Shown here piece after piece: positions 1-64,000 of a stretch of 64,000 bases of DNA. Source of the stretch: Minisyncoccia bacterium (lineage in GTDB: Bacteria; Patescibacteriota; Minisyncoccia; Phycocordibacterales; DATDWN01); contig JBAQTF010000015.1 of assembly GCA_049296855.1 (NCBI GenBank), positions 15,112 through 79,111 of the forward strand, given 5' to 3'. The notes beneath the pieces were generated by a model. The model had not been told where the DNA came from and searched no databases. It saw only the letters and a program-made list of their open reading frames with translations. The number at the start of each line of letters is the position of its first letter. Positions within the stretch are counted from its first letter, which is position 1. Made by a program: the position numbers and the translations under genes.

Positions 1-341
1 CTGGACGTGGAGACCTGACAAAAACTCGCTCATTAGATATTTTAAAAGAAATAAGAAACTCATATGGTAGACGTATGAAACTGGACCAAATCGCTGAAGG
101 CACATTTGGTATAAATAAAAGTGGTAATGGCCTAGAAGCAGTAACTTGGTGGCGGACTGGTGAAATAGAAAAAATACGAAAATATTGTTTGGAAGACGTG
201 AAAATCACAAAAGATGTCTACGAATTTGCAATGAAGCATAATAAATTAATTTTCAAAGAATCTCCTTTTATGAAAGAAATAAAACTCGATACCAAACACT
301 GGGAGCCCCTTCCCGAAGTAAAAACCCAAAGTCTTTTTTAG
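1..341 (+). CDS. C-terminal fragment of an RNase H-like / 3'-5' exonuclease-like protein. The reading frame is open from the window edge, so the 5' end is truncated.
   Basis: The frame is open from position 3 through the stop codon at 339-341. The sequence, including GINKSGNGLEAV..WW and YCLEDVKIT, loosely resembles predicted exonuclease domains. The domain assignment is weak. Confidence 0.35.
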   Translation, partial: GRGDLTKTRSLDILKEIRNSYGRRMKLDQIAEGTFGINKSGNGLEAVTWWRTGEIEKIRKYCLEDVKITKDVYEFAMKHNKLIFKESPFMKEIKLDTKHWEPLPEVKTQSLF

Positions 342-352
342 ATAATAGAAAA

Positions 353-378
353 GGCCTGGGGATTTTACTCCCCAGGCC
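353..378 (-). terminator. Intrinsic terminator hairpin. It is functional on the minus strand because the T-run lies at 341-352, and it may also stop the plus-strand ORF that ends at 341.
   Basis: The stem is a perfect 10 bp, GGCCTGGGGA / TCCCCAGGCC, with loop TTTTAC. On the minus strand it is followed by TTTTCTATTATC. Confidence 0.6.
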
Positions 379-646
379 CCGGCGTCGGTCGGCGTGTCGT
401 CAGTGAACGATTATGATGGAGCTCAGCGCGATGCGCTGCTCCGAGAAGCCGGCAACTGCCGGCGAACCGCGAATCTTCATTTCGCCTCCTTCTCGCCTTT
501 AGCGAGGAATCGACACACGACTGGTGGCTGATCCCGGGCCACTGCCAAGGTATCCGCCTTGAAATGAACAACAATGTAACGCGTTCGGTCTAGCACATTA
601 CTGACTTGACGTGAAGTCTTTTTCGTGTCAAAATCAACCGACTATT
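379..646 (-). ncRNA. Candidate structured non-coding RNA of unassigned class, in a GC-rich island downstream of uppP.
   Basis: The GC-rich core at about 380-600 was not computed; a rough hand count is about 60% GC, against about 37% in the flanks. There is no plus-strand ORF of 60 aa or more, and the only minus-strand ORF (69 aa) is Arg-rich low-complexity. The region ends in an intrinsic terminator on the minus strand at 353-378. Confidence 0.3.
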
Positions 647-1441
647 CTAAAACAAGAGAAAAATGGCTATACTTAGGGCTATTCTGTACAAGATGAAAAT
701 GTCTAAATCATGGTTTTTGAGATATTTTATGAGAAAATCAATAGCAAAGAAACCTGTAATGAAAGCAACTACTGACCCAAGTAAAAGCGACGTACCGAGA
801 CTGGTGGAAAACAATTCGTGACGAACTTCAAGGAGTTTTTTAAGACCTGTACCAAGAAGTATTGGTATCGACAGTAGAAAACTAAACCTAACGATATCTT
901 CTTTTTTTAAATCTGCGATAAATCCACCAGATATTGTTGCACCTGAACGAGAAATCCCAGGAACCAAAGCGAGGCATTGAAAAAAACCTATGACTATTCC
1001 CCTACCAAGCGATAACTCTTTATTTTGTTTTGCAACTTTCTGTGCAAACCAGAATAAAATACTTCCGAGCACTAGAGTTAAAGCAACCAGATGTGTGTTT
1101 CGAAAAACTGTTTCCATTTTACTTTCAAGAAGTAAACCAAAGATAACAGCTGGGAGTGTGCCGAGAACTATGGACCAAATCAATATCTTTTCTTTTTGGT
1201 TTACCACCTGACCTGAAATAATTTTCCAGAAATTGAAAAATATTTCTCGTATATCTTTGCGAAAATAAACTAAAACAGCCAGAGTTGTGGCTAACTGTAA
1301 AATAGCATCGAAAGCCAACTCTCCTGTGCTGTTCTCTCCCAAGATCTGTCTTGCTATTATGAGATGCCCCGAAGACGAAACTGGTATAAACTCTGTTGCC
1401 CCTTGGACAAAACCCAGTACAATTGCTACTAAATAAGTCAT
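647..1441 (-). CDS. uppP: Undecaprenyl-diphosphatase (UppP/BacA family).
   Basis: It carries the BacA motifs GATEFIPVSSSGHLII and PGISRSGATISGG and has multiple TM helices. The likely start is the Met of MTYLVAIVLGF, which is 23 codons downstream of the start of the longest ORF. Confidence 0.85.
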   Translation of the reverse strand: MTYLVAIVLGFVQGATEFIPVSSSGHLIIARQILGENSTGELAFDAILQLATTLAVLVYFRKDIREIFFNFWKIISGQVVNQKEKILIWSIVLGTLPAVIFGLLLESKMETVFRNTHLVALTLVLGSILFWFAQKVAKQNKELSLGRGIVIGFFQCLALVPGISRSGATISGGFIADLKKEDIVRFSFLLSIPILLGTGLKKLLEVRHELFSTSLGTSLLLGSVVAFITGFFAIDFLIKYLKNHDLDIFILYRIALSIAIFLLF

Positions 1442-1476
1442 GTAGTACAATTGTAGCACGTAACTTATATAAAAAT

Positions 1477-2172
1477 ATGAAAATAGATATGGAAAAATTG
1501 TCAGTGCCAATTGCGGTTGTGGTAGCAGGAGGGCTTATCGCTGGAGCTTTGTACTATTCAAATGTAAAGATCGCAAAAGAAACAGCGAAAGTGGCTATTC
1601 CAAAAACAGAAACTGTGCAAATGAAGCCTATTTCTAACAGCGATCATATACTCGGAAATCCAAATGCAGATGTTATTATAGTTGAGTATTCTGATCTTGA
1701 ATGTCCGTATTGTAAAGTATTTCACACAACTCTAAAACGAGTCATGAGCGAATACGGTAAAGATGGAAAGGTTGCTTGGGTTTATCGTCACTTCCCTATA
1801 GAATCCCTTCACTCAAAAGCCCCGAAAGAAGCTGAGGCAACGGAGTGTGCGAACGAACTCGGTGGTTCAGTTAAGTTCTGGGAATACACAGATATGGTTT
1901 ACGAGAGAACAAGTTCAAACAACTCACTTGATCCGAAAGAACTACCGAAAATAGCTAATGATATAGGTCTTGATGTAAAAGCCTTCAATGCGTGTCTTTC
2001 AAGTGGAAAATACGCAAAACTAGTACAAGACAGTTATGATGACGCCGTAAAAGCAGGTGGGCGTGGCACTCCAAACTCAATATTGATCACAAAAGACAAT
2101 GTCCAAACGACTGTTTCCGGTGCTCAACCTTATCAAGATTTGAAAAATATTATAGACGCCCTATTACAATAG
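1477..2172 (+). CDS. DsbA-family thiol:disulfide oxidoreductase with a thioredoxin fold and an N-terminal membrane anchor.
   Basis: It contains the CPYC active-site motif (DLECPYCKVFH) and an N-terminal hydrophobic helix. The start was chosen at MKIDMEKLSVPIAVVVAG to avoid overlapping uppP. Confidence 0.7.
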   Translation: MKIDMEKLSVPIAVVVAGGLIAGALYYSNVKIAKETAKVAIPKTETVQMKPISNSDHILGNPNADVIIVEYSDLECPYCKVFHTTLKRVMSEYGKDGKVAWVYRHFPIESLHSKAPKEAEATECANELGGSVKFWEYTDMVYERTSSNNSLDPKELPKIANDIGLDVKAFNACLSSGKYAKLVQDSYDDAVKAGGRGTPNSILITKDNVQTTVSGAQPYQDLKNIIDALLQ

Positions 2173-2173
2173 T

Positions 2174-5149
2174 TTATCTTGTTGTTTCTAATAATTTTCG
2201 GTAAGAGCAATATTTGCAGTCTTTATCGTCACAAGTCTTATCCCAAAAAGCAAGACTTGTTATTTCTCTAACGACTCTTTCTATGGTTTTTTTGAGTAAT
2301 TCAACATCACTATCACTTATCTCAAACTCTTCACGATTGTATTTTAGAGAATCATTTGATTCTAGAAATTCAATAATTCCAGATTTCATCTCTATGTCGT
2401 CGTGGAGTGACAAAAGCAACTTATAAAACTGTAGTTGCCTTAACATATCCCCTGTTGAGCTTTTCGTCTTTCCCTCTATATCGTTTCGACTTCGCTGTTT
2501 TCCTGTTTTGTAGTCCGTCACGATAGCTTTTTTTTCAGAAATCATCTCTACTTTATCTAAATTTCCAGAGAGAAGAATGTTTTTAGAAAGCTCTACAGCA
2601 TTTATTTTAAATTCTGGAATTATAGGATTTGTTAGCTTTGGATTAGCCCATTTAAACCAACCGATCAAAGATTTCTGGCCTTTCTTTAGTGCTTCGTCGA
2701 ATTCAGTCTTAGAAAGTACTCCGAGAAGTCCCAAATGTCTTTTGTATGAATCAAGTAAAAACTTCTGGTCAACTTCCCTATCTTTTATAACTCGCCACAG
2801 ATCCTCGACAGAAGCATGCATAGCAATACCATATATCTGATGTTTTTTTGGAGAACTAGGAATTCGCAAGAGGTTTCGGTAGAAATACTTCCATGGACAA
2901 GACAGGTAATTGTTTAAAGCAGTGACAGATAGTGGGTGTGAGTAGAAAAGTTCTCGAACAAAATCTTTGTCGAGCTGTAAAGTACTTGTTGGTTTCCTCT
3001 CAAGAAACAAGACTTCTGGATTGTTTTTGATTTTTTCTGTAAAACTCTTCGTATCTATTATCTCTTTTCTATCTTCTCTTATTTCTAAAACAAAAGGTGA
3101 GACTAACGTTTCCTTGCCGTTTCCATCAAAAGATGAGTATGTGATATAAACAGCTTTTTTGGCTCTCGTAATACAAACGTAGAAAAGTCTTCGCTCATCA
3201 TCTATAGAATTTTTATCACCATCATCTTTACTATCACCTCGACTATAGACTGAAGGCAGAAGTGGTAAATGATCTCTGCCAGATTTTTCACCAAACGAGC
3301 TTTCTGTTGCGTTTATTATAAAAACATATTCGAACTCTAAACCTTTTGAACCATGAGCAGTCATGAGACGAACAGCTTTTTGTCGGACAGAATGTTTCGG
3401 ACGTTTTATAAATAGTTTATGTTCTCGGAGAATATTTACGTATTCCATAAAATCCTTGAACTGTGCTCCTGGCCTGTTTGTAGCAATTCTCTTACCCTCC
3501 TCAAAAAGCCTTTCGATACCCAGGAATGCACCTGCATCTTTCGACGCCATCATTGAATTCAATATCTCCGATTCACGTAGAATTCTTTCTATAAACTCCG
3601 TTAGACTATCACTTTGCGATTGTCTTGCCCAGGATTTCATTTTTATACCAACTTTTCTGATTTTTTCATTATCGGATTTGTTTACCAAATCATATAGAGA
3701 AATTTTTTCTTTAGAAGACCTTGCTATGAGACGGTAACTATCCAGAGGATCAATATCAAACTCATCTATGTGTAACACTGGAACAAAATACTCGTCCTCT
3801 CCGTATCTAAAAATAGCATCAAATACAATCAAAAGTTTCCTAACAAATTTTTCTGCTAACAAATCTTCGTCTGACTCTATAACGTGCGCAACATCTTCTC
3901 TCTCAAGTGCTTCACTCATAGAAAATGATTCTCTATTTCCTCGATATAATATGGCTATTTCTTCTGGAGAAACTTTTTGTTTTTCTATCAAATTTTTTAT
4001 GATTTCTGCAACAAAATGCAACTCATAAGATTTGGTCTCAAACTCAGCAACCTGTATTCCAGTTTTACTTTTATCACCGTTTTCATATTTTAATGCTTTT
4101 GGTGACGGTAATAGTGAATGTGCAGCATCCAAGATATTCTGTACTGAACGATAGTTAGAAGAAAGCTCTATCTCTACTGCCTTCGGATAAAGCTTCTTGA
4201 AATAAAAGAAATTCTCGACTGACGCCCCTTGGAACCGAAAAATAGCCTGTTTTTCGTCCCCCACAATGAAAATGTTAGGATTCTTATGAAAGTCAAGTAA
4301 GAGCTCAATTATGCGGTTCTGAGCGTTGTTTGTGTCCTGGTGTTCATCAACAAGAACATATTGATGGCTTTCCTGGAGGGATAGCTTCAAATCTCCACCT
4401 TTTTCAAGAGCATGTAAAACTTCCATAATCATATCGCTCCAGTCATAGAGTCTCCTTTCTCTTAATATCTTCTGATATGTTTCATAGATAATCGTTAGCT
4501 CTTTATTTTTCTGTATTATTCGTTCAAACTTTTTGTGCTCACTTTTCATCTTACCTTTATAGCTACCTTTTTCGTGGTATAGATCATCTCGATTTTTGAA
4601 TTTTTTTTCTTCTCTCTTTACGATTTTTTCAAAATCCTCTGGAGAAACTCCCTCTCTTTTTAACTCTTCTATTTTTTTATTTATATCTCGCAGATAGTGA
4701 AGAGGCTCACCCCATGGTCGCAATATATCAAGAGTTAGTTTATCCATCAGTTCTTCAAGTATTGATAGGGATTCAACTTCTGTGATATGTGCCGAACCAA
4801 TGATGGTTGGAAAATATTCCGGATAATTTTTTATTATATTATTACAAAAAGAATGAAAAGTTTCTATAACAACTCGGTACGCAGATGCCCCAATGAGTTG
4901 TGAAAGTCTGCGTCGCATATTAGTTCCAGCAGAATCTGTAAAAGTCAGAGCGAGAATATTCTCTGGCGCAGTATCAGTTTTTTTTAAAATGTTTGCAATT
5001 CTTAGTGTTAGTATCTCCGTCTTCCCCGTTCCCGGACCAGCCACAACAAGCACGGGACCGTCGATAGTATCTACAGCCTTTTTCTGCTCAGTATTAAGGT
5101 TTTTATAACGTTCTGTAAAAAATTTATTTAAATCTTTATCGGATGACAT
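2174..5149 (-). CDS. UvrD/PcrA/AddA-like ATP-dependent DNA helicase fused to a C-terminal PD-(D/E)xK-type nuclease domain with a Cys cluster (Cas4/AddB-like).
   Basis: The N-terminus reads VVAGPGTGKTEILT (Walker A), with a later VLVDEHQDTN motif and a UvrD-like layout. The C-terminus ends ...DKDCKYCSYRK, a Cys cluster typical of Fe-S nuclease domains. Confidence 0.8.
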   Translation of the reverse strand: MSSDKDLNKFFTERYKNLNTEQKKAVDTIDGPVLVVAGPGTGKTEILTLRIANILKKTDTAPENILALTFTDSAGTNMRRRLSQLIGASAYRVVIETFHSFCNNIIKNYPEYFPTIIGSAHITEVESLSILEELMDKLTLDILRPWGEPLHYLRDINKKIEELKREGVSPEDFEKIVKREEKKFKNRDDLYHEKGSYKGKMKSEHKKFERIIQKNKELTIIYETYQKILRERRLYDWSDMIMEVLHALEKGGDLKLSLQESHQYVLVDEHQDTNNAQNRIIELLLDFHKNPNIFIVGDEKQAIFRFQGASVENFFYFKKLYPKAVEIELSSNYRSVQNILDAAHSLLPSPKALKYENGDKSKTGIQVAEFETKSYELHFVAEIIKNLIEKQKVSPEEIAILYRGNRESFSMSEALEREDVAHVIESDEDLLAEKFVRKLLIVFDAIFRYGEDEYFVPVLHIDEFDIDPLDSYRLIARSSKEKISLYDLVNKSDNEKIRKVGIKMKSWARQSQSDSLTEFIERILRESEILNSMMASKDAGAFLGIERLFEEGKRIATNRPGAQFKDFMEYVNILREHKLFIKRPKHSVRQKAVRLMTAHGSKGLEFEYVFIINATESSFGEKSGRDHLPLLPSVYSRGDSKDDGDKNSIDDERRLFYVCITRAKKAVYITYSSFDGNGKETLVSPFVLEIREDRKEIIDTKSFTEKIKNNPEVLFLERKPTSTLQLDKDFVRELFYSHPLSVTALNNYLSCPWKYFYRNLLRIPSSPKKHQIYGIAMHASVEDLWRVIKDREVDQKFLLDSYKRHLGLLGVLSKTEFDEALKKGQKSLIGWFKWANPKLTNPIIPEFKINAVELSKNILLSGNLDKVEMISEKKAIVTDYKTGKQRSRNDIEGKTKSSTGDMLRQLQFYKLLLSLHDDIEMKSGIIEFLESNDSLKYNREEFEISDSDVELLKKTIERVVREITSLAFWDKTCDDKDCKYCSYRKLLETTR

Positions 5150-5194
5150 GAATATAGGATACCATAATAGAGATACATAAAAAGAGAACCAAAA

Positions 5195-5236
5195 GCCTCA
5201 CAAGGGAAAGCTCTTGGCTCTTACCTATTGTGAGGC
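5195..5236 (-). terminator. Intrinsic terminator directly after the zinc-ribbon gene.
   Basis: The hairpin has a 9-bp stem, GCCTCACAA...TTGTGAGGC, followed on the minus strand by TTTTGGTTCTCTTT. Confidence 0.5.
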
Positions 5237-5410
5237 GGGAACGGGGTCATCGAACGGCAAGTCGAGATTTAGGGCACGAATTTTCTTACGCAACTTCGCG
5301 ACGTCCTCCTCGGTGAAGAATCTTTGACAGTTGTCACAGATGTTTCCTTCCGCGATCTTTACGTGCCTGAACTTTTCACTTTCACAGTGAGGACACTTGA
5401 TGTCTTCCAT
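5225..5410 (-). CDS. Small zinc-ribbon protein of 61 aa.
   Basis: It has two CxxC pairs, CPHCESEKF...CDNCQRFF, and is followed by a terminator hairpin. Confidence 0.5.
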   Translation of the reverse strand: MEDIKCPHCESEKFRHVKIAEGNICDNCQRFFTEEDVAKLRKKIRALNLDLPFDDPVPASQ

Positions 5411-5440
5411 CGACCCCCCTTAACAAATTCTAAGGCAATT

Positions 5441-5514
5441 GTACCACAAGGGCACTTAAAATTTACAAGAGGAATACCTCTAATAAATTTAGGTCGTACC
5501 ACAAGGGCACTTCC
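5441..5514. repeat. Two direct copies of the GTACCACAAGGGCACTT motif, part of a dispersed intergenic repeat family.
   Basis: Identical 17-mers sit at 5441-5457 and 5496-5512. Related copies occur near 19288, 35744, 45137 and 45165. Confidence 0.55.
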
Positions 5515-5529
5515 AAAAATTCCAAGCTG

Positions 5530-6849
5530 TTAATAGTAATTGCGTAACCTATTTATTTTGTCGTGCTGTCGGATTTTTTCATGTGCCTTCGCTTCGATCT
5601 GTCTTATACGTTCTCGAGTAACACCGAACTCCTTACCGACCTCTTCTAGTGTGTGTGTTACACCATCAATAAGTCCGTGACGAAGTTCTAAAATTTTTCT
5701 TTCTTTTTCAGGAAGATCATTTAAAATTTCTTTAACTTGATCAGAGATAATTCTCCTAGCTGATTCTTGATCTGGAGAGAGAATTTTTTCATCCGCAAGA
5801 AAATCTCCTAGCTTTGACTTACTATCATCCCCTTCCTCGCCGATAGGTGTTTCAAGTGACAGAGTGCTCTGATCAATTTTCTCAATAGTATAAATCTTAT
5901 CAACTGCAAGGTTCATTTCTGTAGCTATTTCTTCTGGAAGTGGATCTCTTCCTAAATCTTGAGAAAGTCTACGAACAACTTGTTTATACTTTGCGATAGT
6001 TTCCACCATATGTACTGGAACACGGATAGTTCGCGACTGATCAGCTAATGCACGTGTGATAGCCTGGCGAATCCACCATGTCGCGTATGTTGAAAACTTG
6101 TAACCCTTCGTCCAATCAAATTTATCCACTGCTTTAAAAAGACCAAGGTTCCCCTCCTGAATAAGATCAAGCAAAGTCAAATCTGCACTACGATTTGCAT
6201 ATTTTTTCGCAATTGAAACCACTAACCTCAAGTTTGCACGAGCCAAAAGATTTTTGGCCTCAAAGTCACCTTTTTGTATTCGTTTAGCAAGTTCTTTTTC
6301 CATTCCACCAGAAATTAGAGAATACTGACCAATTTCTTTTAGATACATCTGAATAGAATCATATGAAGATTCTCCTGTTCGTCCATATGTATATTTTTTA
6401 TTGACAAGATCATCGTTAGAGACATCTAAAAGTCCTCCTCCTTCCAATATATCTACTCCGCTTACAGAAAGCTTCTCATAAAGTTCATCTAGAAATATTA
6501 TATCTTCCTCAACTGTTGGAAATTCCTTTAAAATTTCATCATAGGTAACATAACCACGTTCCTTACCTTTATGAAGAAGTCTACCCATTCCCTGCTCTTG
6601 TCTATCTGCTCTCTTCAGAACTACAGTTGGCTTTTTTGCGACTGTCCTTTCTGCTCTCATAGCAAGAGATGATTTGTTTTTCTTTCGTGCCCGAATTTTA
6701 GGCATGACAAATTTCTTTGGCTTTCGTATCTTACGCCTTATATGTCCATGTAGCTCCATTTTTTTCACCTTTTTTGCCGACTGTCGTAGTTTACTCCTTG
6801 TACGTCTAATGGATTTATTATGTTTTGATTTTGATTTACTTTTTTTCAT
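5530..6849 (-). CDS. rpoD: RNA polymerase sigma-70 factor RpoD.
   Basis: Regions 1.2 through 4 are recognisable: [55 protein letters not shown] and [23 protein letters not shown]. It carries an unusual Lys/Arg-rich extension of about 90 aa at the N-terminus. The longest ORF overlaps the dnaG stop by 14 nt, so the true start may be an internal Met. Confidence 0.9.
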
Positions 6850-8581
6850 AAATTCGTTTAATCGTATTAATCTTCTGTGATATACGTTGACACTCTTCTA
6901 AATACCTTAAGATATCACTACTATTTTTTGTTTGTTCTGCTTTTTGGAGTTTAATCATCGCATCAGTAAATTCTTTCTTTAAATATTCTTCTTCTAGTCC
7001 TAGAATCAGTTCTTGTATATCTCTAGATAAATTGGCCTTGTTATTATAATACGCTTCTATCTCAAATAATAGTGACTCTCTCTCTTTTTCAAACTGTTTT
7101 AGAAGTTCTTGCATTCTATTCCCTAAAATCGTTTTCACTCTTTTTTCTATATCTTTTAAATCTATCGTAGCTTGCACCTCAGATGTTGATGGGGGCAAAC
7201 TTTTCTGCCACATAATAATCCCAATAACCTTTCTCTCTATAGCTTCCACCCGTTTACCTCCCGGAGGAGAAGCGTTCGGAATAACTGGTGCCTTGACAGC
7301 TCCGCTTAACCCCAACCGTTTCAAATCATCCCACAAAGCCTCTTCTTTAATGAATGTTTTTTGTGCAATACTTTTTATAAATTGTGATTTCTCTATTGTG
7401 CTTAGAAGCTCCACGATATACGGTAAGACATTTTTTCTGATTTCTTCTCCAAGAGCTCTAGACTCTAGACCACGGGAAAGTAAAACGTCTGTGTAAAAAT
7501 CTATGATATGTTTTGAGTTTCTTAGACATTCTTTCAATTTTTCTGGCTCATCTTTTGCAAGATCAGCTGGGTCTTTTCCTTCAGGCATTTGGGCAATTTT
7601 AAGCTCCATTCCAAGAGAAAGTGCTATATGCGCACTTCTGTTAGAAGCAGAAAATCCAGCCGAATCACCGTCATAAGCCATAATAATTCTATTCGATAAT
7701 CTACGAAGTCTAATTAGGTGATTTTCTGTTAGTGCCGTTCCAGAAGAAGCGACTGTATTTGTCACGCCAACTTGATGCAACAAACACAGATCCATTTGTC
7801 CTTCAACTAGAATAGAATAATCTTTCAGACGAATATCTTTTTTAGCTTTGTCCAATCCAAAAAGAATCTCCGATTTGTTGAAAAGCACTGTCTCTGGACT
7901 ATTGAGATATTTCGGAGACTTCTCGTCAGGAACAAGTGCTCTTCCAGAGAACCCGACGACTCTTCCAGACGAGTCATTTATTGGGAACATGATTCTTCCA
8001 CGAAAAGTATCATAGTAAGCAGACGATGAAGAAAGTGAAATATCTTTTTTCTTTACAAGACCTACTTGGAGCATATCTGTCGTACTAACACCCCTCCCCG
8101 AGAGATAATCAAACAGCTCTCGCCAATCCGCTGGTGCAAAACCGATTCGGAAATTTTTTATTGTTTCTTTTGTAATCCCACGAAAAAGAAGATAATTTTC
8201 TGCTTCTTTGGTTTCCGACAATTTTTTCTCGTAGAAGAACACTGCTTGCTCTAAAACAAAGTGAAGCCTCTCTTTTTCAGTTTTGTCACCACGTTCATAC
8301 TGTTCTAATTTGACTCCAGCACGATCGGCTAAAACTTTCAGCGCCCCGATAAAATCAAGACCTTCAAATTCTTCAACAAAAGTGAAAATATCTCCCTTTG
8401 CCTGACAGCCAAAACAATAATAACTACCTCTATCAGGAGAAACGAAAAATGACGGCGTCTTTTCATTGTGAAAAGGACACCTACCTTTAAAGTTCGCTCC
8501 AGATTTTTCCAGCTTTATATAAGAGCCAACAAGTGAAACTATATCTATTTTTGATTTTATTTGATCAACAGATGAGGACAT
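6836..8581 (-). CDS. dnaG: DNA primase DnaG.
   Basis: It has the CHC2 zinc finger ([13 protein letters not shown]...YYCFGC) and TOPRIM motifs ([13 protein letters not shown]), and sits in the classical dnaG-rpoD arrangement. Confidence 0.9.
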
Positions 8582-8666
8582 GTGTATATAAGTTAGAAAC
8601 TCTACACATAGGGCTAATCTTTTCTATAGTGGTGAAAAGTATTTTACCCTCTCTTATTTTGTTTTT

Positions 8667-11600
8667 CTAAAGAAACTTATTGCGTTCTTCGTATACCACC
8701 TGTCGTGTCTCTCTCATGTCAGAAATCAACTTCGCTTTTCTACTACCTTTGAAACCAGTACCGGCAGGAATAAGTCGCCCAAGTATAACATTTTCCATAA
8801 GACCTGAAAGCTTATCATCAGTACCACGAATAGCACTTGAGATAAGCATGCGTGTCGTGTGTTGGAATGACGCAGCAGCAAGAAAACTCTTTCTTGATAG
8901 TGACACATCTGTAATACCCATAACAACGTCTTCTGCTTTTGCCTCTTCCTTACCCAAAGTCTTAACTCTTAGATTTTCTTCAGATAGAAATGCACTTTCA
9001 ACAATATCACCAGCTAAAAACACTGTATCCCCAGGAAACTTTACTCTCTTTCGTGAGAACATTTGTCGCACAATAGTTTCAATATGTCTTCGAGACACAT
9101 TCTCTCCCTGGAGTTCATATGGTTTATTTATTTCTCGAATAATATAATCTATAGTCTTCTTTTTACCTGCATATTTGAATAATTCATCAATATCTGTAGA
9201 GCCATCAGTAATAATATCTCCCTTTGAAACAGTATCGCCTACTTTCACCAAAATCGTACGATTCAGAGAAACGGAATATTCGATTTTATCTTTACTTTTT
9301 GTTCTATCTTCTAGATTTGGAACAATAGAAATAGATTTTTCTTTGTCGGTAACAATTACATTAGACACTGTACCAGAGACAGAACATACTATAGCCGGAT
9401 TTTTTGGTTTTCTTTTCTCAAACAACTCTTCAACACGAGGTAAACCAGAAACAATGTCCCCTCCACCTGATGCTGTTCCACCAGCGTGCTTTGTATTCAT
9501 AGTAAGCTGTGTTCCAGGCTCACCAATAGCTTGTCCTGCTATAGTCCCAACCGCCTCGCCGAGCTCAACCACCTTATGTCGTCCAAGATCTGAGCCGTAG
9601 CATTTAACACAAATACCGTTAAGAGTCTTACAAGTCAATGGTGATCTTACTGAAATATTTGGGACGCCCTCAATTTCAATAACTGCCGCATCTTTTTTAG
9701 AAAGTAGATGATCTTTTTTAAACAAAACTGTTCCATCTTTTTTAAGAACATCTGCAGCTAAAAACCTACCTTTAATATTTTTTGCAATAGAAACTTCCAA
9801 ATCACTAGCTGCATTTTTATCAATAACAATAAAATCTTTTGTCCCACAATCCTCCTCAGTGATGATAGTATCTTGGGCCACGACGAAAAGTTTTCGAGTA
9901 AGATATCCTGCTTTTGCAGTGTTAAGAGCAAGATCAGTTAAACCTTTTCTAGATCCATGCGTAGTAATAAAATACTCAAGTGGAGTAAGACCCTCTTTTG
10001 AACAAGACAAAATAGGAAATTCTATAGTTTCTCCTACAGTATTCGTGATAAGCCCTTTCATACCAGCCATCTGAGTAATGTTCGACATCGTACCACGAGC
10101 ACCAGACTGAACCATATCACTTACAGGGCCGTTCTTAGGTAACGTAGCTGGCATAATTTTCTCAATTTCAGCTTTTGCACCATGCCAAACCTCAATTGTT
10201 TGTCTCAATCTTTCATCTTTAGATATTAACCCATCATCATAGTGACTAACTATTTTGTCTACTTTCCCTTTAGCCAGATTTGTAATAGCTTTTTTACCCT
10301 CTGGAACAAGAATGTCGTCAAGACCCCAAGTTATGCCTGAGTACGTAGCATATCGAAATCCGAATGTTTTTATTTGATCAATGATTTTCGGAACATTCTC
10401 GATATCATATTTCTCAATAAGATCATCGACTAAAGCAGAAATTTTCTTTCTATTAATTTCATAATTAATAAATGGGTAATCTTTTGGAAGGACTGAGTTG
10501 AAAAGAAGTCGTCCAACAGTTGTCTCAAAAAGTTTACCCCCAAATTGTTTGTATTTATCAGAGTCTGTAGGAAGGATTTTGATTTTTGCACGGAAAGAAA
10601 GTTCATTTAAGTCATGAGTAGTGATAGCAGCATTTGGAGTCTGAAATATTTTACCCTCACCCTTTTCACCAGGAATTTCTTTTGTCATCCAGAAACAACC
10701 AAGAACAATATCAAGCATTTTTGCTGATATTGTAGGATCTCCAGAACCAGGTTTTAATATATTTTTATCTGAAGCCATGATTTCTCGAGCTTCCAGTTGT
10801 GCTTCATCCGACAGAGGAACGTGAACAGCCATTTGGTCACCATCAAAGTCAGCGTTAAAAGCAGAACAGACAAGTGGATGAATCTGGATAGCGTTTCCCT
10901 CGATAAGAATAGGTTTGAATGCTTGAATACCGAGTCTGTGTAAAGTTGGCGCACGGTTGAGTAATACATATCTGTTGGAAATAACTTCTTCCAAGATAGC
11001 CCAAACTTCTGGGATACCGTCTTCAATTAATTTAGAAGCGCCTCTTATATTGTAAGAAAGTTCTTTTTGTAGAAGCTGTGAAATAACAAATGGTTTAAAG
11101 AGTTCAAGTGCCATATGTTTTGGTAAGCCACACTGGTCTAGATGAAGATCAGGGCCAACGATGATAACGGAACGTCCAGAATAGTCCACTCTTTTACCTA
11201 AAAGGTTTTGTCTAAAAATACCTCGTTTACCTTTTAGATTGTCCGCTAGAGACTTCAGTGGTCTTCTTTGCGACTGATTGACAGCACTTCCAGCGCTTCC
11301 ATGTCTTATAGAATTATCTATAAGAGCATCAACAGCTTCCTGAAGTATTCTTTTTTCATTTCGTAAAATAACATCTGGAGCATGTATTTCCTTTAATTTT
11401 TTTAGACGATTGTTTCGGTTTATTACTCTTCTGTACAAATCGTTTACGTCAGATGTCGCATATCTTCCTCCGTCTAGAGGAACCATGGGTCTTAGGGCTG
11501 GTGGTATAACAGGAATATTTGTCAGAAACATCCATTCTGGTCGTGAACCAGAACTAATCATAGCTGATACAACACCTATTCTCTTATTAATTTTACCAGC

Positions 11601-12344
11601 CTCGAGACTAGTTGATTTTTCTAGCTCTTGATTTAATTGAGAGAAAAGTTTGTTTAGATCAATCTTCTTAAAAATGTTGTAAATAGCCTCAGCACCAATA
11701 GACGCCTCAAACATAGTTCCATATTTCATTCCAAAATTGTAATACTCGACTTCATCTAAAACTCTACCCTCCTGAATTGACTCTATTTCTCTTTTCGCAT
11801 TTAAAAGCATTTCTTTTACAGCTTCTCGGGTTTTTTCATCTTGGAGAGATTTTACCTTTGCTTTGTATTCAGAATCTAGATCTTTTAAAGTCCGAGTTCT
11901 ATCTTCCTCTGAAACTTTTGTAATGATATAACCAGCAAAGTAAATTACTTTTTCTAGGTCAGCTGTAGGAATTCCGAGTATCATACTGATACGACTTGGC
12001 ATTGATTTCAAAAACCAGATGTGAGAAACCACTGTAGCAAGTTCAATGTGTCCCATTCTCTCACGTCTAACAATGGAACGTGTTATTTCCACTCCACATT
12101 TCTCACAAACAATTCCCTTATAGCGAATTCCACGATATTTTCCGCAATAACATTCGTAATCCTTGTCTGGACCAAAAATTTTCTCGTCAAAAAGACCATT
12201 TTTTTCTGATCTCTGAGTACGATAGTTTATTGTCTCAGGTTTAGTAATCTCACCAAAAGACCACTCCTTGATTCTATCTGGAGAAGCTATTTTAAGTACA
12301 ATTGTTTCGAAATCGTTTGAGTCTGTTGTTGTTCTTGTTTTCAT
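8667..12344 (-). CDS. rpoC: DNA-directed RNA polymerase beta' subunit.
   Basis: It contains the zinc-binding CYCGKY...CEKCGVE motif, NADFDGDQMAVH, and the overall beta' architecture across 1225 aa. Confidence 0.95.
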   Translation of the reverse strand: MKTRTTTDSNDFETIVLKIASPDRIKEWSFGEITKPETINYRTQRSEKNGLFDEKIFGPDKDYECYCGKYRGIRYKGIVCEKCGVEITRSIVRRERMGHIELATVVSHIWFLKSMPSRISMILGIPTADLEKVIYFAGYIITKVSEEDRTRTLKDLDSEYKAKVKSLQDEKTREAVKEMLLNAKREIESIQEGRVLDEVEYYNFGMKYGTMFEASIGAEAIYNIFKKIDLNKLFSQLNQELEKSTSLEAGKINKRIGVVSAMISSGSRPEWMFLTNIPVIPPALRPMVPLDGGRYATSDVNDLYRRVINRNNRLKKLKEIHAPDVILRNEKRILQEAVDALIDNSIRHGSAGSAVNQSQRRPLKSLADNLKGKRGIFRQNLLGKRVDYSGRSVIIVGPDLHLDQCGLPKHMALELFKPFVISQLLQKELSYNIRGASKLIEDGIPEVWAILEEVISNRYVLLNRAPTLHRLGIQAFKPILIEGNAIQIHPLVCSAFNADFDGDQMAVHVPLSDEAQLEAREIMASDKNILKPGSGDPTISAKMLDIVLGCFWMTKEIPGEKGEGKIFQTPNAAITTHDLNELSFRAKIKILPTDSDKYKQFGGKLFETTVGRLLFNSVLPKDYPFINYEINRKKISALVDDLIEKYDIENVPKIIDQIKTFGFRYATYSGITWGLDDILVPEGKKAITNLAKGKVDKIVSHYDDGLISKDERLRQTIEVWHGAKAEIEKIMPATLPKNGPVSDMVQSGARGTMSNITQMAGMKGLITNTVGETIEFPILSCSKEGLTPLEYFITTHGSRKGLTDLALNTAKAGYLTRKLFVVAQDTIITEEDCGTKDFIVIDKNAASDLEVSIAKNIKGRFLAADVLKKDGTVLFKKDHLLSKKDAAVIEIEGVPNISVRSPLTCKTLNGICVKCYGSDLGRHKVVELGEAVGTIAGQAIGEPGTQLTMNTKHAGGTASGGGDIVSGLPRVEELFEKRKPKNPAIVCSVSGTVSNVIVTDKEKSISIVPNLEDRTKSKDKIEYSVSLNRTILVKVGDTVSKGDIITDGSTDIDELFKYAGKKKTIDYIIREINKPYELQGENVSRRHIETIVRQMFSRKRVKFPGDTVFLAGDIVESAFLSEENLRVKTLGKEEAKAEDVVMGITDVSLSRKSFLAAASFQHTTRMLISSAIRGTDDKLSGLMENVILGRLIPAGTGFKGSRKAKLISDMRETRQVVYEERNKFL

Positions 12345-12377
12345 GATTTTGTTTTAGGGCTATTTTAATTTTGATGA

Positions 12378-15300
12378 CTAAACGACTTGTTTGCGACTTT
12401 CCAACATTTCTTTCGACCCCTTTTTAATCTGCACATCTAGCGCTAATCCGCGAAGATTATTCAAAAGCACATTAAAAGAAGCTGGAGTATTAAGTTGTGT
12501 AATAGGAAGACCTTTGACGATAGCGTCAAAAGCCGCCGAACGACCAACGATGTCATCAGACTTGATGGTCAAAATTTCTTGTAGTGTATGTGCTGCACCG
12601 TGACCAAGTAACGCCCACACTTCCATCTCTCCAAATCTCTGACCTCCATTCTGGGCCTTTCCTCCAAGAGGTTGCTGAGTGATAAGAGAGTATGGACCAA
12701 TAGATCTCATGTGAATCTTATCTTCAACCATATGATGAAGCTTCATGATATACATATACCCAACCGCAATTTCTTGTTCAAAAGCTTTACCTGTTCGTCC
12801 ATCAAACAACTTCATCTTCCCCGTTTCGGAAAATCCCGCTTGTTTCAGTTCATGCTTTATTTCGTCACCAGTCGCTCCTGCAAATGGAGGAACGATAGCC
12901 TGATAACCTAGAGTGTGTGCTGCAAGACCTAAATGTAATTCAAGAATCTGCCCAAGATTCATTCGGCTCGGTACGCCAAGTGGCGTCAAAATAACGTCAA
13001 TAGGAGTACCATTTGCCATATAAGGCATATCTTCCTCAGGTAAGATCCTCGAAATAACACCTTTATTTCCATGTCGTCCGGCAAGTTTATCTCCGACGGA
13101 CACATTTCGAAGCTGTGCTACTTCAATATGAATTCTTTTTATAATACCCGAATCAAGTTTATCGCCTTTCTCTCGAGAAAAAATTTGTACTTTAATAACA
13201 CGACCCTTTTTCCCACCTTCCATTCTCTTTGATGTATCTTTCACGTCGTGAGCTTTCTCACCAAAAAGTGACCGCAATAATCTTTCCTCTGGAGTAAGTT
13301 GTGTCTCACCTTTTGGAGTGATTTTTCCAACGAGAATATCTCCAGGACGAACTTCTGCTCCAACTTGGACAATACCGTCTTCTGCAAGATTTTTTAATTT
13401 ACTTTCACCAACATTTGGAATATCACATGTAGTAACTTCTGGACCAAGTTTTGTATCTCGAACATTTACTACAAATTCTTCTATATGAATCGAAGTGAAC
13501 TTACTATCTTTTACAACTCTTTCGGAAAGTATAATGGCATCTTCGTAGTTTGAACCGCTCCATGACATAAAAGCTACAAGAACATTTTGACCTATAGCTG
13601 TCTGACCTTTTTGACTTGATGATGTATCAGCAATTACATCACCTTTCTTCACTTTATCTCCTACATCTACTGATGGTCTCTGGTGAAAAGCTGTAAATCC
13701 ATTTGTTCGAGAAAACTGAATTAATTTGTATTCCGTTTCTTTTCCCTTATTGTTTTTTACTCTAACTTTTATGCCATCAGCATGGGTCACTATCCCATCT
13801 TCCTTACTAACTACAAGTCGTCCTGTGTCTTTCAAAGCATCAGCTTCCATACCAGTCGCAATTAAAGGAACTTCTGGAATAATACAAGGTGTCGCTTGTC
13901 TCTGCATGTTTGAAGCCATCAGCGCTCTGTTCGCCTCATCATGATTTAAAAAAGGAATCATCGATGTGGCAATAGAAAACGCTTGATTTGTCGCCACATC
14001 AATATAATCTACTTTATCTCTCGAAATAGTGCTAGGTTCACCTTCTACTCGAACCTCAACTTCATCTATTGATATCTTTCCATTTTCATCTACAGGTGTA
14101 GCAGCATGAGCAATTGCGTAACCTTCTTCTTCAGAAGCATTCAGGTACTGAATTTCCCCTGTAACTTTTCCATTTTTTACTTTTGAATATGGTGTTTCAA
14201 TCATTCCAAAACCATTTATTCTCGCATATATTGCAAGACGAAGAACTAGACCTATATTCGGACCTTCTGGAGTATGGATTGGACAAATACGCCCATAGTG
14301 AGATGTGTGAACGTCACGAACTTCAAATCCAGCACGAGTTCTGTTTAGTCCTCCTGGACCAAGAGCCGAGAGAAGCCTGAGGTTTTCAATCTCTGCAAGA
14401 GGATTTTCTTGCGTCATAAACTGTGAAAGCTGATTTGTTGTGAAGAATTCTTTTATGCGAGCTTGGAGTGGCTTAGGAGAAATGAACTGGACAGGAAGCG
14501 TCACATCTGTGTCTATTGTAGACATTCTGTTTTGAATATTTCGCTTGATTTGAGCCATACCAGTTCGAATCTTTTGTTGAAAAAGCTCTCCAACAAATCT
14601 CACTCGTCTTGTACCCAAGTGATCAATATCATCTTCCATTGAATGTGGAGTATTGTTTAAAAGAGTGATATGAGAAATAATAAGTGCAACATCTTCCAAA
14701 GAAAGTGTTCTCCTTTTAAGTTCTTTCTCATCCATTTTTTTATCAAAACGTTTGTTGAACATATGTCGTCCAACTGGAGAAAGGTCATACCTTTCAACAT
14801 CAAAAATCGACTTAACAAAATCTCTTGCATTGTCAGCTGTAGCCAAATCACCATCTCTTAGCTTTTTATGTATTTCGATAAATGCATCCTCTTCAGATTT
14901 TGTATGATCTTTTAGAAGAGTCTTCTCTATAGATGCTGCAGCAAATTCATTTCCCTGGAAAAGCTTCTTCATCGCAATATCATCTTTTGCTCCGAGGACA
15001 CGCAAAAGAGTCGTGACAACAAATTTTCTCTTACGATCGATACGCACATATATGACTCCCTCTGAGTCAGATTCAATTTCTACCCAAGCTCCCCTAGAAG
15101 GTATAATCTTAGCCCCAAAAAGCTTACGTCCTTTAGTTTCACTGGCCGTGAAAAATACTCCGTATGAACGAGCGAGCTGAGGAACAATAACACGTTCAAT
15201 ACCAGAAATAATGAAAGTGCCGTGGGAAGTCATGAGCGGAAAATCCGCCATAAAAATTTCCTGTTCTTTTTCTGTACCAAGAATATGATTTTTTAATCTA

Positions 15301-15578
15301 ACTTTAACTTTAAGAGGTGCTTCATATGAAAGTTTATTGTCTTTCGCAAAGTATTCATCATATTTAGCCTCAGCCAATTCAAATCCTGTAAAATCTAATG
15401 TGAATTTCTTTTCTGAATAATCTCTTATAGATGAAAATTCATCAAAAACTTCTTTGAGACCTTTTTCTATAAGAAGTTTAAATGAGTCGAGTTGTGGTTC
15501 AACAAAATTTGGCGTTGAAACCAGTGGCTTCCTATAAAGGCTGAAGAATTTTTGTGGACGCGCAGTTGTTTTATTCAT
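12378..15578 (-). CDS. rpoB: DNA-directed RNA polymerase beta subunit.
   Basis: Conserved beta blocks are present throughout, including GRHGNKGV near the C-terminus. The start was set at MNKTTARPQ, because the 21 codons upstream of it are hydrophobic junk. Confidence 0.95.
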   Translation of the reverse strand: MNKTTARPQKFFSLYRKPLVSTPNFVEPQLDSFKLLIEKGLKEVFDEFSSIRDYSEKKFTLDFTGFELAEAKYDEYFAKDNKLSYEAPLKVKVRLKNHILGTEKEQEIFMADFPLMTSHGTFIISGIERVIVPQLARSYGVFFTASETKGRKLFGAKIIPSRGAWVEIESDSEGVIYVRIDRKRKFVVTTLLRVLGAKDDIAMKKLFQGNEFAAASIEKTLLKDHTKSEEDAFIEIHKKLRDGDLATADNARDFVKSIFDVERYDLSPVGRHMFNKRFDKKMDEKELKRRTLSLEDVALIISHITLLNNTPHSMEDDIDHLGTRRVRFVGELFQQKIRTGMAQIKRNIQNRMSTIDTDVTLPVQFISPKPLQARIKEFFTTNQLSQFMTQENPLAEIENLRLLSALGPGGLNRTRAGFEVRDVHTSHYGRICPIHTPEGPNIGLVLRLAIYARINGFGMIETPYSKVKNGKVTGEIQYLNASEEEGYAIAHAATPVDENGKISIDEVEVRVEGEPSTISRDKVDYIDVATNQAFSIATSMIPFLNHDEANRALMASNMQRQATPCIIPEVPLIATGMEADALKDTGRLVVSKEDGIVTHADGIKVRVKNNKGKETEYKLIQFSRTNGFTAFHQRPSVDVGDKVKKGDVIADTSSSQKGQTAIGQNVLVAFMSWSGSNYEDAIILSERVVKDSKFTSIHIEEFVVNVRDTKLGPEVTTCDIPNVGESKLKNLAEDGIVQVGAEVRPGDILVGKITPKGETQLTPEERLLRSLFGEKAHDVKDTSKRMEGGKKGRVIKVQIFSREKGDKLDSGIIKRIHIEVAQLRNVSVGDKLAGRHGNKGVISRILPEEDMPYMANGTPIDVILTPLGVPSRMNLGQILELHLGLAAHTLGYQAIVPPFAGATGDEIKHELKQAGFSETGKMKLFDGRTGKAFEQEIAVGYMYIMKLHHMVEDKIHMRSIGPYSLITQQPLGGKAQNGGQRFGEMEVWALLGHGAAHTLQEILTIKSDDIVGRSAAFDAIVKGLPITQLNTPASFNVLLNNLRGLALDVQIKKGSKEMLESRKQVV

Positions 15579-15878
15579 AAAAAATATACTTATTATTCTC
15601 CTTCTTAAATAATAAAAACTGAAAGACACAAATAAACACAAAACAGACCTTCCCTCCTAAAGGTCTACTTTTTGATTATTTATTTGTTAACAGTTTAAAC
15701 CCAAAATAGTGTGAGAACCAATAAACCCCTTACAATACCTCGTAAAATTGCATCCTCGCTTCTCCATTCTGCCAAAACTCAATCATGTGAAGTTAAAGGA
15801 GAGTATACGTCAAGTTGGTATATTTTGTCAAGAATAAAGTCAATGTACTTATCCACAGTCTAAAACATTTAGATTGTG

Positions 15879-16145
15879 TTACAAAATACCCTCTCTTAAT
15901 AAGATGGCTCTTTTGGCAACCGAACCGCCTCTGTTATACCCACCCATCGCACCATCAGAACGTATAACCCTATGACAAGGTATCTTAGAATCAAAATTTT
16001 TACTCATGATAGCCCCAACAGCACGACTTGCCTTTGGATTTCCAGCTCTTCTCGCAACTTCTTTATATGTTAAAGTTTTACCTTTTGGAATCTTCTTCAC
16101 AATCTCTTTAACTCTTTGTGTGAAACTTTTTATATTTTTTGTCAT
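15879..16145 (-). CDS. Stand-alone MGMT-family DNA-binding domain (O6-alkylguanine alkyltransferase-like), 88 aa.
   Basis: The PCHRVI active-site motif is present with its Cys retained, within an HTH-like context TYKEVARRAGNPKASRAVG. Confidence 0.7.
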   Translation of the reverse strand: MTKNIKSFTQRVKEIVKKIPKGKTLTYKEVARRAGNPKASRAVGAIMSKNFDSKIPCHRVIRSDGAMGGYNRGGSVAKRAILLREGIL

Positions 16146-16247
16146 AGTCTTGTTTAATTTAGAATCTCGCCTGAGGATTACCTCATGCGTAAGTGTTCGC
16201 TAAGCTCCCTTAACTTTTTCAGTAAATGTCTTCATCTTTAAATAATT

Positions 16248-16505
16248 TTATTTATCAATTTCAAAAATCTTTCTCTTTGTCGAACCGCCCTTAACAAGTC
16301 TCACTAGAGATGGTGCGGCATCAAAATAGTTCGCCAATGCTCTAACCACTGCATCATTCGCTTTTCCTCCAACTGGAGGCTCCTTCACTCTAACACTGTA
16401 TTCCACTAAATCATTTTTATTAGAAATAAAACCGAGTGAAGCCTGTGTAACTCTCTCGACTGATTCCACTTTTGAATTTGGTTTTACCTTAACCACTATT
16501 TTCAT
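16248..16505 (-). CDS. DUF167 / YggU-family protein.
   Basis: The pattern KVKPNSK...VRVKEPPVGGKANDAVVRALANYF matches the YggU family. Confidence 0.65.
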   Translation of the reverse strand: MKIVVKVKPNSKVESVERVTQASLGFISNKNDLVEYSVRVKEPPVGGKANDAVVRALANYFDAAPSLVRLVKGGSTKRKIFEIDK

Positions 16506-16571
16506 TTTATTTTTTAAAGTAAAAGATAGCTTAATTGTATCACCTTCAAAAATCTTTTCATTACTAAATGG

Positions 16572-17204
16572 TTATTTTAGAAGTTTTTGTAAAACAGGGT
16601 ATATACGCTCTCCAATAACTGCATACCCAGCATCATTTGGATGGATAGCATCTGACATATATTTTGCATTAGCAAGAATCCCATCTAAAACATCTGGAAC
16701 ATACGCTGTTTCGTATTTCTGACTTAAATCCTCAAATTTCGAATCAAATTTATCATTTAACAAACCCCCACGAACACCAAGAAGCAAAACTACTGCTCCC
16801 TTAGACTGAATCTTACTAATTATTTTTTCCAGATTAGAAAAAGTCTCATCTATCGGTACCTTTCGCAAATAATCGTTACCTCCAAGAAGAAGTAATGCTA
16901 CTTTTATATTATATTTATCTAATTCATCGATACGAGAAAGCCCCTCTGCTGTTGTATTGCCAGAAACTCCAAGATTTACAATTGGTTTTCCTGTTTTACT
17001 TGATAAAATTGAAATAAAATTTTTATCGGGTGTAGATGCTCCTATCCCCTGAACTAAACTGTCTCCAAAAGCCACTATGTCTGTACCCGTAGATGGATAG
17101 TTTTTGATTTTCTTTTCACCTCCAATTATGAAAAATAGTATAAAAAGTGCACTAACAATAACCACCAGTCCAATTGTTCCATACAGGACTTTCCTATTAT
17201 CCAT
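16572..17204 (-). CDS. SGNH/GDSL-family hydrolase with an N-terminal membrane anchor.
   Basis: It has the VAFGDSL block I and the GGNDY block III, plus an N-terminal TM helix. Confidence 0.7.
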   Translation of the reverse strand: MDNRKVLYGTIGLVVIVSALFILFFIIGGEKKIKNYPSTGTDIVAFGDSLVQGIGASTPDKNFISILSSKTGKPIVNLGVSGNTTAEGLSRIDELDKYNIKVALLLLGGNDYLRKVPIDETFSNLEKIISKIQSKGAVVLLLGVRGGLLNDKFDSKFEDLSQKYETAYVPDVLDGILANAKYMSDAIHPNDAGYAVIGERIYPVLQKLLK

Positions 17205-17228
17205 AATTATGATTATAACACTTAATAC

Positions 17229-17807
17229 TTAATACTTACGTATCACCCCTCGTACTATCGCACCAATTTTTAAATCGTACTGTGGGTATATGTTTTTATA
17301 ATCCTTGTTGGCTGGTTGTAGATAGACTTTGTTTCCATCTTTTCTGAAATATTTCATAGTCCAGCCACCATCTATCTCCGCGATAACGATGTCGCCATCT
17401 TTTGGATTATTGCGTCTCTCCGCAACCACAAGATCACCCTCCATAATACCCTCTTCTATCATCGAATCACCTTTGACCTCGAGAAGATAAGTCGATTCTC
17501 TGTTACCAACTAAATACTCGTCCAGACTAAGTGAATCGAGCGTGTGTGGATCAACCATTGTTGGAATACCCGCTTCGACTAGACCGAGAAGTGGTATTTC
17601 CCCAAATATTTTTATCGGAGTTAGTCTCCCTTTGGAATCTTTGTCTACTACCCCGTCTAGAACGAGTTTATTGATCAGTTTATAAACTGCATTTTTGGAT
17701 CGAAACCCGACAAGACCCATTATTTCTTTGTACCCAGGCATACGACGATTCTTTTGGTAGAAAGAAATTACTTTATTTTTTTGATTATTATAAACTTCTT
17801 CGCTCAT
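17229..17807 (-). CDS. lexA: LexA-type repressor with an N-terminal wHTH and a C-terminal S24 peptidase domain.
   Basis: The putative Ala-Gly autocleavage site is VEAGIP. The catalytic Ser lies in GDSM and a Lys follows in WTMKYF. The N-terminal region is HTH-like. Confidence 0.8.
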   Translation of the reverse strand: MSEEVYNNQKNKVISFYQKNRRMPGYKEIMGLVGFRSKNAVYKLINKLVLDGVVDKDSKGRLTPIKIFGEIPLLGLVEAGIPTMVDPHTLDSLSLDEYLVGNRESTYLLEVKGDSMIEEGIMEGDLVVAERRNNPKDGDIVIAEIDGGWTMKYFRKDGNKVYLQPANKDYKNIYPQYDLKIGAIVRGVIRKY

Positions 17808-17813
17808 ATATAT

Positions 17814-18008
17814 TTAGGCATTCATGAGTGACCTTAGTAACCATCCAGATCTATCACTCTGTCGAAGTCTGTACAAACTCGACTGCAAAAACTTGTGGCG
17901 CCGCGCCTCTCTCGCATACGATAACCCCTTTATAATCTTTGAATCTATTATATCATTCAAAGCTTCTAATTCCCTTATTAATGCTCTCTCTAAATTATAT
18001 TTGCTCAT
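17814..18008 (-). CDS. Hypothetical 64-aa protein, the possible first gene of the lexA operon.
   Basis: Its ORF ends 7 nt before the lexA start. A GC-rich leader hairpin (about 18040-18075) and the SOS-box promoter lie upstream. There is no recognisable family. Confidence 0.3.
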   Translation of the reverse strand: MSKYNLERALIRELEALNDIIDSKIIKGLSYAREARRHKFLQSSLYRLRQSDRSGWLLRSLMNA

Positions 18009-18097
18009 ATTTTTTATTTATTAAATTTATAATTTCTGGGTCTCGACCACTGCTCGGCTTCGCGCGGTTGCAAACCCTGATTTTTGCTATATCTATA

Positions 18098-18126
18098 GTT
18101 TAGTGAACTACAGTTCACCTGTCAAT
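18098..18126 (-). promoter_or_regulatory. Promoter of the lexA operon with a Cheo-type LexA box in the spacer: -35 TTGACA (18126-18121), 17-nt spacer, -10 TAAACT (18103-18098).
   Basis: Read on the minus strand, the site is TTGACA-g-GTGAACTGTAGTTCAC-TAAACT. The palindrome GTGAAC-N4-GTTCAC at 18104-18119 matches the GAAC-N4-GTTC SOS-box class. Confidence 0.55.
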
Positions 18127-18217
18127 GAACCTGTTGTGGATAACTTTTCTAGACAATCTATATACTATATTGACAACAACACTAAACTGCTGTAATTTTA
18201 TTGTCAGAGAGGTAAAT

Positions 18218-18535
18218 ATGAATGCTTTAGATCTGGTAAGAAAAACAGAGCAAATGCTCGTCGATGGTGGAATCCAGAAGTACGACCACGGCAAACGTGG
18301 TTACACTGTCATCGGAGACTTCCCGAAACAGACTCCGTCAGTATTGATGTCAACACCAAAGTTTGGTGTTGCCGCTATACCAACTGGGTGTGACTCTGTC
18401 GGAGAGAAACTCGACGAGGTTGAGAGATACCTGAAAATCCTCAACGAGAACGGAGTCCCTGCTGAACCAGTGATACGTAAGGATGAAGACGACGCCATCA
18501 TCTTTGCGTGGATACCAACATCGGAGCAGGAATGA
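18218..18535 (+). CDS. Hypothetical 105-aa protein, transcribed divergently from the lexA operon.
   Basis: An RBS (GAGAGG) precedes the ATG at 18218. A -35 TTGACA and -10 TAATTT lie upstream, and a terminator follows at 18550-18590. Confidence 0.5.
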   Translation: MNALDLVRKTEQMLVDGGIQKYDHGKRGYTVIGDFPKQTPSVLMSTPKFGVAAIPTGCDSVGEKLDEVERYLKILNENGVPAEPVIRKDEDDAIIFAWIPTSEQE

Positions 18536-18549
18536 ACCCGCCCACAAAA

Positions 18550-18590
18550 CCCGCCTATCCGCGGAGAGTGTGATAGGCGGGTTTTGTGTA
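18550..18590 (+). terminator. Intrinsic terminator for the 18218-18535 gene.
   Basis: The stem CCCGCCTATC/GATAGGCGGG (extendable to 15 bp) is followed by TTTTGTGTAAT. Confidence 0.6.
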
Positions 18591-18601
18591 ATATAAATCT
18601 A

Positions 18602-18643
18602 GAAAATAATGAGGGAAAAAGAATATATTTTCGGAAGTACTCC
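18602..18643. repeat. Copy of the roughly 42-nt repeat element R1, GAAAATAATGAGNGAAA..GAATATATTTTCGGAAGTACTC.
   Basis: About 40 of 42 positions are identical to 45106-45145. This copy lies between convergent terminators. Confidence 0.55.
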
Positions 18644-18668
18644 TTTAATATAAAAATCTAAAAGAGAA

Positions 18669-18698
18669 AGAGCTGAGATTTAAATAAATCTCAGCTCT
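18669..18698 (-). terminator. Intrinsic terminator for the gene at 18712-19251.
   Basis: The 11-bp stem AGAGCTGAGAT/ATCTCAGCTCT is followed by a T-run on the minus strand. Confidence 0.55.
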
Positions 18699-18711
18699 TT
18701 GGAAACATGTG

Positions 18712-19251
18712 TCACGATGCAAGTGGTGATAACAGGTACGGCCTGTCGCGAAGATCGCGACTTAGTCGAGCATGACGCTTACGCCACGGCTCAAAATCTC
18801 GAGCAATCGCGTTGAGAAGACGTGCCTTTGGAAGAGAAGTTTCACGAGCCGCAGCACGAATGAAAAAGCTCGTACCATGCTTGGAATACCACCCGATGTT
18901 GTGTCGGCAACGCATCTGGTTTTCGAAAAATCCTGACATGAGCAAACACTGTGCACCAGCCACCTCTAGTGTCTCACCGTCGTACAGGAGATCCTTGTCA
19001 CAGACGAACCGATCGAACACCACACTGAGATTCGCTGGTACTGGAAAATCCACCGAAGAACAAGTCGAGACCTGAGCATAATGTGCAAGCACACTAGCAT
19101 TGTACAAGAGTTCCTGTTGATCAACTTGAGACTCGCAGACATCTAGCAGATTGACTGCGAAGAATTTCACAGTCTGTATGTGATCAGACTGTAAAAGTTC
19201 CCGAAGTTCACTGTCCATGACTGCCTCCATTCCAAAAATTACATTCTGCAT
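18712..19251 (-). CDS. Hypothetical 179-aa protein, with elevated GC.
   Basis: This is a long ORF with roughly 50% GC in a roughly 37% GC genome. I recognise no motif. Confidence 0.45.
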   Translation of the reverse strand: MQNVIFGMEAVMDSELRELLQSDHIQTVKFFAVNLLDVCESQVDQQELLYNASVLAHYAQVSTCSSVDFPVPANLSVVFDRFVCDKDLLYDGETLEVAGAQCLLMSGFFENQMRCRHNIGWYSKHGTSFFIRAAARETSLPKARLLNAIARDFEPWRKRHARLSRDLRDRPYLLSPLAS

Positions 19252-19287
19252 TTAATCCTATACTTCTGTTTTAAATCTGCAACATTG

Positions 19288-19313
19288 CACCACAAGGGCA
19301 CTTCTTGTGTTTC
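19288..19313. repeat. A CACCACAAGGGCACTTCTTGTGTTTC repeat copy that forms a small hairpin (CACAAG/CTTGTG).
   Basis: It is a member of the dispersed repeat family and lies in the 61-nt gap between two minus-strand genes. Confidence 0.5.
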
Positions 19314-19609
19314 TAATTCGCTTCGTCCATAAGAAAACAAAGTCGCATTTTTTCCACACGTGACAATTTTTTAATCCGATATTCTTCTTTTGAGGCCACC
19401 CTGCGGTTACGGAACTTTTTTGAAAAGACAATTTTTACCGGTCTACGAGCTCTGGTGTATTTTGCACCGAGTTTAGTGGAATTATGTTCACGAATTCTCC
19501 TTTTTAAATCAACTGTGATACCTGTGTAGAGAGTTTTATCGGCGCATAGGAGTATGTAGATATAATACATAAGTCCATTATAGCTTTTGTACACAAAATT
19601 TAAGTCCAA
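19313..19609 (-). CDS. Small protein with a GIY-YIG nuclease domain (YhbQ/UPF0213-like).
   Basis: The sequence YIYILLCADKTLYTGITVDLKRRIREHN is a canonical GIY-YIG N-terminal half. The true start may be the Met of MYYIYI, at about 19570. Confidence 0.7.
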   Translation of the reverse strand: MDLNFVYKSYNGLMYYIYILLCADKTLYTGITVDLKRRIREHNSTKLGAKYTRARRPVKIVFSKKFRNRRVASKEEYRIKKLSRVEKMRLCFLMDEAN

Positions 19610-19617
19610 AATACTAC

Positions 19618-19646
19618 TTGACAGATACTATTAAATATGTTAACGT
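19618..19646 (+). promoter_or_regulatory. Promoter-like element: TTGACA, 17-nt spacer, then TAACGT.
   Basis: It reads TTGACA-gatactattaaatatgt-TAACGT and lies 18 nt upstream of a GGAGG RBS at 19654-19658. Confidence 0.35.
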
Positions 19647-19664
19647 AGACAGCGGAGGTCAGAT

Positions 19665-19868
19665 ATGCCAGCATTAAACAGTCCCCGTAAGATCGGGCAC
19701 GCCATCTCGGGATTCGTCCCTATCCCCGTGACCATCACGGCGAAAAAGGGAGTTGAGATGGCCACGACAACTCCGTGGCGAGATCCGAGAGTTCCACGTA
19801 TGCGAGCCTGGAGCGCAATGGTGCCGAGCAAGGCGCCCATCGCCTACGGGTTCGAGATCTCGCACTAA
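19665..19868 (+). CDS. GC-rich 67-aa hypothetical protein, which could alternatively be a structured RNA.
   Basis: A perfect GGAGG RBS sits 6 nt before the ATG. The coding region has elevated GC. It has its own promoter-like element and a terminator at 19909-19947, and I find no family match. Confidence 0.4.
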   Translation: MPALNSPRKIGHAISGFVPIPVTITAKKGVEMATTTPWRDPRVPRMRAWSAMVPSKAPIAYGFEISH

Positions 19869-19908
19869 GTCTGCATCACCCATCCCACCCCACATCCACG
19901 CAAGACAA

Positions 19909-19947
19909 AAGCCGTTCGACTAACAATCGGACGGCTTCTTCCATTTT
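19909..19947 (+). terminator. Intrinsic terminator, possibly bidirectional.
   Basis: The stem AAGCCGTTCGA/TCGGACGGCTT contains one G-U pair and is followed by CTTCCATTTT. Confidence 0.5.
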
Positions 19948-19967
19948 AAAAAATCCTGAACGTTTAT

Positions 19968-20285
19968 TTATTTAGCTTTCACCGCCCCTGTTGTAACTGT
20001 TGCTGGAATAGTTTGAGTAAACATCATCGGACCTCCTGCACCCACCCAATCAGCTTGTCCTCTGTACATCATATTTCTGTAACCATATCCGGATGAACCG
20101 CCGAGTTCAGATTTCAATTCACCAACTTTCATTCCTATTGAGAAAACCCATGAGATAATAATAATGCCGAGTATCCATCTCAAAATATGTCCACCGCCAA
20201 AACCACATGCATGACCACAAGTTCCACATCGACCATAACCCGATCCACAAACTTCACAAGCATTTTTATTATGATTAGCTTCCAT
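19968..20285 (-). CDS. Small membrane protein of 105 aa with a Cys-rich N-terminal head and a Gly-rich C-terminal tail.
   Basis: The head NACEVCGSGYGRCGTCGHACGFGGGH is followed by a TM helix ILRWILGIIIISWVFSIGM and a Gly/Tyr-rich tail. It may bind metal. Confidence 0.45.
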   Translation of the reverse strand: MEANHNKNACEVCGSGYGRCGTCGHACGFGGGHILRWILGIIIISWVFSIGMKVGELKSELGGSSGYGYRNMMYRGQADWVGAGGPMMFTQTIPATVTTGAVKAK

Positions 20286-20327
20286 TTTTAATTTAAATTA
20301 GTTTTTAATGAGTACATTGTAACACAA

Positions 20328-20501
20328 TTATTTTTCTTTTTGAACTCCTTTGAATTTTTTCTCATCAAATTTCACATCCATAAACTTTCCATCATCACGA
20401 TTTCTCTTAACGTGCCTCTTATTTTTCGGATTTATAAGTTGTGATCGCCTCGAAACCTCCCCCTTCCTCGCCCCATCTCCATAAGGTTTATTCTTTGCCA
20501 T
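20328..20501 (-). CDS. Hypothetical, very basic 57-aa protein, below the 60-aa cutoff of the ORF track.
   Basis: The ATG is at 20501 and the TAA at 20328-20330. The sequence is MAKNKPYGDGARKGEVSRRSQLINPKNKRHVKRNRDDGKFMDVKFDEKKFKGVQKEK. Confidence 0.3.
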   Translation of the reverse strand: MAKNKPYGDGARKGEVSRRSQLINPKNKRHVKRNRDDGKFMDVKFDEKKFKGVQKEK

Positions 20502-20596
20502 GTTATTTTTGAATAATTTTAATAAACTGTTGCATTTATTTTAGCATATTAAAAAACGGAGCGCCTCAGCTGTGAGACGCTCCGGAATGTACTGCC

Positions 20597-21589
20597 TTAG
20601 AGCCCGATGAACAACTCCCTCATGTGTCCTTCAGTGTGAATGCGATCCACGACATCAGCAATGAGGGAAGCTGGACTAAGAACAACTAAGTTTTTGTGCC
20701 ACCTTTCTCTGTCTTGAAGCGGAATAGTCTCGAGGGTAAAAATCTTATCGATTGTCCCGTCCTCGAGAAGTGGATTGATACGATCGAATGTCTTCGGCGT
20801 GAAATCGTTGTGGACCACAAAGAAATGGACTTCCTCGGCGCCATTGTGTTTTGCGATCTTAGCGCCAGTCTCTAGAGTTCCACCACCCTGTAGCATATCG
20901 TCAAACGCGATGACCCGTTGTCCTTCAACGTTACCGACGATCTTTGATTTCTCGATGATGATCTCTCGTGTCCCAGCATCCCTTTCTTTGACGATAAACG
21001 AAACACCCTTGTGAAGCATCTCGGCAATCACCTTGTTACGTTTGAAACCGCCATCGTCCAAAGCCAGGACGCTGTCAAACGAATCGTCGTTAGCTTTCGC
21101 GTATTCTATCAAAATACGCATGAGATACACGTGATGTACCGTTCGTAGGCGATAATGCGAAGTGTCGTAGAAATACGGGTGTTGAGACGAGTGCTGGTCA
21201 AATATAGCCACGACGTCCAGTCCAGAACTTGAGATTTCCATGGCTGTGTCTTTGTAAGCCACAGTCTCTCCGAACCGTTTGACATGGTCCGACTTCCCAT
21301 CTCGAACAAAAGGAAACACTCCGAAAATTCTCGAGGCACTTCCTCGGATGGAACCGCAGATCAGTCGAAGTTCCTTGACTGTGTCATACCCAGCGTGAAG
21401 TGAACCGAAAATACAGATGTCGCAACCACTGACGTCACTGAGTCTCCGGACATCCAACTCACCGTTGGGGAAAAACGTTGATTCGATCTCAAGCGGAACC
21501 ACACCAAGTTTTTTAGCCACTTCATGACCAAGCACTGGGTGAGAATTTGTCACTATCAGTCCAAGTGGTCCGAACCTGCTTATACCCAT
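20597..21589 (-). CDS. prs: Ribose-phosphate pyrophosphokinase (PRPP synthetase)-like protein.
   Basis: It has the Prs N-terminal domain (GPLGLIV...FFPNGE) and the PRTase motif FDDMLQGGGTL, and ends ETIPL. GC is higher than the genome backbone. Confidence 0.7.
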   Translation of the reverse strand: MGISRFGPLGLIVTNSHPVLGHEVAKKLGVVPLEIESTFFPNGELDVRRLSDVSGCDICIFGSLHAGYDTVKELRLICGSIRGSASRIFGVFPFVRDGKSDHVKRFGETVAYKDTAMEISSSGLDVVAIFDQHSSQHPYFYDTSHYRLRTVHHVYLMRILIEYAKANDDSFDSVLALDDGGFKRNKVIAEMLHKGVSFIVKERDAGTREIIIEKSKIVGNVEGQRVIAFDDMLQGGGTLETGAKIAKHNGAEEVHFFVVHNDFTPKTFDRINPLLEDGTIDKIFTLETIPLQDRERWHKNLVVLSPASLIADVVDRIHTEGHMRELFIGL

Positions 21590-21710
21590 GTTTTTGTTTC
21601 CTTCCAAGACAAAGAAAAACTGTTTCTTTTTTTAAAGGCACATTTCTGCATCAACTATGCTCCCAATTTTAAAAAAGTCAAAGTTGAGTAAATAACCACT
21701 AAATCATTCC

Positions 21711-21734
21711 TACATTCTTGAGAATGTTAGAATG
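21711..21734. promoter_or_regulatory. Near-palindromic operator TACATTCTTGAGAATGTTAGAATG, which overlaps the arsR stop and lies upstream of prs.
   Basis: It shares the palindromic core CATTCTTGAGAATG with the second copy at 22040-22073. Confidence 0.45.
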
Positions 21735-21993
21735 ATTTAATAAAAGGAATAAATCTTTTACCATATGGAGAAAGGGAGTGAAGTACATTTCTACCTTGAT
21801 ACTTTTTATTTAATAGTCCGGCATGAACCAATCTTCTAGTATGTTCAGAAACGGTTTTAATATTCTTATCCAGAGCTTCTGCAATCCCCTCCGAAGTAAC
21901 ATCTGGAGTTTTTGAAACTAAAAGTAAAATTTCGATCCGGCAGTGATTTGCCGAACCTTTAAAATATCGTTCAAGTTGTTTGGCAGTTTTCAT
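21727..21993 (-). CDS. ArsR/SmtB-family winged-helix transcriptional regulator.
   Basis: The pattern LERYFKGSANHCRIEILLLV...SEGIAEAL...TVSEHTRRLVHAGLL is typical of ArsR. Confidence 0.75.
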   Translation of the reverse strand: MKTAKQLERYFKGSANHCRIEILLLVSKTPDVTSEGIAEALDKNIKTVSEHTRRLVHAGLLNKKYQGRNVLHSLSPYGKRFIPFIKSF

Positions 21994-22039
21994 ATTTATT
22001 TAGCTAGATATTAATAATATTAATATCTGAGTATACAAT

Positions 22040-22073
22040 AACATTCTTATATTCTCAAGAATGTAAGAATGTT
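22040..22073. promoter_or_regulatory. Near-palindromic operator AACATTCTTATATTCTCAAGAATGTAAGAATGTT, upstream of arsR.
   Basis: It is an imperfect palindrome of about 34 nt. Its reverse complement contains TACATTCTTGAGAAT, matching the copy at 21711-21734. Confidence 0.5.
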
Positions 22074-22106
22074 ATTGTATTGATAGGTAAATTGAGCTGA
22101 AGTGGA

Positions 22107-22694
22107 TTAGTTATGACCTTCGGATTGCCAGAGTTTGAGGGATTCGACGGGGTGGATGAGCATGACGACGTTCAGCGTAAGATTATCTCGAATCCAGAAG
22201 AGACATCCGAGCTCCATCACAATGATAAGTGAAACTGTTACCCAGACTTTTGAGTACTTCGCTATGACAAAACCGATACCAGACATCACCACATCGGAAA
22301 CAGAATTAAGCACACTATCCCCCACATATCCCTGTGCAATAGTTACTGCACGATATCTATCTATGATTATCGGCGAGTTCTCAAGTAACTCCCATCCGGC
22401 TTCCATGATGAGAGCTATGACAAACCTATACTTTGCCGGAACTTTCCGCGCGACCAGCCACAGAAACCAGTAAAAAATCATTCCGTGGATAATATGCGAG
22501 AACGAATACGCATCCGCTACCCTCTGTGAGTTCTCACTCCCCCAAATATTTCCATCCCACCATCCAAAAATCCCATCTGGTCCAAGTAGTGACCTGCCCG
22601 AAAAGTATTCAATCACACCCGTAATAGCCGTAACTAAAAGTAGCCCAATTATCACAATTTTGTATTTTCTTAGAAAAGTTAAAATTGATTGCAT
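22107..22694 (-). CDS. Hypothetical polytopic membrane protein of 195 aa, possibly DUF2585-like.
   Basis: It has several TM helices. I make no confident family call. Confidence 0.45.
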   Translation of the reverse strand: MQSILTFLRKYKIVIIGLLLVTAITGVIEYFSGRSLLGPDGIFGWWDGNIWGSENSQRVADAYSFSHIIHGMIFYWFLWLVARKVPAKYRFVIALIMEAGWELLENSPIIIDRYRAVTIAQGYVGDSVLNSVSDVVMSGIGFVIAKYSKVWVTVSLIIVMELGCLFWIRDNLTLNVVMLIHPVESLKLWQSEGHN

Positions 22695-22751
22695 GAATGT
22701 CTATAAAATTACAGATATATAGCACCCTTATATAAATAATAATTTGAAAAA

Positions 22752-23825
22752 TTACCTACTTTTTTGTTTTGACAATGATCTCAAAGATGATACAGGTTTA
22801 ATCTGCTTGTTTTTTGTATAATTATTCCAAAGTTTATTAAATTGAACGCCCAACACATATCCCAACTCCACAGGAACAGCATTTCCTATTTGTCTATATT
22901 GGGAGCTATTTGGTCCGTAAAATATAAAATTATCAGGAAATGTTTGTATCCTAGCCACTTCTCTAATAGTCATCCTTCTTTTTTGAGACGGATGAGGTAA
23001 TATTACTGGACCACCAGTACCACCACCCCTACCAACAATAGTTGGGGATGGTTTATTTTCATCCGTGTGTCTATTACCTAAATAACCATTAATTTTTACT
23101 TTATGTTTCGTGCCTTGATGATTAGGTATACTTGAATCATATTCAAGTGGTAAATCCCCGATTGTTTCTCCTACTGTTTTATAAAATTTAATACTTTTAT
23201 CATTATTAAAAAGTTCTAACCATAAATTTTTATTATCGCTATAATTTTTAGGGAAATGAGTCTTGATTGGAAATTCAAATTTTAAATCAATGTCATTTCT
23301 TATACCAACCATAACCATTCTTTTTCTTAACTGAGGTACACCATAATCAGCTGAATTTAAAATACTCCAATGAACATTATATCCAATATCTTTGAAATCT
23401 TTTAAAATCATTTTAAAAACTCGTCCAAGTTTATTTTTTTTGTCTTGCAATGTATCATAACCTCCTAAATTTGTAATACCTTGCACATTTTCACCAAGAA
23501 AAAACTTTGGTTTTTTATCCAGAACAACCCTTAATAATTCTTGGTACAAAAAATTTCTCCTATCTTTCTCATTTCTATATGGATTAGCAACAGAAAAACC
23601 TTGACATGGGAAACCTCCGATGACCATATCACAATCTGGTATATCTTTAGATGATATATCTATAATGGATTTACATATAACCACCTCATCTTCATCAGTT
23701 ATATTATATTTATAAGTATCGATTGAATCCTTATCAAAGTCATTTGCCCAAATAATTTTATGTCCGGCTTTTTTTAAGCCAAGATCTAATCCACCACAAC
23801 CACAAAATAAGGAGACTATTTTCAT
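22752..23825 (-). CDS. DNA (cytosine-5)-methyltransferase.
   Basis: Present are motif I FCGCGG, motif IV PCQGFS, the ENV motif, RKR..VG, and GNAV in motif X. It lies 4 nt downstream of the 332-aa ORF. The sequence is AT-rich. Confidence 0.9.
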   Translation of the reverse strand: MKIVSLFCGCGGLDLGLKKAGHKIIWANDFDKDSIDTYKYNITDEDEVVICKSIIDISSKDIPDCDMVIGGFPCQGFSVANPYRNEKDRRNFLYQELLRVVLDKKPKFFLGENVQGITNLGGYDTLQDKKNKLGRVFKMILKDFKDIGYNVHWSILNSADYGVPQLRKRMVMVGIRNDIDLKFEFPIKTHFPKNYSDNKNLWLELFNNDKSIKFYKTVGETIGDLPLEYDSSIPNHQGTKHKVKINGYLGNRHTDENKPSPTIVGRGGGTGGPVILPHPSQKRRMTIREVARIQTFPDNFIFYGPNSSQYRQIGNAVPVELGYVLGVQFNKLWNNYTKNKQIKPVSSLRSLSKQKSR

Positions 23826-23829
23826 AAAT

Positions 23830-24828
23830 CTATATTAAAATATTAATGTCTTTATCAATTTCTTTAAAAACTGCACTGCACTCATCAATAATCATTTTTT
23901 TATATTTAATATTATTTGGATAAGAATTTACATATTCAATAAAATATTGAGAAATTTTATCTTCTGTTTTTAAAATCTTATTTATTACATGTTTATCTAA
24001 AAAACTAAAATCTAGATTTATTTTTTTCCCAATACCAAAAATAGGCTCTCTGTTCATTCTTATTGAATTACCCTCCCAACGATTAATAATTGTTACTAAA
24101 TTTTCAGGTGTTGAACTTTTTTCTTCTAGTAATTGAGCAAATTTATCCCCTTCTATAAAATATAGGGTTATTTTTGTTTTATCTTTGATTAAGATGATTA
24201 AATCATCTGAAAAAACAAACTTCACTAGGTTAGAAAAACGCTTTCTAAATTTATTATATTGATTATGTTTTTTAATTCCATTTAGTAAATTTAATAATCG
24301 TGGTTTTGACCCTAATCCAATTTTTTCTGAATTTACACCTTTTCTTTCATTTAAATATTGTTCTACATTAAATCCACTAAATAGAGTGGTCTTTTCAAGT
24401 GAGCCAAAATTAATCTCTTTATTATCACTCATAAGGGTCTTAACTGACAAAAAATAATTTCCTCCTATTCTCACATCCGACTTTTCTCTTTTATTGGAAA
24501 TCGCAAAACCAGTAATTGTTTCATTTTCTAAATAGAAATTAAGTTTATTTGAATTCACTCTCTTTTCTTCATCTGTAATTACACCATCAAAAATAGTGGC
24601 TAGTATATCTTCGAAATCTCTGGAAGTTGTCTTTCTTTTTGCAACAGTTTCTTTTGAGATATTGTTGTATAAATAGTAATTTAAGTAAGCATAATTAAAT
24701 TTATTTTTCTCAGTCTCAAGTTTTTTAAAAAAATTATAAATTACCTTTAAACCAACTTTCTCAGTGGAAACTTTTTCTTTACTATTAATAGTGTCTATAA
24801 TTATTTTTAGTATATTTAGATTCGTCAT
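23830..24828 (-). CDS. Hypothetical 332-aa protein, first in an operon with the C5-MTase. It is a candidate restriction endonuclease, or an unknown partner of the MTase.
   Basis: I recognise no motifs. It is extremely Lys/Asn/Ile-rich and AT-rich, and is tightly linked to the MTase with a 4-nt gap. A promoter embedding a GAAC-N4-GTTC palindrome lies about 70 nt upstream. Confidence 0.45.
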   Translation of the reverse strand: MTNLNILKIIIDTINSKEKVSTEKVGLKVIYNFFKKLETEKNKFNYAYLNYYLYNNISKETVAKRKTTSRDFEDILATIFDGVITDEEKRVNSNKLNFYLENETITGFAISNKREKSDVRIGGNYFLSVKTLMSDNKEINFGSLEKTTLFSGFNVEQYLNERKGVNSEKIGLGSKPRLLNLLNGIKKHNQYNKFRKRFSNLVKFVFSDDLIILIKDKTKITLYFIEGDKFAQLLEEKSSTPENLVTIINRWEGNSIRMNREPIFGIGKKINLDFSFLDKHVINKILKTEDKISQYFIEYVNSYPNNIKYKKMIIDECSAVFKEIDKDINILI

Positions 24829-24891
24829 TATAATTATAACTCTACTACTTTACTACTTAATAATCTATATTAGGATTGATCACATTTAATA

Positions 24892-24920
24892 TGTTAAGTG
24901 AACTATAGTTCACTAGTCAA
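24892..24920 (-). promoter_or_regulatory. Second palindrome-in-spacer promoter: -35 TTGACT (24920-24915), 17-nt spacer AGTGAACTATAGTTCAC, then -10 TTAACA.
   Basis: The palindrome GTGAACTATAGTTCAC at 24898-24913 differs from the lexA-promoter box by one central base. It has the same architecture as the site at 18098-18126. Confidence 0.5.
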
Positions 24921-24944
24921 TATGCACCTGTGTATAAGTAAAAT

Positions 24945-25322
24945 TTAAATAGCTCCCCGCCGATTTTTGAAAAACTGGATGAGGAAGTAAATGATAGAGA
25001 TAAGAGTGTATAAACCGGCAAAGAAAAGCGTTATGTCCTTACCGTCAAAACTGATAATAGCTCCTCCATCGTTCCCTGTCTCGTACGCAATTAAGATAGA
25101 GATAGGGACGTATATCAGAGTGAATAAAACCCAAATCTTATATTTTTTATTATCAGCGACAAGAGCAAATAAACTAACTATAAATAACGAGACACTCCAA
25201 TAAAAGAGGTATCCTACAAACTGGGCAGTATCATAATCAAAAGATCCTTTTGTGTAATGCGAATACCAAACAAATATCCCAACCGACATAACTAAAAAGA
25301 GTGAGCTCACTATCTTTTTCAT
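24945..25322 (-). CDS. Hypothetical membrane protein of 125 aa.
   Basis: It has three or four TM helices and no recognisable motif. Confidence 0.45.
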   Translation of the reverse strand: MKKIVSSLFLVMSVGIFVWYSHYTKGSFDYDTAQFVGYLFYWSVSLFIVSLFALVADNKKYKIWVLFTLIYVPISILIAYETGNDGGAIISFDGKDITLFFAGLYTLISIIYFLIQFFKNRRGAI

Positions 25323-25323
25323 A

Positions 25324-28300
25324 TTATCCTAAATTATCTAACAATTGGTTCAACATATCAAGCAATAGCTGTGCATCAGTTTTTGACAACTTTTTTGGTT
25401 TTGGATGTTTTGGATCTGGTTTTGTTATCTTCTTCTCCAATACAGACTTGAATTTGTCTACTTTTAATTTTGTTTTATCAATTTTGCCCTTCTGTATAGA
25501 CTTAATTATATTATCAACTCGATTCCCGAAAGCATTCTTCTTTGCCTGTGTTATATCTAGTGAATTAACTGTTGTCTTCATTATTTGCAGATAAGTGACT
25601 GGATCAAAAGTAGAACTTGGGGCTATGATAAAATCGGTAACTCCATCACCAGTTACATCTAGTTTCAACTGTGGTGTGTCAGTTGCGTTCAGTGTTATCT
25701 CTCCTTGAGTTTGTGTCGTAACTGGAATATCAACGAATAAAGAAGTTATGGTTTGTCCGTCTGGCTCAATAACTTGTGATTCAAACGTGAACATCCCAAC
25801 ATCTGTACCTTGTAAGACGACTTTCTGTAAATCTTCTTTCGTCAGATTTAAATATTTTCCTTCTCCAAATTCATAATATCCAGAGTTTGGAATGTTTTCT
25901 TCAACATAACATAAATCCGTAGTTGGCGGACAAACTTTACCTGTATGATTTTCTTCATTATCATAGGCTTCTAGAGTGACGGGTGAATGAACAGATAGTC
26001 TGAGTTTATTTGAAGAATCAACAGGCTTTGAATCTTTAAAGACAGAATTTGGGCTTACAGATCCATTGATTATAGTTGAAGCAATAAAATCGTTTAGCTG
26101 GTTAATTTCTAATATATCCTTATGCTGTCTATTTATTCTAAAGATAGTATTGTAATTTTTAAAATTCACCCAGTATTTCTCCCCATTCATCGCCATAGCG
26201 CTTGGTTCCACAACTGTTTTATCGCCGTCTATAGTAAATATCGGTCTCTGATCCAAAATATAACTTCCAGTACAACCGTTATCCGCCAGAGATGAACAAG
26301 TGGTACTTGCGTTATATTGAAAACCAGCTACAGTATCGAGTCCCCAACCAGCAACCTGTATTACACGAATACTTGTAGGCAAAGTCATTGTGTCTATCGA
26401 ATTATGTAAACTTTCTGCTTCGTTCAAAAGCGAACTATTTCCTTTAATTGGAATAAAAGTATCAGTAAAAAACGTCGGATTACTTCTACCTTCAGAACCG
26501 AGAATAAAACTTTTTACCTCCGAATAGTTATTTACACTTTGCCCGTAAGTAGTAATTTCATTTGTCATCCATGGGTCAAATGAGTTTGGTACAAAATTTA
26601 CAACCGGATTTGAAATGTGGTTAAAATACTCCGTCGATGGTAAAAGCCCATATGCCGAGGACATATTACGAGCAAGTTCACGAGCAACAGATGGATTCAA
26701 GAGTATGTTTAGCATAATACTCGTGTCGTATCCGTGAAGTAATGCTGGAATAGCAGTTGAAGTTCCGAGTTGTGGACTGGCTACTAGTATCAAAACATCA
26801 ATATGGTCTATTAAGTCGTTCCGACCGGCAGTTTTGTCGTCCTGTAATTTTTTCAAAAGCGCTTTTGCTATAAGTCCGCCGTTACTATGAGCAATGATAG
26901 TAACTTTTCTATTTTTTGACGAATCAACTAAACCTCGCAGTGTTTCTGTCAAAGTATAGCTACCATTCTCACGTTTTGTTCCATTATCCACGATGTCCTG
27001 TACGTCCGCTCTCCAGTCATATGCGTACGACTGCCAAGCCACGATTTTGTTATCCGAAACTAAACCATCCATCATGGCCGAAAAACTTTTGTAAATATTC
27101 TGTCCAGCTAAACCGGTGTAAATCGGAGAATTCGTCTCTAGGATAATATCTCTCGTATAAACATTTGGATCGATGGATGTTCCATCTGAATCCAAATAAA
27201 GAGTCTGCACATCACTGTTTGTATTCGGTTCCCACAATTGATCCTCCACAGGAATACCGAAAATAGTTTTTTGTTCATACAAACGACTTGCCTCAAGACC
27301 TGGGATAAAGAGAACATTGGAGAAGCAATCAGCAACACAACCAGCAACTGGGCTGTCAGCTGTGACTTCCAAATAAACATCTGAAATGGCGTCACTTCCA
27401 CCGTAAAGTTTTTGAAGACCTTGTCCACCGTGATTTCTAAAAATATTTATTCCATATTCATGAGTTGGATCTAGAACTAGATTCGGACCAGTACAAGGAT
27501 ATTTTCTGTATGTTGTAGACGAGTCGAGGTTGACTACAATTTTTGTATTTAAGGTAGTTGTCCCATAAGAGTCTCCGCAAACACCATCCAAACTAGTGTA
27601 GTAACCTTCACTAGTAGTAAAATCGATAATCTCTACGCCCATGAATAATCCGAGGTTTACACTGTGATCGATATAAGCAAATTTTAAATTTGAAATATTA
27701 CCACTCGCATTAGAAATAATAACTGGAGTTGCTACTGAACCATAACCTGTTTCGACAGAATTATCTGGCTGAGAATAAAGCACTGTAGATTTACAACCCG
27801 TCCCACAATCATAAAATATTTTTACTAAATAATTTTGTGTCGAACCGTCCACCGCTGTGACCGTGTAAGTTACTCCATTGTTAAAATTTTGGGCAACACC
27901 AATGTTTGGACTAAGACTTGCTCCGTCTGAAATAGTAATATCCGATGTTGTAGCACTTACATCAGTACCAAAAGGCACATGCAGTGAAATCGTGTGATCT
28001 ACATCACTAATTACACCCGTGGCCACGCCAGGAAAACTAAAACTTGTGATTGATTTCTCTGTATCATGAAAACTTGTACTACTATCAATGTACGCGTAAA
28101 AATCGTTGGGGTTAGAAGAAGAACCGTAATAAACTTGTGTGTTGATCCCACCAGAGTTACGGAAACTGATTAAATAATAATGATGAGTAGGATTGAAAGT
28201 AAGGTTCGACCCGTTGCAAGGATATGCTCGCCATTCCCAGTTGCTATCGAAAGTTAGGATTTGTTTCTCATTCAAACCAGTACTTTGAAAACTATTTCCA

Positions 28301-28620
28301 CAAGAACTAGATACTGCCGTATTATAAGCATAATAAGTAATACCGGTATCGTTATCAACAATACCAACTCCAATAAAATGGTCAGATCCATTTCCTTTAT
28401 CATTATAAGAAATCCTTATTTCTTTCACATGGCCTGTTGCATCTTTAAAAATATGATTATTGCCTGAAAGATTATTACCAACCAGTTGAACACTATCATC
28501 TAATTGTGAATATAAAATATTGGCGGAAACAAAGCTGAAACTAATAAGAAATGTGAATATTAATAGTAAAAACAGAAAAATTGGACGAGCAAATCTTACT
28601 AAAAAGCCTTTTTGATCCAT
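25324..28620 (-). CDS. Large secreted or surface protein of 1098 aa, with an N-terminal signal/anchor, two tandem beta-rich domains of about 150 aa each, and an alpha/beta-hydrolase (lipase-like) domain.
   Basis: An N-terminal hydrophobic segment is followed by an internal duplication (HFIGVGIVDNDTG...YPCNGSNLTFNPTHHYY resembles GLFMGVEIIDFTT...YPCTGPNLVLDPTHEYG). A nucleophile elbow IIAHSNGGLIA (GxSxG-like) is present. The C-terminal tail is Lys/Pro-rich. Confidence 0.65.
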   Translation of the reverse strand: MDQKGFLVRFARPIFLFLLLIFTFLISFSFVSANILYSQLDDSVQLVGNNLSGNNHIFKDATGHVKEIRISYNDKGNGSDHFIGVGIVDNDTGITYYAYNTAVSSSCGNSFQSTGLNEKQILTFDSNWEWRAYPCNGSNLTFNPTHHYYLISFRNSGGINTQVYYGSSSNPNDFYAYIDSSTSFHDTEKSITSFSFPGVATGVISDVDHTISLHVPFGTDVSATTSDITISDGASLSPNIGVAQNFNNGVTYTVTAVDGSTQNYLVKIFYDCGTGCKSTVLYSQPDNSVETGYGSVATPVIISNASGNISNLKFAYIDHSVNLGLFMGVEIIDFTTSEGYYTSLDGVCGDSYGTTTLNTKIVVNLDSSTTYRKYPCTGPNLVLDPTHEYGINIFRNHGGQGLQKLYGGSDAISDVYLEVTADSPVAGCVADCFSNVLFIPGLEASRLYEQKTIFGIPVEDQLWEPNTNSDVQTLYLDSDGTSIDPNVYTRDIILETNSPIYTGLAGQNIYKSFSAMMDGLVSDNKIVAWQSYAYDWRADVQDIVDNGTKRENGSYTLTETLRGLVDSSKNRKVTIIAHSNGGLIAKALLKKLQDDKTAGRNDLIDHIDVLILVASPQLGTSTAIPALLHGYDTSIMLNILLNPSVARELARNMSSAYGLLPSTEYFNHISNPVVNFVPNSFDPWMTNEITTYGQSVNNYSEVKSFILGSEGRSNPTFFTDTFIPIKGNSSLLNEAESLHNSIDTMTLPTSIRVIQVAGWGLDTVAGFQYNASTTCSSLADNGCTGSYILDQRPIFTIDGDKTVVEPSAMAMNGEKYWVNFKNYNTIFRINRQHKDILEINQLNDFIASTIINGSVSPNSVFKDSKPVDSSNKLRLSVHSPVTLEAYDNEENHTGKVCPPTTDLCYVEENIPNSGYYEFGEGKYLNLTKEDLQKVVLQGTDVGMFTFESQVIEPDGQTITSLFVDIPVTTQTQGEITLNATDTPQLKLDVTGDGVTDFIIAPSSTFDPVTYLQIMKTTVNSLDITQAKKNAFGNRVDNIIKSIQKGKIDKTKLKVDKFKSVLEKKITKPDPKHPKPKKLSKTDAQLLLDMLNQLLDNLG

Positions 28621-28728
28621 AACAGTGAGGTGAAATTAAAATGGTCTAATGCCGGGATTCTAGCACCACTTTAGGTTTTGACACCTAGCGACTTTATTAA
28701 AAATGTATTCGAATTTTTATAAAAAAGT

Positions 28729-28751
28729 GGGTGGTCCTTTTGGAACCACCC
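28729..28751 (-). terminator. Intrinsic terminator for the gene at 28787-29200.
   Basis: The stem GGGTGGTCC...GGAACCACCC is followed by a T-run on the minus strand. Confidence 0.5.
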
Positions 28752-28786
28752 GCTTGTAACGTCAATCAGTGTAAACCCGACAAGGC

Positions 28787-29200
28787 CTACTTGATTCGCT
28801 GAAGAGACTTCTTGATTGTCGCTTCGATATCCCTCACCTGTTTGGAGAGCCTTTTGTTCTCGTCGATAATCTCCGCCACTGCAGCCCCGATCAGTTCCAA
28901 CTGCTTACAAAACTTCAACAAAAGTTTTGTTGATTTGCTATGGGATTTGCATCGCAAATAAGACTCATCTTTCAACTCAGAGAGTTTGTGCTCTCTTTTC
29001 GCTTTTTTGAGCCGACAAAGTGTTTCTCCGACTGATCTTTCTGTAGTTGGAATATCCTCCTGCTGAGCCAACTTGAAAAGTCGTGCGATTTCTTCATAAA
29101 CTGGAGTAGCAACCAGATCAGCGTTCTTTGTAATGAAACTCGTCAAGGCCCCTCTTCGAGTTGTTTTTCTATTGACCATCTCATTTTCCTCCTCTGCCAT
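28787..29200 (-). CDS. Hypothetical 137-aa protein.
   Basis: It is a charged, helical protein with moderately elevated GC. A palindrome TTGTCT-ATG-AGACAA lies about 40 nt upstream. Confidence 0.45.
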   Translation of the reverse strand: MAEEENEMVNRKTTRRGALTSFITKNADLVATPVYEEIARLFKLAQQEDIPTTERSVGETLCRLKKAKREHKLSELKDESYLRCKSHSKSTKLLLKFCKQLELIGAAVAEIIDENKRLSKQVRDIEATIKKSLQRIK

Positions 29201-29377
29201 TTCATTTTCAATAGTGGCAATAATTGATGTTTTCGAAATTGTTGTCTATGAGACAAAGTCTCTCTAGTAAACATTTATACAGGAAATAATTGTTTTGTCA
29301 AGATTACCTATCAAACAACTCCTTGTGATGAATTGTATAAGGTCTCGCCTTGCATAATAAATTTTTTATAAAAGAGA

Positions 29378-29410
29378 ATGACCGTTCACATATAGATGTG
29401 TAACGGTCAT
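29378..29410 (-). terminator. Intrinsic terminator for the gene at 29431-29811.
   Basis: The roughly 14-bp stem ATGACCGTTCACAT/ATGTGTAACGGTCAT is followed by a T-run on the minus strand. Confidence 0.5.
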
Positions 29411-29430
29411 GTAGGTCGTGAAATGCAAAG

Positions 29431-29811
29431 TCATTGCGTGTTTGCCTCGAGAAGGAACCTGCGCATCACGCGAATAAGATGACAACAGAATCCCGTTGGG
29501 CAATCCTTCGAAATAGTCATATCGTACGGCTCTCCGAAGATGCTCTGTATCGAGAAGTTCGCGACGATAAGTCGCGGATTTAAATCTTTCATTCTGCGAA
29601 TGAATTGATTTTCCTCCCACTGATTGTTGGAGAAAATACCTATGACTAAAAGTTGGCGCTCACCAGGAATAATGCGCCGTTCGATGTCTCTTGGATAGCT
29701 GGTAAGAAGATAACTCAATTCTGGAAACTTTGCCTCCTTAAGCTCGTCGTAGATTGAGTCGTAACCAAGACGCGACGTCTGGACGATTAAGATGGGGTAG
29801 ACTTTCAACAA
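29431..29811 (-). CDS. Hypothetical 126-aa protein.
   Basis: A terminator lies directly downstream. The overlapping alternative frame 29366-29620 looks spurious. Confidence 0.4.
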   Translation of the reverse strand: MLKVYPILIVQTSRLGYDSIYDELKEAKFPELSYLLTSYPRDIERRIIPGERQLLVIGIFSNNQWEENQFIRRMKDLNPRLIVANFSIQSIFGEPYDMTISKDCPTGFCCHLIRVMRRFLLEANTQ

Positions 29812-29867
29812 TCTGTCCTCCTAGCTTTTCCTGTACAATTAAAGCACAATGCGCAAAAAAATCAATG

Positions 29868-30509
29868 CTAATCATTTCTTTGGAACAACTCCCGATCTTT
29901 TCTTAAAAATTTAAGACAAATGTGAAATATGGTATATGTAATAAAAAAAGCAGAAAAAACATCAATGGTGTAGTGCAAATGACCTAGTAAAACAACCACC
30001 CCAAAAACAATAGAGAAAGTTAAGAAAATATATCTTAATGATTTGTGGTCCCAAAAAATAAGTGCTAAAAGAAATGGTAAACCTGTGTGACCAGAAAAAA
30101 ACAAATCATCACCATTAAAAATTCCATTAAACATCTTTCCACCAAAAATAACTGAATCAATTGTGGCATGTGTGGGAAATGGATTGATGTGAGTGAGAGT
30201 TATAAAAAAAGATCGCGTTAAAGTAAAAATAGCGATACTTTTCATAACAAAAGGTAAATAATTTATATGACGAAAACATAAATACAATATGAAAAATGTA
30301 AGAAAAACTGCTCCATAAACAAAAATACCCCCAACATCATACACTCTTGTGTTACTTAAAACTATATCTGCCACAGAACTACTAGCACTGTTTGTAGCGT
30401 AGTTACTTGCGTAAAATTGAGTCATAAGAGCTACAACAATAAGCACTATCGCTTCAAAAAAGGAGAAAATGAAGTCTTTATTAGAAAAATGTTGTCTATA
30501 GGCTTCCAT
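29868..30509 (-). CDS. PAP2-superfamily-like integral membrane protein.
   Basis: It has FFSGHTG and a downstream LGHLHYTIDV (SGH / H..D phosphatase-like motifs) and multiple TM helices. Confidence 0.5.
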   Translation of the reverse strand: MEAYRQHFSNKDFIFSFFEAIVLIVVALMTQFYASNYATNSASSSVADIVLSNTRVYDVGGIFVYGAVFLTFFILYLCFRHINYLPFVMKSIAIFTLTRSFFITLTHINPFPTHATIDSVIFGGKMFNGIFNGDDLFFSGHTGLPFLLALIFWDHKSLRYIFLTFSIVFGVVVLLGHLHYTIDVFSAFFITYTIFHICLKFLRKDRELFQRND

Positions 30510-31332
30510 TTGCAGTATTATAGAACGAAACCCTATTTTTGTCTATAAAAAACTCTATCAACTCTGCTATCTTCTCCACAGCGTTATGAACTGTATTATG
30601 ATCAATATTTTGGATACTAATGAATTCAGCGTTTTTTATTTCTTTGAACATCATGATTGAATTTTTTATTGGAACCATTGTATCTTTCTCTCCATGGATA
30701 ATAAGTGTTGGTACGTTTATTTTATCTAGAGCGTATTCTCCTTCATAAGAAAAAGAATGCTTTAGAGTATAGAAATGTGCCCGAAATCCTGTGTTTTTCA
30801 TGTCTGCAATATTTCTTTTTACATTCCAATCAGTTGAGCCTATGTGTTTACTATAATCAACACGTCCGCGAGGTTTGGAATTAAAAGGAAGAAAGCCAAC
30901 AACTTTTGTTAATATTTTAAGACTAAAACGAACAACTTTTAATGAAAAAATTTTGTCTAGATAAATCTCTGGCGAAGTAAAAACATTAGCAATAACATTT
31001 TCTCTGTGTAATTTTAAATACTCCAAATGCACCAACCCGCCAAAAGAGTTACTGACTAAAATAAATTTAGGAATGTTTAAATATGAAACCAAATCGTGGA
31101 GATCTTCAGCAAAATTCTTTACTTCATAATTAGAATGTCTGGAAAATTTTTTTGAGTTACCATGTCCACGAATATCATAGGTCAAAACGTTGTATTTATT
31201 TTGGAATATTTTCTCATATGGTAACCAAGCTGAGGATGAACCAGAAACTCCGTGCACAAAAACTAGCGTAAATCTGTTGTTTTTAAATTCATTTGCTCGA
31301 TAATACGTATCTTTGTAATAATATTCTTTCAT
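30496..31332 (-). CDS. Alpha/beta-fold hydrolase.
   Basis: It has the HG oxyanion region FVHGVSGSS and the nucleophile elbow LVSNSFGG. Confidence 0.7.
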   Translation of the reverse strand: MKEYYYKDTYYRANEFKNNRFTLVFVHGVSGSSSAWLPYEKIFQNKYNVLTYDIRGHGNSKKFSRHSNYEVKNFAEDLHDLVSYLNIPKFILVSNSFGGLVHLEYLKLHRENVIANVFTSPEIYLDKIFSLKVVRFSLKILTKVVGFLPFNSKPRGRVDYSKHIGSTDWNVKRNIADMKNTGFRAHFYTLKHSFSYEGEYALDKINVPTLIIHGEKDTMVPIKNSIMMFKEIKNAEFISIQNIDHNTVHNAVEKIAELIEFFIDKNRVSFYNTANGSL

Positions 31333-31344
31333 TGTTTTTATATT

Positions 31345-32526
31345 TTAGTTTTGCTCCAAAGCCGAATAGTAGACTTCTTCTAGTTTATCTGTGCTTCTCT
31401 CAATATCATAATCCTTACTCTTCTGTAAACTAACAACGCCCATAGACAATCTTAACTCTTTATCAAGAACTAACTTCAACACTTGCTCCGCCAAATGTTC
31501 TGGGTTCTGAGCCTGAAACAAAAAGCCGTTACCATCTACAAAATATCTTGAGGCACTCATCTCTGCATCAGAAATAACAATCGGTTTACCACAAGCCATC
31601 GCTTCTAGAACTACCATGCCTTCTAACTCCGCAAGTGAGGGCAATATGAAGATATCACTAGCGTTATAGGCAAACACTCTGTCTTCATCACTAACTAATC
31701 CTAGAAAGGTAACGTGGTTATGAAGTTCTTTATCTACTACCAGTTTTTGTAATTTTCCTTTGAGATGTCCCCCACCAACTATCATAAGGTGTACCTTAGG
31801 ATTTACCTTGATTATATGAGGCATCGCTTCGATAAGAGTATCTATGGATTTTTCTGGAAAAAGTCTACCGACAAATAATAACTTCGTGCTTTCGCTCGGC
31901 AAACTAAATCTCTCAAGAAAATCCCCGATAGGAAGCGGTTTGAACTCGCCAGTATGTATACCGTTACTGATAACAGTTGATGGTTGGTCAATGCGAGTTA
32001 ATTTATCTAATAACCTACGCGCCATTTCTGAAGGATATATTATATGTTCTGTTTTGCTGTAAACCCAAGTAAGATAATTATTCCACAACTTGTTTAGCAT
32101 CGGACGAATAAACCAGGGGCTATCCATGAAAAGATTTTCTGGTTGCGAGTGAGAATGCGCCACGATTTTTATACGTAGAGAACGTGCAGCTCTAATAGCC
32201 ACGATTGCCGCTGACATTGGTAATATAATATGCACCACATCGATTTTTTCTTTGGTGAAAATATCTTTCAGTTCTTTAACGGAAGGAAAGGCTGTGTTCC
32301 ATCCGCCAGACTTTGGTATAGGTAGACTTCTAAAACGGTATGCTTTTATACCAATATGATGACTGTGAATTTTATATTCTTTGGACTTAGCTCCAATAAA
32401 AATAAGATGGTGTCCCCTGTCAGTTAGCAACTTGGAAAATCTCATGGTGGATACTATAACACCGGCTTTATAATCACCAATAGGATCACAAATTATTGCA
32501 ATATTTAACTTTCTTTTTTTTATCAT
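31345..32526 (-). CDS. Family-4 glycosyltransferase (GT4).
   Basis: It has the C-terminal EX7E-type region EGMVVLEAMACGKPIVISD and the Rossmann pattern FVGRLFPEKSIDTLIEAM. The start was chosen at MIKKRKLNIAIIC. Confidence 0.8.
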   Translation of the reverse strand: MIKKRKLNIAIICDPIGDYKAGVIVSTMRFSKLLTDRGHHLIFIGAKSKEYKIHSHHIGIKAYRFRSLPIPKSGGWNTAFPSVKELKDIFTKEKIDVVHIILPMSAAIVAIRAARSLRIKIVAHSHSQPENLFMDSPWFIRPMLNKLWNNYLTWVYSKTEHIIYPSEMARRLLDKLTRIDQPSTVISNGIHTGEFKPLPIGDFLERFSLPSESTKLLFVGRLFPEKSIDTLIEAMPHIIKVNPKVHLMIVGGGHLKGKLQKLVVDKELHNHVTFLGLVSDEDRVFAYNASDIFILPSLAELEGMVVLEAMACGKPIVISDAEMSASRYFVDGNGFLFQAQNPEHLAEQVLKLVLDKELRLSMGVVSLQKSKDYDIERSTDKLEEVYYSALEQN

Positions 32527-32530
32527 ATCT

Positions 32531-33109
32531 TTAGATAACTTGAGATTTTTCGAACCTATACACAACGTAGAGAACTCCGACTGTCAGCACCCCAACACTA
32601 ACCGAAGCCGCAAAGTAGTTGAGGTATTTATCTATCAAAACATATGCGTGACCAAAAAGCATCCCTACACTTGTCAAAATAAGTGACTGTACAAAAGTAA
32701 CATAAAAACACATTCTTATGTAACGTATGTAAGGCACTTTCAAAATACCAGCAAGGACAAGTCCGATGGGACCGACTCCGTGAGCAATTTTGGAAGTAAC
32801 CACTGCTTTATTATGATTCTCATGAAAATAAACTTTTGTTTTTTCTAATCTGGTATGTGTTATACCGATTTTATGACCAAACTTATGAACTAACTTTCCC
32901 CCCCATCTCCCAAGTGAATAATACATGGTATCGCCGATAATATCTGCAAACATTATTATTAGTATGACAAGCAGAAAATTCATCTGACCAGTTGAAACCA
33001 GCAGTCCAGCTATTATTGAAATTATTGGCCCCTCAAAAACTGCGATTGGAAAAAGGATAAAATAACTGTAGTGCAGAAGCAGGGTAAATGTTGGTTGCAT
33101 ATTAATCAC
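32531..33109 (-). CDS. DedA/VTT-domain membrane protein.
   Basis: The pattern FPIAVFEGPIISIIAGLL and several TM helices match the DedA family. Confidence 0.7.
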   Translation of the reverse strand: MINMQPTFTLLLHYSYFILFPIAVFEGPIISIIAGLLVSTGQMNFLLVILIIMFADIIGDTMYYSLGRWGGKLVHKFGHKIGITHTRLEKTKVYFHENHNKAVVTSKIAHGVGPIGLVLAGILKVPYIRYIRMCFYVTFVQSLILTSVGMLFGHAYVLIDKYLNYFAASVSVGVLTVGVLYVVYRFEKSQVI

Positions 33110-33199
33110 AAGTATAACAAATTACAGATAAAAAATTATAAGGAAAAGTCATCGACTCGAGTTGAGCAAAAGCCATTTTATCAAGTAGTATCGTGTAAC

Positions 33200-34933
33200 T
33201 TACAGAAAGAGGCGTCCGATGCGAATTTTGAGATACGGCGTACGTTTTTTTTGTTTTATAAGTAGATTGTAGACTGGCGAGAGAGTAGTCGTACCAGTTT
33301 TTTTGAAAGCGGATAGAATATCATCGAGTTCACTGCGTCTAAGTTCACGCTTCAAATAAGTTATATCTGGACACCTATTCGTTTTTTTCAACTTATCAGA
33401 CAAAACCATATCTTCAACATGAGATATGATAGTTTCTGATGTCACTCCCCTAGCCTCTGCAATATCGGCAATTGACACTTCCTCGCGGAGCATATCTGCT
33501 GTTATCTCTTGCGTACTTTTCTTTAGTTCCTTCTCTTTGGCCATACGACCACCGCTCGCTTTCAGCGGTTGTCTTTTTATTTTTACTTTTTCTTCTGGCT
33601 CAATTTTCTTTATCCAAGCTCTCTGTATCTCTAAAATCTCCTCCCGAGACATTTCTTCAAGGTCGAACCTTGAAGTATTAGACATCTCTTGGAACTTTTT
33701 GTCCATATCTAAAACTTCTGGGTCGACTTCGAGCGACATGTCGTTAAACCCGAGGAGTTTCATCCCAGACAGCGACCGCACACGTGACAGGGCAACGTAT
33801 CCCATACCTTTTACAAATGACTTGGACAGATCGACCTCCATAGCATCGAGTGACATTCCCTGACTTTTGTGAACAGTTATCGCCCAAGCAAGACGAAGTG
33901 GCAACTGACTTATTTCCGCTTTTACTTTTCCCTCCTCTTCTATTTTCCACGATTGAGGTTGAACAGAGAAAGTCATTCCACTGTTTGTCCGAACAATGGG
34001 ATCCCCATAAGAATTGAAGTCTGAGACCACACCCAAAGTGCCGTTCACGTATCCGCCCTCTGAATGATTTTTAGTAAACATGACTCGTGCACCCTTTTTT
34101 AGTTCTAAAGTTTCCGGCGATAAACAACTTTTCTTCAAACTCAAAGTCAAACCAGATGAACCTTTGGAAGACATGCTGTAACTTTTTGTTTCCCCAGAAA
34201 TCAAATCAAGGTGCTTTTTATTCACAATATCAACATCAATATTATGCGTATATAATCGAGTTGATTCACCACCTGTATCTGGATCTTTGTTGAAACGAGC
34301 CTTTAAAAGTTCAATTGTTTTCGGAGAAACTTTATTTTCGCGAATCTGATTTAATATAGAAAGATACACATTATCTTTTTGTCGATATTGTTCTGATAAA
34401 TGACAAATAGTGAACTTGGAAGCAAGAAAGCTTTCGGCTTTGTATGCAAATTCAGACTCCAAAACATCACCACGAGTAACAGGTGGAAGTTGGAAAAAAT
34501 CTCCACACAATATAATCTGCATTCCACCAAATGGTTTTTCGCTTCGCTTCATTTGACGGCAAATCCATTCGATCATATCGAGACGAAAATGGTGAAGCAT
34601 CGAAACCTCATCAATAATCAAAACTTTTGTCCTCTCAAATCTTTTGTATAGGTACTGACGTTCCATCAGATCCTCAATATCATAGTCAGTTAGCGTGTCA
34701 CGAATTCCAAGGCCTGACCACGAGTGTATAGTCATGCCCCCAATGTGAGTCGCAGCAATACCAGTCGAAGCCGTGACAGCAACATCCACAGCGTGTTTTT
34801 TTAGATAATTTACATATTCATTTATAACATGGGTCTTCCCGCTTCCCGCCGGACCAGTAATAAAAACATTTTTGCCCATCTTTAAAATATCCAAGGCCTG
34901 TGATTGAAGCATTGGACTATTGTACCAGTACAA
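33200..34933 (-). CDS. Pif1/RecD-family helicase with a C-terminal helix-turn-helix domain.
   Basis: It has Walker A GPAGSGKT and Pif1-like motifs (VLIIDEVSM, ILCGDFFQLPPV). The C-terminal roughly 110 aa resemble the helicase-associated HTH domain. It contains the in-frame repeat insert at 33535-33586. Confidence 0.75.
   Translation of the reverse strand: MYWYNSPMLQSQALDILKMGKNVFITGPAGSGKTHVINEYVNYLKKHAVDVAVTASTGIAATHIGGMTIHSWSGLGIRDTLTDYDIEDLMERQYLYKRFERTKVLIIDEVSMLHHFRLDMIEWICRQMKRSEKPFGGMQIILCGDFFQLPPVTRGDVLESEFAYKAESFLASKFTICHLSEQYRQKDNVYLSILNQIRENKVSPKTIELLKARFNKDPDTGGESTRLYTHNIDVDIVNKKHLDLISGETKSYSMSSKGSSGLTLSLKKSCLSPETLELKKGARVMFTKNHSEGGYVNGTLGVVSDFNSYGDPIVRTNSGMTFSVQPQSWKIEEEGKVKAEISQLPLRLAWAITVHKSQGMSLDAMEVDLSKSFVKGMGYVALSRVRSLSGMKLLGFNDMSLEVDPEVLDMDKKFQEMSNTSRFDLEEMSREEILEIQRAWIKKIEPEEKVKIKRQPLKASGGRMAKEKELKKSTQEITADMLREEVSIADIAEARGVTSETIISHVEDMVLSDKLKKTNRCPDITYLKRELRRSELDDILSAFKKTGTTTLSPVYNLLIKQKKRTPYLKIRIGRLFL
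33535..33586. repeat. GC-rich repeat copy A of about 52 nt, inserted in-frame in the Pif1-like helicase. It encodes KIKRQPLKASGGRMAKEK.
   Basis: The 26-nt core CGACCACCGCTCGCTTTCAGCGGTTG (33546-33571) is identical to 35370-35395 in trmD. The flanks are also similar (CTTTGG.CAT and CTTTTTAT.TTTTAC). Confidence 0.7.
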
Positions 34934-34948
34934 ATAGTTAATACAAAA

Positions 34949-35635
34949 TTAGATTTTTTTCGTCTTCCAATCTTCGATTTTTTTATGATCACCAGAGAGG
35001 AGGACTTTTGGTACACGATATTTTTTACCTTTGTATTCAAAAACTTCTGGACGAGTGTAGACATCATGGCTTGAAACGCGAGACTCTTCGAGAGAAGTAA
35101 TATTTCCGAGTACACCACTTATCTGTCTTGCAACACAATCAAGAATCAGCATAGCTGGTAACTCCCCTCCTGTAACAATAAAAGGTCCGACAGATATCTC
35201 CTCCATTTTGAAAACTTTTTTCACACGCGCATCAATCCCTTCATATCTTCCCGACACGATAATAATATCTGTATATTTTACAGATTTTTTTGCATACTCT
35301 GTTGTGAACTGTTTTCCACCTGGAGAGAGAAAAATTATTTTGATTTTTGCCTTTTTTTCTTTGGTCATGCGACCACCGCTCGCTTTCAGCGGTTGCTTTT
35401 TTATATTTTTTACAGCTTTTTCAATCGCCTTCACCGTAGGAATCGCTTGAATGACCATACCCGGTCCTCCACTATATGGCTTCTGATCCACACGTCTCCA
35501 TTTGTCGTCGGAATAATCGCGTGGATTGTAAAACTGCACTTTGATTTTCTTATCCTCTATCGCCCGCGAGAGTATAGACTCATTTAAATATGAGTCAAAA
35601 GCGGACGGAAACAATGTTATGATATGAAAATTCAC
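34949..35635 (-). CDS. trmD: tRNA (guanine37-N1)-methyltransferase TrmD.
   Basis: It has the SPOUT/TrmD motifs RPYSGGPGMV, SGRYEGIDARV, GGELPAM and YTRPEV. It carries a lysine-rich insert of about 14 aa (KKQPLKASGGRMTKEKK) relative to E. coli TrmD. Confidence 0.9.
   Translation of the reverse strand: MNFHIITLFPSAFDSYLNESILSRAIEDKKIKVQFYNPRDYSDDKWRRVDQKPYSGGPGMVIQAIPTVKAIEKAVKNIKKQPLKASGGRMTKEKKAKIKIIFLSPGGKQFTTEYAKKSVKYTDIIIVSGRYEGIDARVKKVFKMEEISVGPFIVTGGELPAMLILDCVARQISGVLGNITSLEESRVSSHDVYTRPEVFEYKGKKYRVPKVLLSGDHKKIEDWKTKKI
35358..35413. repeat. GC-rich repeat copy B, inserted in-frame in trmD.
   Basis: Its 26-nt core at 35370-35395 is identical to the helicase copy. It encodes QPLKASGGRM in a loop that is absent from E. 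coli TrmD. Confidence 0.7.
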
Positions 35636-35743
35636 TAACTACTTTTACCACAAATTTAAGATTTTGTATATTATTTGAATATTAGAACTTTCACAATTTG
35701 GATTAAATCCGACGTGAGCGACTTTGTTTTATTTATAAAACAA

Positions 35744-35760
35744 GAAGTACCCTTGTGGTG
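35744..35760. repeat. A GAAGTACCCTTGTGGTG repeat copy, the reverse complement of CACCACAAGGGTACTTC.
   Basis: It is a member of the dispersed intergenic repeat family and lies upstream of trmD. Confidence 0.5.
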
Positions 35761-35843
35761 AAATTAAAAATGCTCGGAGCCTTACAAGTGTAAGGTGACG
35801 AGAATTTTTAATTTTAGAGCGAGGAGTTAGCCAAATTTGGAAG

Positions 35844-36158
35844 TTATAACTTCAAATCGTTCATTGCGTCGTCTAAGGACTTGGTAGCATTGGTCTTTAC
35901 TTCACGTACCCCACCAGCCGGCTCGTTTATTTTGAGATTTACTCTAGCGTTGTTTTTCATACCAACAACACGGAGTAGTGTTCTTATCGCTTTCGCAGTA
36001 TTGCCTTCACGACCAATAATTTTACCCATATCCGCCTGGTTCACATCCAAAGTCATGAGTACACCCATCTCATCCACCGTCCTAGTAATTTTAACATCAT
36101 TCGGATTTTCAACGAGAGATTTAACAACAAAATCCAGAAACTTTACGTCAGATTCCAT
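35844..36158 (-). CDS. khpA: KH-domain RNA-binding protein (KhpA/YlqC-like).
   Basis: It has the KH motif MGKIIGREGNTAKAIRTLL, in the conserved position between rpsP and trmD. Confidence 0.7.
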   Translation of the reverse strand: MESDVKFLDFVVKSLVENPNDVKITRTVDEMGVLMTLDVNQADMGKIIGREGNTAKAIRTLLRVVGMKNNARVNLKINEPAGGVREVKTNATKSLDDAMNDLKL

Positions 36159-36247
36159 ATTTTTCGTTTCAGTTAATTGTAATCCTTACAGGATAATTAT
36201 AACAATTCGGTAAACCGTCGGTCAACAAAGTTATTAGACTACTTTAG

Positions 36248-36622
36248 TTACGACTTTTTCCCCTTCGCTCCATCCACAGGAGCTTTTGGGACTTCTTCTT
36301 TCGCTACTTTTCCTCCTCCTTCCTCGGCAGGAGCGTCTTTAACAATAGCTTTCTTTAGCGGAAGGTTATTGATTTTTTTGCCTTTAATAATTTTCTTGGT
36401 AACCAAAAGATTGTTGACTGTGGGAGATACTTGAGCCCCTTTTGACATCCAGTATGTGATTCTATCTGCTTTGAAAGTAGATGTCTCTGCATGTCGTGCA
36501 TCAAAATTACCGAGTGTCTCTATGGATTTTCCACTTTTTGTAGAATTTTTTGAATCAGTCAGAACAAGCCGAAATGACGGTTCGTGTACTCTTCCTACTC
36601 TCAGTAATCGTATTTTTAACAT
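36248..36622 (-). CDS. rpsP: 30S ribosomal protein S16 with a Lys/Ala-rich C-terminal extension.
   Basis: Its N-terminus, MLKIRLLRVGRVHEPSFRLVLTDS...RITYWMSKGAQVSPTV, matches bS16. Confidence 0.85.
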   Translation of the reverse strand: MLKIRLLRVGRVHEPSFRLVLTDSKNSTKSGKSIETLGNFDARHAETSTFKADRITYWMSKGAQVSPTVNNLLVTKKIIKGKKINNLPLKKAIVKDAPAEEGGGKVAKEEVPKAPVDGAKGKKS

Positions 36623-36629
36623 AAGGAAA

Positions 36630-36799
36630 CTCTTTCAGAAATAACGTTATGAACTAATGATTTCTAAGTATCTAAACACAAGAATTTCGGTAAAAAATAG
36701 AGTTTTGTCAGTCACTCGTATCTAGATACGCCTCCCTCCTCATCCTCTATTTTTTCCTCAAAATTCTTGTGTTTATATTACTTATTATTTCTGAAAGAG
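36630..36799. repeat. Large imperfect inverted repeat spanning the rpsP/rnr divergent promoter region, with arms of about 55-70 nt and a central GTATCTAGATAC palindrome.
   Basis: The left arm CTCTTTCAGAAATAA...AAACACAAGAATTTCGG...AATAGAG (36630-36702) matches the reverse complement of the right arm CTCTATTTTTTCC..AAATTCTTGTGTTTA...TTATTTCTGAAAGAG (36745-36799). Confidence 0.5.
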
Positions 36800-36865
36800 C
36801 TTCCCAGCATACTAACAGAATCAAGGAAAATGGTCAAACTGAGCTTATTTTGCTAGAATGGCGGG

Positions 36866-38794
36866 ATGAAAGGAAAGACCTTTGAAGGACCTATCTCCAT
36901 CAACACAAAAGGTGTTGGTTTTTTTGATGTCAATCCCGAGGTTAAAAAAAAGGGTGAAAGTATCGAGATACAACCAGAGTTTGTAAATCGTGCTCTTCAT
37001 GGTGATATTGTGCAGATTATTCTAACTGGTAAAAAAATAAAAAATCGTGAACAGGGTAAGATTTTAAAAGTAGTGAAACGAGCAAAAGAAGAGTTCGTCG
37101 GTGAGGTTGTGGAGAGAGACGGAAAAAGTTTTGTTGTACCAGACGACAAACGACTTTATGTCGACATTCCCCTACTGGTAGGAGAAAGAGCTCCGGTTGG
37201 AAATAAAGTTCTAGTGAAAATAATAAATTGGAACACTCTCGAAGGAAAAATCCTAAAAATCATTGGTTCGAAAGGTGAGAATAATACTGAGATGGAATCT
37301 ATCGTTCTGGAGAAAGGTTTTCGAATCGAGTTTCCTAGAGAAGCCCTAGATGAAGCGAATCGAATAAAAAGTGATTACAAAAATAGTTTTGAGGTAGAAA
37401 TTGCGAACCGTCGTGATATGCGAGGTGTAACAACAATGACCATAGACCCTTTTGACGCAAAAGACTTTGATGATGCTATTTCATTTGCCCCATTGGGAGA
37501 TGATAGGTACGAGATTGGGGTACATATTGCAGATGTTTCTCACTTCGTCACCCCAGAATCTAGTCTCGATCGAGAAGCAGAAAAAAGAGGATTGTCTGTT
37601 TACCTTGTTGACCGAACTATTCCAATGCTACCAGAAGTACTTTCGAACGATCTCTGTTCACTCAATCCAGATGAAGATAAGCTCACTTTTTCCGCAGTAT
37701 TTAAAATGGACGGACAGGGTAAAGTATTAGACGAATGGTTTGGCCGGACAATCATACACAGTAACAAACGATTTACATACGAAGATGCGAACGATGTGAT
37801 TATTGGAAAGACAGATGGACCATACAAAACAGAGCTATTAAAACTAAATGAGATTGCAAAAAAACTAGAGAAAGCAAAAACTCAAAACGGCGCAATGGTT
37901 TTTGAGACGGATGAAGTCAAATTTGTGTTAGATGAAAAAGGAAAACCTGTTAGTGTCTACAGGAAGCAAAGACTTGATACCCACAAGCTAGTGGAAGAGT
38001 TCATGCTCCTGGCAAACCGCGCTGTGGCAAAGTTTGTTTTTCTGTCTCAGAACAAAGATATTTTTAAAGGCAAAAAACAGTCTGTTTATCGTATACACCC
38101 ACAACCGGACAAAGAAAGAATCCAGAATCTAGCAATTTTCCTAAAAGCTATGGGGTTTGATCTAAAAAACAAAGATGGAGGGGTAACTTCAAAAGATTTA
38201 AATAAACTATTAGAAGAAGTGAAAGGTACACCGAACGAGGAACTTATTAACACTGCGACTATACGAAGTATGGCCAAAGCGACGTATTCTACAAAAAATA
38301 TCGGTCACTTTAGTTTAGCTTTTGCCTATTACACACACTTTACATCTCCTATTCGCCGATATCCAGACATACTTGTACATCGTTTTCTCGAACGAGAATT
38401 GAAAGGAGGAAAGGTTGAGTTAGACGAATATCAAAAATTCGAAAGTATTTGTCTGGCATCATCCGAACTCGAGAAAAGAGCAACTGACGCAGAACGGGCT
38501 TCAATAAAATACAAACAAGTCGAATACATGACGGAACATGTCGGAGAAGAGTTTATGGGTACGATAACCGGTGTAACCGAATGGGGCATCTACGTAGAAG
38601 AAAAAGAAACAAAATGTGAAGGAATGGTTAAAGTCCGAGACCTTCCACAAGATTTCTATACTTTGGATGAAAAAAATTACACGCTTAAAGGCGAACAGAC
38701 TGGTCGCAAATTTACTCTTGGCGACGTAGTGAAATTTAAAATAGTCTCCGCAGACATGGAACGTCGTGCTTTGGATTATAGTATTGTTGGATAA
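36866..38794 (+). CDS. rnr: Ribonuclease R / RNase II-family exoribonuclease.
   Basis: It has an RNB catalytic domain (FDDAIS, HIADVSHFV, the RNB signature) and a C-terminal S1-like domain. Confidence 0.9.
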   Translation: MKGKTFEGPISINTKGVGFFDVNPEVKKKGESIEIQPEFVNRALHGDIVQIILTGKKIKNREQGKILKVVKRAKEEFVGEVVERDGKSFVVPDDKRLYVDIPLLVGERAPVGNKVLVKIINWNTLEGKILKIIGSKGENNTEMESIVLEKGFRIEFPREALDEANRIKSDYKNSFEVEIANRRDMRGVTTMTIDPFDAKDFDDAISFAPLGDDRYEIGVHIADVSHFVTPESSLDREAEKRGLSVYLVDRTIPMLPEVLSNDLCSLNPDEDKLTFSAVFKMDGQGKVLDEWFGRTIIHSNKRFTYEDANDVIIGKTDGPYKTELLKLNEIAKKLEKAKTQNGAMVFETDEVKFVLDEKGKPVSVYRKQRLDTHKLVEEFMLLANRAVAKFVFLSQNKDIFKGKKQSVYRIHPQPDKERIQNLAIFLKAMGFDLKNKDGGVTSKDLNKLLEEVKGTPNEELINTATIRSMAKATYSTKNIGHFSLAFAYYTHFTSPIRRYPDILVHRFLERELKGGKVELDEYQKFESICLASSELEKRATDAERASIKYKQVEYMTEHVGEEFMGTITGVTEWGIYVEEKETKCEGMVKVRDLPQDFYTLDEKNYTLKGEQTGRKFTLGDVVKFKIVSADMERRALDYSIVG

Positions 38795-38800
38795 AAGAAA

Positions 38801-38824
38801 ACCTCGCGCCGTAAAGCGCGAGGT
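38801..38824. terminator. Bidirectional hairpin terminator between rnr and the convergent minus-strand gene.
   Basis: The stem ACCTCGCGC/GCGCGAGGT has a T-run only on the minus side. Confidence 0.5.
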
Positions 38825-38842
38825 CCCAACAACGACACAAGG

Positions 38843-39283
38843 TCAGTTCACGAACTTAGAGGCCAATTTACCATGGCCAGCTAGATAAGCCATACCGATC
38901 ACTGTATCCAGCTTACGATGGCACTTCATAACCTCTTTTTCATATTTCCTAATCTCTGAAACAATCAAATCCTTTGCATAAACTGGGCTATCTTTTGCAA
39001 GTTCTTCGGAAAAGCGCTCGGTCCAATATCCCCGCTTCTTGAAGGCATCTTGCAATTTGTCTTCCTTTTCCTGCAACTCCTCCTTAAGTCCGTCTGTACC
39101 TAACAAAAACCACACACGAAATGACCGAAGACCAGGGATGTAGGGTAACCAAATCAAGATACATAGGAACGCAGAGATCACCAGAGAGATCAAAACTGTA
39201 ATCATGGAATCACTCCTTATCCGAGCTTCCAGGCCCGGCAACTCGCAAGGTCCTTCCTTGCGATCTTTTTGTAGCATAATCAC
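38843..39283 (-). CDS. Hypothetical membrane protein of 146 aa.
   Basis: It has one TM helix and a charged C-terminal domain. GC is elevated. Confidence 0.4.
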   Translation of the reverse strand: MIMLQKDRKEGPCELPGLEARIRSDSMITVLISLVISAFLCILIWLPYIPGLRSFRVWFLLGTDGLKEELQEKEDKLQDAFKKRGYWTERFSEELAKDSPVYAKDLIVSEIRKYEKEVMKCHRKLDTVIGMAYLAGHGKLASKFVN

Positions 39284-39303
39284 AAAAACTCAAAAAGTCA
39301 AAT

Positions 39304-41577
39304 TTATTTCGCAACTGCAACTGCTTCTTCAAAGGAGACGGACAAAAGTTTTGATCCCCCTCCAATGCCCATAGTCACCCCATACAAAATCCCCGCTCGA
39401 GACATTGTTTCGCGATTATGAGTAATGACAATAAGCTGTGAACGTCCCGATAAATTTTCCACCATATCTGCGTATTTTTTTGAATTTGCTTCGTCGAGAG
39501 CTGCATCGGTTTCATCCAAAATAATAAACGGTGGTGGATTTACCTGTGAGATAGCAAAGAGAAGCGCAATGGATGTCAGTGCTCTCTCACCCCCCGAAAG
39601 CATCATGAGACCCTTTATCTTTTTCTTTGGTAAATTCACTTCAATATCGATCCCTTCTTCTGTCGTAGCTTCACCTAATGTTAATTCGTCTTCGGCCGAA
39701 GGTAAACTGTCAAAAATATCCTCATCTTTGATTTTACGTTTTTGAGGCACAGTTACTGAAAGTTTTGCTTCTCCACCACCAAACATCAAGGCAAAATATT
39801 CTTTGAACTGAATGTTTATTTTTTCCAATCCTGTTTTGAATTCTATGTCTAATCGCTGGTTTAAATCTAAAATAAGCTCGGACAAAGACGCCGCTGATTT
39901 TTCCAAATCTGCAATTTCTCTCTCCAGAAACATATCGCGTTCACTAGCCTCTTTGTATTCTTTAAGTGTCTCAGCTCCACCAATTCCACCTGATTCCTCA
40001 AGACGAATTTTTATCTTTTCTATTTTTCTTCTTCTCTCCTCTTGAATATTTCGTGGTTCGTTAAAATCACCTGCCTGCCCATTTGGGAGACTTAAAGATT
40101 GATACTGTAAGACTGCAGTTCCGATCATCATGCTGAGCTCATTTAACTCTCTTTTAAAATCCTCGCTAATAATTCGAATTACCTCTTCTTGGTTTACAAG
40201 ATCATGTAATTTAGATCTAACCTCCTGCGACTCCGCCATAATGCGAAAAACTGCTTTCTCGGCATCTCGATTGGAATCTTTTTCTTTCTCAATCTCTTCT
40301 TTTAGTTTCGAGTAGCGTGAAGATAGAGCTTCTTCTTTTTTCTTAGCCTCTTCAAGTTTTTCTTCAAATTCTCTTTTAGATTTCCTTAAGTTGTTAATAT
40401 CTCTGTGAACATCTGTAAGAAGTGACATATCTACTTTGTCCTTATTGTGATCAATATAATCCGTGATAAGTCCATATATTTCGTCGAGTGCTTGGGAGAG
40501 TGACGTTAAATCTCCGGAGCTCTTAGCTGATTTGATTTTCTCTTCTATTTTAGCGCTCAATTCTTCAATAGAAACTAGAGTAACTGTCTTATGTTCATAA
40601 GAATGTGCTACCTCTTCCTGTTTTTTCACCATTTTCACAAGAGAGTTTAGCTCACCATCAAGACGACCAAGTTCACGAAATAAACTATCTTTTTCGTCTC
40701 TAAAACTATGTAAATCACTCTCAAGTTGAATCAATTCGCTTGATTTCTCATCTTTGTTTTTGGCTTTTTCTAAAACAGCTTTGGCCGAGCTCAATTCTCT
40801 CTCTAATTCTTTTTCCTTGTGAGTAAGTGGTAATTTTTCAGTATAAATTTTCTCTTTTGTTCGACTAATATATTCCTCTTCTCGTTTACAGTACTCTAGA
40901 GCCAAAACATGAAGTTCTTCCTCTAATTCGATTCCTTTTTGCACTTTCTCAACCTGCTTTTTCAAAAATTTGATATGAGGATTTATCTCACGTCGTAATG
41001 ATTCAACTTGTTTTATATTTTCTCGAGTCTTTTCAAGTCTCTTTTCACTTTCTTGTTTTTTGTATTGATAGAGTTTCAGACCAAGAGCATCCTCTATCAT
41101 TGTTTTGCGCTCTTTTGTACTAGCATTTAAAATTCTATCTGCTTCTCCTTGAGAAATAATGTGATGTCCAGATGAACCAATATGTGCAGAGGCAAGAAGT
41201 TCTACCACATCTCGTAGACGTACCTGTGAACCGTTTATCAAATACTCATTTACAGAGTCACGATGGACAACACGCTCAACAGTAACTGTTTCATAATCGA
41301 TCGGCAGAAATTTTGTACTGTTATCAAAAACGACTTTCACACTAGCTCTGTTTGCCCTCGGTAAATCCCCCGCTCCATTCCAAATGAGATCTTCACCCTT
41401 TTTACCACGCAGACTTTTTATTGATTGTTCACCAAGTACAAAACTAAATGCCTCGGCAATGTTCGATTTTCCAGATCCGTTCGGCCCAACAATAGCCGAA
41501 ACTTTTGACTTAAACTCAAGTTCGCTCTTTTTGGCGAATGATTTAAACCCCGAAAGTTCTATCGATTTTAAATACAT
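39304..41577 (-). CDS. SMC/RecN-like chromosome-associated ATPase, short at 757 aa, apparently without a hinge.
   Basis: It has an N-terminal Walker A GPNGSGKSN, a long coiled coil, and a C-terminal signature LSGGERALTSIALLFAI...ILDETDAALD. Confidence 0.7.
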   Translation of the reverse strand: MYLKSIELSGFKSFAKKSELEFKSKVSAIVGPNGSGKSNIAEAFSFVLGEQSIKSLRGKKGEDLIWNGAGDLPRANRASVKVVFDNSTKFLPIDYETVTVERVVHRDSVNEYLINGSQVRLRDVVELLASAHIGSSGHHIISQGEADRILNASTKERKTMIEDALGLKLYQYKKQESEKRLEKTRENIKQVESLRREINPHIKFLKKQVEKVQKGIELEEELHVLALEYCKREEEYISRTKEKIYTEKLPLTHKEKELERELSSAKAVLEKAKNKDEKSSELIQLESDLHSFRDEKDSLFRELGRLDGELNSLVKMVKKQEEVAHSYEHKTVTLVSIEELSAKIEEKIKSAKSSGDLTSLSQALDEIYGLITDYIDHNKDKVDMSLLTDVHRDINNLRKSKREFEEKLEEAKKKEEALSSRYSKLKEEIEKEKDSNRDAEKAVFRIMAESQEVRSKLHDLVNQEEVIRIISEDFKRELNELSMMIGTAVLQYQSLSLPNGQAGDFNEPRNIQEERRRKIEKIKIRLEESGGIGGAETLKEYKEASERDMFLEREIADLEKSAASLSELILDLNQRLDIEFKTGLEKINIQFKEYFALMFGGGEAKLSVTVPQKRKIKDEDIFDSLPSAEDELTLGEATTEEGIDIEVNLPKKKIKGLMMLSGGERALTSIALLFAISQVNPPPFIILDETDAALDEANSKKYADMVENLSGRSQLIVITHNRETMSRAGILYGVTMGIGGGSKLLSVSFEEAVAVAK

Positions 41578-41627
41578 AAATTAAGAATTTAAAATAATTA
41601 TAACAAATTTTTAACGTAATAGAAAAA

Positions 41628-41669
41628 GCACACTCTAGGAAAAGCGAATGTGCTTTTCCTAGAGTGTGC
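41628..41669 (-). terminator. Intrinsic terminator for the gene at 41687-41917.
   Basis: The perfect 18-bp stem GCACACTCTAGGAAAAGC...GCTTTTCCTAGAGTGTGC is followed by a T-run on the minus strand. Confidence 0.6.
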
Positions 41670-41686
41670 ATGGGGACGACAAACAT

Positions 41687-41917
41687 TCACACAGACAACT
41701 TGCGTTCGTGTCTACTGAGAGCGCAAGAAAGCTCTCGGATTGACTCGTTGGCACGTTCTGCCTCAAAGTAGTCTCCTTGTTTGAGACTACTCTCCAGACA
41801 TTTCCGCCGTTTTAAGATCTCGATTCGCAGAGTCTTACAACGCGATAGTCTCCACTGTTTCAAAAAGTGTTTCAAAAGTTGGGGCATGAGCTCCCTCCGT
41901 CCACTACTATACACCAA
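41687..41917 (-). CDS. Hypothetical basic 76-aa protein.
   Basis: A terminator follows it. It matches no family. Confidence 0.35.
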   Translation of the reverse strand: MVYSSGRRELMPQLLKHFLKQWRLSRCKTLRIEILKRRKCLESSLKQGDYFEAERANESIRELSCALSRHERKLSV

Positions 41918-41937
41918 CTAACACTGTTTGTAAATAG

Positions 41938-42627
41938 TTAGTTCCAACCTCTTTTTTGCAAAGCTTCTTTGGCCGCCTCTTGTTCCGCATCTTGTTTCGA
42001 TTCTCCCTCTCCTGTCGCTACTAGTTCCTTTCCTACATAAACACCGACAGTAAATTTCTTTTCGTGATCTGGGCCAGATTCCTTCATTGTCTTATATAAA
42101 GGCGTAATACCATCAAACTCTTGTGCTTTTTCTTGAAAAAGACTTTTTGCATCAACGTGACTCCCTGCAGAAATAATATCTTCGATAAGTGGAGTAAAAT
42201 TAGTTTCAATAAAATCTTTAGCTTTATCCAATCCTTGGTCAATGTAAATTGCACCGATAAGAGCCTCGAGTGCATTTGCTAATATGTACTGCCTCGCACG
42301 ACCAACGTCTTTACTCTCACCTTTTGATAGCAGAAGATATTCTCCCATTCCGAGTTTTGTCGCAACACCAGCACATGTGTCAGCATTTACCAACGCAGAA
42401 CGATAAGCGGTCAGTTCACCTTCTGCTTTGTTTTCATATTTTTTGTATAGAAAATCTGTGATAACTAATTCCAACACTGCGTCGCCCAAAAACTCCAAAC
42501 GTTCGTTGTGAAAAAGTCCTGATGCTTTGTTTTCGTTTATATAGGAACGATGAACAAAAGCTTGTTTTAATAAAGCTTTGTTGCCAAAACTAATTTTAAT
42601 TTTCTTCTCAAATTGTTCAAAATCCAT
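41938..42627 (-). CDS. rnc: Ribonuclease III.
   Basis: It has the RNase III signature ERLEFLGDAVLEL and a C-terminal dsRBD. Confidence 0.9.
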   Translation of the reverse strand: MDFEQFEKKIKISFGNKALLKQAFVHRSYINENKASGLFHNERLEFLGDAVLELVITDFLYKKYENKAEGELTAYRSALVNADTCAGVATKLGMGEYLLLSKGESKDVGRARQYILANALEALIGAIYIDQGLDKAKDFIETNFTPLIEDIISAGSHVDAKSLFQEKAQEFDGITPLYKTMKESGPDHEKKFTVGVYVGKELVATGEGESKQDAEQEAAKEALQKRGWN

Positions 42628-42628
42628 A

Positions 42629-43525
42629 TTATTTCTTCTGAAGTAGTATATTGATAGCCTTTGTCACAAGTGGAAGTATATCGTTATAAAAATTTAGGTC
42701 AAGGATATCGGCAAGTTTGAACCATTTTGCATCGTCAAGGCCTCCCTTAGCCTCCATGATGATATCTTGGAACTTTGACTCAGCTAAATAGTAGATAACG
42801 TGTTTTTTTATCTTACCTTTTTCTGGATGATATGTTGGATACTCGTTTTCTCCAAGTTTTTCTTTCAATTTTATGTCGAGACCCAACTCCTGTTTAATCT
42901 CACCTATAATGCCCTCTTCTATGCCCTCACCATCTTCAATATGTCCTTTGGATAGAGTCCAGCGACCAAACACGTCGTGAACCAAGGCCAGATAAATATC
43001 CTCTCCATCACGAGCAAAAACTACCGCACCACCCAGATGTTCTACTGGCACGACTCCGTTGTTAAAGTTTTTCTTTTTATCTTTTGATGTTTCGTCTTTA
43101 CCAGGTTCACCAAGCTCTTTGTACACTGCACCGAGAACACCATTGACGAATTTACTTGATGTTTCCCCACCAAATGTTTTCGATAGCTCAATAGCCTCGT
43201 TTATAGCAACTTTTGGAGGAACCTGAGCTCTGTCGGCAAATAACAATTCAAATAGTCCGATACGAAGAATGTTTCGATCTATAATACTGATTTTAGTAAT
43301 CGGCCAGTCAGGAGCTGCTTTTTCGATAATCAGATCGATGTCTTTTTGTTTATCCAATACACCATCAATCAAATTTTCCATAAAAGAAAAATCTCCGTGA
43401 CCAGGTGCAAATTCTTTTGCATCACGCATGAAGATTTCCTTTGCCTGTGTAGAATTTTTAGTACCAAAATCCCACTCAAAGAGTGACTGTAGAACTATTG
43501 ATCTGGAAAGGTGCCGATTCGCCAT
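42629..43525 (-). CDS. nusB: NusB-like antitermination domain fused to a C-terminal Nudix hydrolase domain.
   Basis: The N-terminus (about 1-140) is NusB-like (RSIVLQSLFEWDF, IDRNILRIGLFELLF). The C-terminus has a complete Nudix box GHIEDGEGIEEGIIGEIKQELGL. Confidence 0.75.
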   Translation of the reverse strand: MANRHLSRSIVLQSLFEWDFGTKNSTQAKEIFMRDAKEFAPGHGDFSFMENLIDGVLDKQKDIDLIIEKAAPDWPITKISIIDRNILRIGLFELLFADRAQVPPKVAINEAIELSKTFGGETSSKFVNGVLGAVYKELGEPGKDETSKDKKKNFNNGVVPVEHLGGAVVFARDGEDIYLALVHDVFGRWTLSKGHIEDGEGIEEGIIGEIKQELGLDIKLKEKLGENEYPTYHPEKGKIKKHVIYYLAESKFQDIIMEAKGGLDDAKWFKLADILDLNFYNDILPLVTKAINILLQKK

Positions 43526-43577
43526 GACTGCTTACTAGTATAGAACATTCCAAAACAAACAACAACAAAACTAAAAG

Positions 43578-43805
43578 TTATCTCCCCTCCTTTTTCTGAG
43601 CTGAAACCTTCTTTGCTCTTTTTGTAATTTTTGCAGCAACATCAATAACCATTCTGCCTTTATACTGACCTGTAACAGTTGATGCCCTATGTCGTAAATG
43701 TGGAGTATTTGTGTTTTTATCCAAAGTTACAGCAGGACTCACGAGCCTGTGGTGAGACCGTGTGCTGTTTCGCTCACTCTTTGTATGACGCATTCTTACA
43801 ACCAT
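43578..43805 (-). CDS. rpmB: Probable 50S ribosomal protein L28 (divergent).
   Basis: It is small and basic. NSTRSHHR..P and the C-terminal GRMVIDVAAKITKRAK pattern resemble bL28. The call is uncertain. Confidence 0.4.
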   Translation of the reverse strand: MVVRMRHTKSERNSTRSHHRLVSPAVTLDKNTNTPHLRHRASTVTGQYKGRMVIDVAAKITKRAKKVSAQKKEGR

Positions 43806-43860
43806 AATGAAGATAGACTACACTAAACTCTAAAAAAAATCAAATGAATATTTTTTAACA

Positions 43861-43884
43861 AAAAACCACCGACATTTGTCGGGG
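43861..43884 (-). terminator. Intrinsic terminator after the Nudix gene.
   Basis: The stem CCGACA..TGTCGG is followed by TTTTTT on the minus strand. A 13-bp hairpin at 43895-43930 overlaps the end of the gene. Confidence 0.5.
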
Positions 43885-43920
43885 TTGCTGTAGAGGTCTC
43901 GTGAGGTGGTAATCCATACC

Positions 43921-44442
43921 TCACGAGACCTTGGCTAGAAGTTGCTTCTGTATACGCGGAATTGCCTCTTTGAAAGCAGGCATGTGGGTCCGGTAGAGAT
44001 TGACCCTACCACTCATGATGTCACTGACAGAAGCCCAGTACGGTGGAAAGAGTTCCGTCTCCTCTTCGTACTTAATCTCCTCCGTACGGAGGCTACCCTC
44101 GAGAGCATCGTATGGGAAGAGAAAGAAAACCTTTCGAGCTTTCTTGGCAATCCAATCATAAACCTTTTCAGGTTCAAAACCAGACCTCAGTAAAAGAAAA
44201 GTCTCCTCTGAATACTCCCTTCTTAAGGTTTTGACCAGGGTTATAGGTTTTGTGAGGTCACCATCTTCTGGTTCCCACATTCCACCTGGGAACCTGGTCA
44301 GTATCCCTTGCCGACTATATTCTGGAAGTAGAAACTTCCCATCTTGCAAAAGAACCTCGATCTTGCCACCTAATTCTCGGTAGGAAATCCCGCCGACAAA
44401 AGGTATATTGTCCATCTGTTCCTCCTCTCGACATAATAACAT
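43921..44442 (-). CDS. Nudix-family hydrolase.
   Basis: It has a degenerate Nudix box, GGMWEPEDGDLTKPITLVKTLRREYSEETF. Confidence 0.55.
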   Translation of the reverse strand: MLLCREEEQMDNIPFVGGISYRELGGKIEVLLQDGKFLLPEYSRQGILTRFPGGMWEPEDGDLTKPITLVKTLRREYSEETFLLLRSGFEPEKVYDWIAKKARKVFFLFPYDALEGSLRTEEIKYEEETELFPPYWASVSDIMSGRVNLYRTHMPAFKEAIPRIQKQLLAKVS

Positions 44443-44465
44443 TTAACTGTATTTAAGTCAATATT

Positions 44466-45062
44466 TCAGCTTTTCAGGAAGGTCTTGCGATGTATTGGAG
44501 TTTGACCGTTCTTTTTTATCATTTTTATGTGCTTTTCCGTACCATAGCCTTTGTGTAACTCAAAACCATATTTAGGAAACTTTTTACTCAAGCGTGACAT
44601 GAGCGTGTCCCGAGAGACTTTAGCTAGTATTGATGCCCAAGCAATTATTTTCTCTTTCTCATCCCCTTTTATAATGGTCTTTTGATTTTTAAACTCCTGT
44701 GGAGCTTTTAGATTACCGTCAAGTAACACTTCAGTATTTTTTGGATTTAGTTTTAGTTTTTTGATATTTGAAAATATAGCTTTGTTAATGGCGAATAATA
44801 TTCCTCTTGAATCAATGATTTTATTCCCAATGTGAGTTATAGAATAAGAAATTTTTTTCTCTTTTGTTAGATTTTCCAAAACTTTTTGAAATTTTTCTCT
44901 TTCAAGTGGTTTTAGTTTTTTACTATCCTTTCCATGAGCAGGCAGAGTTCGAGAATTTTTTAATTTTTTGTAAATATTTATCTCACAGGAAACAATACAA
45001 ACAGATACTGGTCCTGCTAACGGACCTCGACCGACTTCATCAACTCCAGCAATGATTTTCAT
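44466..45062 (-). CDS. rnhB: Ribonuclease HII.
   Basis: It has the N-terminal GVDEVGRGPLAGPV signature. Confidence 0.9.
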   Translation of the reverse strand: MKIIAGVDEVGRGPLAGPVSVCIVSCEINIYKKLKNSRTLPAHGKDSKKLKPLEREKFQKVLENLTKEKKISYSITHIGNKIIDSRGILFAINKAIFSNIKKLKLNPKNTEVLLDGNLKAPQEFKNQKTIIKGDEKEKIIAWASILAKVSRDTLMSRLSKKFPKYGFELHKGYGTEKHIKMIKKNGQTPIHRKTFLKS

Positions 45063-45105
45063 ATTGAAATCTTAACACGACTTTGTTTTCTTACGAACGC
45101 GACCT

Positions 45106-45191
45106 CGAAAATAATGAGTGAAACGAATATATTTTCGGAAGTACTCTTGTGGTGTTAGTAAGTTAGAAACACAAGAAGTGCCCATGTGGTA
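45106..45191. repeat. Composite repeat region: the R1 element (45106-45145), GAAGTACTCTTGTGGTG (45137-45153), and an inverted partner GAAACACAAGAAGTGCCCATGTGGTAC (45165-45191).
   Basis: R1 is about 95% identical to 18602-18643. The core motifs match copies at 5441, 5496, 19288 and 35744. Confidence 0.55.
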
Positions 45192-45219
45192 CATGTTTAT
45201 CTTCTCTGTATAAAAGAAA

Positions 45220-45246
45220 AGAGGTCTCCGCGCTATGCGGAAACCT
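45220..45246 (-). terminator. Intrinsic terminator for the gene at 45260-45466.
   Basis: The stem GAGGTCTCCGCGC...GCGGAAACCTC is followed by a T-run on the minus strand. Confidence 0.45.
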
Positions 45247-45259
45247 CGAATCAGATCTC

Positions 45260-45466
45260 TCACTCGAAAAAGATTCTAATATCGTATCGACGCTTCAGTC
45301 GAATTACAGTAACAATCGAAGCACCGATTACCAACTGAAAGATGAGCCACATTCTCTCTTCAAACTTGATGCCAGAAGAGAAAAACTCCACTGCGACGAC
45401 GACCAACGCAAGGATCCGGAGAACAATGAGGAACTTGTCACATTTTTGCTTCCTTTTATTTATCAT
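45260..45466 (-). CDS. Small membrane protein of 68 aa.
   Basis: It has one TM helix, LIVLRILALVVVAVEFF, with a terminator downstream. Confidence 0.4.
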   Translation of the reverse strand: MINKRKQKCDKFLIVLRILALVVVAVEFFSSGIKFEERMWLIFQLVIGASIVTVIRLKRRYDIRIFFE

Positions 45467-45469
45467 CTT

Positions 45470-45580
45470 TCACCCCTTTTTTTGATTTTGATGTACAGAA
45501 TCCATCAAAAAAACTTGGATCATCGACCATAAAATGAAGCTAAGACCTACCAAGCCAAGGAAGTCGTAAAGAAATTTCAT
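45470..45580 (-). CDS. Small hydrophobic peptide of 36 aa, below the 60-aa cutoff of the ORF track, immediately upstream of the 68-aa gene.
   Basis: An RBS AGGGGAG lies 8 nt before the ATG at 45580. The sequence is MKFLYDFLGLVGLSFILWSMIQVFLMDSVHQNQKKG, and its stop is 3 nt before the next start. Confidence 0.3.
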   Translation of the reverse strand: MKFLYDFLGLVGLSFILWSMIQVFLMDSVHQNQKKG

Positions 45581-45717
45581 CAGTGTGTCTCCCCTAGTTG
45601 TAGGACTATAAGCTAACTATTTTCCATCTATCATTATGGTGGAAAATGAGACAAATGTCAATGCAAATTTCGAAGCCGTAGATTTAGACTAATGATATAC
45701 TTTCACCAATCATCAGC

Positions 45718-48700
45718 ATGAAATTTACCCATCTCCACACACATTCACACTATTCCTTGCTAAATGCTCTACCCAAAATAGACGCCTTAGTTGACGAAGC
45801 TAAAAAAGACGGAATGACCGCCCTTGCATTAACTGATAACTGTAACTTGTATGGAGCAATAGAGTTTTATAAAGCATGTAAGAAAAAAAATATTAAACCT
45901 ATTATCGGCATTGACGCATACGTTGCATATAGAAGTCGTTTCGATAAGCAGATTGGTGTGGACAAGGAACGCTACAGACTAGTGCTACTGGCAGAAAATG
46001 AAATTGGCTACAAAAATCTAATAAAACTCGTGACACTCGCACACATGGAAGGTTTTTATTACAAACCGCGAATTGATCGTGAACTTTTAGAAAAATACAA
46101 CGATGGACTGATCGCGATAATTCCGGGATTCTCTGGTGACATAGTCCAGTCGCTCCGACTAGCAAATGTTGAACAGGCTACTGAGAGACTAAATTGGTAC
46201 AAAAAAACTTTTTCCGACTCCAGTTCTGGTCCAAGACTCTTTTTTGAGATAACTCATCACCCAGAAATAAAGGACCACGAAGAAAATATGAAAAAAATTG
46301 TCCTGTTTGCAAAACAGAACAATGTCCCTCTCGTTGCAGCGCATGATGTCTACTATATCGAAAAAGATGACCGCCCAGCTCGTGAAACTCTCATCGCTAT
46401 CCAATCTCAAAACGACGAAAAGATCGAGGAAAGTTATAATGACTTTTCATTCATATCGCAGAAGCAAGCAGAAAAATATTTCAAAGATTTACCAGAAACA
46501 CTGGAAAATACGGTAAAAATAGCCACTAGATGTAACTTGGAAATATCAATCGGAAAGTGGTACCTACCAAACTATATTGTCGAGAGCGGGCTATCTCATG
46601 ACAACGAGTTTAGGCGAATTGTCGAAGAAGGAATTGGAAATCGAAAACTAGAAAAAACTCCAAAGCTTTTAGAGCGAATGGAGTATGAACTCCGAATTAT
46701 TAAAGACAAAGGTTACGCTCCATATTTTCTCGTGGTGTGGGATTTATTAAATTATGCCCATAAACATAATATTTTAACAACTATCCGAGGTTCAGTTGCT
46801 GGGTCACTTTGTACATATCTTGCTGGTATTACGAACGTAAACCCTCTCGAATATGACATTCCTTTCGAAAGATTCCTTAACCCTGAAAGGCCATCAGCAC
46901 CTGACATCGACATGGATTTTGCCGACAACAGAAGAGATGAAATGATTGAGTACACAAAAACTAAATATGGAGTAGACAAAGTCGCCCAGATAGGAACATT
47001 TGGTACGATGGCGGCACGAGGAGCAGTACGAGATGTTACTCGTGCACTTGGTTTCCCATATAGTCTTGGTGATGCTATAGCAAAACTCATCCCAATGGGC
47101 GCTCAGGGGTTTCCTATGACTATAGATAGAGCTATCACTGAAACTCCGGAACTAAAAGAAATGTATAAAACCGATGAAAATGTAAAAAAAATAATCGACA
47201 TGGCTAAGAAGATAGAAGGTTGTGCACGTCACATTTCTGTACACGCTGCCGGAGTTGTTATATCACCTACACCACTGACAGATCATGTTCCTCTTCAATA
47301 CGATACAAAAGGTGATAACAAAATTATTACTCAATATGACATGAATGACGTCGGTGAGGATGGTGTTGGACTCTTAAAATTCGATTTTCTTGGAATTAGA
47401 AATCTTTCTATACTGGCGGATGCCGTAAAACTGACAGAAAAACTAGAAGGAATTAAAATCGATATAGAAAATATTCCTGTGGATGACAAAAAGACTTTTG
47501 AGATGCTCGCTCGCGGTGAAACTATTGGACTGTTTCAGTTGAACGGCGACGGCATGACACGCGCACTAAAAGAACTGCGTCCAACGGTCATTCATGATAT
47601 TAACCTCATGGTGGCATTGTATCGTCCAGGACCAATGGAAAACATAAAAGAATACACTGAGAGAAAACATGGGACGAAACCAGTAACCTATCCGCACCCA
47701 AATATGAAAAAATTCCTCGACAAGACATATGGAGTGCTTGTTTATCAGGATGATCTACTCATGACCGCTATCGAAGTAGCTGGATATACATGGGGTGAAG
47801 TGGATAAATTCCGTAAAGCTGTTGGTAAAAAAATTCGTGAGGAGATGGCGAAACAACACGTAAAATTCGTCGAAGGGTGTCAATCGCACGGCAAAATGAC
47901 AAAAGAAAAAGCGGAAAAACTCTGGAACTTATTCGAGCCATTCCAAGGGTATGGTTTCAACAAAGCTCATGCAGCAAGTTATGGAAAAGTGGCATATCAA
48001 ACTGCATATATGAAAGCAAACTTCCCTGCAATTTACATGTCAGCTGTGTTGACTGCAGAGTCTGGAGATGTAGAAAAAATTGCTGAAATAATAAACGAGT
48101 GTAAACGCATGAAAATTCCTGTACTTCCACCAGATATCAACCAATCATTTGAAGGATTTAGTGTGGTTAAAGCAAAAGCCCTAACAGAAGAAAGTGCAAA
48201 GATTTCTGAAGCCAGTACTGTAAAAGTAGACTCCATTAGATTCGGACTAACAACAATTAAAAACTTTGGCGAAGGCGTAGCTACATCTATTATCACGGAG
48301 CGTAAAGCAAATGGTAGATTCAAATCTCTATCAGATTTTCTTCGACGAATAAAAGACAAAAATTTAAACAAAAAATCTCTTGAATCACTTATAAAAGTTA
48401 GCGCGATGGACTCCCTTTCAAAAAATACAGAAATCTCAACGTGGAGAGAAGAACTTCTTCATAACTTAGATAGATTACTAACATTTAACAAGGAAGAAAG
48501 GAGTAAGGAGTCCGACCAAGATTCACTTTTTTCTAGCATGGCAAAAACTGAGAAAGCGGTAGAAATAAGTTTGGAAAAAGCTCCAAAAACAAATCCAGCT
48601 GACAGATTAGCTTGGGAAAAAGAACTTCTTGGACTTTATATCTCTGGACACCCATTAGACAGCTTTAAACATAAACTAGAAAACAGAGAAATAAATATTA

Positions 48701-48975
48701 AAAGATTAAAAGAAACCGCAAAAGAAAGAGAGCCTGTGGTTATTGGTGGAATTATAGAGGAAGTCAGAGCTGTCTCTACAAAAAAGGGTGAAAAAATGGT
48801 TTTTCTTCGAGTAGCAGATCTTACTGACTCGATAGAAGCTGTGGCTTTCCCAAAGATATTCGAAGAATTTAAAGATATTCTAGTTCCAGAAAGTTGTGTG
48901 GTGATTAAAGGAATATTTTCGACAAGAAATAAAGGAAAGAGTGTTTTGATAGATAAAGTAAAAGTGATGGAATAA
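45718..48975 (+). CDS. dnaE: DNA polymerase III alpha subunit.
   Basis: It has an N-terminal PHP domain (HLHTHSHYSLL), a PolIIIA core, and a C-terminal OB fold. Confidence 0.95.
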   Translation: MKFTHLHTHSHYSLLNALPKIDALVDEAKKDGMTALALTDNCNLYGAIEFYKACKKKNIKPIIGIDAYVAYRSRFDKQIGVDKERYRLVLLAENEIGYKNLIKLVTLAHMEGFYYKPRIDRELLEKYNDGLIAIIPGFSGDIVQSLRLANVEQATERLNWYKKTFSDSSSGPRLFFEITHHPEIKDHEENMKKIVLFAKQNNVPLVAAHDVYYIEKDDRPARETLIAIQSQNDEKIEESYNDFSFISQKQAEKYFKDLPETLENTVKIATRCNLEISIGKWYLPNYIVESGLSHDNEFRRIVEEGIGNRKLEKTPKLLERMEYELRIIKDKGYAPYFLVVWDLLNYAHKHNILTTIRGSVAGSLCTYLAGITNVNPLEYDIPFERFLNPERPSAPDIDMDFADNRRDEMIEYTKTKYGVDKVAQIGTFGTMAARGAVRDVTRALGFPYSLGDAIAKLIPMGAQGFPMTIDRAITETPELKEMYKTDENVKKIIDMAKKIEGCARHISVHAAGVVISPTPLTDHVPLQYDTKGDNKIITQYDMNDVGEDGVGLLKFDFLGIRNLSILADAVKLTEKLEGIKIDIENIPVDDKKTFEMLARGETIGLFQLNGDGMTRALKELRPTVIHDINLMVALYRPGPMENIKEYTERKHGTKPVTYPHPNMKKFLDKTYGVLVYQDDLLMTAIEVAGYTWGEVDKFRKAVGKKIREEMAKQHVKFVEGCQSHGKMTKEKAEKLWNLFEPFQGYGFNKAHAASYGKVAYQTAYMKANFPAIYMSAVLTAESGDVEKIAEIINECKRMKIPVLPPDINQSFEGFSVVKAKALTEESAKISEASTVKVDSIRFGLTTIKNFGEGVATSIITERKANGRFKSLSDFLRRIKDKNLNKKSLESLIKVSAMDSLSKNTEISTWREELLHNLDRLLTFNKEERSKESDQDSLFSSMAKTEKAVEISLEKAPKTNPADRLAWEKELLGLYISGHPLDSFKHKLENREINIKRLKETAKEREPVVIGGIIEEVRAVSTKKGEKMVFLRVADLTDSIEAVAFPKIFEEFKDILVPESCVVIKGIFSTRNKGKSVLIDKVKVME

Positions 48976-49070
48976 ATGGAAATTAAACATCACATTTCTG
49001 ACGGTGTATAAAGAAGAGCCGATATTGAATTGAATCAATAACGGCTCCTGAAATACCGACAAACGAAACG

Positions 49071-49316
49071 TCATTTTGTGGCGATGGACAACGCCATATC
49101 CAGATGTCGCCAACCAGCACGAATGAGAGAACGGGCAGTGAACACTCCAAGAACAACAGCAACTCCACTTTTGAGTTGAGTCGCCACATCTCCAGAGAAC
49201 AGACCCGAGAAAAGTGCTAGTTCTGTGGTGATGATTATGAAAGTCGCCGTCACAAAGTACTTCTCCGCAATTCGCCTCTCCAGTAGGACCGCATCGATCA
49301 TGATCACTCTCCACAT
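49071..49316 (-). CDS. Hypothetical small membrane protein of 81 aa.
   Basis: It is hydrophobic with two TM helices. The overlapping 144-aa frame is Cys/His/Trp-rich and looks spurious. GC is elevated. Confidence 0.35.
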   Translation of the reverse strand: MWRVIMIDAVLLERRIAEKYFVTATFIIITTELALFSGLFSGDVATQLKSGVAVVLGVFTARSLIRAGWRHLDMALSIATK

Positions 49317-49374
49317 ATAACTAAACCAGAAACGGAAGCTTGAGTCAACAATATCAAATTTCTAAAAAAGTGTT

Positions 49375-50634
49375 ATGCTTATCTTTATGGAAAATGATAA
49401 TGACCAGATGGACAAAAATGACCACCGTGTCATAGGTAAAGAGCTTGGACTTTTTGTTTTTTCTGATGTAGTAGGCAAAGGTCTTCCTTTATATACAGAC
49501 AAGGGTGCAACAATACGTCGTGAGCTTGAGAGATTTATTGTAGATGAAGAAATAAAGCGTGGTTACAAACACGTCTCAACTCCAGATATTGCTAAACTGG
49601 ATTTGTATAAAAAGTCAGGTCATTACCCATATTACAAAGACACCATGTACTCACCTATAGACATCGATGGTGAGGAATTTATGCTCCGTCCTATGACCTG
49701 CCCTCATCATTATGAACTCTATCTATCAAAACCTCATTCATATCGGGAATTACCTGTCCGTATTGCAGAAATGGCAAAGCTATATAGATATGAAGCTTCT
49801 GGAAACTTAGCTGGACTCATTCGAGTTAGATCTTTTTGTCTTGCCGACGCACATATCATAACAACAAATAAAGAACAATCTGGAGAAGAAGTGAAGAAAG
49901 CTTTGGAACTTATTACTTATGTCGCGGGAGTTTTCGGTTTGAAAAAAGGCGATGATTTCTGGTATCAGTTATCACTTGGTGATAGAAGAGATGATAAAAA
50001 ATATTACAAAAATGACAAAGCTTGGGATGAAGCTGAGCAAATCCTCCGAGAAGTATTGCAAAACCAAGATGTAAAATTTGCTGAAAAAGAAAATGAGGCA
50101 GCATTTTATGGACCAAAGATTGATGTACAGATGAAAGATGTCCGTGGCCAAGAAAACACAGCTTTCACAGTGCAATATGACTTTATTGCCCCAACTAAAT
50201 TCGAACTTTCATACACTGACTCAGATGGTGCAGTAAAACTATGCTCTTCTGTTATACACCGTTCATCTATCGGAGCTATCGAGAGAATTATGGCTTTTCT
50301 TATTGAGCATTATGGTGGAGCATTCCCTCTTTGGTTATCACCGACACAAGTCAAAGTTATTCCAGTTCGTACAAATCATAACGACTATGCCAAAGGAATT
50401 TTTGAAATGTTAATAGAAAACGGCATCCGCGCAGAGTTTGATGACGCTGATTCAAATTTAGGCGGAAAGGTTCGAGATGCAAAAACAAACAAAATGCCTT
50501 ACTGGATTGTACTAGGAGACAAAGAAGTTGATTCTGGAAAAGTCACTCTTGAATCTCGCCATGGTAAAAAAGTTGAGATTGGAAAAGAAGAACTTCTAGA
50601 AAAACTAAAAGGGGAAATTAAAAACAAATTATAA
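49375..50634 (+). CDS. thrS: Threonyl-tRNA synthetase with catalytic and anticodon-binding domains only, lacking the N-terminal TGS and editing domains.
   Basis: DHRVIGKELGLF aligns to about residue 240 of E. coli ThrRS. The class II motifs and the anticodon-binding domain are present, giving 419 aa in total. The start is ambiguous (49375, 49387 or 49408). Confidence 0.85.
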   Translation: MLIFMENDNDQMDKNDHRVIGKELGLFVFSDVVGKGLPLYTDKGATIRRELERFIVDEEIKRGYKHVSTPDIAKLDLYKKSGHYPYYKDTMYSPIDIDGEEFMLRPMTCPHHYELYLSKPHSYRELPVRIAEMAKLYRYEASGNLAGLIRVRSFCLADAHIITTNKEQSGEEVKKALELITYVAGVFGLKKGDDFWYQLSLGDRRDDKKYYKNDKAWDEAEQILREVLQNQDVKFAEKENEAAFYGPKIDVQMKDVRGQENTAFTVQYDFIAPTKFELSYTDSDGAVKLCSSVIHRSSIGAIERIMAFLIEHYGGAFPLWLSPTQVKVIPVRTNHNDYAKGIFEMLIENGIRAEFDDADSNLGGKVRDAKTNKMPYWIVLGDKEVDSGKVTLESRHGKKVEIGKEELLEKLKGEIKNKL

Positions 50635-50650
50635 TTTAACAATATAACAT

Positions 50651-50869
50651 ATGAAAAAATTATATAAATCAAATACTGACAAAGTTTTTGCAGGGGTTAT
50701 TGGTGGTCTAGGTGAATATTTTGATATTGATCCAACTATCCTTCGTCTAGCTTACATTCTGATTACTATCCTGACTGGACTTATCCCATCAATCATAGGT
50801 TACTTTGTAGCGGTTCTTATTGTCCCTAACAAACCACATCACACACACCACACCGAAAAAACAAGTTAG
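50651..50869 (+). CDS. PspC-domain membrane protein.
   Basis: MKKLYKSNTDKVFAGVIGGLGEYFDIDPTILRLAYIL matches the PspC N-terminal domain. Confidence 0.7.
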   Translation: MKKLYKSNTDKVFAGVIGGLGEYFDIDPTILRLAYILITILTGLIPSIIGYFVAVLIVPNKPHHTHHTEKTS

Positions 50870-50924
50870 AATAGAAAAAAGGGCACTCTCAATTAGATGA
50901 TGATATTGGCCAGATGTGGAAGTT

Positions 50925-53009
50925 TTAGATATCCAGATTTGCTTTGGTTGCGTTGGACTGAATAAAACTCTTCCTAGCTGGAACGTCTGTTCCCATGAGA
51001 ATATCAAATACTTTGTCAGCAGAAACAGTACTCTCAACAGCAACTTGTTTTAAGATACGACGAGCAGGATCCATAGTTGTCTCCCAGAGCTCATCCGAGT
51101 TCATCTCTCCCAATCCTTTATATCTCTGTATAGAGATTTTAGATTTTTTAGGATTTTTAGAGTCTTTTTTCTCCTCCCCTCCCTCGCTTACTAGCTCTGG
51201 ATTTTCGGTCTCAACGGCTTCTACTTCTTCTATTTCAAGAACTTCTTCCTTACCAACAACTTTTGCCTTTTCTTCGTCAGAATATGCATAGAAAATTTCT
51301 TTGCCCTTTTTTATTTTATAAAGTGGTGGTTGAGCAATATAAACAAATCCTCCATCAATAAGTGGTCGAAAGAATCTGTAAAGTAGAGTTAAAATGAGTG
51401 TTCGAATGTGCGCACCATCAACATCAGCATCTGTTGCAATGATTATTTTGTGATAACGAAGTTTGCTGATATCAAACGTATCTCCTATTGCAGTGCCGAG
51501 AGCGATAACTAGGTTTTTTATCTGCTCTGACTCAAGCATACGATCGAGTCGAGCTCGTTCAATGTTTAAAATCTTTCCTCGCAGTGGAAGTATTGCCTGT
51601 GTTCGTCTGTCACGACCAGTTTTAGCTGTACCTCCAGCGGAATCTCCTTCCACAATAAAAAGCTCTGAGTCAGATGCATCTTTGCTCTGACAGTCAGCAA
51701 GTTTTCCAGGAAGCGTCATCCCTTCCAAGGCACCCTTCCTAAGCACAGAGTCTTTCGCAGCTTTTGCCGCCTTGCGAGCCTTCAAAGCTAAAACTACCTT
51801 GTTTATTATTGATCGGGCGTCGTCAGGGTTTTCTTCAAGAAAATATGTAAAAGCTTCAGAAAAAATAGTATTAACCGAGCCCTGTGCCTCAACCGTACCA
51901 AGTTTTGATTTTGTCTGACCTTCAAACTGGACTTCTCGAAGTTTTATGGAAATAACAGCAGTTAGTCCTTCCAAAACATCTTCACCTGTAAAATTATCTT
52001 CGCTTTCTTTTATTAAATTATTTTTTCTACCATATGTATTTAGTGTTCGAGTTAGTGCAGTTTTGAATCCTGTAACGTGAGTACCGCCTTCTGAGTTATA
52101 GATATTATTTGCAAACGCAGATAGACGACAGGAAATATCATCAACATACTGTAGTGCCACCTCAACTGATTCATATTCGTTTGTTTTCTTTTCTACATAG
52201 AAAACATTTTTGTGAATTGGCTTTAATGTATTGTTATGGAATTTAACAAGTGATAAAAGCCCTCCTTCAAAATAAAAAGACATTGAAGGAATCTCGAGTC
52301 CAAGCTCGGAGATTTTGAAAACCTCGTCTTCTTTTATTTTACCAGCGTATGTAGTTGCGTCATTTATAGTAATGCGTAAACCTTTCACGAGATACGCTTG
52401 TTGACGCAAATGATCAATCACTCTTTTAAAACTGAACTCAATGACTGGAAAGATTACCTTGTCTGGCTCGAATAACACAATAGTTCCGTTCTTTTTTGTT
52501 GTACCGATTTTCTTTACAAGAGCTTTCCTCTTTCCTTGAGAATATTCCTGCATATAAATACCGCCTTCTTTATAAACAGTAACTTTACAATAAATAGACA
52601 GTGCATTTACCACAGAAGCTCCCACACCGTGAAGTCCTCCAGAAACTTTGTAACCCCCATCTTCACCGCCAAACTTTCCTCCAGCGTGAAGTGTAGTCAT
52701 AATAGTTTCCAGTGCAGAGACTTTTGTTTGTTTATGAATATCAACTGGAATACCACGACCGTTGTCAGTAACTCGAATTCTGTTCCCAGGAAGGAGTGTT
52801 ACTTCGATATCGTTTGCAAAACCACCCATGGCTTCGTCACGAGCGTTGTCAAAAATCTCCGAAATAAGATGGTGAAGGCCATCTGTGCCTGTCGTACCAA
52901 TGTACATTCCAGGTCGCTTTCTAACTGGTTCTAGCCCTTCTAGAATCTGGATAGCATCCGCTCCGTAACTATCCTTTTTACTCGCTTTCTTTACTGGTAT
53001 CTTAGCCAT
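50925..53009 (-). CDS. gyrB: DNA gyrase subunit B.
   Basis: It has a GHKL ATPase (ISEIFDNARDE), TOPRIM (EGDSAGG), and a C-terminal tail with an acidic insertion. Confidence 0.95.
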   Translation of the reverse strand: MAKIPVKKASKKDSYGADAIQILEGLEPVRKRPGMYIGTTGTDGLHHLISEIFDNARDEAMGGFANDIEVTLLPGNRIRVTDNGRGIPVDIHKQTKVSALETIMTTLHAGGKFGGEDGGYKVSGGLHGVGASVVNALSIYCKVTVYKEGGIYMQEYSQGKRKALVKKIGTTKKNGTIVLFEPDKVIFPVIEFSFKRVIDHLRQQAYLVKGLRITINDATTYAGKIKEDEVFKISELGLEIPSMSFYFEGGLLSLVKFHNNTLKPIHKNVFYVEKKTNEYESVEVALQYVDDISCRLSAFANNIYNSEGGTHVTGFKTALTRTLNTYGRKNNLIKESEDNFTGEDVLEGLTAVISIKLREVQFEGQTKSKLGTVEAQGSVNTIFSEAFTYFLEENPDDARSIINKVVLALKARKAAKAAKDSVLRKGALEGMTLPGKLADCQSKDASDSELFIVEGDSAGGTAKTGRDRRTQAILPLRGKILNIERARLDRMLESEQIKNLVIALGTAIGDTFDISKLRYHKIIIATDADVDGAHIRTLILTLLYRFFRPLIDGGFVYIAQPPLYKIKKGKEIFYAYSDEEKAKVVGKEEVLEIEEVEAVETENPELVSEGGEEKKDSKNPKKSKISIQRYKGLGEMNSDELWETTMDPARRILKQVAVESTVSADKVFDILMGTDVPARKSFIQSNATKANLDI

Positions 53010-53202
53010 ATTTATGTGTTTTTAGTCATTCAATTATAGCAAAAATCATTACTTAAAACAAGGGAATTTTGTATGTTTTTAGCCTTAAAATATACTTGAC
53101 TTTATATATTAAATATGTTTGAATTGCTCTCAAAGACTGAGTAACACCCCGAAGCAAGAAAAACTGAAGTGGGGTTAGCCCCATTTCCCACCTTGTATAG
53201 AA

Positions 53203-53245
53203 TCCCGTACAGAAACACACGAACTCTGTACGGGGTTTTGTTTTG
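53203..53245 (+). terminator. Strong intrinsic terminator about 50 nt upstream of pheS, in the divergent gyrB/pheS intergenic region.
   Basis: The 10-11 bp stem CCCGTACAGA/TCTGTACGGG has an 11-nt loop and is followed by TTTTGTTTT. Confidence 0.6.
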
Positions 53246-53265
53246 CAAAAAATTTATTTAAAAAC

Positions 53266-53294
53266 TTGAATTTTTGTTCATTTTTCATTATAGT
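53266..53294 (+). promoter_or_regulatory. Promoter-like element: TTGAAT, 17-nt spacer, then TATAGT, abutting the pheS start codon (possibly a leaderless mRNA).
   Basis: The -10 box ends 1-7 nt before the candidate ATGs at 53296 and 53302. Confidence 0.3.
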
Positions 53295-53295
53295 G

Positions 53296-54498
53296 ATGAG
53301 CATGTCAGAACTAACAAAAGAGAAAGCTAAAAAACTTTATATGTCAGCAGATTTGTCTCATCATGAGTTCTCTGTTTCTACGGACGAACAGGATAAACTT
53401 ATTTCTGAACTAAACAGGAGGGAAGATGCTGAGGCATCCAGAATAAAGCGATATCTAGCAATGTCTGACCTATCTAGAACAGATGGTAGTCCAATCCACG
53501 AGATTATAGAGCGAGTAACAGTCTTACCCATATTTAAAGGTTTTGATCACATTCAAACACCAGAGATTGTACCAGTTAAAGAAAGTTTTGATTTATTCGA
53601 TTTCCCACTAGAGCACCCAGCGCGAAGCACTTCCGATACATACTACGTTAACAAAGAAAATATCCTCCGAACACATACGACAGTGATGTGGTATTACTAC
53701 CTCGGACGTCCAGATATAAAAGAGAAAATCAAAAAAGATGAAAATATTGGTGTACTTTCGTACGGAAAAGTTTATCGCAAAGACGAAATCGACAGACATC
53801 ACATGAATATATTCCACCAGATGGATGGATTGTACCTATGCAAAAATGATAAACACGTTATTACAAAAGAAGACTTGCAAGATGTTCTGGTAGAAGTTGC
53901 ACAGTCCGTATTCGGTAAAGATATTAAATACAAATTTAACCCAGACAACTTCCCATACACTCATTCAAGTATCGAAATGGAAATTGATAAAGATGGAAAA
54001 TGGGTTGAGGTTCTGGGAGCTGGAGTTGTGGAGCCAAGCGTACTTGAGAAACTTGGTGTTGATTCAAAACAATACAATGGCTGGGCATTCGGTTTCGGGC
54101 TTGAGAGACTTGCAATCATTAGTATGGAACTGCCTGATATTCGCCTCCTGTGGTCAGAGGATCCTCGTGTAATAAAACAGCTAAAACTTGGTAATAAGTT
54201 TGTGGAGGTTTCCAAATACCCACCTATAGTTCGAGATATTTCTTTTGTGGTGGAAAATAACTTCATTCCGAATGATTATTTTGATGTTGTAAGAGAATTA
54301 GCCCCAGGACTAATTGAACAAGTAGAATTGATAGACAAATACGAAAACGTGGAAAAGTTTGGTGCTGAAAACGTCAGCTATGCCTACCGAATCACCTATC
54401 GATCCCTAGATAGGACACTTACTGCAAGTGAAATAGATATACTGCATAAAAAACTCGAAAACGTAACGAGAGGAACTTATAATGCAACGATACGATAA
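53296..54498 (+). CDS. pheS: Single-chain (mitochondrial-type) phenylalanyl-tRNA synthetase: a PheS catalytic core with a C-terminal FDX-ACB anticodon-binding domain.
   Basis: It carries the class II motifs EHPARSTSDTYYV, LRTHTT and GWAFGFGLERLAI. The C-terminal SKYPPIVRDISFVV...YRITYRSLDRTLTASE matches the FDX-ACB domain of monomeric mitochondrial PheRS. There is no pheT in this window. Confidence 0.8.
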   Translation: MSMSELTKEKAKKLYMSADLSHHEFSVSTDEQDKLISELNRREDAEASRIKRYLAMSDLSRTDGSPIHEIIERVTVLPIFKGFDHIQTPEIVPVKESFDLFDFPLEHPARSTSDTYYVNKENILRTHTTVMWYYYLGRPDIKEKIKKDENIGVLSYGKVYRKDEIDRHHMNIFHQMDGLYLCKNDKHVITKEDLQDVLVEVAQSVFGKDIKYKFNPDNFPYTHSSIEMEIDKDGKWVEVLGAGVVEPSVLEKLGVDSKQYNGWAFGFGLERLAIISMELPDIRLLWSEDPRVIKQLKLGNKFVEVSKYPPIVRDISFVVENNFIPNDYFDVVRELAPGLIEQVELIDKYENVEKFGAENVSYAYRITYRSLDRTLTASEIDILHKKLENVTRGTYNATIR

Positions 54499-55745
54499 TG
54501 ATTGATGTAACAAATTCAATTACATATTTTTTTCTTTTCCTCTCACTAAACTTTGAGGTGTTTTTGCTTATTACTTATTTTGAAAATCGTTTGGAAATAA
54601 AAAAAGAAGAAGACTTGCTCCTTATCCCCCTCAAAAAATACCCGACAGTTACTATCATCGTCCCTTGTTGGAACGAAGAAGCTACAGTTTCCAAAACAAT
54701 ATATTCCCTACTCAATCTCGACTATCCAAAAGATAAACTAAAAATAATGATTATTGACGACGGTTCAAAAGATAGGACTTGGGAAATTGTTCAGAAATTT
54801 AAAACTAACCCACAGATCGAACTTCACACAAAAGAAAATGGTGGAAAATACACAGCACTGAACTACGGCCTGATAAAACTCAAAACAGACTTGGTTGGAT
54901 GTCTCGATGCTGACTCATACGTACACAAAGACGCACTCAAACAAATCGTTTCATATTTCCAAGACAAAGAAATTATGGCTGTAGCACCGTCTATAAAACT
55001 TTGGCAACCAAAAAGTTTTTTGCAACTACTCCAGAAAGTTGAGTATGGATTCGGCATATTTACTCGAAAAATGTATCACTACATGCAGGCTGTTTATATT
55101 ACTCCTGGGCCATTTTCTATTTTCCGAAAAGAAGTTTTTGAAAATCTTGGACCTTACAGACACGCCCACAACACAGAGGATATCGAGATTGCCTTACGTA
55201 TGCAGAAAAATGGCTACAAGATAGCTCACGCACATAATGCGATAGTCTACACTATTCCACCAAAGACCGTGAAGAAACTCCTGAAACAGCGCATCCGATG
55301 GTCGCATGGTTTTATTAAAAATGCTACAGACTATCGTGACATGTTCTTTAAAAAGAAATATGGTAATGTTGGTATGATTATTCTTCCAATGGCCAGTATC
55401 TCACTAGTTTCTGTGCTTTTTGTTTCTTCAGTCGCAATTTTCAATACAATAAGAGCCCTAGTAGATGAATACATTAAAATCAGCACTGTTGGATTTAGTA
55501 CAAACTGGTTAAGTTTCAACTTCGAGTGGTTCTATGTCAACACTCAGTTTATTGCACTTGTTGGCGTTGTAATTGCGCTTGGGTCAATTTCGATGATACT
55601 TGTATCAAAGAAAATGTCTGAAGGAAAACTCGACATAGGTATGGATTTGATTTATTACTTATCTTTGTATATGTTTATAGCTCCGTTGTGGATAGGTAAA
55701 GCTACTTGGAACGCTTTGTTCAGAGTAGAAACCCCTTGGCGATAA
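54498..55745 (+). CDS. Processive family-2 glycosyltransferase (membrane synthase-like, with a QxxRW motif).
   Basis: It has the GT2 motifs VPCWNEE, DDGSKD and LDADS, and QRIRW (QxxRW), plus multiple C-terminal TM helices. Confidence 0.8.
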   Translation: MIDVTNSITYFFLFLSLNFEVFLLITYFENRLEIKKEEDLLLIPLKKYPTVTIIVPCWNEEATVSKTIYSLLNLDYPKDKLKIMIIDDGSKDRTWEIVQKFKTNPQIELHTKENGGKYTALNYGLIKLKTDLVGCLDADSYVHKDALKQIVSYFQDKEIMAVAPSIKLWQPKSFLQLLQKVEYGFGIFTRKMYHYMQAVYITPGPFSIFRKEVFENLGPYRHAHNTEDIEIALRMQKNGYKIAHAHNAIVYTIPPKTVKKLLKQRIRWSHGFIKNATDYRDMFFKKKYGNVGMIILPMASISLVSVLFVSSVAIFNTIRALVDEYIKISTVGFSTNWLSFNFEWFYVNTQFIALVGVVIALGSISMILVSKKMSEGKLDIGMDLIYYLSLYMFIAPLWIGKATWNALFRVETPWR

Positions 55746-55861
55746 TCCTATAAAAAATAATGAGTAATAATTCTCTAAATCCCGTTAGAGTTTTACAAAT
55801 TTCGGATATACTCTAAATGGGGCTAAGTTAATAATATAAGATTAAATAATTAAAATAAGTA

Positions 55862-56584
55862 ATGAAAAACTCTAACGGGATAAATTGGAAAAAGTATTTC
55901 TTTTCGTTTGTAATTACAGTGATTATTTTTGCTACAGCTATATTGCTTTCCAATTATTTCGCCCAAAAAAGAGTAGTGGAAATAAGAAGCATACAGGACA
56001 AAATAGCCATAGATACTCTGTCCTCTGAGACTCAGTTCTCTCTACTAGAGGAATCATCATGTAAAGATGTTGGAGCTGGAACATTATCTACTGAACTTGG
56101 AAGTCTTGAGGAAAAACTTTCATATACAGAAAGTGAACGTGGTGAGACGGACCCAGAGGTTCAGAGTTTAAAAAAGTATTATTTTCTACTTGAAATAAAA
56201 GACTACTTATTGATGAAAAGGATTAATGAGAAATGCAAAAAAGACCCACTGTCTATTATCTATTTCTACGGATTGGAGGATAAATGTGATGATTGCCAGA
56301 AAGAGGGATATGTATTAACGCATCTTCGAGAACAATATCCAGAACTTCGTGTATACTCCTTCGATTACAATACTGACCTCTCTGCAGTCAAAACTCTTAT
56401 TTCAATAAACAAAGTTAAAAATGAATTGCCGGCAATAATCATAAAAGACTTGATACATTATGGTTTTCAAAGTGTTGAAAATCTAGAAAAAGCAGTCCCA
56501 GAACTCCAGGTACTAAAAAAAGCAAAAGAAGCTGAGGCAAAAATGGCTACGACGACAAAAAATAGTCCTACCCCCCAAATTTAA
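55862..56584 (+). CDS. Hypothetical membrane-anchored protein with a CxxC thioredoxin-like region.
   Basis: It has an N-terminal TM helix and a CDDC motif in the context FYGLEDKCDDCQKEGYVL. Confidence 0.4.
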   Translation: MKNSNGINWKKYFFSFVITVIIFATAILLSNYFAQKRVVEIRSIQDKIAIDTLSSETQFSLLEESSCKDVGAGTLSTELGSLEEKLSYTESERGETDPEVQSLKKYYFLLEIKDYLLMKRINEKCKKDPLSIIYFYGLEDKCDDCQKEGYVLTHLREQYPELRVYSFDYNTDLSAVKTLISINKVKNELPAIIIKDLIHYGFQSVENLEKAVPELQVLKKAKEAEAKMATTTKNSPTPQI

Positions 56585-56732
56585 ACCCGAACCAGATTCC
56601 CAAAAAACCACCTATAGCACTTCCTAGTACCCCACTCATCGAGAACAAACTACTGTCCCAAAGTGACGGAATAAAACCACCAATAGTTGAACCGAGAAAG
56701 AGACCAAGCCAAATTAATTTACTACGATCCAT
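56568..56732 (-). CDS. Small Gly-zipper membrane protein of 54 aa (GlsB/YeaQ/YmgE-like), below the 60-aa cutoff of the ORF track.
   Basis: The sequence is MDRSKLIWLGLFLGSTIGGFIPSLWDSSLFSMSGVLGSAIGGFLGIWFGFKFGG. Its 3' end overlaps the convergent upstream gene by 17 nt. Confidence 0.35.
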   Translation of the reverse strand: MDRSKLIWLGLFLGSTIGGFIPSLWDSSLFSMSGVLGSAIGGFLGIWFGFKFGG

Positions 56733-56795
56733 GCGAGTATTCTAACATAAAAGTTTTACCTTCCTGCAAAATCGATACACTTTGTCGATTTTTTC

Positions 56796-56871
56796 TGGAG
56801 CCACCTGTCAGGTTCGAACTGACGACCTGCCGTTTACAAAACGGCTGCTCTACCAACTGAGCTAAGGTGGC
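56796..56871 (-). tRNA. tRNA-Thr, anticodon UGU.
   Basis: Hand-folded as a cloverleaf, it has an acceptor stem GCCACCT/AGGTGGC, D-arm GCTC/GAGC, anticodon stem GCCGT/ACGGC with loop TTTGTAA, T-arm GTCAG-TTCGAAC-CTGAC, and an encoded CCA. Confidence 0.85.
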
Positions 56872-56922
56872 ATAAAACAAAAACAATTCTACAAATCTAA
56901 CATTCTCACGTACTTTTTTCAA

Positions 56923-57303
56923 CTACACTTTATGGACATCTGTATTGGATTTGTCATCTGATAGTCTCTCAAGAAAAAAAGAGACTGATCCATTATTTCG
57001 CAATATCTTTCTTCCACGAAAATTATCCCCAGCACTGTAGTATTTTTTTGAAACAAAATCTTTCATCTTTACCAGAAGCTCATAAAGATAAGATGGAAGG
57101 AATTCAAAAACGAATATCTCAATGATTTTTTTGTAACGATAATACTTGAAAGTAACCACGCTAATAGTTTTGTGTATCTTCTCGTCTCCTTTTGTAAAAA
57201 TCTTAGCAAGAAAATGTATCTTACGGACTTTTATCTCAAACACTTTTGAAGCAATCATTATGCCTATCCCAAACATAGAAACAATAAACAATATAATTGT
57301 CAT
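56923..57303 (-). CDS. Hypothetical membrane protein of 126 aa.
   Basis: It has an N-terminal TM helix and no motif. Confidence 0.4.
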   Translation of the reverse strand: MTIILFIVSMFGIGIMIASKVFEIKVRKIHFLAKIFTKGDEKIHKTISVVTFKYYRYKKIIEIFVFEFLPSYLYELLVKMKDFVSKKYYSAGDNFRGRKILRNNGSVSFFLERLSDDKSNTDVHKV

Positions 57304-57314
57304 ATTAAGTATGA

Positions 57315-57818
57315 TTATTTAGAAACTGAGTATCTAACGAAACGTGAGACTTCTATATTCTCACCAAACTTCTGAACAGCACCTTGTATTAGCTTTGTAA
57401 TGGTAACTTCCGGATTTTTAATAAATGGCTGATTTAGCAAGACACTTTCAGGGTCAATCTCTGCACCAGTTTCATCTGCCTTTAGAAATTGTGGATTAAC
57501 TGCTGTGATATGCATGGCTATGTCCCGAGCGAGTTTTTTAAACTCATCATTATTAGCTACAAAATCAGTCTCACACAAAACTTCCACCATGGTTCCAACA
57601 GTGCCTGTAGAATGCATATAGGCTTCAACACGGCCAGCTCCTAGTGTCCTCTCACCTTTCTTTCCAGCTATTTCAGCACTTCTTTCGGCAAGTAAGGCGA
57701 CGGCTTTTTCCATGTCGCCACCCACCTCTTCTAGTGCCTTTTTGCACTGCATGACAGAAATGCCCGTCTTGTCACGCAACTCTTTAACAAGCTCTGTTGT
57801 AATTACCATAATCATCAT
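57315..57818 (-). CDS. tsf: Elongation factor Ts (short form).
   Basis: It has the N-terminal UBA-like region ITTELVKELRDKTGISVMQCKKALEE and TDFVA, and is downstream of rpsB. Confidence 0.9.
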   Translation of the reverse strand: MMIMVITTELVKELRDKTGISVMQCKKALEEVGGDMEKAVALLAERSAEIAGKKGERTLGAGRVEAYMHSTGTVGTMVEVLCETDFVANNDEFKKLARDIAMHITAVNPQFLKADETGAEIDPESVLLNQPFIKNPEVTITKLIQGAVQKFGENIEVSRFVRYSVSK

Positions 57819-57829
57819 TATATCAAAGA

Positions 57830-58558
57830 TTAAACAGTAGTAGTAGGTTTCCTCAACTGACCTGCTTTATAGCTTTCTGCTATTTTCTTTAGGAAAAACT
57901 CAATACTTGTGCGGCTAGCATCGTTTCCAGGGATTGGAAATTCAACTTCGTTTAGATTGTTATCTGTACCACAGAGAGCAATGACAGGAATTCCCATTTT
58001 CTGTGCCTCCTTCACTGCAATAAACTCTTTCTTAGCGTCTACAACAAAAACCGCTTGTGGAAGATTCTTCATAACAGAAAGTCCGAAGAAAAACTCTCGA
58101 AGTTTGTCAACCTCACGGTCAATCAAAAGTCTCTCCTTCTTTGTGTATTTTGAAAGCTCACCTTTCTCCTTTTGTGATACCCATGACTCAAGCTTTTCTA
58201 CTCTTTTTCGGATTTGAGGAAAATTTGTCAAAGTTCCACCAATAAATCGTCCAGCAACATATGGCATATTTATACTCTCAGCAACAGCTACAATAGCTGA
58301 TCTTGCCTCGTTTTTACCACTAACAAATATGATTTTCGCATTCTTTGAACCTAATTCTTCGATAAATTCTAAAGCTTTATTCAGAGAATCGCTTGTCTTC
58401 TCTAGGTCAAAAATCTCGATTTTGTTCTTGATTCCAAAAATGAATGGCTTATTAGATGGATGTCGTCTAGATTTAATAAATCCAAAATGAGCTCCAGCAG
58501 AAAAAAGCCCATCAATCAGGGCAGAATCCATATGTAAAGTATTGTCTGTTTTTGTCAT
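57830..58558 (-). CDS. rpsB: 30S ribosomal protein S2.
   Basis: The N-terminus GAHFGFIKSRRHPSNKPFIFG and the rpsB-tsf synteny support the call. Confidence 0.95.
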   Translation of the reverse strand: MTKTDNTLHMDSALIDGLFSAGAHFGFIKSRRHPSNKPFIFGIKNKIEIFDLEKTSDSLNKALEFIEELGSKNAKIIFVSGKNEARSAIVAVAESINMPYVAGRFIGGTLTNFPQIRKRVEKLESWVSQKEKGELSKYTKKERLLIDREVDKLREFFFGLSVMKNLPQAVFVVDAKKEFIAVKEAQKMGIPVIALCGTDNNLNEVEFPIPGNDASRTSIEFFLKKIAESYKAGQLRKPTTTV

Positions 58559-58616
58559 GTGCGAGGCTAAGTCTAGCAGAAAGTCCGCGGTGATGCAACC
58601 TTAGGAAAATAGAAAA

Positions 58617-58640
58617 ACGCCCCCTCACACGAGAAGGCGT
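58617..58640 (-). terminator. Intrinsic terminator for the gene at 58660-59061.
   Basis: The stem ACGCC..CTC/GAG..GGCGT is followed by TTTTTCTATTT on the minus strand. Confidence 0.45.
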
Positions 58641-58659
58641 CTGTTTCCCCATCCCTTAC

Positions 58660-59061
58660 TCAGCGACAGTAAAGGTTATCTAAACCACCCTTCCTTTCGT
58701 AAATAAAGTTAGTCACCTGGTACTTTGTCAGGTAACAACCTTGTACGACCATAAATATTATGTGAGTATCCACGTCCTGGACTCCCAAAGCCACATTTGT
58801 GCTTTGGACATCATTTGTTGGGGTAGTTCCAGAATTATAGTACGATGATTGCCCAACCACAATTTCTACCTCGTATACACCAGATGACTGCCCGAACTTG
58901 ACTACTGGGCCGACGGAATCACCATTGATTACAAACTGAACGTTCTTGTGCACTGGGTCTCCAAGATTCCACCCTGAAACTTGGAACTTCGAGGTAATCT
59001 CCCTGCTACACCCATTCAAACCCAAACTCACCGCTACGATAAAGACAATTGTCTTTTTCAT
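58660..59061 (-). CDS. Putative lipoprotein of 133 aa.
   Basis: It has a signal peptide with a lipobox-like LNGC. The mature part is hydrophilic, and GC is elevated. Confidence 0.5.
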   Translation of the reverse strand: MKKTIVFIVAVSLGLNGCSREITSKFQVSGWNLGDPVHKNVQFVINGDSVGPVVKFGQSSGVYEVEIVVGQSSYYNSGTTPTNDVQSTNVALGVQDVDTHIIFMVVQGCYLTKYQVTNFIYERKGGLDNLYCR

Positions 59062-59182
59062 ATCAATCTCTCCCTGAAAGTTGATTCGCTACGAAATCTA
59101 CAAAGGACTATACATTTAATGAAAATGTTTGTCAATAATTTTTATACTTCAAAAGAGCCTATTTTTAGGGCTTTTCTAGTGA

Positions 59183-60163
59183 TTATTCTGAGTCTTCTCC
59201 TTCTACTGCTTCCCCATTAAAATTAGTCATCTCTTCCAAAATTGGTTCAATGCCCCCATCCAAAATCTTCTCAATATTATGCCAGGATTGTTTAATGCGA
59301 TGGTCGGTAATGCGATCTTGGAGAATGTTGTATGTACGAATTTTTTCTGAACGGTCAGCTGTTCCAATCTGTGATTTTCTGTTAGCTGAGTGTTTTGCGT
59401 CCTCCTCTTCATCCTTTTTTGCTTGTAATTTTGCAATTAGAATACTCATGGCCATTTCCTTATTTTTCAATTGATTTCTTTGTGAGGTCGAACGAACATC
59501 AATACCCGTTGGTTTGTGTATGATGCGCACAGCAGTCTCAACTTTGTTTACGTTCTGTCCACCGGCTCCACCTGAACGACTAGTTTCTATTTCAATATCA
59601 GATGGTTTGATTTCGATATTTGTTTTCTTTCGTACAGGAAGCACAGCAACTGTTGCAGTTGACGTGTGAACACGTCCCATTTTCTCTGTTGCTGGAATTC
59701 TCTGAACGCGATGGACACCGGTTTCATACCTTAATTTTTTATAGACATCTTTTCCTCGTATTTCAAACGAAGCCTCTTTGTACCCACCAACAGCGCTCCT
59801 CGACTCATCTACAGAAGTCACTCCCCACCCTTGGTTTTCCGCGTATCTGGTATACATATGAGCCAAATCTTCGGCAAAAATGGAAGCTTCTTCCCCTCCA
59901 GCCCCAGCACGGACTTCAAGGATAACTTCGTTCGGAAATTCTTCCTCTTTTTCATCTTCCTCTAAAATGCCGACCATCTGTTTCATTATCTCTTCTTTCT
60001 GTATATTAAGAGATTCAAGTTCACTAAAAGCAAGTTCGGAAAGAGCCGGATCATGTTTAATCATATCTTCTGTTGCAAACGCTTCATCATCAAGCTTCTT
60101 ATACAGACCAGCAAGATAAGCTGTCTTTGGGTTTTGTAAGTATTTTTCTAAGTCCATAATCAT
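59183..60163 (-). CDS. prfA: Peptide chain release factor 1.
   Basis: It has the GGQ motif ([17 protein letters not shown]) and the PAT tripeptide (RIPATE) of RF1. The start was chosen at MIMDLEKY. Confidence 0.85.
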
Positions 60164-60312
60164 ATTAAGTTTAACATAACAAAAATAACCAAGTTTCGTT
60201 GACTCGTAACTTTTCTGGAACATCGCGGAGTGAGTGTATCACGAGCGCGAAGAAAAATTTTAGCAAAAATTTATTCTGTTTCCAGAAAAGTTACGAGGAG
60301 AAAGAAACTTGG

Positions 60313-60579
60313 TTATTTCTTCGAAGCTTTCGCCTTTGCAACTCGAGCTTTAAATTTCTCTGCTCTACCAGCAGTATCGAGAGTTTTTTCGTTTCCAGTG
60401 TAAAAAGGGTGTGAAGCTGAAGAGACTTCGAGTCGGAAGACTGGATACTCTTTCTTGTCAGATTTTGCCTTTGCAGTCTCTGTGGTGTGAACAGTAGACG
60501 CCACAATAAATTCGGCACTATTACTGTTGTCGATAAATAGGACTGGTCTATAGTTTTGTGGATGTATTTCCTTTTTCAT
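60313..60579 (-). CDS. rpmE: 50S ribosomal protein L31.
   Basis: MKKEIHPQNYRPV...SSASHPFYTGNEK matches bL31. Confidence 0.85.
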   Translation of the reverse strand: MKKEIHPQNYRPVLFIDNSNSAEFIVASTVHTTETAKAKSDKKEYPVFRLEVSSASHPFYTGNEKTLDTAGRAEKFKARVAKAKASKK

Positions 60580-60638
60580 TACCTTTTCTATTACTTTGAC
60601 AGACTACCAAAAAAGCCTTATTTTTGCAATAGAATCGC

Positions 60639-61082
60639 TTATTCTGACTTTGACTGCAAATTCCCTCTTAAAGTCTTGCTACTAAGATAAAGTGAGAACA
60701 TGGCCAAGACTGACAACAAAATGTTTACGTAAAAAAATAATTTTGTGTAAGGCCCGTTATAAGATATGATCATTTCATATCCGAAAAACAACAGAGAAAT
60801 TACAGACGCAGCAAAATCAAAATATAAGACGTCCTTTGATTTTGGGTTAGTAAATCCAGCAAGTACTGAAAGCACCAGCACTGCAAAAATCGATACATCG
60901 GCCGGAAAAGGTAGATCATTTTTAACAAAAGGTGTGGCGACAAGCATCACTACTGCCATCACGACATACAGTATCCTCGTTGTATCACCGTAGTAGTGCA
61001 TGGATTTCAGTTCCCTCTCTGCACTTTTCTCTTTAAAACTTTCTATTTTATCGTTTGGTTCCATAGGAGTATGATACCACAA
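60639..61082 (-). CDS. Hypothetical membrane protein of 147 aa.
   Basis: It has four TM helices and no motif. Confidence 0.45.
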   Translation of the reverse strand: MWYHTPMEPNDKIESFKEKSAERELKSMHYYGDTTRILYVVMAVVMLVATPFVKNDLPFPADVSIFAVLVLSVLAGFTNPKSKDVLYFDFAASVISLLFFGYEMIISYNGPYTKLFFYVNILLSVLAMFSLYLSSKTLRGNLQSKSE

Positions 61083-61084
61083 CC

Positions 61085-62440
61085 TTACCGCCTAGAAATA
61101 CCATATTCATTTAGGTAATCAATGTCACTTTGAATACTAGTTTTTAATTTCATTACACTCTTTCCATATGTACAGGTTGAACCACCGCTTCCGTAGTATT
61201 TACAAGCCGCTCTGGTCTCTCCACTATACGTACCACTGTTAGCACCCAAGTCACCCAAGTACATAGCTGAAGCCGTAAAGGCATCTTCAGCGTACCAAGG
61301 ATTAGCCTCGTGTCCCAAAGCAGTTTTTAGTCGCTCCTCAAATATCTTCCATGTCGAAGGTATAAACTGTGCTGGACCCATCGCACCACCATAACCACCG
61401 GCAGATGGAATCGGACAAGAAACAACAGTTTTAAAAGGGTCGAAACCAAGTTTTCCGGTAATTTCCAAGAAAGGCGAAACATCTCGACTGACTTTCATAA
61501 GGTTTAACCAGACACGCCCAGAATCAATATTCACTCCAGCGCCCGTTGTTTTGTCTGTTAGATAACACTTTCCAACGTTTGAACCCAGGTTACTTTCCTG
61601 AGTGAGAATAGCTAAAAGAAATGCCGGGCTGACTCCAGTTCTGGTTGATGCTTCCTGCGCGTAACCCAAAGCTGTTCCGAAAGGAATAGCGGCACTTCCT
61701 CCAGCAAGTTTGAAGAGTTTCGCACGTATTTCAGAAGCTTTTGCCTGTCTATCAGCAATCACTTGAGCGTAAGTTTTTTCCTGAGTTTTATTTACAGTTA
61801 TTAAATACTCTTTCTCTTTTTCGTTCGCTTGAACTTTCTTTTTATCGGCCTCCGCAGAAGCTTTTGTGTCAGTTTCTTTATCTTTTTGTTTATCTAATAC
61901 TGCCTTTTCTTTTTCTGTTAAATCTTTTGTTGCTCGAATCTGAATAAATAAATCTTTTAGTGACCTGTTCACAGATTGAAATGTATCTATATCACTAAAA
62001 AAGTCAGATATATTTTTATTACCAAGAAGAACCTCTGGTAGACTATATGAGTCTATTTCATTTGTCTTGCGAAGTAATTGAGCTAGAGAATCGTGGCCAT
62101 TATTTATTTTTTCCTCAAGACTTTGAATGTGTGCGCTCTTATCTTTTATATCTTGGTCCAACTGAGCAATAGCAATGGTTTTTTTCTTTATGACGGCTTG
62201 GGCCTGCTTTATCTTTGCATTCAAAACTGCCGCTTCTTGTTGAAGAGAAGCTGTATTAGCTTTAGTACTATCTAACACCGCTTGCCATTTGGCTATGTCC
62301 GCCTCCGTCTGAGCAAGCTCTTCGCGCCACTGTGCCTCTTGCTCTTGTTGAGTCAGAGCAAAAACACCCGATATGGGTAATATTGACGCTAAAAATAAGA
62401 ATGTAAAGACCGAAAATAACCTTCCGCGCATGTGTTTCAT
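61085..62440 (-). CDS. Lytic transglycosylase (MltB/Slt35-like) with an N-terminal signal and a coiled coil.
   Basis: It has the catalytic region LLAILTQESNLG, YGGAMGPAQFIPSTW, and a Gln/Ala-rich coiled-coil N-terminal half. Confidence 0.7.
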   Translation of the reverse strand: MKHMRGRLFSVFTFLFLASILPISGVFALTQQEQEAQWREELAQTEADIAKWQAVLDSTKANTASLQQEAAVLNAKIKQAQAVIKKKTIAIAQLDQDIKDKSAHIQSLEEKINNGHDSLAQLLRKTNEIDSYSLPEVLLGNKNISDFFSDIDTFQSVNRSLKDLFIQIRATKDLTEKEKAVLDKQKDKETDTKASAEADKKKVQANEKEKEYLITVNKTQEKTYAQVIADRQAKASEIRAKLFKLAGGSAAIPFGTALGYAQEASTRTGVSPAFLLAILTQESNLGSNVGKCYLTDKTTGAGVNIDSGRVWLNLMKVSRDVSPFLEITGKLGFDPFKTVVSCPIPSAGGYGGAMGPAQFIPSTWKIFEERLKTALGHEANPWYAEDAFTASAMYLGDLGANSGTYSGETRAACKYYGSGGSTCTYGKSVMKLKTSIQSDIDYLNEYGISRR

Positions 62441-62497
62441 TATACTATAAACGCACAGACGTTGTGGACTAAATTAAATTACACTGATGAGATAGTT

Positions 62498-63166
62498 TTA
62501 TTCCTTCTTTTTGGCTGGGGCAGGGGGCAGAACCTCTCCTTCTCCTTCAACTTCTTTCTTACCCTTCTTTTCTACTTCAATAGTTGACAGATCGACAGGA
62601 GCTGCTTCTTCAACCTCTTCTTCCTTTGGACGAGCAGCTGATGCAACAACTTCAGTTGGAAGTTCAATAAGAGTTACACCTGTAGGCATAATTAAATCCC
62701 CTGCTAGAATTTTACTATCAAAATCAATAAGGAGAGAGGTATCTACTTTGATATTGCGAGGAATGTGTTGTGGATCAGCAGAGATTTTGATTTCATGCAA
62801 AGCTTTAATGAGACTTCCCCCAAGATCTTTTATAACAGGGGCAATTCCCACGAAATCAAGAGGAACACCAAGTTCGATTTTCTTACCTTTTTCAAATACA
62901 TAGAAATCTGCGTGGCGAGGAATGTCAGAAACTGGATCAATGTCGACAGCATGTATAAGAGTGTCGAAAGAACCTTCTGCAGTTTTGACTGTAACGACAC
63001 TAGACTCCCCAGCTGTATTCCAAACTTTCAGAAAATCCTTCTTAAGTAATGTTATAGGAGTAGAAGTTGTCTTTTTACCATAAAAAACTGCAGGCATTTT
63101 GCCCTCTTTTCGGAGAATATCTAGGTTTGCGGTCTTATCCCGCTTTTGTGCTTCCAAAATTAACAT
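62498..63166 (-). CDS. rplY: 50S ribosomal protein L25 / general stress protein Ctc.
   Basis: It has an L25 N-terminal domain (MPAVFYGKK...) and a Ctc-type C-terminal extension with an acidic/Lys tail. The start was chosen at MLILEAQKR. Confidence 0.8.
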   Translation of the reverse strand: MLILEAQKRDKTANLDILRKEGKMPAVFYGKKTTSTPITLLKKDFLKVWNTAGESSVVTVKTAEGSFDTLIHAVDIDPVSDIPRHADFYVFEKGKKIELGVPLDFVGIAPVIKDLGGSLIKALHEIKISADPQHIPRNIKVDTSLLIDFDSKILAGDLIMPTGVTLIELPTEVVASAARPKEEEVEEAAPVDLSTIEVEKKGKKEVEGEGEVLPPAPAKKKE

Positions 63167-63553
63167 GAGGGTTAGTATATAGAAAAGTGGATAAAAAATC
63201 AACTTTTATAATAGTTTTAGAGCACGCATAAATCACTGATGTGATTTTGCTCTCGCTCAACAATCAAGAAAATAATATCCTCAACTCGTAGCCTTCCCGC
63301 AAACTCGGGAGGATTACCTCTCCTCAAACAGTGCTCCAGGCTAACTCCGTTTTCATCTTTATTTTCTGATTGTCTCCGCAGTCTCCAAAACTATTACAAA
63401 AGTTGATTCGGAGAGGAATAGGGTGAAAATTCGACGAGATTTTGTTATTGGTAAATTTTTATAAACAAAGAAGCTCCACACTAGATGAAGAACGAGTTTT
63501 TCGTAGGAAAAAGCGAGTGGTCTTCGAAAAGGCTTTGTGAGAAAGAGATTTTG

Positions 63554-64000
63554 TTAAAGATTATTAAATTGTTTAAGTTTCTTCTCCACCACATCTTGAA
63601 CAGCTTTGACTGAAGGTTTGAGGAATTTGTATGGAGCGACTTCATCGGGATTTTCAGCGAGTCCTTTCATCAGACCTTGTTTATAAGCAACACGTATTTC
63701 TGTGTTGATGTGAACTATTGCAATACCGTTTGCGATGGATTGTTTAAAGTCGTCTTCAGAATTTCCTGACCCGCCGTGTAGAACGAGTGGGATACCCACA
63801 TTATCAGCGATTTGTTTTACTCTTTCTATATTTAATTTTGGATCAACTCCACCACGAAGCATGCCGTGAAAGTTCCCCACTGCCGGAGCCAACATATCAA
63901 TTCCAGTTTCCTGTACAAATTGTTTTGCTTTTTCTGGATTAGTCAAAGAACTCTCATCCAACATTACGCCATCTGGAACTTCATCCAAAATTTTTGATGA
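63554..64000 (-). CDS. fba: Class II fructose-bisphosphate aldolase. This is the C-terminal part, because the gene's 5' end lies beyond the window.
   Basis: NFHGML, LVLHGGSG and IAIVHINTE match class II FBA. The frame is open to the window edge. Confidence 0.8.
   Translation of the reverse strand, partial: SSKILDEVPDGVMLDESSLTNPEKAKQFVQETGIDMLAPAVGNFHGMLRGGVDPKLNIERVKQIADNVGIPLVLHGGSGNSEDDFKQSIANGIAIVHINTEIRVAYKQGLMKGLAENPDEVAPYKFLKPSVKAVQDVVEKKLKQFNNL

Follow-up and report, generated by a model that had tools for sequence, protein, structure and literature searches.

We consider it rather probable that the GC-rich island found next to uppP in the 64-kb stretch of DNA analysed here (hereafter the window, which belongs to a Minisyncoccia (Patescibacteria) MAG) is an accessory, moron-like micro-gene cassette, whose product would be a peptide of 26 aa in which the N-terminal heptapeptide is conserved. 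According to this proposal the cassette would occupy a variable slot between uppP and a convergently oriented exonuclease gene of the Minisyncoccia genome, with its parts following each other (on the minus strand) as a weakened sigma-70-type promoter (615-587), a leader of ~100 nt, the Shine-Dalgarno (SD) motif AGGAGG, a 26-codon ORF (480-400) and a terminator (378-344). Its transcription would proceed from its own weakened promoter and/or, perhaps mainly, by read-through from uppP, and the transcript would be translated into a micro-protein of which the N-terminus only (M-K-I-R-G-S-P, a variant of a family motif) would be the conserved part. The GC-richness, in turn, would stem from a GC3-rich codon style and from GC-rich UTRs common to the cargo pool of the slot, with no need for RNA structure. 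Both transcription and translation of the cassette are here inferred from sequence features.

The composition of the island departs strongly from that of its surroundings: its GC content amounts to 0.577 over positions 379-600, 0.611 over 381-560 and 0.545 over 379-646 (the outer end, 601-646, having only 39%), as compared to a window mean of 0.377 (220-nt windows: sd 0.052, maximum 0.609). An earlier note, made from the sequence alone, had estimated a spike of ~60% GC over ~220 nt against ~37% in the genome, and the computed values (58-61% vs 37.7%) bear this out. A GC content of at least 0.55 over 220 nt is reached at two places in the 64 kb, the island at uppP and a second one near 19.65-19.9 kb. 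Both of these strongest GC spikes of the window were observed to carry an SD-led short ORF, of which gene callers missed the uppP-side one. The island is flanked by convergent genes (uppP on the minus strand and the exonuclease gene on the plus strand), and no gene is annotated at it in two public assemblies. As its sequence is base-for-base identical in two Logan contigs that come from other runs and were assembled independently, we regard it as no assembly artefact.

Read along the minus strand, uppP (undecaprenyl-diphosphatase, 264 aa, 647..1441; taken from the ORF list and identified by PF02673/BacA on identical and related proteins) precedes the cassette, and a terminator scan from 647 to 380 recovered none between its stop codon and the cassette. 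The putative promoter consists of a -35-like hexamer, TTCACG (610..615), for which the alignment with the related loci L092 and L175 gives TTGAC[AGT] as the orthologous hexamer in relatives, and of an extended -10 region (587..596; TG at 595-594, TAGACC at 592-587), for which promoter activity is predicted from homology. The GC-rich leader of ~100 nt (481..581), which would be a 5' UTR or, if co-transcribed, a spacer between uppP and the short ORF (sORF), cannot be aligned with relatives; it holds local hairpins (e.g. CUCGC-UAAAG-GCGAG), and sustained codon periodicity is absent from it in the phase analysis. The SD motif AGGAGG (485..490, by sequence reading) lies 4 nt 5' of the ATG of an sORF of 26 codons plus TGA (400..480; MKIRGSPAVAGFSEQRIALSSIIIVH, peptide MKIRGSPAVAGFSEQR), which is evident from the ORF list, the codon-position GC and the alignment, and which contradicts the earlier claim that there was no credible ORF on either strand (the 26-codon ORF being located on the minus strand, at 480-400, downstream of a canonical AGGAGG). 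Within codons 6-11 of the sORF there is a local hairpin (GCCGGC-AGUU-GCCGGC, 448..463), formerly read as the putative 3' strand of RNase P helix P4, and the sORF stop codon (402-400) is placed 21 nt ahead of the terminator stem. The intrinsic terminator (344..378) is built from a perfect, GC-rich 10-bp stem (378-369/362-353), a GUAAAA loop and TTTTCTATT at 352-344, so that the minus-strand hairpin with T-run described in the earlier note is confirmed, with a T-run that is short. This terminator adjoins the stop codon of the convergent plus-strand gene, which codes for an RNase H-like/PolB-exo-like exonuclease (3' end, 3..341; PF10108 and PF13482, sub-threshold on the fragment), forms the other border of the slot and has annotated full-length orthologues in relatives. 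Since uppP is without its own terminator here, read-through from uppP is a probable additional, or even the main, source of cassette transcripts, which would then form the 3' part of the uppP mRNA, and hairpin 378-353 probably doubles as the uppP terminator; L085, on the other hand, has a terminator between uppP and the cassette.

The loci of relatives, which were fetched via UppP homologues (none with a UppP identity between 71% and 100%), reveal in many cases the gene order UvrD-like helicase, dsbA, uppP, island, convergent exonuclease and hisS. A GC-rich island is present between uppP and the exonuclease gene in 12 relatives (L001, L083-85, L087-88, L090-93, L171 and L173), with L175 as a thirteenth; the islands of relatives span 200-1100 nt and have 55-80% GC in genomes of 36-43% GC, the window island being the shortest of the set. 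In L169/L170 the slot is empty, and a mere 8 nt separate the two stop codons. The promoters at which the islands of the relatives begin are all near-consensus (TTGAC[AGT]-16/18-TAnnnT, in most cases with an extended TG at the -10), these islands end in GC-rich terminator hairpins, and in the window as well as in all relatives the terminator is followed at once by the stop codon of the convergent exonuclease gene, leaving no same-strand gene downstream. Two kinds of cargo occupy the slot: a fast-evolving ORFan of ~200 aa, or SD-led sORFs. The ~200-aa ORF displays strong periodicity (GC1/2/3 about 0.64/0.40/0.77), and its homologues in L001, L085 and L087 are just 23-35% identical, next to UppP proteins that are ~70% identical. 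Five members of this slot protein were found in 5.8 billion protein clusters; no Pfam family matched it above threshold, and its AF2 model is helical (pLDDT 83) and without a fold match in the PDB. L084 and L085, with a UppP identity of 95% (0.78 at four-fold sites), differ entirely in their cargo: behind an orthologous promoter L084 has a 46-codon sORF cassette, and L085 a ~205-aa ORF together with MGRSPP (complete to its stop codon). Genuine cargo replacement is demonstrated by this pair only. In L083, L088 and L173 (UppP 81% identical), a ~220-nt AT-rich region 5' of the promoter is ~90% identical, and the similarity collapses at the -10/TSS. As the four-fold degenerate sites of uppP in these three loci are only ~50% identical (i.e. 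near saturation), the failure of their cargo to align is what weak constraint would be expected to produce, and the surprise is the conservation of the upstream region rather than the divergence of the cargo; hypermutation as the source of this divergence was rejected on account of the same near-saturation. Literature searches returned no description of such cassettes in Patescibacteria.

That the cassettes of the slot are translated units is suggested by their codon structure. The window sORF has GC1/2/3 values of 0.54/0.46/0.77 and ranks second by GC3 excess among 155 same-length placements within the cassette, its periodicity being modest when taken alone (Fisher p=0.02, for 26 codons only). 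Pooling of eight SD-led sORFs gave GC1/2/3 values of 0.56/0.52/0.84 and a GC3 excess of T=0.30, a value that random placement inside these cassettes never attained in 20,000 draws (mean 0.001, sd 0.065); these eight sORFs are coding. Moreover, the sliding-window phase analysis follows the annotated ORFs, and the periodicity is weak or absent in the L090, L093 and L171 cassettes, from which the motif described below is also absent. The sORFs of the slot, 6-47 codons in length, share the N-terminus alone, in the form M-[KR]-hydrophobic-x(0-3)-[SG]-P-P: MMKVIFWSPPVAG... in L088, MKFADNSPPSAG... in L083, MRFHSPPQGG... in L087, MRFDLGPPNS... in L173 (with MKNKSPPSK, up to its stop codon, as a second sORF), MGRSPP in L085, MRLHGPPTA... 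in L175, MKIRGSPAVAG... in the window, MNIRGAPGCR (likewise ending at a stop codon) in L092 and MRNWYDTSPERAN... in L084. A [SGA]PP within the first 11 residues is encoded at 8 of 18 sense-strand SD-ATG starts vs 3 of 193 control starts (Fisher 7e-8; the motif was spotted before testing, the rule of the test itself being objective), and 7 of the 16 unique motif matches across 915 kb of fetched DNA sit in the ~4 kb that make up the slot cassettes. The residue preceding PP is encoded by AGC, AGT, TCT, TCA, TCC, GGT or GGA, and CCGCCG falls in the Pro-Pro frame of an SD-led ATG in 7/7 cases, and therefore the constraint appears to act at the amino-acid or peptide level. The [SG]-P-P form is present in seven relatives; the window ORF reads S-P-A, with a single Pro, and MKIRGSPA agrees with MRLHGPP (L175) and MNIRGAP (L092) at the basic, hydrophobic, basic, G, S and P positions, with Ala in place of the second Pro. 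Given that the N-terminus alone is conserved and that the ORF length is free to vary, we suggest that the functional act may be translation through S/G-Pro-Pro, comparable to the pausing at Pro codons known from mgtP (PMC3641672), or else that the heptapeptide may serve as a recognition tag. The sORF family had no match in Pfam, NCBIfam or Rfam.

The window cassette is homologous to those of L092 and L175 at its promoter and at its ORF start. Over its whole length it is aligned with the L092 cassette by nhmmer (E=0.004), and by eye the shared parts are the promoter region (window GATTTTGACACGAAAAAGACTTCACG...TGTGCTAGACC vs L092 GATTTCGACACAAAAATCACTTGACG...TGTGCTACGAT) and the start of the ORF (ATGAAsATTCGmGGnnCGCCGG..GTTGCCGG); L175 (76% UppP identity with L092) shares this upstream region and encodes MRLHGPP. 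The first 11 codons of the sORF are the sole transcribed part that is conserved with L092 and L175. The L092 ORF is thrown out of frame by a 2-nt indel after codon 7 and stops at 10 codons, and for this reason the window peptide is considered not conserved towards its C-terminus; the GTTGCCGG nucleotides are nevertheless kept, so the conservation of this stretch could be at the RNA level rather than at the peptide level. The window promoter (TTCACG-17-TAGACC with an extended TG) has homologues in L092 and L175 that are strong promoters, and is itself without the T at -7; among 13 cassettes the window one is alone in having TTCACG at -35 and a -10 that lacks the final T. The own promoter of the cassette may thus be dead, its -10 (TAGACC) being devoid of an otherwise invariant T. 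The second Pro, missing in the window, is missing in L092 and L084 too. Having lost the G of its -35, the last T of its -10 and the second Pro, the window copy may be decaying, and its departures suggest a relaxed constraint.

A reading that overlaps with the micro-gene cassette, and which we hold to be possible yet clearly the less probable of the two, takes the window island for a decayed and non-functional remnant of a slot cassette that persists as GC-rich filler and as the terminator of uppP. Its case is made by the promoter hexamers unique among 13 cassettes, the replacement of [SG]-P-P by S-P-A, the window island being the shortest of the set, the frameshifted 10-codon ORF of the closest relative (L092) and the fact that the slot can be empty; set against it are an SD, an ATG, an ORF and a terminator that are all intact, a sequence that is identical in three assemblies, a GC3 still at 0.77 and an overall GC of 58-61% (i.e. 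little drift toward the 38% of the genome), and an expression that is still possible by read-through from uppP. The intact parts and the undiminished GC argue that the copy is not long dead. Far less probable to us is a cis-regulatory proline-codon leader ORF similar to mgtP/mgtL, in which pausing at S/G-P-P would alter the RNA folding and the efficiency of the terminator and would thereby control either the read-through antisense to the exonuclease-hisS operon or the stability of the uppP mRNA tail. The conservation of the first 7-10 codons only, in ORFs of 6-47 codons, would be expected if the nascent peptide were regulatory, the mgtP attenuator is known to use consecutive Pro codons for stalling (PMC3641672), and 14-21 nt separate the stop codon from the terminator stem in the window, in ORF2 of L173 and in L085b; however, at no locus is there a same-orientation gene downstream, which makes a classical attenuator unlikely, the distance from stop to terminator (14 to ~210 nt) is not conserved, the window copy has a single Pro, and no antiterminator pairing is evident by eye in the MFE folds.

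Regarding the RNA readings, the earlier note had seen in the island a discrete minus-strand unit downstream of uppP with its own intrinsic terminator, a view which stands (strand included), and had described this unit as a non-coding, structured and RNase P-like RNA, which does not. A bacterial RNase P RNA, be it miniature or degenerate, is in our view next to excluded. The two short segments that loosely resemble the strands of P4 (542-530 and 459-441) lie only 70 nt apart, each in its own local hairpin (in MFE and centroid folds alike), and share only a palindromic CCGG, with 463-448 being self-complementary; the unit measures at most 240 nt vs the 330-400 nt of the two-domain RNA, the region has an SD-led ORF with codon periodicity, and an empty slot or a different cargo in relatives would be impossible for an essential RNA. 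In line with this, cmscan with gathering thresholds recovered only a tRNA (at 56.8 kb) from the whole window, and with permissive filters (E<=10) over 250-800 (551 nt) it gave no match to RNase P (RNaseP_bact_a/b), 6S or tmRNA and, for SRP, just a 17-nt Plant_SRP fragment of 9.5 bits, so that the covariance models proposed in the earlier note return no RNase P, 6S, tmRNA or credible SRP; ARAGORN found nothing. A non-coding structured small RNA (trans-acting or outside the known classes), to which the short ORF would be incidental, is better placed than RNase P and nonetheless unlikely. It would account for the GC-richness, the several perfect local hairpins, the recurrence of the codon 6-11 hairpin as CCGCC...GGCGG in several relatives (such a hairpin often overlaps the motif, as in the window, L088, L087 and L092) and the GTTGCCGG stretch kept across the L092 frameshift. 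With the terminator both strands fold well (z about -4.5 to -4.8 for the transcribed strand and -5.5 for the antisense), a stability which speaks for such an RNA until the terminator is left out: the transcribed strand then yields z=-1.59, with 12 of 200 shuffles as stable as it is, and the antisense does slightly better (z=-2.52). The stability of the fold is what is expected for any sequence of such GC content, and the claim that the GC spike marks a structured RNA is not sustained. Furthermore, Rfam families (riboswitches included) have no match in the window island or in 13-18 related loci, and no conserved or alignable structure was found at the slot in relatives, where it is either empty or filled with unalignable GC-rich coding cargo (an outcome that the earlier note itself had named as refuting its RNA reading). 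In L175 the hairpin is absent and G-P-P is retained, and both the CCGCCG in the Pro-Pro frame (7/7) and a GC3 periodicity that tracks the ORFs are at odds with a non-coding RNA.

Several other identities were considered for the island and rejected. A degraded copy of the ~200-aa slot protein was dismissed, as six-frame blastp vs L001 found nothing, and so was a degraded fragment of a Pfam family, the frames of 69, 45 and 39 aa having no Pfam match; the sORF frame also has an in-frame stop 7 codons upstream of ATG-480. For a phage or plasmid origin, blastn vs INPHARED and PLSDB retrieved only stretches of 27-54 nt (9-17% of the query), which were mostly terminator and were taken as chance; PHROGs gave no match for the 67-aa ORF and, for larger ORFans, marginal and mutually inconsistent families of unknown function (best E=0.0004), and IMG/VR gave no match. 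Retron, DGR, group II intron and omega-RNA were discarded, as the neighbourhood has no RT, IscB or TnpB, the island is not depleted in A (A = T = 0.21) and Rfam gave no match; a type I toxin was discarded since most family peptides are hydrophilic, and a RiPP precursor since a modifying enzyme is absent from the conserved neighbourhood.

Beyond the micro-gene cassette of the window, the locus exposes a recurrent and swappable GC-rich micro-gene slot with a Ser/Gly-Pro-Pro signature in an uncultivated symbiotic lineage. A more ambitious reading, which we regard as rather unlikely, is that of a dedicated expression slot, in which a conserved strong promoter and a terminator would drive a rapidly exchanged and persistently GC-rich cargo in the Minisyncoccia clade, marked by the S/G-Pro-Pro heptapeptide, with the window island as a possibly fading allele. 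Should this be true, the heptapeptide could signal ribosome pausing or targeting within an undescribed micro-protein system, and selection or biased recombination would preserve the GC-rich, host-unlike codon style (e.g. for RNA stability or for interaction with a GC-rich host or phage). The cargo may stay GC-rich in AT-rich genomes because it is exchanged within a GC-rich cassette pool, because conversion at a recombination hot spot is GC-biased, or because RNA stability is selected for. For annotation, a false lead is removed (no missing RNase P, 6S or tmRNA is to be sought in the island), and GC spikes in AT-rich reduced genomes prove to be an unreliable sign of structured RNA. If the peptides or their translation are functional, the slot would offer a handle on the strain-level variation of Patescibacteria and would bear on the persistence of foreign-looking GC-rich codon usage in AT-rich genomes. 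We consider the significance of the window feature to be modest at present, as its copy may be decaying, and the slot as a whole may merit more attention than the feature itself.

In comparison with known systems, the island shares with bacterial RNase P RNA (RF00010/RF00011) the GC-richness in an AT-rich genome and the CCGG-containing segments, but fails every tested defining feature (covariance model, long-range P4 helix of the CR-I and CR-V strands, and conservation). Leader ORFs offer a closer parallel: mgtP of the Salmonella mgtCBR leader is a proline-codon attenuator ORF (PMC3641672), and EF-P-dependent coupling has been described in a proline-codon leader (PMC5021804). Like the mgtP type, the slot sORFs are SD-led and very short, conserve consecutive Pro codons and are found in a structured leader near a terminator; unlike it, their motif is positioned at codons 5-9 (10-12 in mgtP), there is no regulated downstream gene, and the window copy has a single Pro. 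The resemblance to morons (PMC3594210) lies in a compact cassette inserted between unrelated genes, with an intrinsic terminator and, clearly so in 12 relatives, a promoter of its own (in the window copy a putative, weakened one), in a composition unlike that of the flanks (58-61% vs 37.7% GC, a contrast also seen in 12 relatives), and in an ORFan cargo that some close relatives have, others lack and others have exchanged for a different one. It differs from them by being outside a prophage (its flanks are uppP, dsbA, the UvrD-like helicase, the exonuclease and hisS, with no PHROG or IMG/VR matches above marginal), by a promoter and upstream region that are conserved and seem to be owned by the slot (only the transcribed cargo changes), and by a cargo pool that stays GC-rich in AT-rich genomes over long divergence. 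With small-protein genes (up to 50 codons) and dual-function sRNAs the cassette has in common a short SD-led ORF, a short terminated transcript and the fact of being missed by automatic annotation, and it is set apart from them by a family without Pfam or NCBIfam match, the conservation of the N-terminal heptapeptide only and a codon style foreign to its host. On this comparison, the window feature is filed as an unannotated small-protein cassette in a variable islet.

The interval between uppP and the convergent exonuclease gene, which carries the first GC-rich cassette in the window and exchangeable GC-rich cargo in relatives, is empty in two loci (L169, 2793-2806; L170, the same), where the stop codons of the two genes lie 8 nt apart and the encoded UppP is 69% identical to that of the window. 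In two more distant relatives (UppP 53% identical), uppP is followed on the opposite strand (-) by a GC-richer ORFan gene preceded by a Shine-Dalgarno sequence (L107, 3290-3770, approximately 150 aa; L110, 3395-3760, approximately 100 aa), and thus, in this group, genes of atypical composition seem generally to land downstream of uppP. Furthermore, in five loci (L090, ~3345-3365; L092, ~1135-1160; L093, ~3365-3385; L110, ~3905-3925; L175, ~1955-1985) the motif CTTATTTTAAGCCATATTTT recurs 100-200 nt beyond the stop codon at which uppP now ends. In L171 (2795-2820) uppP itself terminates within this sequence (…S L F stop), which also takes in the bases after the gene. In the five loci the motif resembles the remnant of an earlier uppP 3' end, and its presence suggests that this end was hit by past insertion or replacement events.

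In three other relatives, an AT-rich non-coding stretch of approximately 220 nt separates the uppP stop codon from the cassette promoter (L083 and L088, 3290-3512; L173, 2790-3010). Compared across these three genomes (alignment A4, columns 1-222), it is approximately 90% identical, as opposed to only approximately 50% for the four-fold degenerate sites of uppP; being more conserved than the adjoining coding sequence, it is therefore probably functional, whether in regulation or as an RNA that has escaped recognition. The window does not contain this stretch. Within the promoter region of the first cassette, a plus-strand promoter-like match (TTGACG-17-CAAAAT with TG, 606-634) is directed into uppP antisense and probably arises incidentally, because the sequence is partly palindromic. 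The sole Rfam gathering-level match within the 64 kb is a tRNA gene (56799-56871, -; 69.6 bits).

The window has a second GC-rich island (19619-19945, +), which accounts for the other maximum in GC content over 220 nt (0.609) and is flanked by a GIY-YIG nuclease gene (19313-19609, -) and by an ORF of 105 aa rich in Gly and Cys (19968-20285, -). Its architecture is the same as that of the first cassette: a promoter-like TTGACA-17-TAACGT (19619-19647, +), a GGAGG followed by a 67-aa ORF (19665-19868, +; MPALNSPRKIGH...; GC1/2/3 0.52/0.57/0.70), and a hairpin with T-run (~19900-19945, +). Together with two ORFan genes (18125-18535, +, 136 aa; 18712-19251, -, 179 aa), whose GC content is moderately above that of the genome (approximately 52% in 150-nt windows), this cassette forms a small region of atypical composition. 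Neither ORFan has a match in Pfam, and the sole PHROGs match for the two is marginal (E=0.045, 179-aa ORF). In an exhaustive phmmer search, residues 2-28 of the 67-aa ORF matched repeat units in large proteins that contain many Listeria-Bacteroides repeats (PF09479). Either the ORF could have originated from a fragment of a gene, or the repeats could have raised the score artificially.

Follow-up and report, generated by a model that had tools for sequence, protein, structure and literature searches.

The window, by which we mean the whole 64-kb stretch of DNA analysed, carries 6-7 copies of a short repeat with a 17-base core motif. Searched with the core pattern CACCACAAGGGYACTTC at up to two mismatches, it yields six matches where a mean of 0.01 is expected from shuffles, and none of 100 shuffles reaches six. 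The dispersed core family proposed in an earlier, sequence-only reading of this DNA is thus real, and its copy number clearly exceeds the shuffled-sequence expectation. The matches lie at 5442-5458, 5497-5513 and 19288-19304 on the plus strand and at 35744-35760, 45138-45154 and 45175-45191 on the minus strand, the places already given, save that the first two copies and the one begun at 45137 had been shifted by one base. The two copies near 45.1 kb, described as an inverted pair, have the same orientation. No further copies were found in the window by nhmmer or by a covariance model built from the element (model R1), which was used for scoring the copies.

Copies A and B, both on the minus strand, adjoin head to tail (..CCCTTGTGGTA followed directly by CGACC..). 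Copy A (5442..5496; core match, model R1 36.9 bits, E=3e-8, DNA fold z=-4.6) is full with a diverged hairpin, CGACC-TAAATTTATTAGAGGTATTCCTCTTGTAAATTT-TAAGTGCCCTTGTGGTA, and its 3' end and flank read TGGTACAAT; this string resembles an extended -10 and stands 32 nt ahead of the start of a 61-aa Zn-ribbon ORF (5225-5410). Copy B (5497..5563; core match with one mismatch, 10.6 bits) is degenerate; it retains the 5' CGAC and the 3' core, aligned by the model as CACGACA, 45 nt and GAAGTGCCCTTGTGG, and has lost the hairpin and any stable fold. Copy C (19288..19345, minus strand; 74.7 bits, E=4e-19) is canonical and full-length. A GIY-YIG gene (19313-19609; Pfam GIY-YIG) takes its last 11 codons (RLCFLMDEAN) and its stop from the first 33 nt of this copy, and a homologue of the gene in locus L019 aligns only up to residue 90 of 98. 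The statement that every copy is intergenic holds almost throughout, the exception being this overlap in the 5' half of copy C. The 3' end and flank of copy C read TGGTGCAAT, again extended -10-like, upstream of a 179-aa gene (18712-19251) with no Pfam match and no HUH motif. Beyond that gene, and between two convergent terminators, lies a relic copy (18602..18643, plus strand; the earlier "R1") with no 5' CGAC and a 3' core decayed past GAAGTACTC, to which nhmmer gives a partial match only (E=1.1). Its pairing with 45106-45145 was correctly recognised, at about 93% identity to the hairpin of copy E, but that hairpin is part of the same element and not a separate module.

Copy D (35719..35760, plus strand; 60.7 bits, E=4e-15, DNA fold z=-3.1) has the short-hairpin form (GTTTTATTTATAAAAC) and is antisense to the rpsP-KH-trmD operon, adjoining a large palindrome with 26-nt arms (I25, 35761..35814) that lies outside the element and is probably a bidirectional terminator after the KH gene. 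The hairpin of this palindrome recurs in L018, L057 and L109, where the element lies to one side of it or to the other, and a 170-nt stretch with copy D is 86% identical in L057, where the flanking genes do not align. In the divergent rpsP/rnr spacer, the arms of inverted repeat I16 (36670..36778) do carry AAACACAAGAA, as had been pointed out, but are not scored as copies by the covariance model; this 11-mer occurs four times in the window against 0.13 expected, two of them within I16, and the arms may be related to the element. Copy E (45100..45154, plus strand; core match, 34.1 bits, E=2e-7) is a full member of a CGACC...GGAAGT subfamily, with a hairpin, CGAAAATAATGAGTGAAACGAATATATTTTCG, that contains a tandem G.A. 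It is flanked on the same strand by 45078..45099 (CGACTTTGTTTTCTTACGAACG), aligned to copy C (I1), and by 45155..45191 (TTAGTAAGTTAGAAACAC-AAGAAGTGCCCATGTGGTA; core with two mismatches, 16.2 bits for the 3' part). These read as the 5' and 3' halves of a copy F whose hairpin apex would have received copy E in a nested insertion; in the window, CGACTTTGTT is found only at the 5' half of F and in copies C and D. Counted together, the window copies split 3:4 by orientation.

The 17-base motif had been taken for the whole unit, but it is only the 3' (right-hand) end of a hairpin-forming element of about 42-67 nt, in which (R)CGAC(W)TT is followed by a variable hairpin and then by AAGAAGTRCCCTTGTGGTR. 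The conserved hairpin sits upstream of the 17-mer, and the CACAAG/CTTGTG pairing once proposed for the family is absent from the CGACC...GGAAGT subfamily. The conserved hairpin has a conserved T.T mismatch (57 of 63 copies), tandem G.A/A.G (tandem G.A in 48-49 of 63) and a GCGAAGC-type apex, and it also occurs as a short variant of 16 nt. Paired cells make up 93.7% of the stem, versus 82% in shuffles and 39-56% in slid controls, with compensatory changes in 11 of 13 stem pairs; the observed values are attained in none of 500 shuffles. G.U and A.C in the stem stand at 18:9, and the forward strand is more stably folded than the reverse strand in 63 versus 8 copies with RNA parameters and in 76 versus 4 with DNA parameters. 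The flanks are near-invariant while the stem varies in sequence and length with pairing kept. Outside the element the sequence profile is flat upstream beyond -6 and downstream beyond +5, and these profiles show no promoter or terminator at a constant distance. By inspection the element lacks convincing terminal inverted repeats, the ends CGACA.. and ..TGTGG agreeing at 5/8 positions only, and there is no target-site duplication; left-flank and right-end bases are not significantly linked.

Comparison with related genomes shows that the element is shared well beyond one genome, across a superphylum-level group. At least 119 matches were listed in a contig search, about 104 of them in Patescibacteria/Parcubacteria MAGs, and all of these listed have CGAC(W)TT and the hairpin upstream; among the matches listed outside the group, only the 18-mer is matched, at 22-31 bits. 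The homologous viral matches (L009, L010, L013, L015 and L016) were set aside as coding sequence for the peptide MKCPCG. In all, the element is present in more than 100 loci of Parcubacteria/Paceibacteria genomes and near letter for letter in more than 60 other such genomes, and at least 17 extra copies came from the CPR-genome share of the 0.73 Mb of loci examined. There are tens of copies per genome with near-invariant flanks across many phylum-rank lineages, 17-19 nt staying near-identical where proteins are only 30-70% identical, so that the element is conserved far more widely than REP/MITE-like repeats usually are. Over the compared stretches, three other assemblies of the source organism are 99.8-100% identical to the window. 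Neither the Rfam 15 covariance models, at gathering score or E<=1 over any copy in the window and six loci, nor the literature searched for the element sequence gave a match.

With respect to neighbouring genes the orientation of the element is approximately random (27 convergent, 20 and 21 co-directional, 14 divergent), and it shows no bias against the sign of GC skew (29:29). The neighbours are unrelated housekeeping genes, with no Pfam family enriched among 183 flanking ORFs, and most copies lie in intergenic DNA, frequently close to a terminator or a tRNA gene. Local clusters are mostly direct (about 7 direct versus 2 inverted) and include head-to-tail arrays of 2-4 abutting units whose number varies, three in L163 versus two in L047 within the same flanks. 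Some copies are truncated, and a few are intragenic: one is in frame inside dnaE (L129) and another, in frame and antisense, inside tgt (L053). Since a protein-database search with the peptides encoded by the canonical element found no match, such copies must be rare. Element-free sites are found in distant relatives, namely the rnhB-dnaE spacer of about 75 nt in L129 and the region upstream of trmD in L018. Neither the window nor the immediate surroundings of about 190 copies yielded a transposase, relaxase or RAYT-like gene.

Among the options offered by the sequence-only reading, this evidence favours a REP/MITE-like family and contradicts a regulator site or promoter (UP) element. We consider it probable that the element is a small, non-coding, non-autonomous REP/RPE-like palindromic repeat that would act as single-stranded DNA and be processed by a putative conserved enzyme. 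Invariant flanks together with a covarying stem imply that one strand, in the sense in which the element is given above, folds as a single-stranded nucleic acid and that a conserved trans-acting protein recognises it; recognition would take place at the DNA level, by a putative HUH- or recombinase-type enzyme that nicks DNA or transfers strands. Copies would be dispersed and duplicated like REP, RPE or MITE elements, landing mostly between genes, sometimes forming arrays, nesting or entering genes in frame, and later decaying. Individual copies can be co-opted, as where A and C place TGGTACAAT and TGGTGCAAT before downstream genes and where C provides the stop codon of a gene. Against this interpretation, selfish repeats do not usually keep 17-19 nt nearly identical in such divergent genomes, and terminal repeats, target-site duplication and a transposase gene were not found. 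A further difficulty is posed by L045 and L107, which both have the element at one position, where it overlaps the CCA end of tRNA-Arg(TCT), with identical flanks, stems that differ by compensatory change and a tRNA that has itself diverged, a pattern that looks like purifying selection for host function or very precise targeting.

The main rival, which we regard as unlikely, is a structured RNA module, transcribed within neighbouring transcripts or from its own promoter, whose hairpin with its tandem G.A and whose invariant single-stranded flanks would bind a conserved protein or RNA, for instance in processing, stability, a tRNA-linked signal or a small RNA. Strong strand-specific covariation of the stem speaks for it, as do conservation like that of functional RNAs, the apparent positional orthologues L045 and L107 with their compensatory change, and the proximity of tRNA/tmRNA genes, which lie within 300 nt of 26 of 106 copies versus 13.7 expected. 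Tandem G.A is likewise a motif typical of RNA; the apical GCGAAGC-type triloop, however, is reportedly the classic ultra-stable DNA mini-hairpin (Hirao and colleagues), and the stability bias of the forward strand is stronger with DNA parameters. Half of the copies would also be on the wrong strand, the ratio of sense to antisense relative to co-directional neighbours being 20:21. The lack of a promoter or terminator at fixed distance, the copies antisense inside tgt and in frame inside dnaE, and the missing Rfam match weigh further against an RNA.

More tentatively still, and doubtful in our view, the element could be more than a selfish repeat and form the substrate of a putative Patescibacteria-wide HUH nickase/relaxase-like or Xer-like enzyme that acts on the folded single strand, with the copies serving as genome-wide nick or recombination sites. 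Domestication of REP/RAYT-like sites might then have produced them, or they might, like an oriT, let in DNA that these episymbiotic cells exchange. The reading would explain 17-19 invariant bases across lineages with proteins 30-70% identical.

We think it quite improbable that the element serves the host as a site in its chromosomal DNA, kept by selection and not by self-propagation and recognised by a conserved DNA enzyme, candidates being an Xer-like tyrosine recombinase, a relaxase-like nickase (dispersed oriT-like sites), gyrase or a nucleoid protein. The invariance of the flanks over a superphylum-scale range fits such a site, and so does the position of the L047/L163 array directly upstream of a XerC/D-like integrase gene, but this is the only integrase among about 190 neighbouring ORFs, which include no relaxase or mob genes. 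A junction in L068 looks like an att site: immediately after the 3' half of an element comes the 3' fragment of a tRNA, with CCA at its end. The hairpin followed by a conserved single strand ..AAGTGC.CCTT.. resembles the RSF1010/MOBQ oriT, at which, however, the covariance model gives no match. Decayed, truncated, nested and intragenic copies are unexpected under host selection, and there is no replichore polarity. A promoter element or an operator of a global transcription factor for downstream minus-strand genes is largely refuted and very improbable: every window copy does lie upstream of some minus-strand gene, and A and C lie 30-45 nt before start codons in the right orientation and form TGnTAcAAT-like strings, but copies are placed and oriented at random with respect to genes, only about 40% of 106 copies have a downstream gene on their own strand, other copies lie between convergent genes or inside ORFs, the downstream genes have no common function, no -10 hexamer is conserved in the bases that follow GTGGT, and the stem changes sequence and length yet stays paired, unlike a double-stranded operator.

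The genomes of Patescibacteria (CPR) are tiny and thought to hold few mobile elements and few known non-coding features. The element offers a handle on a putative DNA or RNA transaction shared throughout the group and, in practice, can mark contigs as CPR-derived. Some breaks in MAG assemblies may be due to it, and it causes annotation artefacts in the form of odd gene tails, inserted peptides in DnaE and Tgt, and spurious small ORFs.

Several known systems resemble the palindromic repeat that we favour. MOBQ oriTs (RSF1010/R1162) share a stem of the GTTTCTC/GAGAAAC kind, a GAA loop and then a single strand with AAGTGC(G)CCCT a few bases 3'. We confirmed the RSF1010-type oriT sequence in IncQ1 plasmids, between mobB and mobC. 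The element was nevertheless rejected as a MOBQ oriT, as model R1 has no match at the RSF1010-type oriT of L168, mob genes are absent from the neighbours, and copies number tens per genome versus one per replicon. An IS200/IS605 derivative was likewise rejected: the single hairpin and the failure to find tnpA or tnpB do not fit, and the 29:29 GC-skew split argues against a lagging-strand mechanism of that type. Nor is the element an integron attC, for which RYYYAAC...GTTRRRY cores, cassette arrays and intI would be expected, given a stem of 5'-GTTTTC...GAAAAC-3' that puts GTT/AAC at its outer ends, copies scattered among core genes and one adjacent Xer-like integrase only. MITEs such as Correia/CREE, ERIC, RUP and BOX are, like the element, non-autonomous, dispersed and foldable, with size variants, truncated copies and occasional co-option as promoters or gene ends. 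Variability of the MITE type may be reflected in E, apparently nested in F, in the unit number of L047 versus L163, and in empty sites, these only in distant relatives; the element differs in having no clear terminal inverted repeats, target-site duplication or parent insertion sequence, and in being much smaller and much more widely conserved.

RPEs are palindromes of reduced, host-dependent genomes that lie in frame within essential genes and add a peptide segment (PMC10969869). The element does likewise in dnaE and tgt of relatives and at the GIY-YIG tail in the window, but RPEs are 100-150 bp, Rickettsia-restricted and often intragenic, whereas the element is 42-67 nt and rarely intragenic, with invariant flanks. 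No RAYT (Y1_Tnp) gene was found in the window or among the roughly 190 ORFs next to copies in the loci examined. Like the REP/REPIN-RAYT system of Proteobacteria, with its Y1 HUH transposases, the element is a short imperfect palindrome with a short conserved single-stranded tag beside the stem, present in tens of non-coding, mostly extragenic copies, often near terminators, that presumably form single-stranded hairpins. The two differ in the tag (CGAC plus a 17-19-nt 3' flank versus a 5' GTAG), in arrangement (single or direct tandem units versus inverted doublets) and in range, REPs being confined to one genus or species group and the element extending across many phylum-rank lineages of Parcubacteria.

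With at most two mismatches allowed, the core pattern CACCACAAGGGYACTTC matches the window six times, at 5442, 5497 and 19288 on the plus strand and at 35744, 45138 and 45175 on the minus strand, against 0.01 matches in shuffled sequence, with none of 100 shuffles reaching six. The sequence-only reading had placed these cores correctly to within one base, and the repeat family it proposed does stand above the shuffled expectation. Each core is the conserved 3' flank (17-19 nt) of a 42-67-nt palindromic element, in which it follows (R)CGAC(W)TT and a hairpin. Scored with a covariance model built from aligned copies, copy C (19288-19345, minus strand; 74.7 bits) is canonical, copy D (35719-35760, plus strand; 60.7 bits) is a short form, and copies A (5442-5496, minus strand; 36.9 bits) and E (45100-45154, plus strand; 34.1 bits) are full with diverged hairpins. 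Copy B (5497-5563, minus strand; 10.6 bits) lies head to tail against A and keeps its ends alone. Copy F (plus strand; 16.2 bits for the 3' half), whose 5' half is similar to that of copy C, is split into 45078-45099 and 45155-45191 by copy E, which is placed exactly between the two halves at the hairpin apex; from this arrangement we infer a probable nested insertion. The pair near 45.1 kb, earlier taken to be inverted, is in direct orientation, and the 42-nt repeat R1, previously described as a longer element of its own, is the hairpin of copy E.

Searching the window with an HMM of the copies and with the covariance model added a single partial copy to the six, a relic at 18602-18643 (plus strand) that shares the hairpin of E, has lost both ends, receives no covariance-model score (E<=10) and is flanked by two convergent terminators. 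Copy C begins with 33 nt that serve as the final 11 codons and the stop of a GIY-YIG gene, and the alignment of the encoded protein with a homologue stops at residue 90 of 98. An origin of the element as a relic of GIY-YIG genes was rejected, since elsewhere tblastn finds the last few codons alone and GIY-YIG accounts for two of 95 downstream neighbours. GCA_049297715.1 and two SRA assemblies match the window at 99.8-100% over the stretches compared; two contigs of the former, JBAQUU010000005 and JBAQUU010000008, end or overlap at window ~35908-36045, ~150-300 nt from copy D.

The element consensus is YRCGACWTT-GTTTTCTTAYGA-GCGAAGC-GAATTAGAAAAC-AAGAAGTRCCCTTGTGGTR, accompanied by a short form with a hairpin such as GTTTGATTTATCAAAC and by a CGACC...GGAAGT subfamily. 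Among 63 distinct copies, 93.7% of the cells in the 13-pair stem are paired, compared with 82% in column shuffles and 39-56% with slid partners. Changes on both sides occur at 11 of the 13 pairs, and none of 500 shuffles reaches any observed pairing measure, although this test overstates significance because the sequences are related; support independent of kinship comes from the slid controls and from many independent pair types (GC/AU, UA/CG/GC). A T.T mismatch is conserved in 57 of the 63 copies and tandem G.A/A.G in 48-49, with G.U outnumbering A.C by 18:9 in the stem. Folding favours the written strand over its complement in 63 versus 8 copies under RNA parameters and in 76 versus 4 under DNA parameters, indicating that one particular strand folds. 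At the apex, GCGAAGC forms an R-N-A triloop on a C-G pair, the textbook case of a highly stable mini-hairpin in DNA. The pairing of CACAAG with CTTGTG suggested at the outset involves invariant bases and is absent from the CGACC...GGAAGT subfamily. Folding z-scores of single copies range from -4.6 to +1.95, some copies not being significant alone, and the argument for structure rests on comparative data.

The proteins encoded in the window are divergent housekeeping proteins (RpoD, DnaG, RpoB/C, DnaE, GyrB, TrmD, S16 and RNase HII), and the species representatives nearest to it are Patescibacteria. Scanning one genome per species with AAGAAGTRCCCWTGTGGT gave at least 117 loci, about 104 of which, among the matches listed, belong to Patescibacteria, and all of these ~104 carry the hairpin and (R)CGAC(A/T)TT upstream of the 18-mer. 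The named lineages include Wolfe-, Taylor-, Yonath-, Campbell-, Kaiser-, Vogel-, Nomura- and Zambryskiibacteria, Paceibacterota and Minisyncoccia, and NCBI, for example, gives Kaiseribacteriota the rank of phylum within the Parcubacteria group. The element also occurs in records that label themselves 'uncultured Candidatus Saccharibacteria', and one MAG so labelled and one 'Paceibacterota' MAG are about equally near to the window. The 13 non-Patescibacteria matches among those listed, like the viral matches, are without the hairpin and score 16-31 bits. A viral origin was rejected: ten IMG/VR matches have the core and not the full element, and in five viral matches on related contigs (L009, L010, L013, L015 and L016) the core consists of codons for the zinc-ribbon peptide MKCPCG. 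The flanks of the element are identical across genomes whose orthologous proteins share 30-70% identity. At two loci, L045 and L107, it occupies the same position, where it overlaps the CCA terminus of tRNA-Arg(TCT); the stems of the two copies differ by a compensatory change, and the tRNA sequences have diverged too. Such conservation implies that a conserved protein recognises the element or that it serves a host function.

Copies are oriented almost at random with respect to the nearest ORF: 27 are convergent, 14 are divergent, and the co-directional ones number 20 in one sense and 21 in the other. Against GC skew they split 29:29, and no Pfam family has more than two members among 183 flanking ORFs. 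The covariance model detected at least 17 extra copies within the same 8-kb loci, most of them directly oriented, and abutting units form head-to-tail arrays of 2-4. Upstream of a XerC/D-like integrase gene the unit number is polymorphic between identical flanks, with two units in L047 (2228-2348) and three in L163 (2950-3127). The sole Xer-like integrase beside copies adjoins an array, and no transposase, relaxase or RAYT was found in the window or beside copies. Metagenomes searched for large source arrays yielded 2-4 units at most and no recurrent neighbour gene, and a census of 5.8 billion proteins gave no candidate for an element-encoded peptide. Relatives with orthologous genes are without copies that the window has. 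In one of them, L129, the rnhB-dnaE spacer measures 75 nt; L129 also carries a full copy in frame within dnaE, translated as RHCFVASEASYETRSAHVV. In another, L018, the terminator palindrome is present upstream of trmD and the element is absent. The tgt gene of L053 contains a copy, antisense and in frame, as part of a longer additional segment that separates the two parts of its TGT domain. Copies are enriched about twofold near tRNA and tmRNA genes, in loci already rich in tRNAs. At L068 6316-6398, where no full tRNA was detected, the 3' half of the element runs straight into the 3' fragment of a tRNA, with its CCA end, and a terminator comes next, an arrangement that looks like an att-site scar.

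The main alternative is that the element is a structured RNA, and its covarying stem, its G.A motif and its association with tRNAs all fit; set against it are the even sense/antisense split (20:21), the absence of promoters or terminators at conserved positions around the element, and the intragenic copies. These same three observations defeat a promoter or operator, although copies A and C, in which TGGTACAAT and TGGTGCAAT lie 30-45 nt upstream of start codons, may, from their placement, have been co-opted as promoter parts. A tRNA intron or tRNA-like element was rejected on the mere twofold local enrichment and the fragmentary nature of L068 beside its tRNA 3' piece; proposals that the core is a ComX/cin-box, CIRCE, LexA or sigma-54 site fell to inspection and random orientation; neither a TGGTR target-site duplication nor a linkage between left flank and right end was significant; and a dif/Xer-like 28-mer over the array junction was discarded, as it matches at only 14 of 28 positions by eye and has arms that are not inverted repeats.

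A 54-nt direct repeat, 89% identical (33531-33584 and 35355-35408), lies within the unrelated Pif1-like helicase and TrmD genes, contributes the in-frame peptide K(K/R)QPLKASGGRM(T/A)KEK to each of them, is not matched by the element's covariance model, and looks like a second, RPE-like intragenic family; the TrmD of the window has ~19 extra residues relative to the family profile. After the KH-domain gene, a large palindrome (35761-35814) with 26-nt arms and an internal G.A/A.G loop on one strand is conserved in relatives (L018 1-60, L057 ~4930-4990, and L109), with the element abutting its foot on either side depending on the genome; L057 shares 86% identity with the window over 170 nt, although the flanking genes do not align. 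Between the divergent rpsP and rnr genes, an inverted repeat (36670-36778) has arms with the 11-mer AAACACAAGAA in common with the element, which may reflect either decayed copies or a promoter feature common to both. A near-perfect palindrome at 21698-21734 (23-nt arms, ACATTCTTATATTCT/AGAATGTAAGAATGT) and a related copy at 22033-22080 flank a small HTH_5 (ArsR-like) gene (21727-21993) and are probably its operator. L057, a related Patescibacteria contig, has a type III hammerhead ribozyme match at 7186-7239, which scores 42.7 bits where the gathering score is 48.5. Sub-threshold matches to RF03531 ('sRNA included into helicase gene') in a UvrD/AddA-like helicase gene, at window 3129-3229 (minus strand) and L057 1794-1893, probably reflect coding-sequence conservation.

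No Rfam family matches the element in the window and six loci, and neither its sequence nor any CPR repeat of such kind was found in the literature searched. A REP/BOX-type repeat of low-GC Firmicutes was rejected because the window comes from a Patescibacteria MAG, and TIGR-Tas arrays, with their 8-12-nt dual repeats and 9-nt spacers (PMC12045711), have an architecture unlike that of the element. The RSF1010 oriT, whose sequence we confirmed in IncQ1/MOBQ plasmids between mobB and mobC, resembles it in having a GTTTCTC-GAA-GAGAAAC hairpin followed by ..AAGTGCGCCCT. The covariance model gives this oriT no score, which rejects MOBQ oriT membership, and the likeness may instead offer a clue to the element's mode of action. 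From its properties the element is most likely a repeat of the REP, RPE or MITE-like kind, with the features of RPEs taken from PMC10969869. Within the small palindromic repeats it is new, widely conserved and richer than first described, and its unusual trait among them is that conservation.

Follow-up and report, generated by a model that had tools for sequence, protein, structure and literature searches.

The gene pair and its surroundings

The locus comprises two genes on the minus strand of the window (the whole 64-kb stretch of DNA that was analysed). The first, R (23830–24828), encodes a 332-aa protein that is a predicted type II restriction endonuclease of the PD-(D/E)xK fold, while the second, M (22752–23825), lies 3' of R and encodes a 357-aa C5 cytosine DNA methyltransferase. 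Both ORFs match the pair of the original prediction, in which two genes were separated by a 4-nt gap (TAG-ATTT-ATG), with R preceding M. As the gap is so short and no obvious ribosome-binding site precedes M, the genes are probably co-transcribed and translationally coupled, and induction should therefore raise R and M together. GC content is 24% in R and 30% in M compared to 38% in the rest of the window, and the pair taken together (27%) has a lower GC content than any other 2-kb stretch in the window, approximately four standard deviations under the mean.

The genes flanking the cassette are core. On the 5' side lie a 125-aa ORF and the gene for an LCAT-like protein of 1098 aa, and on the 3' side a DUF2585 gene whose homologues (~70–84% identity) are found mostly in Patescibacteria; a gene with an ArsR-type HTH is also among the neighbours. 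The two ORFs stand alone between the flanking core genes, with neither a C gene nor another small HTH controller in the cassette, and the 116-bp region upstream of R contains no ORF. No terminator-like hairpin was called between M and the DUF2585 gene, so that read-through from one to the other is possible. The cassette and its promoter are base-for-base identical in four assemblies.

The methyltransferase and the predicted endonuclease

The description of M as a canonical C5 methyltransferase is borne out by matches to Pfam PF00145 (3.7e-76), TIGR00675 (3.9e-69) and PADLOC MTase_II (4.5e-97), and by the presence of all C5 motifs in readable form (FCGCGG, PCQ, ENV, QLRKR as QxRxR, and GNAVP). 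The protein carries the SAM-binding and catalytic methyltransferase motifs expected in a type II restriction-modification (R-M) system, and its closest solved relatives in the PDB are M.HaeIII and M.HhaI.

The 332-aa protein was said to have no recognisable domain, and searches of Pfam, NCBIfam and PADLOC gave nothing significant for it. The same holds for the sequences of the PDB, which were queried both with the protein itself (phmmer) and with a 34-member profile. Pfam scans of the 34 homologues one by one gave nothing significant either. A precomputed flag of PF09520 (TdeIII) for one homologue (P0011) was not reproduced on rescanning. The search for a cryptic nuclease fold that had been suggested thus returned nothing from HMMs, while the structural model matches PD-(D/E)xK type II endonucleases and contains the predicted alpha-beta-beta-beta-alpha-beta core of that fold; a Foldseek search of the model against the PDB found no significant match.

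Alignment of the family shows E73, D86, N112, R114, E115, K116, D118, K130, E138, N140 and an NRWEGNS block to be invariant and S128 to be near-invariant. In the model E73 lies in a helix, D118 at the start of a strand and K130 on the next strand, and, as judged by alignment and model, the residues E73/D118/S128/K130/E138 would fit the D...(D/E/S/N/Q)xK pattern as a candidate active site. The 118 homologues are all unnamed and come from CPR bacteria, Gracilibacteria, Sulfurovum and Helicobacter brantae. An exhaustive profile search of 1.84 billion representative proteins recovered 134 clusters at 50% identity and these alone, so the family appears small and isolated. Among annotated plasmids and phages, tblastn found no counterpart of R.

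We predict from the model that R is a PD-(D/E)xK restriction nuclease that would cleave DNA, belonging to a family without a model in the libraries searched. Of the two possibilities raised originally, that the protein is a restriction enzyme or a new type of effector, the first is supported by the PD-(D/E)xK model and by adjacency to the C5 methyltransferase, and the second is disfavoured, the fold and context being those of an ordinary restriction nuclease. A role as an accessory, specificity or nicking protein, leaving the methyltransferase effectively solitary, would agree with the lack of a sequence-family match and of a significant Foldseek result; we consider it highly improbable.

Among palindromes in the window, GATC (0.63) and GCNGC (0.55) are depleted, and low values for GATC recur in the surroundings of every homologue clade. 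Control loci from Patescibacteria without the R family gave 0.73–0.79 for the same words, and since these are nearly as depleted no recognition site can be assigned.

Co-inheritance and mobility

We compared the window by tblastn with 84 other loci of the family (80 metagenomic loci recovered with the family profile and four loci of close homologues). A cognate C5 methyltransferase directly adjoins R in 73 of the 84, displaying 43–79% identity to that of the window over nearly its full length, and among the other 11 are contigs that break off next to R. Gene order varies between R then M, M then R, and convergent arrangements. Co-inheritance despite changes in gene order is a classic mark of a type II R-M pair, and the family has a separate gene for the predicted endonuclease that is both adjacent to the methyltransferase and inherited with it.

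The closest cassettes (69–77% identity) occupy unrelated contexts, one being flanked by glycosyltransferase genes and another lying ~480 bp from a tRNA-Gln gene at a locus that also holds a serine recombinase and an Mrr-like gene. Similarity to these cassettes begins exactly at the ATG start codon of R, which argues that the mobile unit consists of the two ORFs without a promoter of their own.

What lies between the LCAT-like gene and DUF2585 differs among relatives, and this slot is a variable island. In one relative (L010) it carries genes for a PhdYeFM antitoxin, for a MazG-like protein and for a fusion of helicase and S24 peptidase; in a second (L213) it holds a HicA toxin gene; and in a third (L214) a canonical lexA is followed by a C5 methyltransferase gene, with a convergent gene for a nuclease of the BcnI/LlaMI type. 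In L216/L217, a gene for an MmeI-like methyltransferase lies directly behind lexA with no gap. The low GC content, the varied contexts, the homology boundary at the ATG and the differing cargo of relatives together indicate, at the level of sequence comparison, that the R-M operon has been horizontally acquired, as had been proposed from its composition. The possibility that the pair belongs to the core genome across relatives, which would have made it less special, is not borne out, as the slot holds quite different cargo in them.

Two promoters of shared design

The R-M promoter is of the sigma-70 type and lies on the minus strand at 24891–24920, with a -35 element TTGACT (24920–24915) and a -10 element that may be read as TAACAT (24896–24891) or TTAACA (24897–24892). 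In full, the minus strand from 24920 to 24891 reads TTGACT-A-GTGAACTATAGTTCAC-TTAACAT. A consensus promoter scan calls this promoter independently as TTGACT-18-TAACAT, and TTAACA with a 17-nt spacer describes the same site. The -10 is weak in either reading. The palindrome GTGAACTATAGTTCAC (24898–24913, no strand assigned) is the predicted LexA operator; it takes 16 of the 17–18 bases of the spacer and is thus placed to occlude the promoter, as expected of a LexA-regulon member. Promoter-like hexamers within R could allow M to be expressed independently of LexA. In this AT-rich gene 28 such hexamers were found and 20 expected, so their number is not informative.

At a distance of 6.8 kb lies the lexA operon, also on the minus strand. 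Its first gene is a conserved 64-aa ORF (17814–18008), similar small ORFs being present behind the same promoter in ~40 listed Patescibacteria loci, with tblastn matches in 12. This is followed by lexA itself (17229–17807; 192 aa), which encodes the predicted trans-acting repressor. The protein scores 123 bits against TIGR00498 (equivalog cut-off 111) and matches Peptidase_S24 at 6e-27, and it carries the features of self-cleavage: an Ala-Gly cleavage site (VEAGIP), the serine of GDSM and, further along, a lysine. The promoter of the operon, TTGACA-G-GTGAACTGTAGTTCAC-TAAACT, lies at 18097–18125 with its palindrome at 18103–18118; the original prediction had the right site but coordinates off by one base (18098–18126).

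Both palindromes begin one base after a TTGAC(A/T) -35, and the two 16-bp sequences differ at one base, which falls within the central N4. Reading of the sequence and the promoter scan thus agree with the claim that the R-M promoter has the architecture of the lexA promoter with a single-base difference in the palindrome. The likeness extends upstream, where TTATACACA (24929–24937, minus strand) matches the DnaA-box consensus TTATNCACA 8 nt from the R-M -35, and TTATCCACA (18135–18143) accompanies the lexA-operon promoter. A TTATNCACA element 8–9 nt upstream of the -35 is present in 21 of 120 listed LexA-box promoters compared to three in the control orientation or side, and is typical of lexA-operon promoters in Patescibacteria.

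The two promoters have ~43 bp in common, with an alignment score of 43 compared to 19.8 +/- 2.8 for shuffled sequences. A segmental duplication of the lexA promoter as the source of the R-M promoter is not supported beyond the core, the similarity being confined to these ~43 bp of functional elements.

Identity of the palindrome

Exact matches to GTGAAC-N4-GTTCAC occur twice in the 64-kb window where 0.02 are expected, and none of 100 shuffled sequences reaches two. In the same window the looser GAAC-N4-GTTC occurs three times compared to 1.36 expected, which is not significant alone, and near-matches with up to two mismatches are at chance level.

A search of GTDB species, each represented by one genome, for the layout TTGAC-N2-GTGAAC-N4-GTTCAC (TTGACNNGTGAACNNNNGTTCAC) recovered at least 120 loci, mostly in Patescibacteria, Nitrospirota and Omnitrophota. 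The palindrome is therefore not restricted to the two places in the window, the outcome that would have spoken against a LexA site, and the wider search finds the same layout before lexA, recA and dinB in other genomes. A LexA homologue is encoded at 86 of the 120 listed loci, and the first downstream gene in the listed loci is most often a LexA of ~190 aa or a conserved small ORF preceding lexA; the layout also precedes recA in two (L020, L032) and the gene for a Y-family polymerase (dinB) in two more (L066, L103). Two relatives found via DUF2585, and so independently of the pattern (L010, L213), have the same half-sites with another N4 at their lexA promoters. On the strength of these lexA, recA and dinB loci and of the lexA promoters of L010 and L213, we conclude with high confidence, from sequence comparison, that GTGAAC-N4-GTTCAC is the LexA operator of this lineage, and the R-M site matches that motif. 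Its core, GAAC-N4-GTTC, resembles the Gram-positive LexA box. The SOS regulon of Patescibacteria was reportedly described, and its LexA motif defined, by Sanchez-Osuna, Barbe and Erill in 2017 (Environ Microbiol; cited in PMC8565304); the present case shares with it the phylum and the autoregulation of LexA. As recA and dinB are both absent from the window, the regulon cannot be extended within it. A general enrichment of methyltransferases near LexA boxes of the GTGAAC type was considered and discarded, with only two of the 120 listed loci showing it.

In some Firmicutes and Actinobacteria the same palindrome stands before genes of the TetR family (L025, L026, L031, L100, L105), so other regulators can evidently use it. 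The site in the R-M promoter might by analogy be unbound or bound by another regulator, with the operon expressed constitutively. We regard this as improbable, since no TetR gene is present nearby, the neighbours being DUF2585 and the ArsR-type HTH gene; since the half-sites, the -35 spacing and the flanks TAGTGAAC...GTTCACTT are those of LexA-associated promoters (flanks as in L045 and L092); and since only 0.02 occurrences of the palindrome are expected by chance.

Local origin of the predicted LexA wiring

No GAAC-N4-GTTC was found upstream of R or M in any of the 84 other family loci, and a promoter like the present one is absent upstream of R in the close relatives (L005, L007, L132, L133, L135). 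The operator is thus not conserved upstream of orthologues, as it might be in an established LexA regulon, and with 0/84 loci having the box there is no conservation-based support for its regulating this gene pair. Together with homology that starts at the ATG, the same count implies that the predicted damage-responsive wiring is local to this genome. The sequence comparisons indicate that the cassette does not bring the SOS wiring with it, that this wiring arose in a single lineage, and that the R-M promoter is likewise local, having presumably either pre-existed in the island or evolved there, and is used by a cassette that brought none. The GTGAAC box is absent from the LCAT-like/DUF2585 slot in the relatives examined. 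An original role of the box in serving DUF2585 is not supported, as none of six relatives has it upstream of that gene.

It is possible, though we think it the less probable course of events, that the wiring is an accident of capture, in which a promoterless cassette landed behind an existing or duplicated promoter of the lexA type and the resulting control has no selected role and is perhaps partly bypassed. A cassette without conserved upstream DNA would suit such an origin, as would the lack of the box in all 84 other loci, the composite signature that the R-M promoter has in common with lexA operons (TTATNCACA, a gap of 8–9 nt, -35 and box), and the lexA-type or S24 genes that two relatives (L214, L010) carry in this island. 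Against it, the similarity to the lexA promoter ends at the ~43-bp core, the R-M promoter region shows no extended homology beyond this core to any of ~200 loci, and the arrangement is identical in the four assemblies. Capture of this kind differs from the explanation that we favour in origin and selection, not in mechanism.

Predicted regulation

We consider it probable that the locus is an acquired type II R-M operon on a local sigma-70 promoter, repressed by LexA and derepressed by damage, with binding, induction and cleavage all deduced from the features above. The cassette, having no promoter of its own, would be transcribed from the local sigma-70 promoter in which the 16-bp LexA operator forms the spacer. 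In the undamaged cell RNA polymerase would be blocked by a LexA dimer, leaving R and M with low basal expression. M would protect the sites of the host from R. DNA damage or the replication of phage DNA would give rise to RecA filaments and thereby to self-cleavage of LexA, and with its loss R and M would be derepressed together.

The same components could in principle form a suicide or abortive-infection switch, in which a near-silent operon leaves methylation incomplete and, on SOS derepression, R cuts the chromosome, feeds back on the SOS response and kills damaged or infected cells. R precedes M in the operon, the operator extends over the entire spacer, and the LexA-repressed toxins tisB, symE and yafNO offer precedents (PMC3874152). 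A single transcript with a 4-nt gap should, however, leave the ratio of R to M unchanged on induction; moreover the cassette is stably kept, being identical in four samples, and the close relatives named above (L005, L007, L132, L133, L135) have no such promoter in front of R. We judge a lethal switch to be very improbable and retain LexA-repressed, damage-derepressed restriction and modification as the preferred reading.

Relation to known systems

Restriction enzymes are dangerous to their host, and are usually held in check by controller proteins of the cassette, by antisense RNA or by promoter methylation. As a pair of enzymes, the present system is closest to the type IIP R-M systems of the ThaI/MspI/HinP1I group, which combine a small PD-(D/E)xK nuclease with a C5 methyltransferase of the M.HhaI/M.HaeIII family. 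R differs from the nucleases of that group in that its sequence does not detectably resemble any nuclease family that has been solved or modelled, and also in its greater length (332 aa) and the helical extensions at its N and C termini. The system is thus probably of an ordinary R-M kind as judged by its sequence, and what is new would be a nuclease family without a model and the predicted LexA wiring, which would act as an up-switch on DNA damage.

The likeness to C-protein systems (PvuII, BamHI, Esp1396I) lies in a repressor operator inside the promoter that sets transcription of the restriction gene (PMC3874152). Those systems use a C gene of their own, whereas here there is none and the host LexA is predicted to act in trans; the input signal also differs, being the dosage of C protein after entry into a new cell in the one case and, as predicted, DNA damage in the other. 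In tisB, symE, yafNO, dinJ-yafQ and the colicin operons a gene that could damage its own cell has a LexA operator overlapping its promoter (PMC3874152), which is the wiring predicted here, but the cargo at the present locus is an R-M pair. A review of R-M regulation from 2014 gives LexA control for toxin-antitoxin systems only (PMC3874152). We found no LexA-controlled R-M system in the literature, a comparison that did not take in REBASE or the 2017 study of the Patescibacteria SOS regulon.

Control of defence by signals of DNA damage has parallels elsewhere, among them the regulators CapH/CapP. The WYL-domain regulators BrxR and CapW likewise place defence under DNA-damage-responsive control (PMC9122601, PMC9122589). 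Like the system predicted here, BrxR/CapW and CapH/CapP derepress phage-defence genes on a DNA-damage or ssDNA signal; they are, however, encoded beside the defence system and are not LexA, whereas the direct action predicted at the present locus is that of the global SOS repressor.

More speculatively, R-M systems in Patescibacteria may have been plugged into the SOS circuit repeatedly, with LexA serving as their 'controller protein', although we hold this to be doubtful. Such a reading draws on the LexA operator at the present locus and on the methyltransferase genes behind lexA in L214 and L216/L217. In E. coli, DNA damage is classically followed by alleviation of restriction. The damage-raised restriction predicted at this locus would run counter to that textbook response, and if the wiring has arisen repeatedly, restriction and methylation would both be raised on phage or damage signals, the opposite of what happens in E. 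coli. In either case, if the prediction is correct, innate anti-phage immunity would be linked to the DNA-damage response in an episymbiont lineage with tiny genomes.

Two features of the locus may be of practical use. R belongs to a rare family of predicted restriction endonucleases for which Pfam, NCBIfam and PADLOC have no model, and may be of value as a new enzyme, while the operator and promoter pair offers clean, testable material for work on LexA in Patescibacteria.

A DnaA-box-like element at lexA promoters

In the window, both promoters whose spacers are filled by the predicted LexA operator GTGAAC-N4-GTTCAC (the LexA box), those of the lexA operon and of the R-M cassette, are preceded on the minus strand by the element TTATCCACA (18135–18143 and 24929–24937, respectively), which matches the DnaA-box consensus TTATNCACA. 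At LexA-box promoters this element is placed 8–9 nt 5' of the -35 on the same strand, and among the matches listed it is present in 28 of 120 LexA-box loci from other genomes, 21 times at that distance, compared to 3 occurrences in the control orientation or side. Further examples lie at L010 10829, L213 9997, L212 2865 and L215 about 4944. In nearly all of these loci the promoter is followed by lexA or by the leader ORF of lexA, and promoters of canonical-type lexA genes, which have a different operator, carry the element too. DnaA may thus have a part in controlling the transcription of lexA in this phylum.

Two small ORFs adjoin the lexA promoter of the window. The first gene of the operon is a conserved 64-aa ORF starting MSKYNLERALIRELEALNDIIDSKIIKGLSYAREARRHKFL (17814–18008, minus strand), for which a Pfam and NCBIfam search gave no match. 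Among the matches listed, about 40 Patescibacteria genomes have a homologue of 61–78 aa behind a LexA-box promoter of the same layout; the ORF may encode a small SOS protein. Divergent from lexA lies a 136-aa ORF (18125–18535, plus strand) with no family match. Its start codon overlaps the lexA -35 and the TTATCCACA element at 18135–18143 falls inside it, thus its expression may be coupled to occupancy by LexA and DnaA.

A second LexA type and linked R-M genes

The putative operator of the canonical-type lexA (L214 3150–3256, L215 4920–4990, L216 4950–5000) consists of ACCGAA-N6-ACCGAA and TTCGGT-N6-TTCGGT repeats either side of the -35, so that, judged from these motifs, two LexA types with different predicted operators coexist within Patescibacteria. 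In related members of the phylum, R-M genes come immediately after canonical lexA (LexA_DNA_bind plus S24). In L214 (3257–5751) a gap of 20 nt separates lexA from a C5 methyltransferase, and a BcnI/LlaMI-type nuclease is convergent; in L216/L217 (5001–7439) the ATG of an MmeI-like N6 methyltransferase comes at once after the lexA stop codon; and L215 (5001–7899) has a convergent 760-aa HSDR_N/N6_Mtase protein. These methyltransferases probably share a transcript with lexA, which would place them under SOS control. The genomes carrying L214–L217 are related, and these loci may represent a single hotspot.

Other candidate damage-response genes

At L212 (2865–5690) the LexA-box promoter TTGACAGGTGAACTGAAGTTCAC precedes genes for an 84-aa zinc-ribbon protein, TspO, a holin-like protein, MgsA/RarA and dCMP deaminase; this unit is divergent from a C5 methyltransferase, itself beside a 360-aa unknown protein and an Mrr-like gene. 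In several Nitrospirota-labelled and similar genomes (L050, L060, L072, L080, L083, L113) the same promoter precedes a conserved protein of 79–92 aa (consensus about M..EIDEPI.VGAVFSRG.VKP.WF...GR.IRIREV...WKT..G), which is a predicted, uncharacterised member of the SOS regulon. In a relative, the variable island slot that holds the R-M cassette in the window encodes a 770-aa protein (L010 4091–6403) combining a ResIII/SLFN-like helicase with a C-terminal, LexA-like Peptidase_S24 domain. Its neighbours are a PhdYeFM antitoxin and a MazG-like gene; the protein may act in defence and undergo cleavage upon DNA damage.

What the first reader, a model, noticed from the sequence alone, without database searches (positions are those of the whole stretch)
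53296..54498. Single-chain mitochondrial-type PheRS (PheS core + FDX-ACB) with no pheT partner
The 400-aa protein carries the class II PheS motifs. Its C-terminus (SKYPPIVRDISFVV ... YRITYRSLDRTLTASEIDILHKK) closely parallels the FDX-ACB anticodon-binding domain of monomeric mitochondrial PheRS (human FARS2: SKFPAVYRDISFW ... YRITYRHMERTLSQRE). The next gene is a glycosyltransferase, not pheT. A bacterium using a monomeric PheRS instead of the (alpha-beta)2 heterotetramer would be notable for aaRS evolution, and it fits the domain reduction seen in thrS.
Basis: partly seen in the sequence, partly recalled or inferred. Interest (0 to 1): 0.55.

Follow-up and report, generated by a model that had tools for sequence, protein, structure and literature searches.

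The report
Single-chain mitochondrial-type PheRS in Patescibacteria
This ultra-small (Patescibacteria) bacterium encodes phenylalanyl-tRNA synthetase as one short chain built like the mitochondrial enzyme, and the gene sits where related bacteria keep the usual two-subunit genes, so it very probably replaces them and drops the proofreading subunit.

Summary
Window 53296-54498 (+) encodes a 400-aa protein with a PheS-type class II core (aa 63-295) fused to a true FDX-ACB anticodon-binding domain (aa 306-400). Its best solved relative, by sequence and by predicted fold, is human mitochondrial PheRS (TM 0.74 to the closed form).

The gene belongs to a very conserved family found in at least 567 GTDB species of Parcubacteria/Paceibacteria-type Patescibacteria. 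Its Phe-pocket and ATP-site residues are invariant in 239 family members, and one pocket pair shows perfect compensatory covariation. This separates it from the related "mystery ligase" SrmL.

No pheT-like sequence lies in about 79 kb of this species or within ±10 kb of the gene in 80 other species. The gene is linked to gyrB in most loci, whereas a canonical relative has pheS-pheT-gyrB, which points to replacement at the same position.

I could not test absence of pheT across the whole genome, and canonical pheST does exist in other Paceibacteria.

I found no paper describing a bacterial monomeric PheRS.

Verdict: a new bacterial member of the monomeric PheRS kind, probably the sole, editing-free PheRS. 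It may bear on the origin of mitochondrial PheRS.

The parts
53296..54498 (+). Single-chain PheRS gene (400 aa plus stop). Alternative starts: TTG at 53266, and ATG at 53302 as used in the NCBI model.
53296..53481 (+). N-terminal region, aa 1-62: three short helices with the family motif R-I-K-R-Y-L-x-M-x-D-L-S-R-T-x-G-S-P. No long PheS coiled-coil domain (PF02912) is detected.
   Evidence: Pfam; alignment; AF2 secondary structure
53482..54180 (+). Class II PheS-type catalytic core (PF01409), aa 63-295. Motif 2 is G-K-V-Y-R161-K-D...F-H-Q-M-D. The pocket includes F219-P-Y-T. Motif 3 is G-W-A264-F-G-F-G-L-E-R271.
54181..54210 (+). Short linker, aa 296-305 (L-K-L-G-N-K-F-V-E-V). It starts at the position where E. 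coli PheS ends (...L-K-Q-F-K).
54211..54495 (+). FDX-ACB anticodon-binding domain (PF03147), aa 306-400. It is homologous to domain B8 of PheT and to the C-terminal domain of mitochondrial PheRS.
53010..53295 (.). Intergenic region between divergent gyrB and PheRS. It holds a promoter-like site (53266-53294) and, upstream of it, two strong hairpins; the second (about 53196-53245) is followed by a T-run.
   Evidence: z = -4.7; no Rfam family; conserved only in the same species
50925..53009 (-). gyrB, the conserved syntenic neighbour of the fused PheRS. It lies within 1.5 kb in 57 of 81 loci.
54498..55745 (+). GT2 glycosyltransferase. Its start overlaps the PheRS stop (TAATG), so it is probably co-transcribed. 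This is the gene that sits where pheT would be expected.
49375..50634 (+). Context: ThrRS reduced to catalytic and anticodon-binding domains, with no TGS or editing domain. It is a second editing-free synthetase in the same neighbourhood.

Best explanation
The gene encodes the organism's housekeeping phenylalanyl-tRNA synthetase in a single-chain form that works like mitochondrial PheRS.

Inferred mechanism, by homology: the class II core activates Phe with ATP and transfers it to tRNA-Phe. The fused C-terminal FDX-ACB domain reads the GAA anticodon. In ordinary bacteria that job is done by domain B8 of the beta subunit PheT. By analogy with human mitochondrial PheRS, the anticodon-binding domain docks on the core in a closed resting state and swings open on tRNA binding.

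There is no B3/B4 editing domain, so accuracy depends on the active site alone.

In this Parcubacteria lineage the gene has taken the chromosomal place of pheS-pheT next to gyrB, so no pheT partner is expected.

Shown here: architecture, predicted fold, residue conservation, distribution, synteny, and local absence of pheT. Inferred: monomeric activity, closed/open switching, lack of editing, and genome-wide absence of pheT.
For: Domains and fold:
- PF01409 plus PF03147 lie in one ORF.
- The best PDB sequence match is human mitochondrial PheRS, through both domains.
- The AF2 model (pLDDT 90.8, pTM 0.86) superposes on closed mitochondrial PheRS 3CMQ at TM 0.74 over 388 columns. Against the open tRNA-bound 3TUP it gives TM 0.56. 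Bacterial alpha chains match the core only.

Housekeeping-type conservation:
- 5890 homologues score E<1e-10, and the best 120 all have the two-domain form.
- At least 567 GTDB species representatives encode it.
- Mean column identity across a 27-sequence sample of the family is 68%.
- H107, R110, R161, D163, H169, F173, H174, Q175, G178, F219, P220, T222, W263, A264, F265, G266, G268 and R271 are invariant in 239 family sequences.
- Positions 128 and 177 covary perfectly: T/D in 173 sequences, D/G in 34, and no G177 without D128.

No partner nearby:
- E. coli PheT tblastn against the window plus 80 loci (1.23 Mb) gives no B1, B3/4 or B5 hit.
- Flanks from a second MAG of the same species add about 15 kb with no pheT.
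- No second PheS-like gene occurs in 82 loci.

Positional replacement:
- gyrB lies within 1.5 kb in 57 of 81 loci. In 25 of these the order is PheRS then gyrB, with a 5-nt gap in L088.
- The canonical Paceibacterales bin PMX.50 has pheS-pheT-gyrB (PMC9763046 supplement).
- The fully listed canonical bin PMX_810_sub (866 genes) has pheST and no fused gene (PMC10936435 Table S2).

Precedent: in diatom plastids a monomer-type PheRS allowed repeated loss of the beta-subunit gene syfB (PMC4494062).
Against: - I could not read the whole genome, so a pheST elsewhere is not excluded.
- Canonical pheST exists in other Paceibacteria. MAGs carrying the same loose name 'Nealsonbacteria' show either type.
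- The window protein scores below the curated cutoffs of TIGR00469 pheS_mito (227 against 258) and TIGR00468 pheS (179 against 237). Its top NCBIfam hit is the 'mystery ligase' SrmL, though also below cutoff (243 against 300).
- Two pocket positions differ from canonical PheRS: Y221 replaces the second Phe of the F-P-F motif, and D177 (or G177) stands where all five canonical PheS have Glu (some eukaryote-type sequences also have Asp).
- No tRNA-Phe gene was seen in the DNA held.
- There are no biochemical data.
Confidence: 0.75

Rival explanations
1. Extra paralogue. The genome keeps a canonical pheS-pheT elsewhere, and this fused protein is a redundant or specialised second PheRS.
For: Canonical pheST occurs in some Paceibacterales bins. 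Whole-genome absence was not tested. In the 'Oligoflexia' MAG the relative P0125 sits among metabolic genes, away from gyrB, as an acquired extra copy might.
Against: The gene occupies the gyrB-linked position that pheST has in PMX.50. The one fully listed canonical genome has no fused copy. There is no pheT in about 79 kb of this species or in 80 other loci. Conservation is at housekeeping level, with invariant catalytic residues in at least 567 species that have very small genomes.
Confidence: 0.12
2. SrmL-like 'mystery ligase'. The protein uses the PheRS scaffold to ligate something other than Phe, or acts on something other than tRNA-Phe.
For: The highest NCBIfam score is to NF051887 SrmL (243 bits). 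It shares Y221 and D177 with SrmL.
Against: The score is below the SrmL cutoff of 300, whereas true SrmL proteins score 375-415. SrmL differs at five pocket or active-site positions (107 N/S, 178 I/V/M, 219 H, 263 L, 265 L/S/M), and at all five this family keeps the PheRS residues H, G, F, W, F in all 239 sequences. SrmL also falls outside the 94%-supported clade that holds this family.
Confidence: 0.05
3. Not truly stand-alone. The enzyme needs a small trans-acting partner, such as the free-standing B2-like tRNA-binding protein encoded just upstream of the gene in a sub-clade.
For: A 130-148 aa PF01588 tRNA_bind ORF abuts the gene in 9 of 80 loci. It belongs to a large family of stand-alone proteins found on the same contigs as the fused PheRS.
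Against: No such ORF lies in the window or in most loci. By my own knowledge, B2 is dispensable in E. coli PheRS (Roy & Ibba 2006, cited in PMC5370408) and mitochondrial PheRS works alone.
Confidence: 0.08
4. Artefact. A frameshift, mis-assembly or gene-calling error has joined pheS to the 3' end of pheT.
For: None found.
Against: The identical gene occurs in independent assemblies. Thousands of homologues have the same length and junction. The AF2 model is confident through the linker.
Confidence: 0.01

Closest known systems
Mitochondrial / organellar monomeric PheRS (human FARS2, yeast MSF1; TIGR00469 pheS_mito; 'PheRS-M' of AARS Online)
   Same: One chain of about 400 aa with a PheS-type core followed by a short linker and an FDX-ACB domain. 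No B1-B7 domains and no editing domain. The predicted fold matches the closed form of 3CMQ (TM 0.74). The catalytic and Phe-pocket residues are shared. The family's 50%-identity representative P0121 passes the TIGR00469 cutoff (264 against 258).
   Different: It is encoded in a bacterial genome next to gyrB and has no targeting peptide. It has its own N-terminal motif and lacks the eukaryote-type core insertion. The F-P-F motif reads F-P-Y. The window protein itself is below the TIGR00469 cutoff. In the core tree the family forms a separate bacterial clade with code-25 CPR and 'Oligoflexia'-type sequences (94%), while the eukaryote type forms its own clade (78%). Core identity to the eukaryote type is only 33-43%.
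Canonical bacterial (alpha-beta)2 PheRS: PheS (TIGR00468) with PheT (TIGR00472)
   Same: The core is homologous to PheS (34% identity to E. coli over 233 aa). The C-terminal domain is homologous to PheT domain B8 (28% identity). The reaction is presumably the same.
   Different: There is no PF02912 N-terminal coiled coil. The protein scores below the TIGR00468 cutoff. The anticodon-binding domain is in cis. No pheT is adjacent in any of 81 loci, and there is no B3/B4 editing domain.
SrmL, 'PheS-related mystery ligase' (NCBIfam NF051887)
   Same: It has the same two-domain bacterial architecture, a similar length, and gives the highest NCBIfam bit score.
   Different: The score is below the cutoff. 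Five pocket or active-site positions differ. It falls outside the 94%-supported clade that holds this family.
Replacement of plastid heterotetrameric PheRS by a monomer-type PheRS in diatoms, with loss of syfB (PMC4494062)
   Same: The evolutionary logic is the same: a single-chain PheRS makes the beta-subunit gene dispensable.
   Different: That case is a retargeted eukaryotic nuclear gene. This case is a free-standing bacterial genome, with replacement at the pheST locus.

Membership tests
Monomeric (mitochondrial-type) PheRS, TIGR00469 / PheRS-M | PheS-type class II core with motifs 1-3 and the Phe pocket | tested here: met
   PF01409 E 1.9e-57. R161, F-H-Q, F-P-x-T, G-W-A-F-G and R271 are invariant in the family.
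Monomeric (mitochondrial-type) PheRS, TIGR00469 / PheRS-M | FDX-ACB anticodon-binding domain fused to the C-terminus of the same chain | tested here: met
   PF03147 at aa 306-400, E 2.1e-19. It aligns with the C-terminal domain of human mitochondrial PheRS.
Monomeric (mitochondrial-type) PheRS, TIGR00469 / PheRS-M | Whole-protein score above the curated TIGR00469 cutoff (258.35 bits) | tested here: not met
   The window protein scores 227.3 bits. Family members range from 220 to 264, and only some pass, such as P0121 at 264.3.
Monomeric (mitochondrial-type) PheRS, TIGR00469 / PheRS-M | Two-domain fold like the solved mitochondrial PheRS | tested here: met
   AF2 pLDDT 90.8. Foldseek top hits are 3CMQ and variants, TM 0.74, 388 columns, rmsd 3.4 Å.
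Monomeric (mitochondrial-type) PheRS, TIGR00469 / PheRS-M | Works without a beta subunit (no pheT in the genome) | tested here: inconclusive
   There is no pheT in about 79 kb of this species or in ±10 kb in 80 species, and the gene sits at the pheST/gyrB position.
Monomeric (mitochondrial-type) PheRS, TIGR00469 / PheRS-M | Monomeric, and charges tRNA-Phe with Phe | not testable with these tools
   Needs SEC-MALS and an aminoacylation assay.
Canonical bacterial PheS alpha subunit (TIGR00468) | Score above the cutoff of 237.45 bits, and the N-terminal PF02912 domain | tested here: not met
   Score is 179 bits. Pfam finds no PF02912.
Canonical bacterial PheS alpha subunit (TIGR00468) | Operon partner pheT adjacent | tested here: not met
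   The downstream gene is GT2. No PheT B1, B3/4 or B5 hit occurs in 81 loci.
SrmL, PheS-related mystery ligase (NF051887) | Score above the cutoff of 300 bits | tested here: not met
   Score is 243.3 bits. True SrmL proteins score 375-415.
SrmL, PheS-related mystery ligase (NF051887) | SrmL-type pocket residues (H at 219, L at 263, L/S/M at 265, N/S at 107) | tested here: not met
   The window family has F219, W263, F265 and H107, invariant in 239 sequences.

The most novel reading that the evidence does not exclude
The single-chain PheRS may be an old bacterial invention rather than a eukaryote-specific fusion. On this reading, the PheS-core-plus-FDX-ACB fusion arose once. It survives in Patescibacteria (Parcubacteria and code-25 lineages), in a few other bacteria, and in the SrmL offshoot. 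Mitochondrial PheRS (FARS2/MSF1), whose bacterial source has never been identified, would descend from this bacterial lineage. In Parcubacteria the fused gene displaced pheS-pheT at the same locus next to gyrB, producing free-living-type bacteria whose only PheRS has no editing domain.

The evidence does not exclude this:
- All fused forms separate from canonical PheS with 100% bootstrap.
- The bacterial fused groups branch outside the 78%-supported eukaryote clade.
- The family's FDX-ACB profile scores eukaryote-type domains at 78-88 bits, against 28 bits for E. coli PheT domain B8.

The tree is a neighbour-joining tree with only five canonical outgroups and no canonical CPR PheS. Independent fusions, or transfer from eukaryotes to bacteria, therefore remain open.
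Probability: 0.35. Interest if true: 0.75.

Novelty: new member of a known kind. Interest (0 to 1): 0.6.

Why it matters
PheRS is the textbook exception among aminoacyl-tRNA synthetases. It is an (alpha-beta)2 heterotetramer in every cellular cytoplasm described, and the monomeric form is regarded as an organelle peculiarity.

A large bacterial radiation whose cytoplasmic PheRS is the single-chain, editing-free form would change that picture in four ways:
1. The heterotetramer and its B3/B4 proofreading would not be obligatory for a cell.
2. Together with the editing-less ThrRS next door, it would add PheRS to the signs of relaxed translational quality control in ultra-small bacteria.
3. It would supply bacterial relatives with which the unexplained origin of mitochondrial PheRS can be tested phylogenetically.
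4. It would explain a practical problem. pheT (TIGR00472, B5) is a standard single-copy marker that would be systematically "missing" in these genomes. The gene itself is mostly labelled "hypothetical protein" because it falls between curated model cutoffs.

Tried and rejected
Literature:
- Ten searches found no paper reporting a monomeric PheRS in bacteria or CPR.
- AARS Online, Douglas 2023, Mukai 2017, Méheust 2019, Kantor 2013 and Nelson & Stegen 2015 do not mention one.

Attempts to prove genome-wide absence of pheT:
- No tool gives whole MAGs.
- I could not obtain a Parcubacteria PheT sequence to use as a query. A search with the B2-like ORF returned only stand-alone small proteins.
- Cluster look-ups of 30 representatives gave almost no organism names.
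- The M. archaeiphilus annotation table is held only in part, and the held part has no Phe entries.
- The supplement of PMC9530719 had nothing relevant.
- The AlphaFold database library was not available for a fold search.

Ideas rejected:
- I first took the closest sequences lacking a detectable FDX-ACB (P0189, P0240, P0246, P0254, P0178) for canonical PheS. Reading them showed they are truncated eukaryote-type proteins.
- I asked whether the upstream hairpins are a T-box or another known leader. No Rfam family matches, and they are not conserved beyond the species.
- I looked for tRNA-Phe near the gene. None is present in the window or in 60 loci.
- One look-up of a window-end protein (BacA) failed because its annotated start differs.

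Full report
**What is at the coordinates**

The ORF 53296..54498 (+) gives a 400-aa protein. NCBI's model of the identical protein, P0001, is labelled "hypothetical protein WAX85_03320 [Minisyncoccia bacterium]". It starts two codons later and is 398 aa.

Pfam finds two domains. The PheS-type class II core PF01409 covers aa 63-295 (E 1.9e-57). [quoted passage not shown]

The best match among solved structures is human mitochondrial PheRS, at E about 4e-59 and aligned through both domains. The best bacterial alpha subunit scores 2e-39 and matches the core only.

Against E. coli, the core is 34% identical to PheS. The alignment ends at the PheS C-terminus (...LKQFK), where the window protein continues into the linker. 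The C-terminal 105 aa align with PheT domain B8 at 28% identity.

**Structure**

An AlphaFold2 model built on a 27-sequence family alignment is confident (pLDDT 90.8, pTM 0.86). Foldseek against the PDB puts the closed form of human mitochondrial PheRS first (3CMQ, TM 0.74, 388 aligned columns, rmsd 3.4 Å). The open tRNA-bound form 3TUP gives TM 0.56. Bacterial alpha chains align only over the core, about 235-250 columns.

The first 62 residues form three short helices. Pfam does not detect the PheS N-terminal domain PF02912.

**Is it a PheRS or a look-alike?**

NCBIfam ranks three models, all below their cutoffs:
- SrmL "PheS-related mystery ligase": 243 bits against 300.
- pheS_mito: 227 against 258.
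- pheS: 179 against 237.

I aligned 239 bacterial family members, 25 eukaryote-type sequences, 5 canonical PheS and 5 true SrmL proteins (which score 375-415 bits) to a family profile.

In the 239 family members the following residues are invariant: H107, R110, R161 (motif 2), D163, H169, F173-H174-Q175, G178, F219-P220, T222, W263-A264-F265-G266, G268 and R271 (motif 3). They match canonical and mitochondrial PheRS, except that position 263 is Phe in canonical PheS.

SrmL differs at positions 107, 178, 219 (His), 263 (Leu) and 265 (Leu/Ser/Met).

The family's own departures are mild. Y221 replaces the second Phe of the F-P-F motif. D177 stands where all five canonical PheS have Glu; some eukaryote-type sequences also have Asp there.

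In 34 sequences D177 is Gly, and every one of these has Asp at position 128. In the other 205, D177 is present and 128 is not Asp. This perfect compensation argues that a carboxylate in the amino-acid site is under selection, as expected for a working synthetase.

From established knowledge of T. thermophilus and E. coli PheRS, the F-P-F and A-F-G residues form the phenyl-ring pocket, and the Ala (E. coli A294) sets its size.

**Distribution**

The protein database holds 5890 homologues at E<1e-10. The best 120 all have the two-domain form, are 359-451 aa long and 63-100% identical, and where named come from Patescibacteria: Zambryski-, Nomurabacteria, Paceibacterota, Minisyncoccia.

The 80 best are almost all Parcubacteria-type MAGs.

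A second search reached Wolfe-, Staskawicz-, Nealson- and Portnoybacteria.

In the 50%-identity representative library the whole Parcubacteria family collapses to essentially one representative (P0121, 62% identity). Nearly all of the next 149 representatives also carry the core plus FDX-ACB:
- Eukaryote mitochondrial-type proteins, for example from Salpingoeca and Pteridium.
- An "Oligoflexia" MAG protein (P0125).
- Two proteins with Trp at conserved Gly positions (P0123, P0127). These are most simply read as UGA=Gly (code 25) Gracilibacteria or Absconditabacteria.
- SrmL proteins.

The few representatives lacking a detectable FDX-ACB are, apart from P0259 (a canonical PheS core fused to a receiver domain), fragments or truncated eukaryote-type models. 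No other canonical PheS anywhere in that library reaches the listed range of about 143 bits or more.

**Is there a pheT partner?**

Within the window none of the 39 ORFs of at least 150 aa is pheT-like.

tblastn with E. coli PheT against the window plus 80 loci (1.23 Mb) gave no hit to B1, B3/4 or B5. The only hits were the gene's own FDX-ACB/core-like region and, in 9 loci, a small upstream ORF matching B2.

A second MAG of the same species (GCA_049297715.1) extends the view by about 10 kb to the right and about 4.6 kb to the left. It shows ribonucleotide reductase, pentose-phosphate genes, HisRS and TruB, and no pheT.

No locus holds a second PheS-like gene.

The strongest indirect evidence is synteny. 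gyrB lies within 1.5 kb of the gene in 57 of 81 loci and within 5 kb in 67. In 32 loci the two genes are divergent, as in the window. In 25 the order is PheRS then gyrB. In the Nealsonbacteria-type locus L088 the gap is 5 nt.

The canonical Paceibacterales bin PMX.50 has consecutive genes pheS (00316), pheT (00317) and gyrB (00318) (PMC9763046 supplement). The fused gene thus occupies the place of pheS-pheT.

Conversely, the bin PMX_810_sub, whose full 866-gene table is held, has adjacent pheT and pheS and no other Phe-tRNA ligase entry (PMC10936435 Table S2).

I could not read any whole genome that carries the fused gene, so genome-wide absence remains an inference. I put it at about 85%.

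**Relationship to mitochondrial PheRS**

I built a core-only neighbour-joining tree (222 columns, 200 bootstraps). Bootstrap support:

| Grouping | Support |
|---|---|
| Five canonical PheS separated from all fused forms | 100% |
| Parcubacteria family | 100% |
| Parcubacteria family + code-25 proteins + P0125/P0126 | 94% |
| Eukaryote-type sequences | 78% |

SrmL is a further group, and its placement is unresolved.

Raw core identity of the window protein is 33-39% to canonical PheS and 33-43% to the eukaryote type, so the core alone is only marginally closer to the mitochondrial type.

The family's FDX-ACB profile scores eukaryote-type domains at 78-88 bits, against 28 bits for E. coli B8.

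This fits a single ancient fusion shared by bacteria and mitochondria. The method and the outgroup sampling are too weak to settle it, and no canonical CPR PheS or PheT could be included.

**Mechanism**

The mechanism is proposed by homology. Activation of Phe and transfer to tRNA-Phe by the core follow from the conserved class II motifs and pocket. Anticodon reading by the cis FDX-ACB domain follows from the role of B8 and of the mitochondrial C-terminal domain.

The closed-to-open domain swing is taken from the human enzyme. The PDB entry titles for 3CMQ and 3TUP appear, and Klipcan et al. 2008 is cited. It is supported here only by the model resembling the closed state.

Absence of the B3/B4 domain means no post-transfer editing. 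The adjacent ThrRS also lacks its editing domain.

**Known or new?**

Ten full-text searches and six targeted readings found no description of a bacterial or CPR monomeric PheRS. Current classifications list PheRS-M as the mitochondrial form.

Databases already hint at it. JGI calls these proteins "alpha chain", a few NCBI records say "Phenylalanine--tRNA ligase", and some members pass the pheS_mito model.

I rate it a new bacterial member of the monomeric PheRS kind. Interest is moderate to high, because it challenges the assumed universality of the heterotetramer in cells and gives a handle on the origin of FARS2.

Noticed in passing
L012 2920-3366, L013 5104-5532, L015 9607-10005, L017 9570-9965, L030 8682-9074, L033 1127-1534, L036 310-735, L057 688-1104, L066 9560-9967 (not in the window): In a sub-clade, a 130-148 aa stand-alone tRNA_bind (PF01588) ORF lies immediately upstream of the fused PheRS, often overlapping it. 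It is 31-41% identical to domain B2 of E. coli PheT. It belongs to a large family (at least 120 clusters, all 130-186 aa) found on the same contigs as the fused PheRS, and JGI often labels it 'PheRS beta chain'. It may be a free-standing remnant of PheT or a trans-acting tRNA-binding helper.
   Followed up: partly
window 49375-50634 (+): ThrRS is only 419 aa, with catalytic and anticodon-binding domains and no TGS or editing domain (it matches TIGR00418 positions 163-564). It is a second editing-free synthetase 2.7 kb from the PheRS.
   Followed up: partly
window 53095-53260 (+), between gyrB and PheRS: This is a strongly structured stretch (MFE -53 kcal/mol, z = -4.7) with two hairpins. The second (about 53196-53245) is followed by a T-run, like an intrinsic terminator, and lies upstream of a promoter-like site at 53266-53294. 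No Rfam family matches, and it is conserved only in the same species (L082). It could be a small RNA or a leader.
   Followed up: partly
window 50925-53009 and loci L001-L088: The gyrB-PheRS linkage is conserved in two orientation classes: 32 loci divergent and 25 co-directional. A GT2 gene abuts the PheRS in 22 loci, and tRNA-Thr(TGT) lies a few kb away in many loci.
   Followed up: yes
family alignment, window residues 128 and 177 (window nt 53677-53679 and 53824-53826): There is perfect compensatory covariation in the amino-acid site. Of 239 family sequences, 205 have D177 with no Asp at 128 (Thr in 173), 34 have D128 with G177, and none has G177 without D128.
   Followed up: yes
proteins P0123 and P0127 (metagenomic relatives, 39-48% identical): These carry Trp at positions that are invariant Gly in the family (for example S-W-W-K-V-Y-R and G-I-W-V-E-R). 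This is the signature of UGA=Gly (code 25) genomes translated with the wrong table, so Gracilibacteria or Absconditabacteria-type CPR probably have the single-chain PheRS too.
   Followed up: no
protein P0125, locus L087 10001-11245 (GCA_019694465.1, 'Oligoflexia bacterium' MAG): A 414-aa relative (43% identical) lies in a non-CPR-looking metabolic neighbourhood, with no gyrB or pheT nearby. It may be a horizontally acquired copy, or a binning question.
   Followed up: partly
proteins P0154 (872 aa) and P0171 (704 aa), from the representative search: Eukaryote-type single-chain PheRS modules with long N-terminal additions. P0154 has an AlaRS-like class II core (PF01411) in front. I did not check whether these are real fusions or merged gene models.
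   Followed up: no
window 54496-54500: The PheRS stop codon and the GT2 start codon overlap (TAATG), suggesting translational coupling of a synthetase with a membrane glycosyltransferase.
   Followed up: partly
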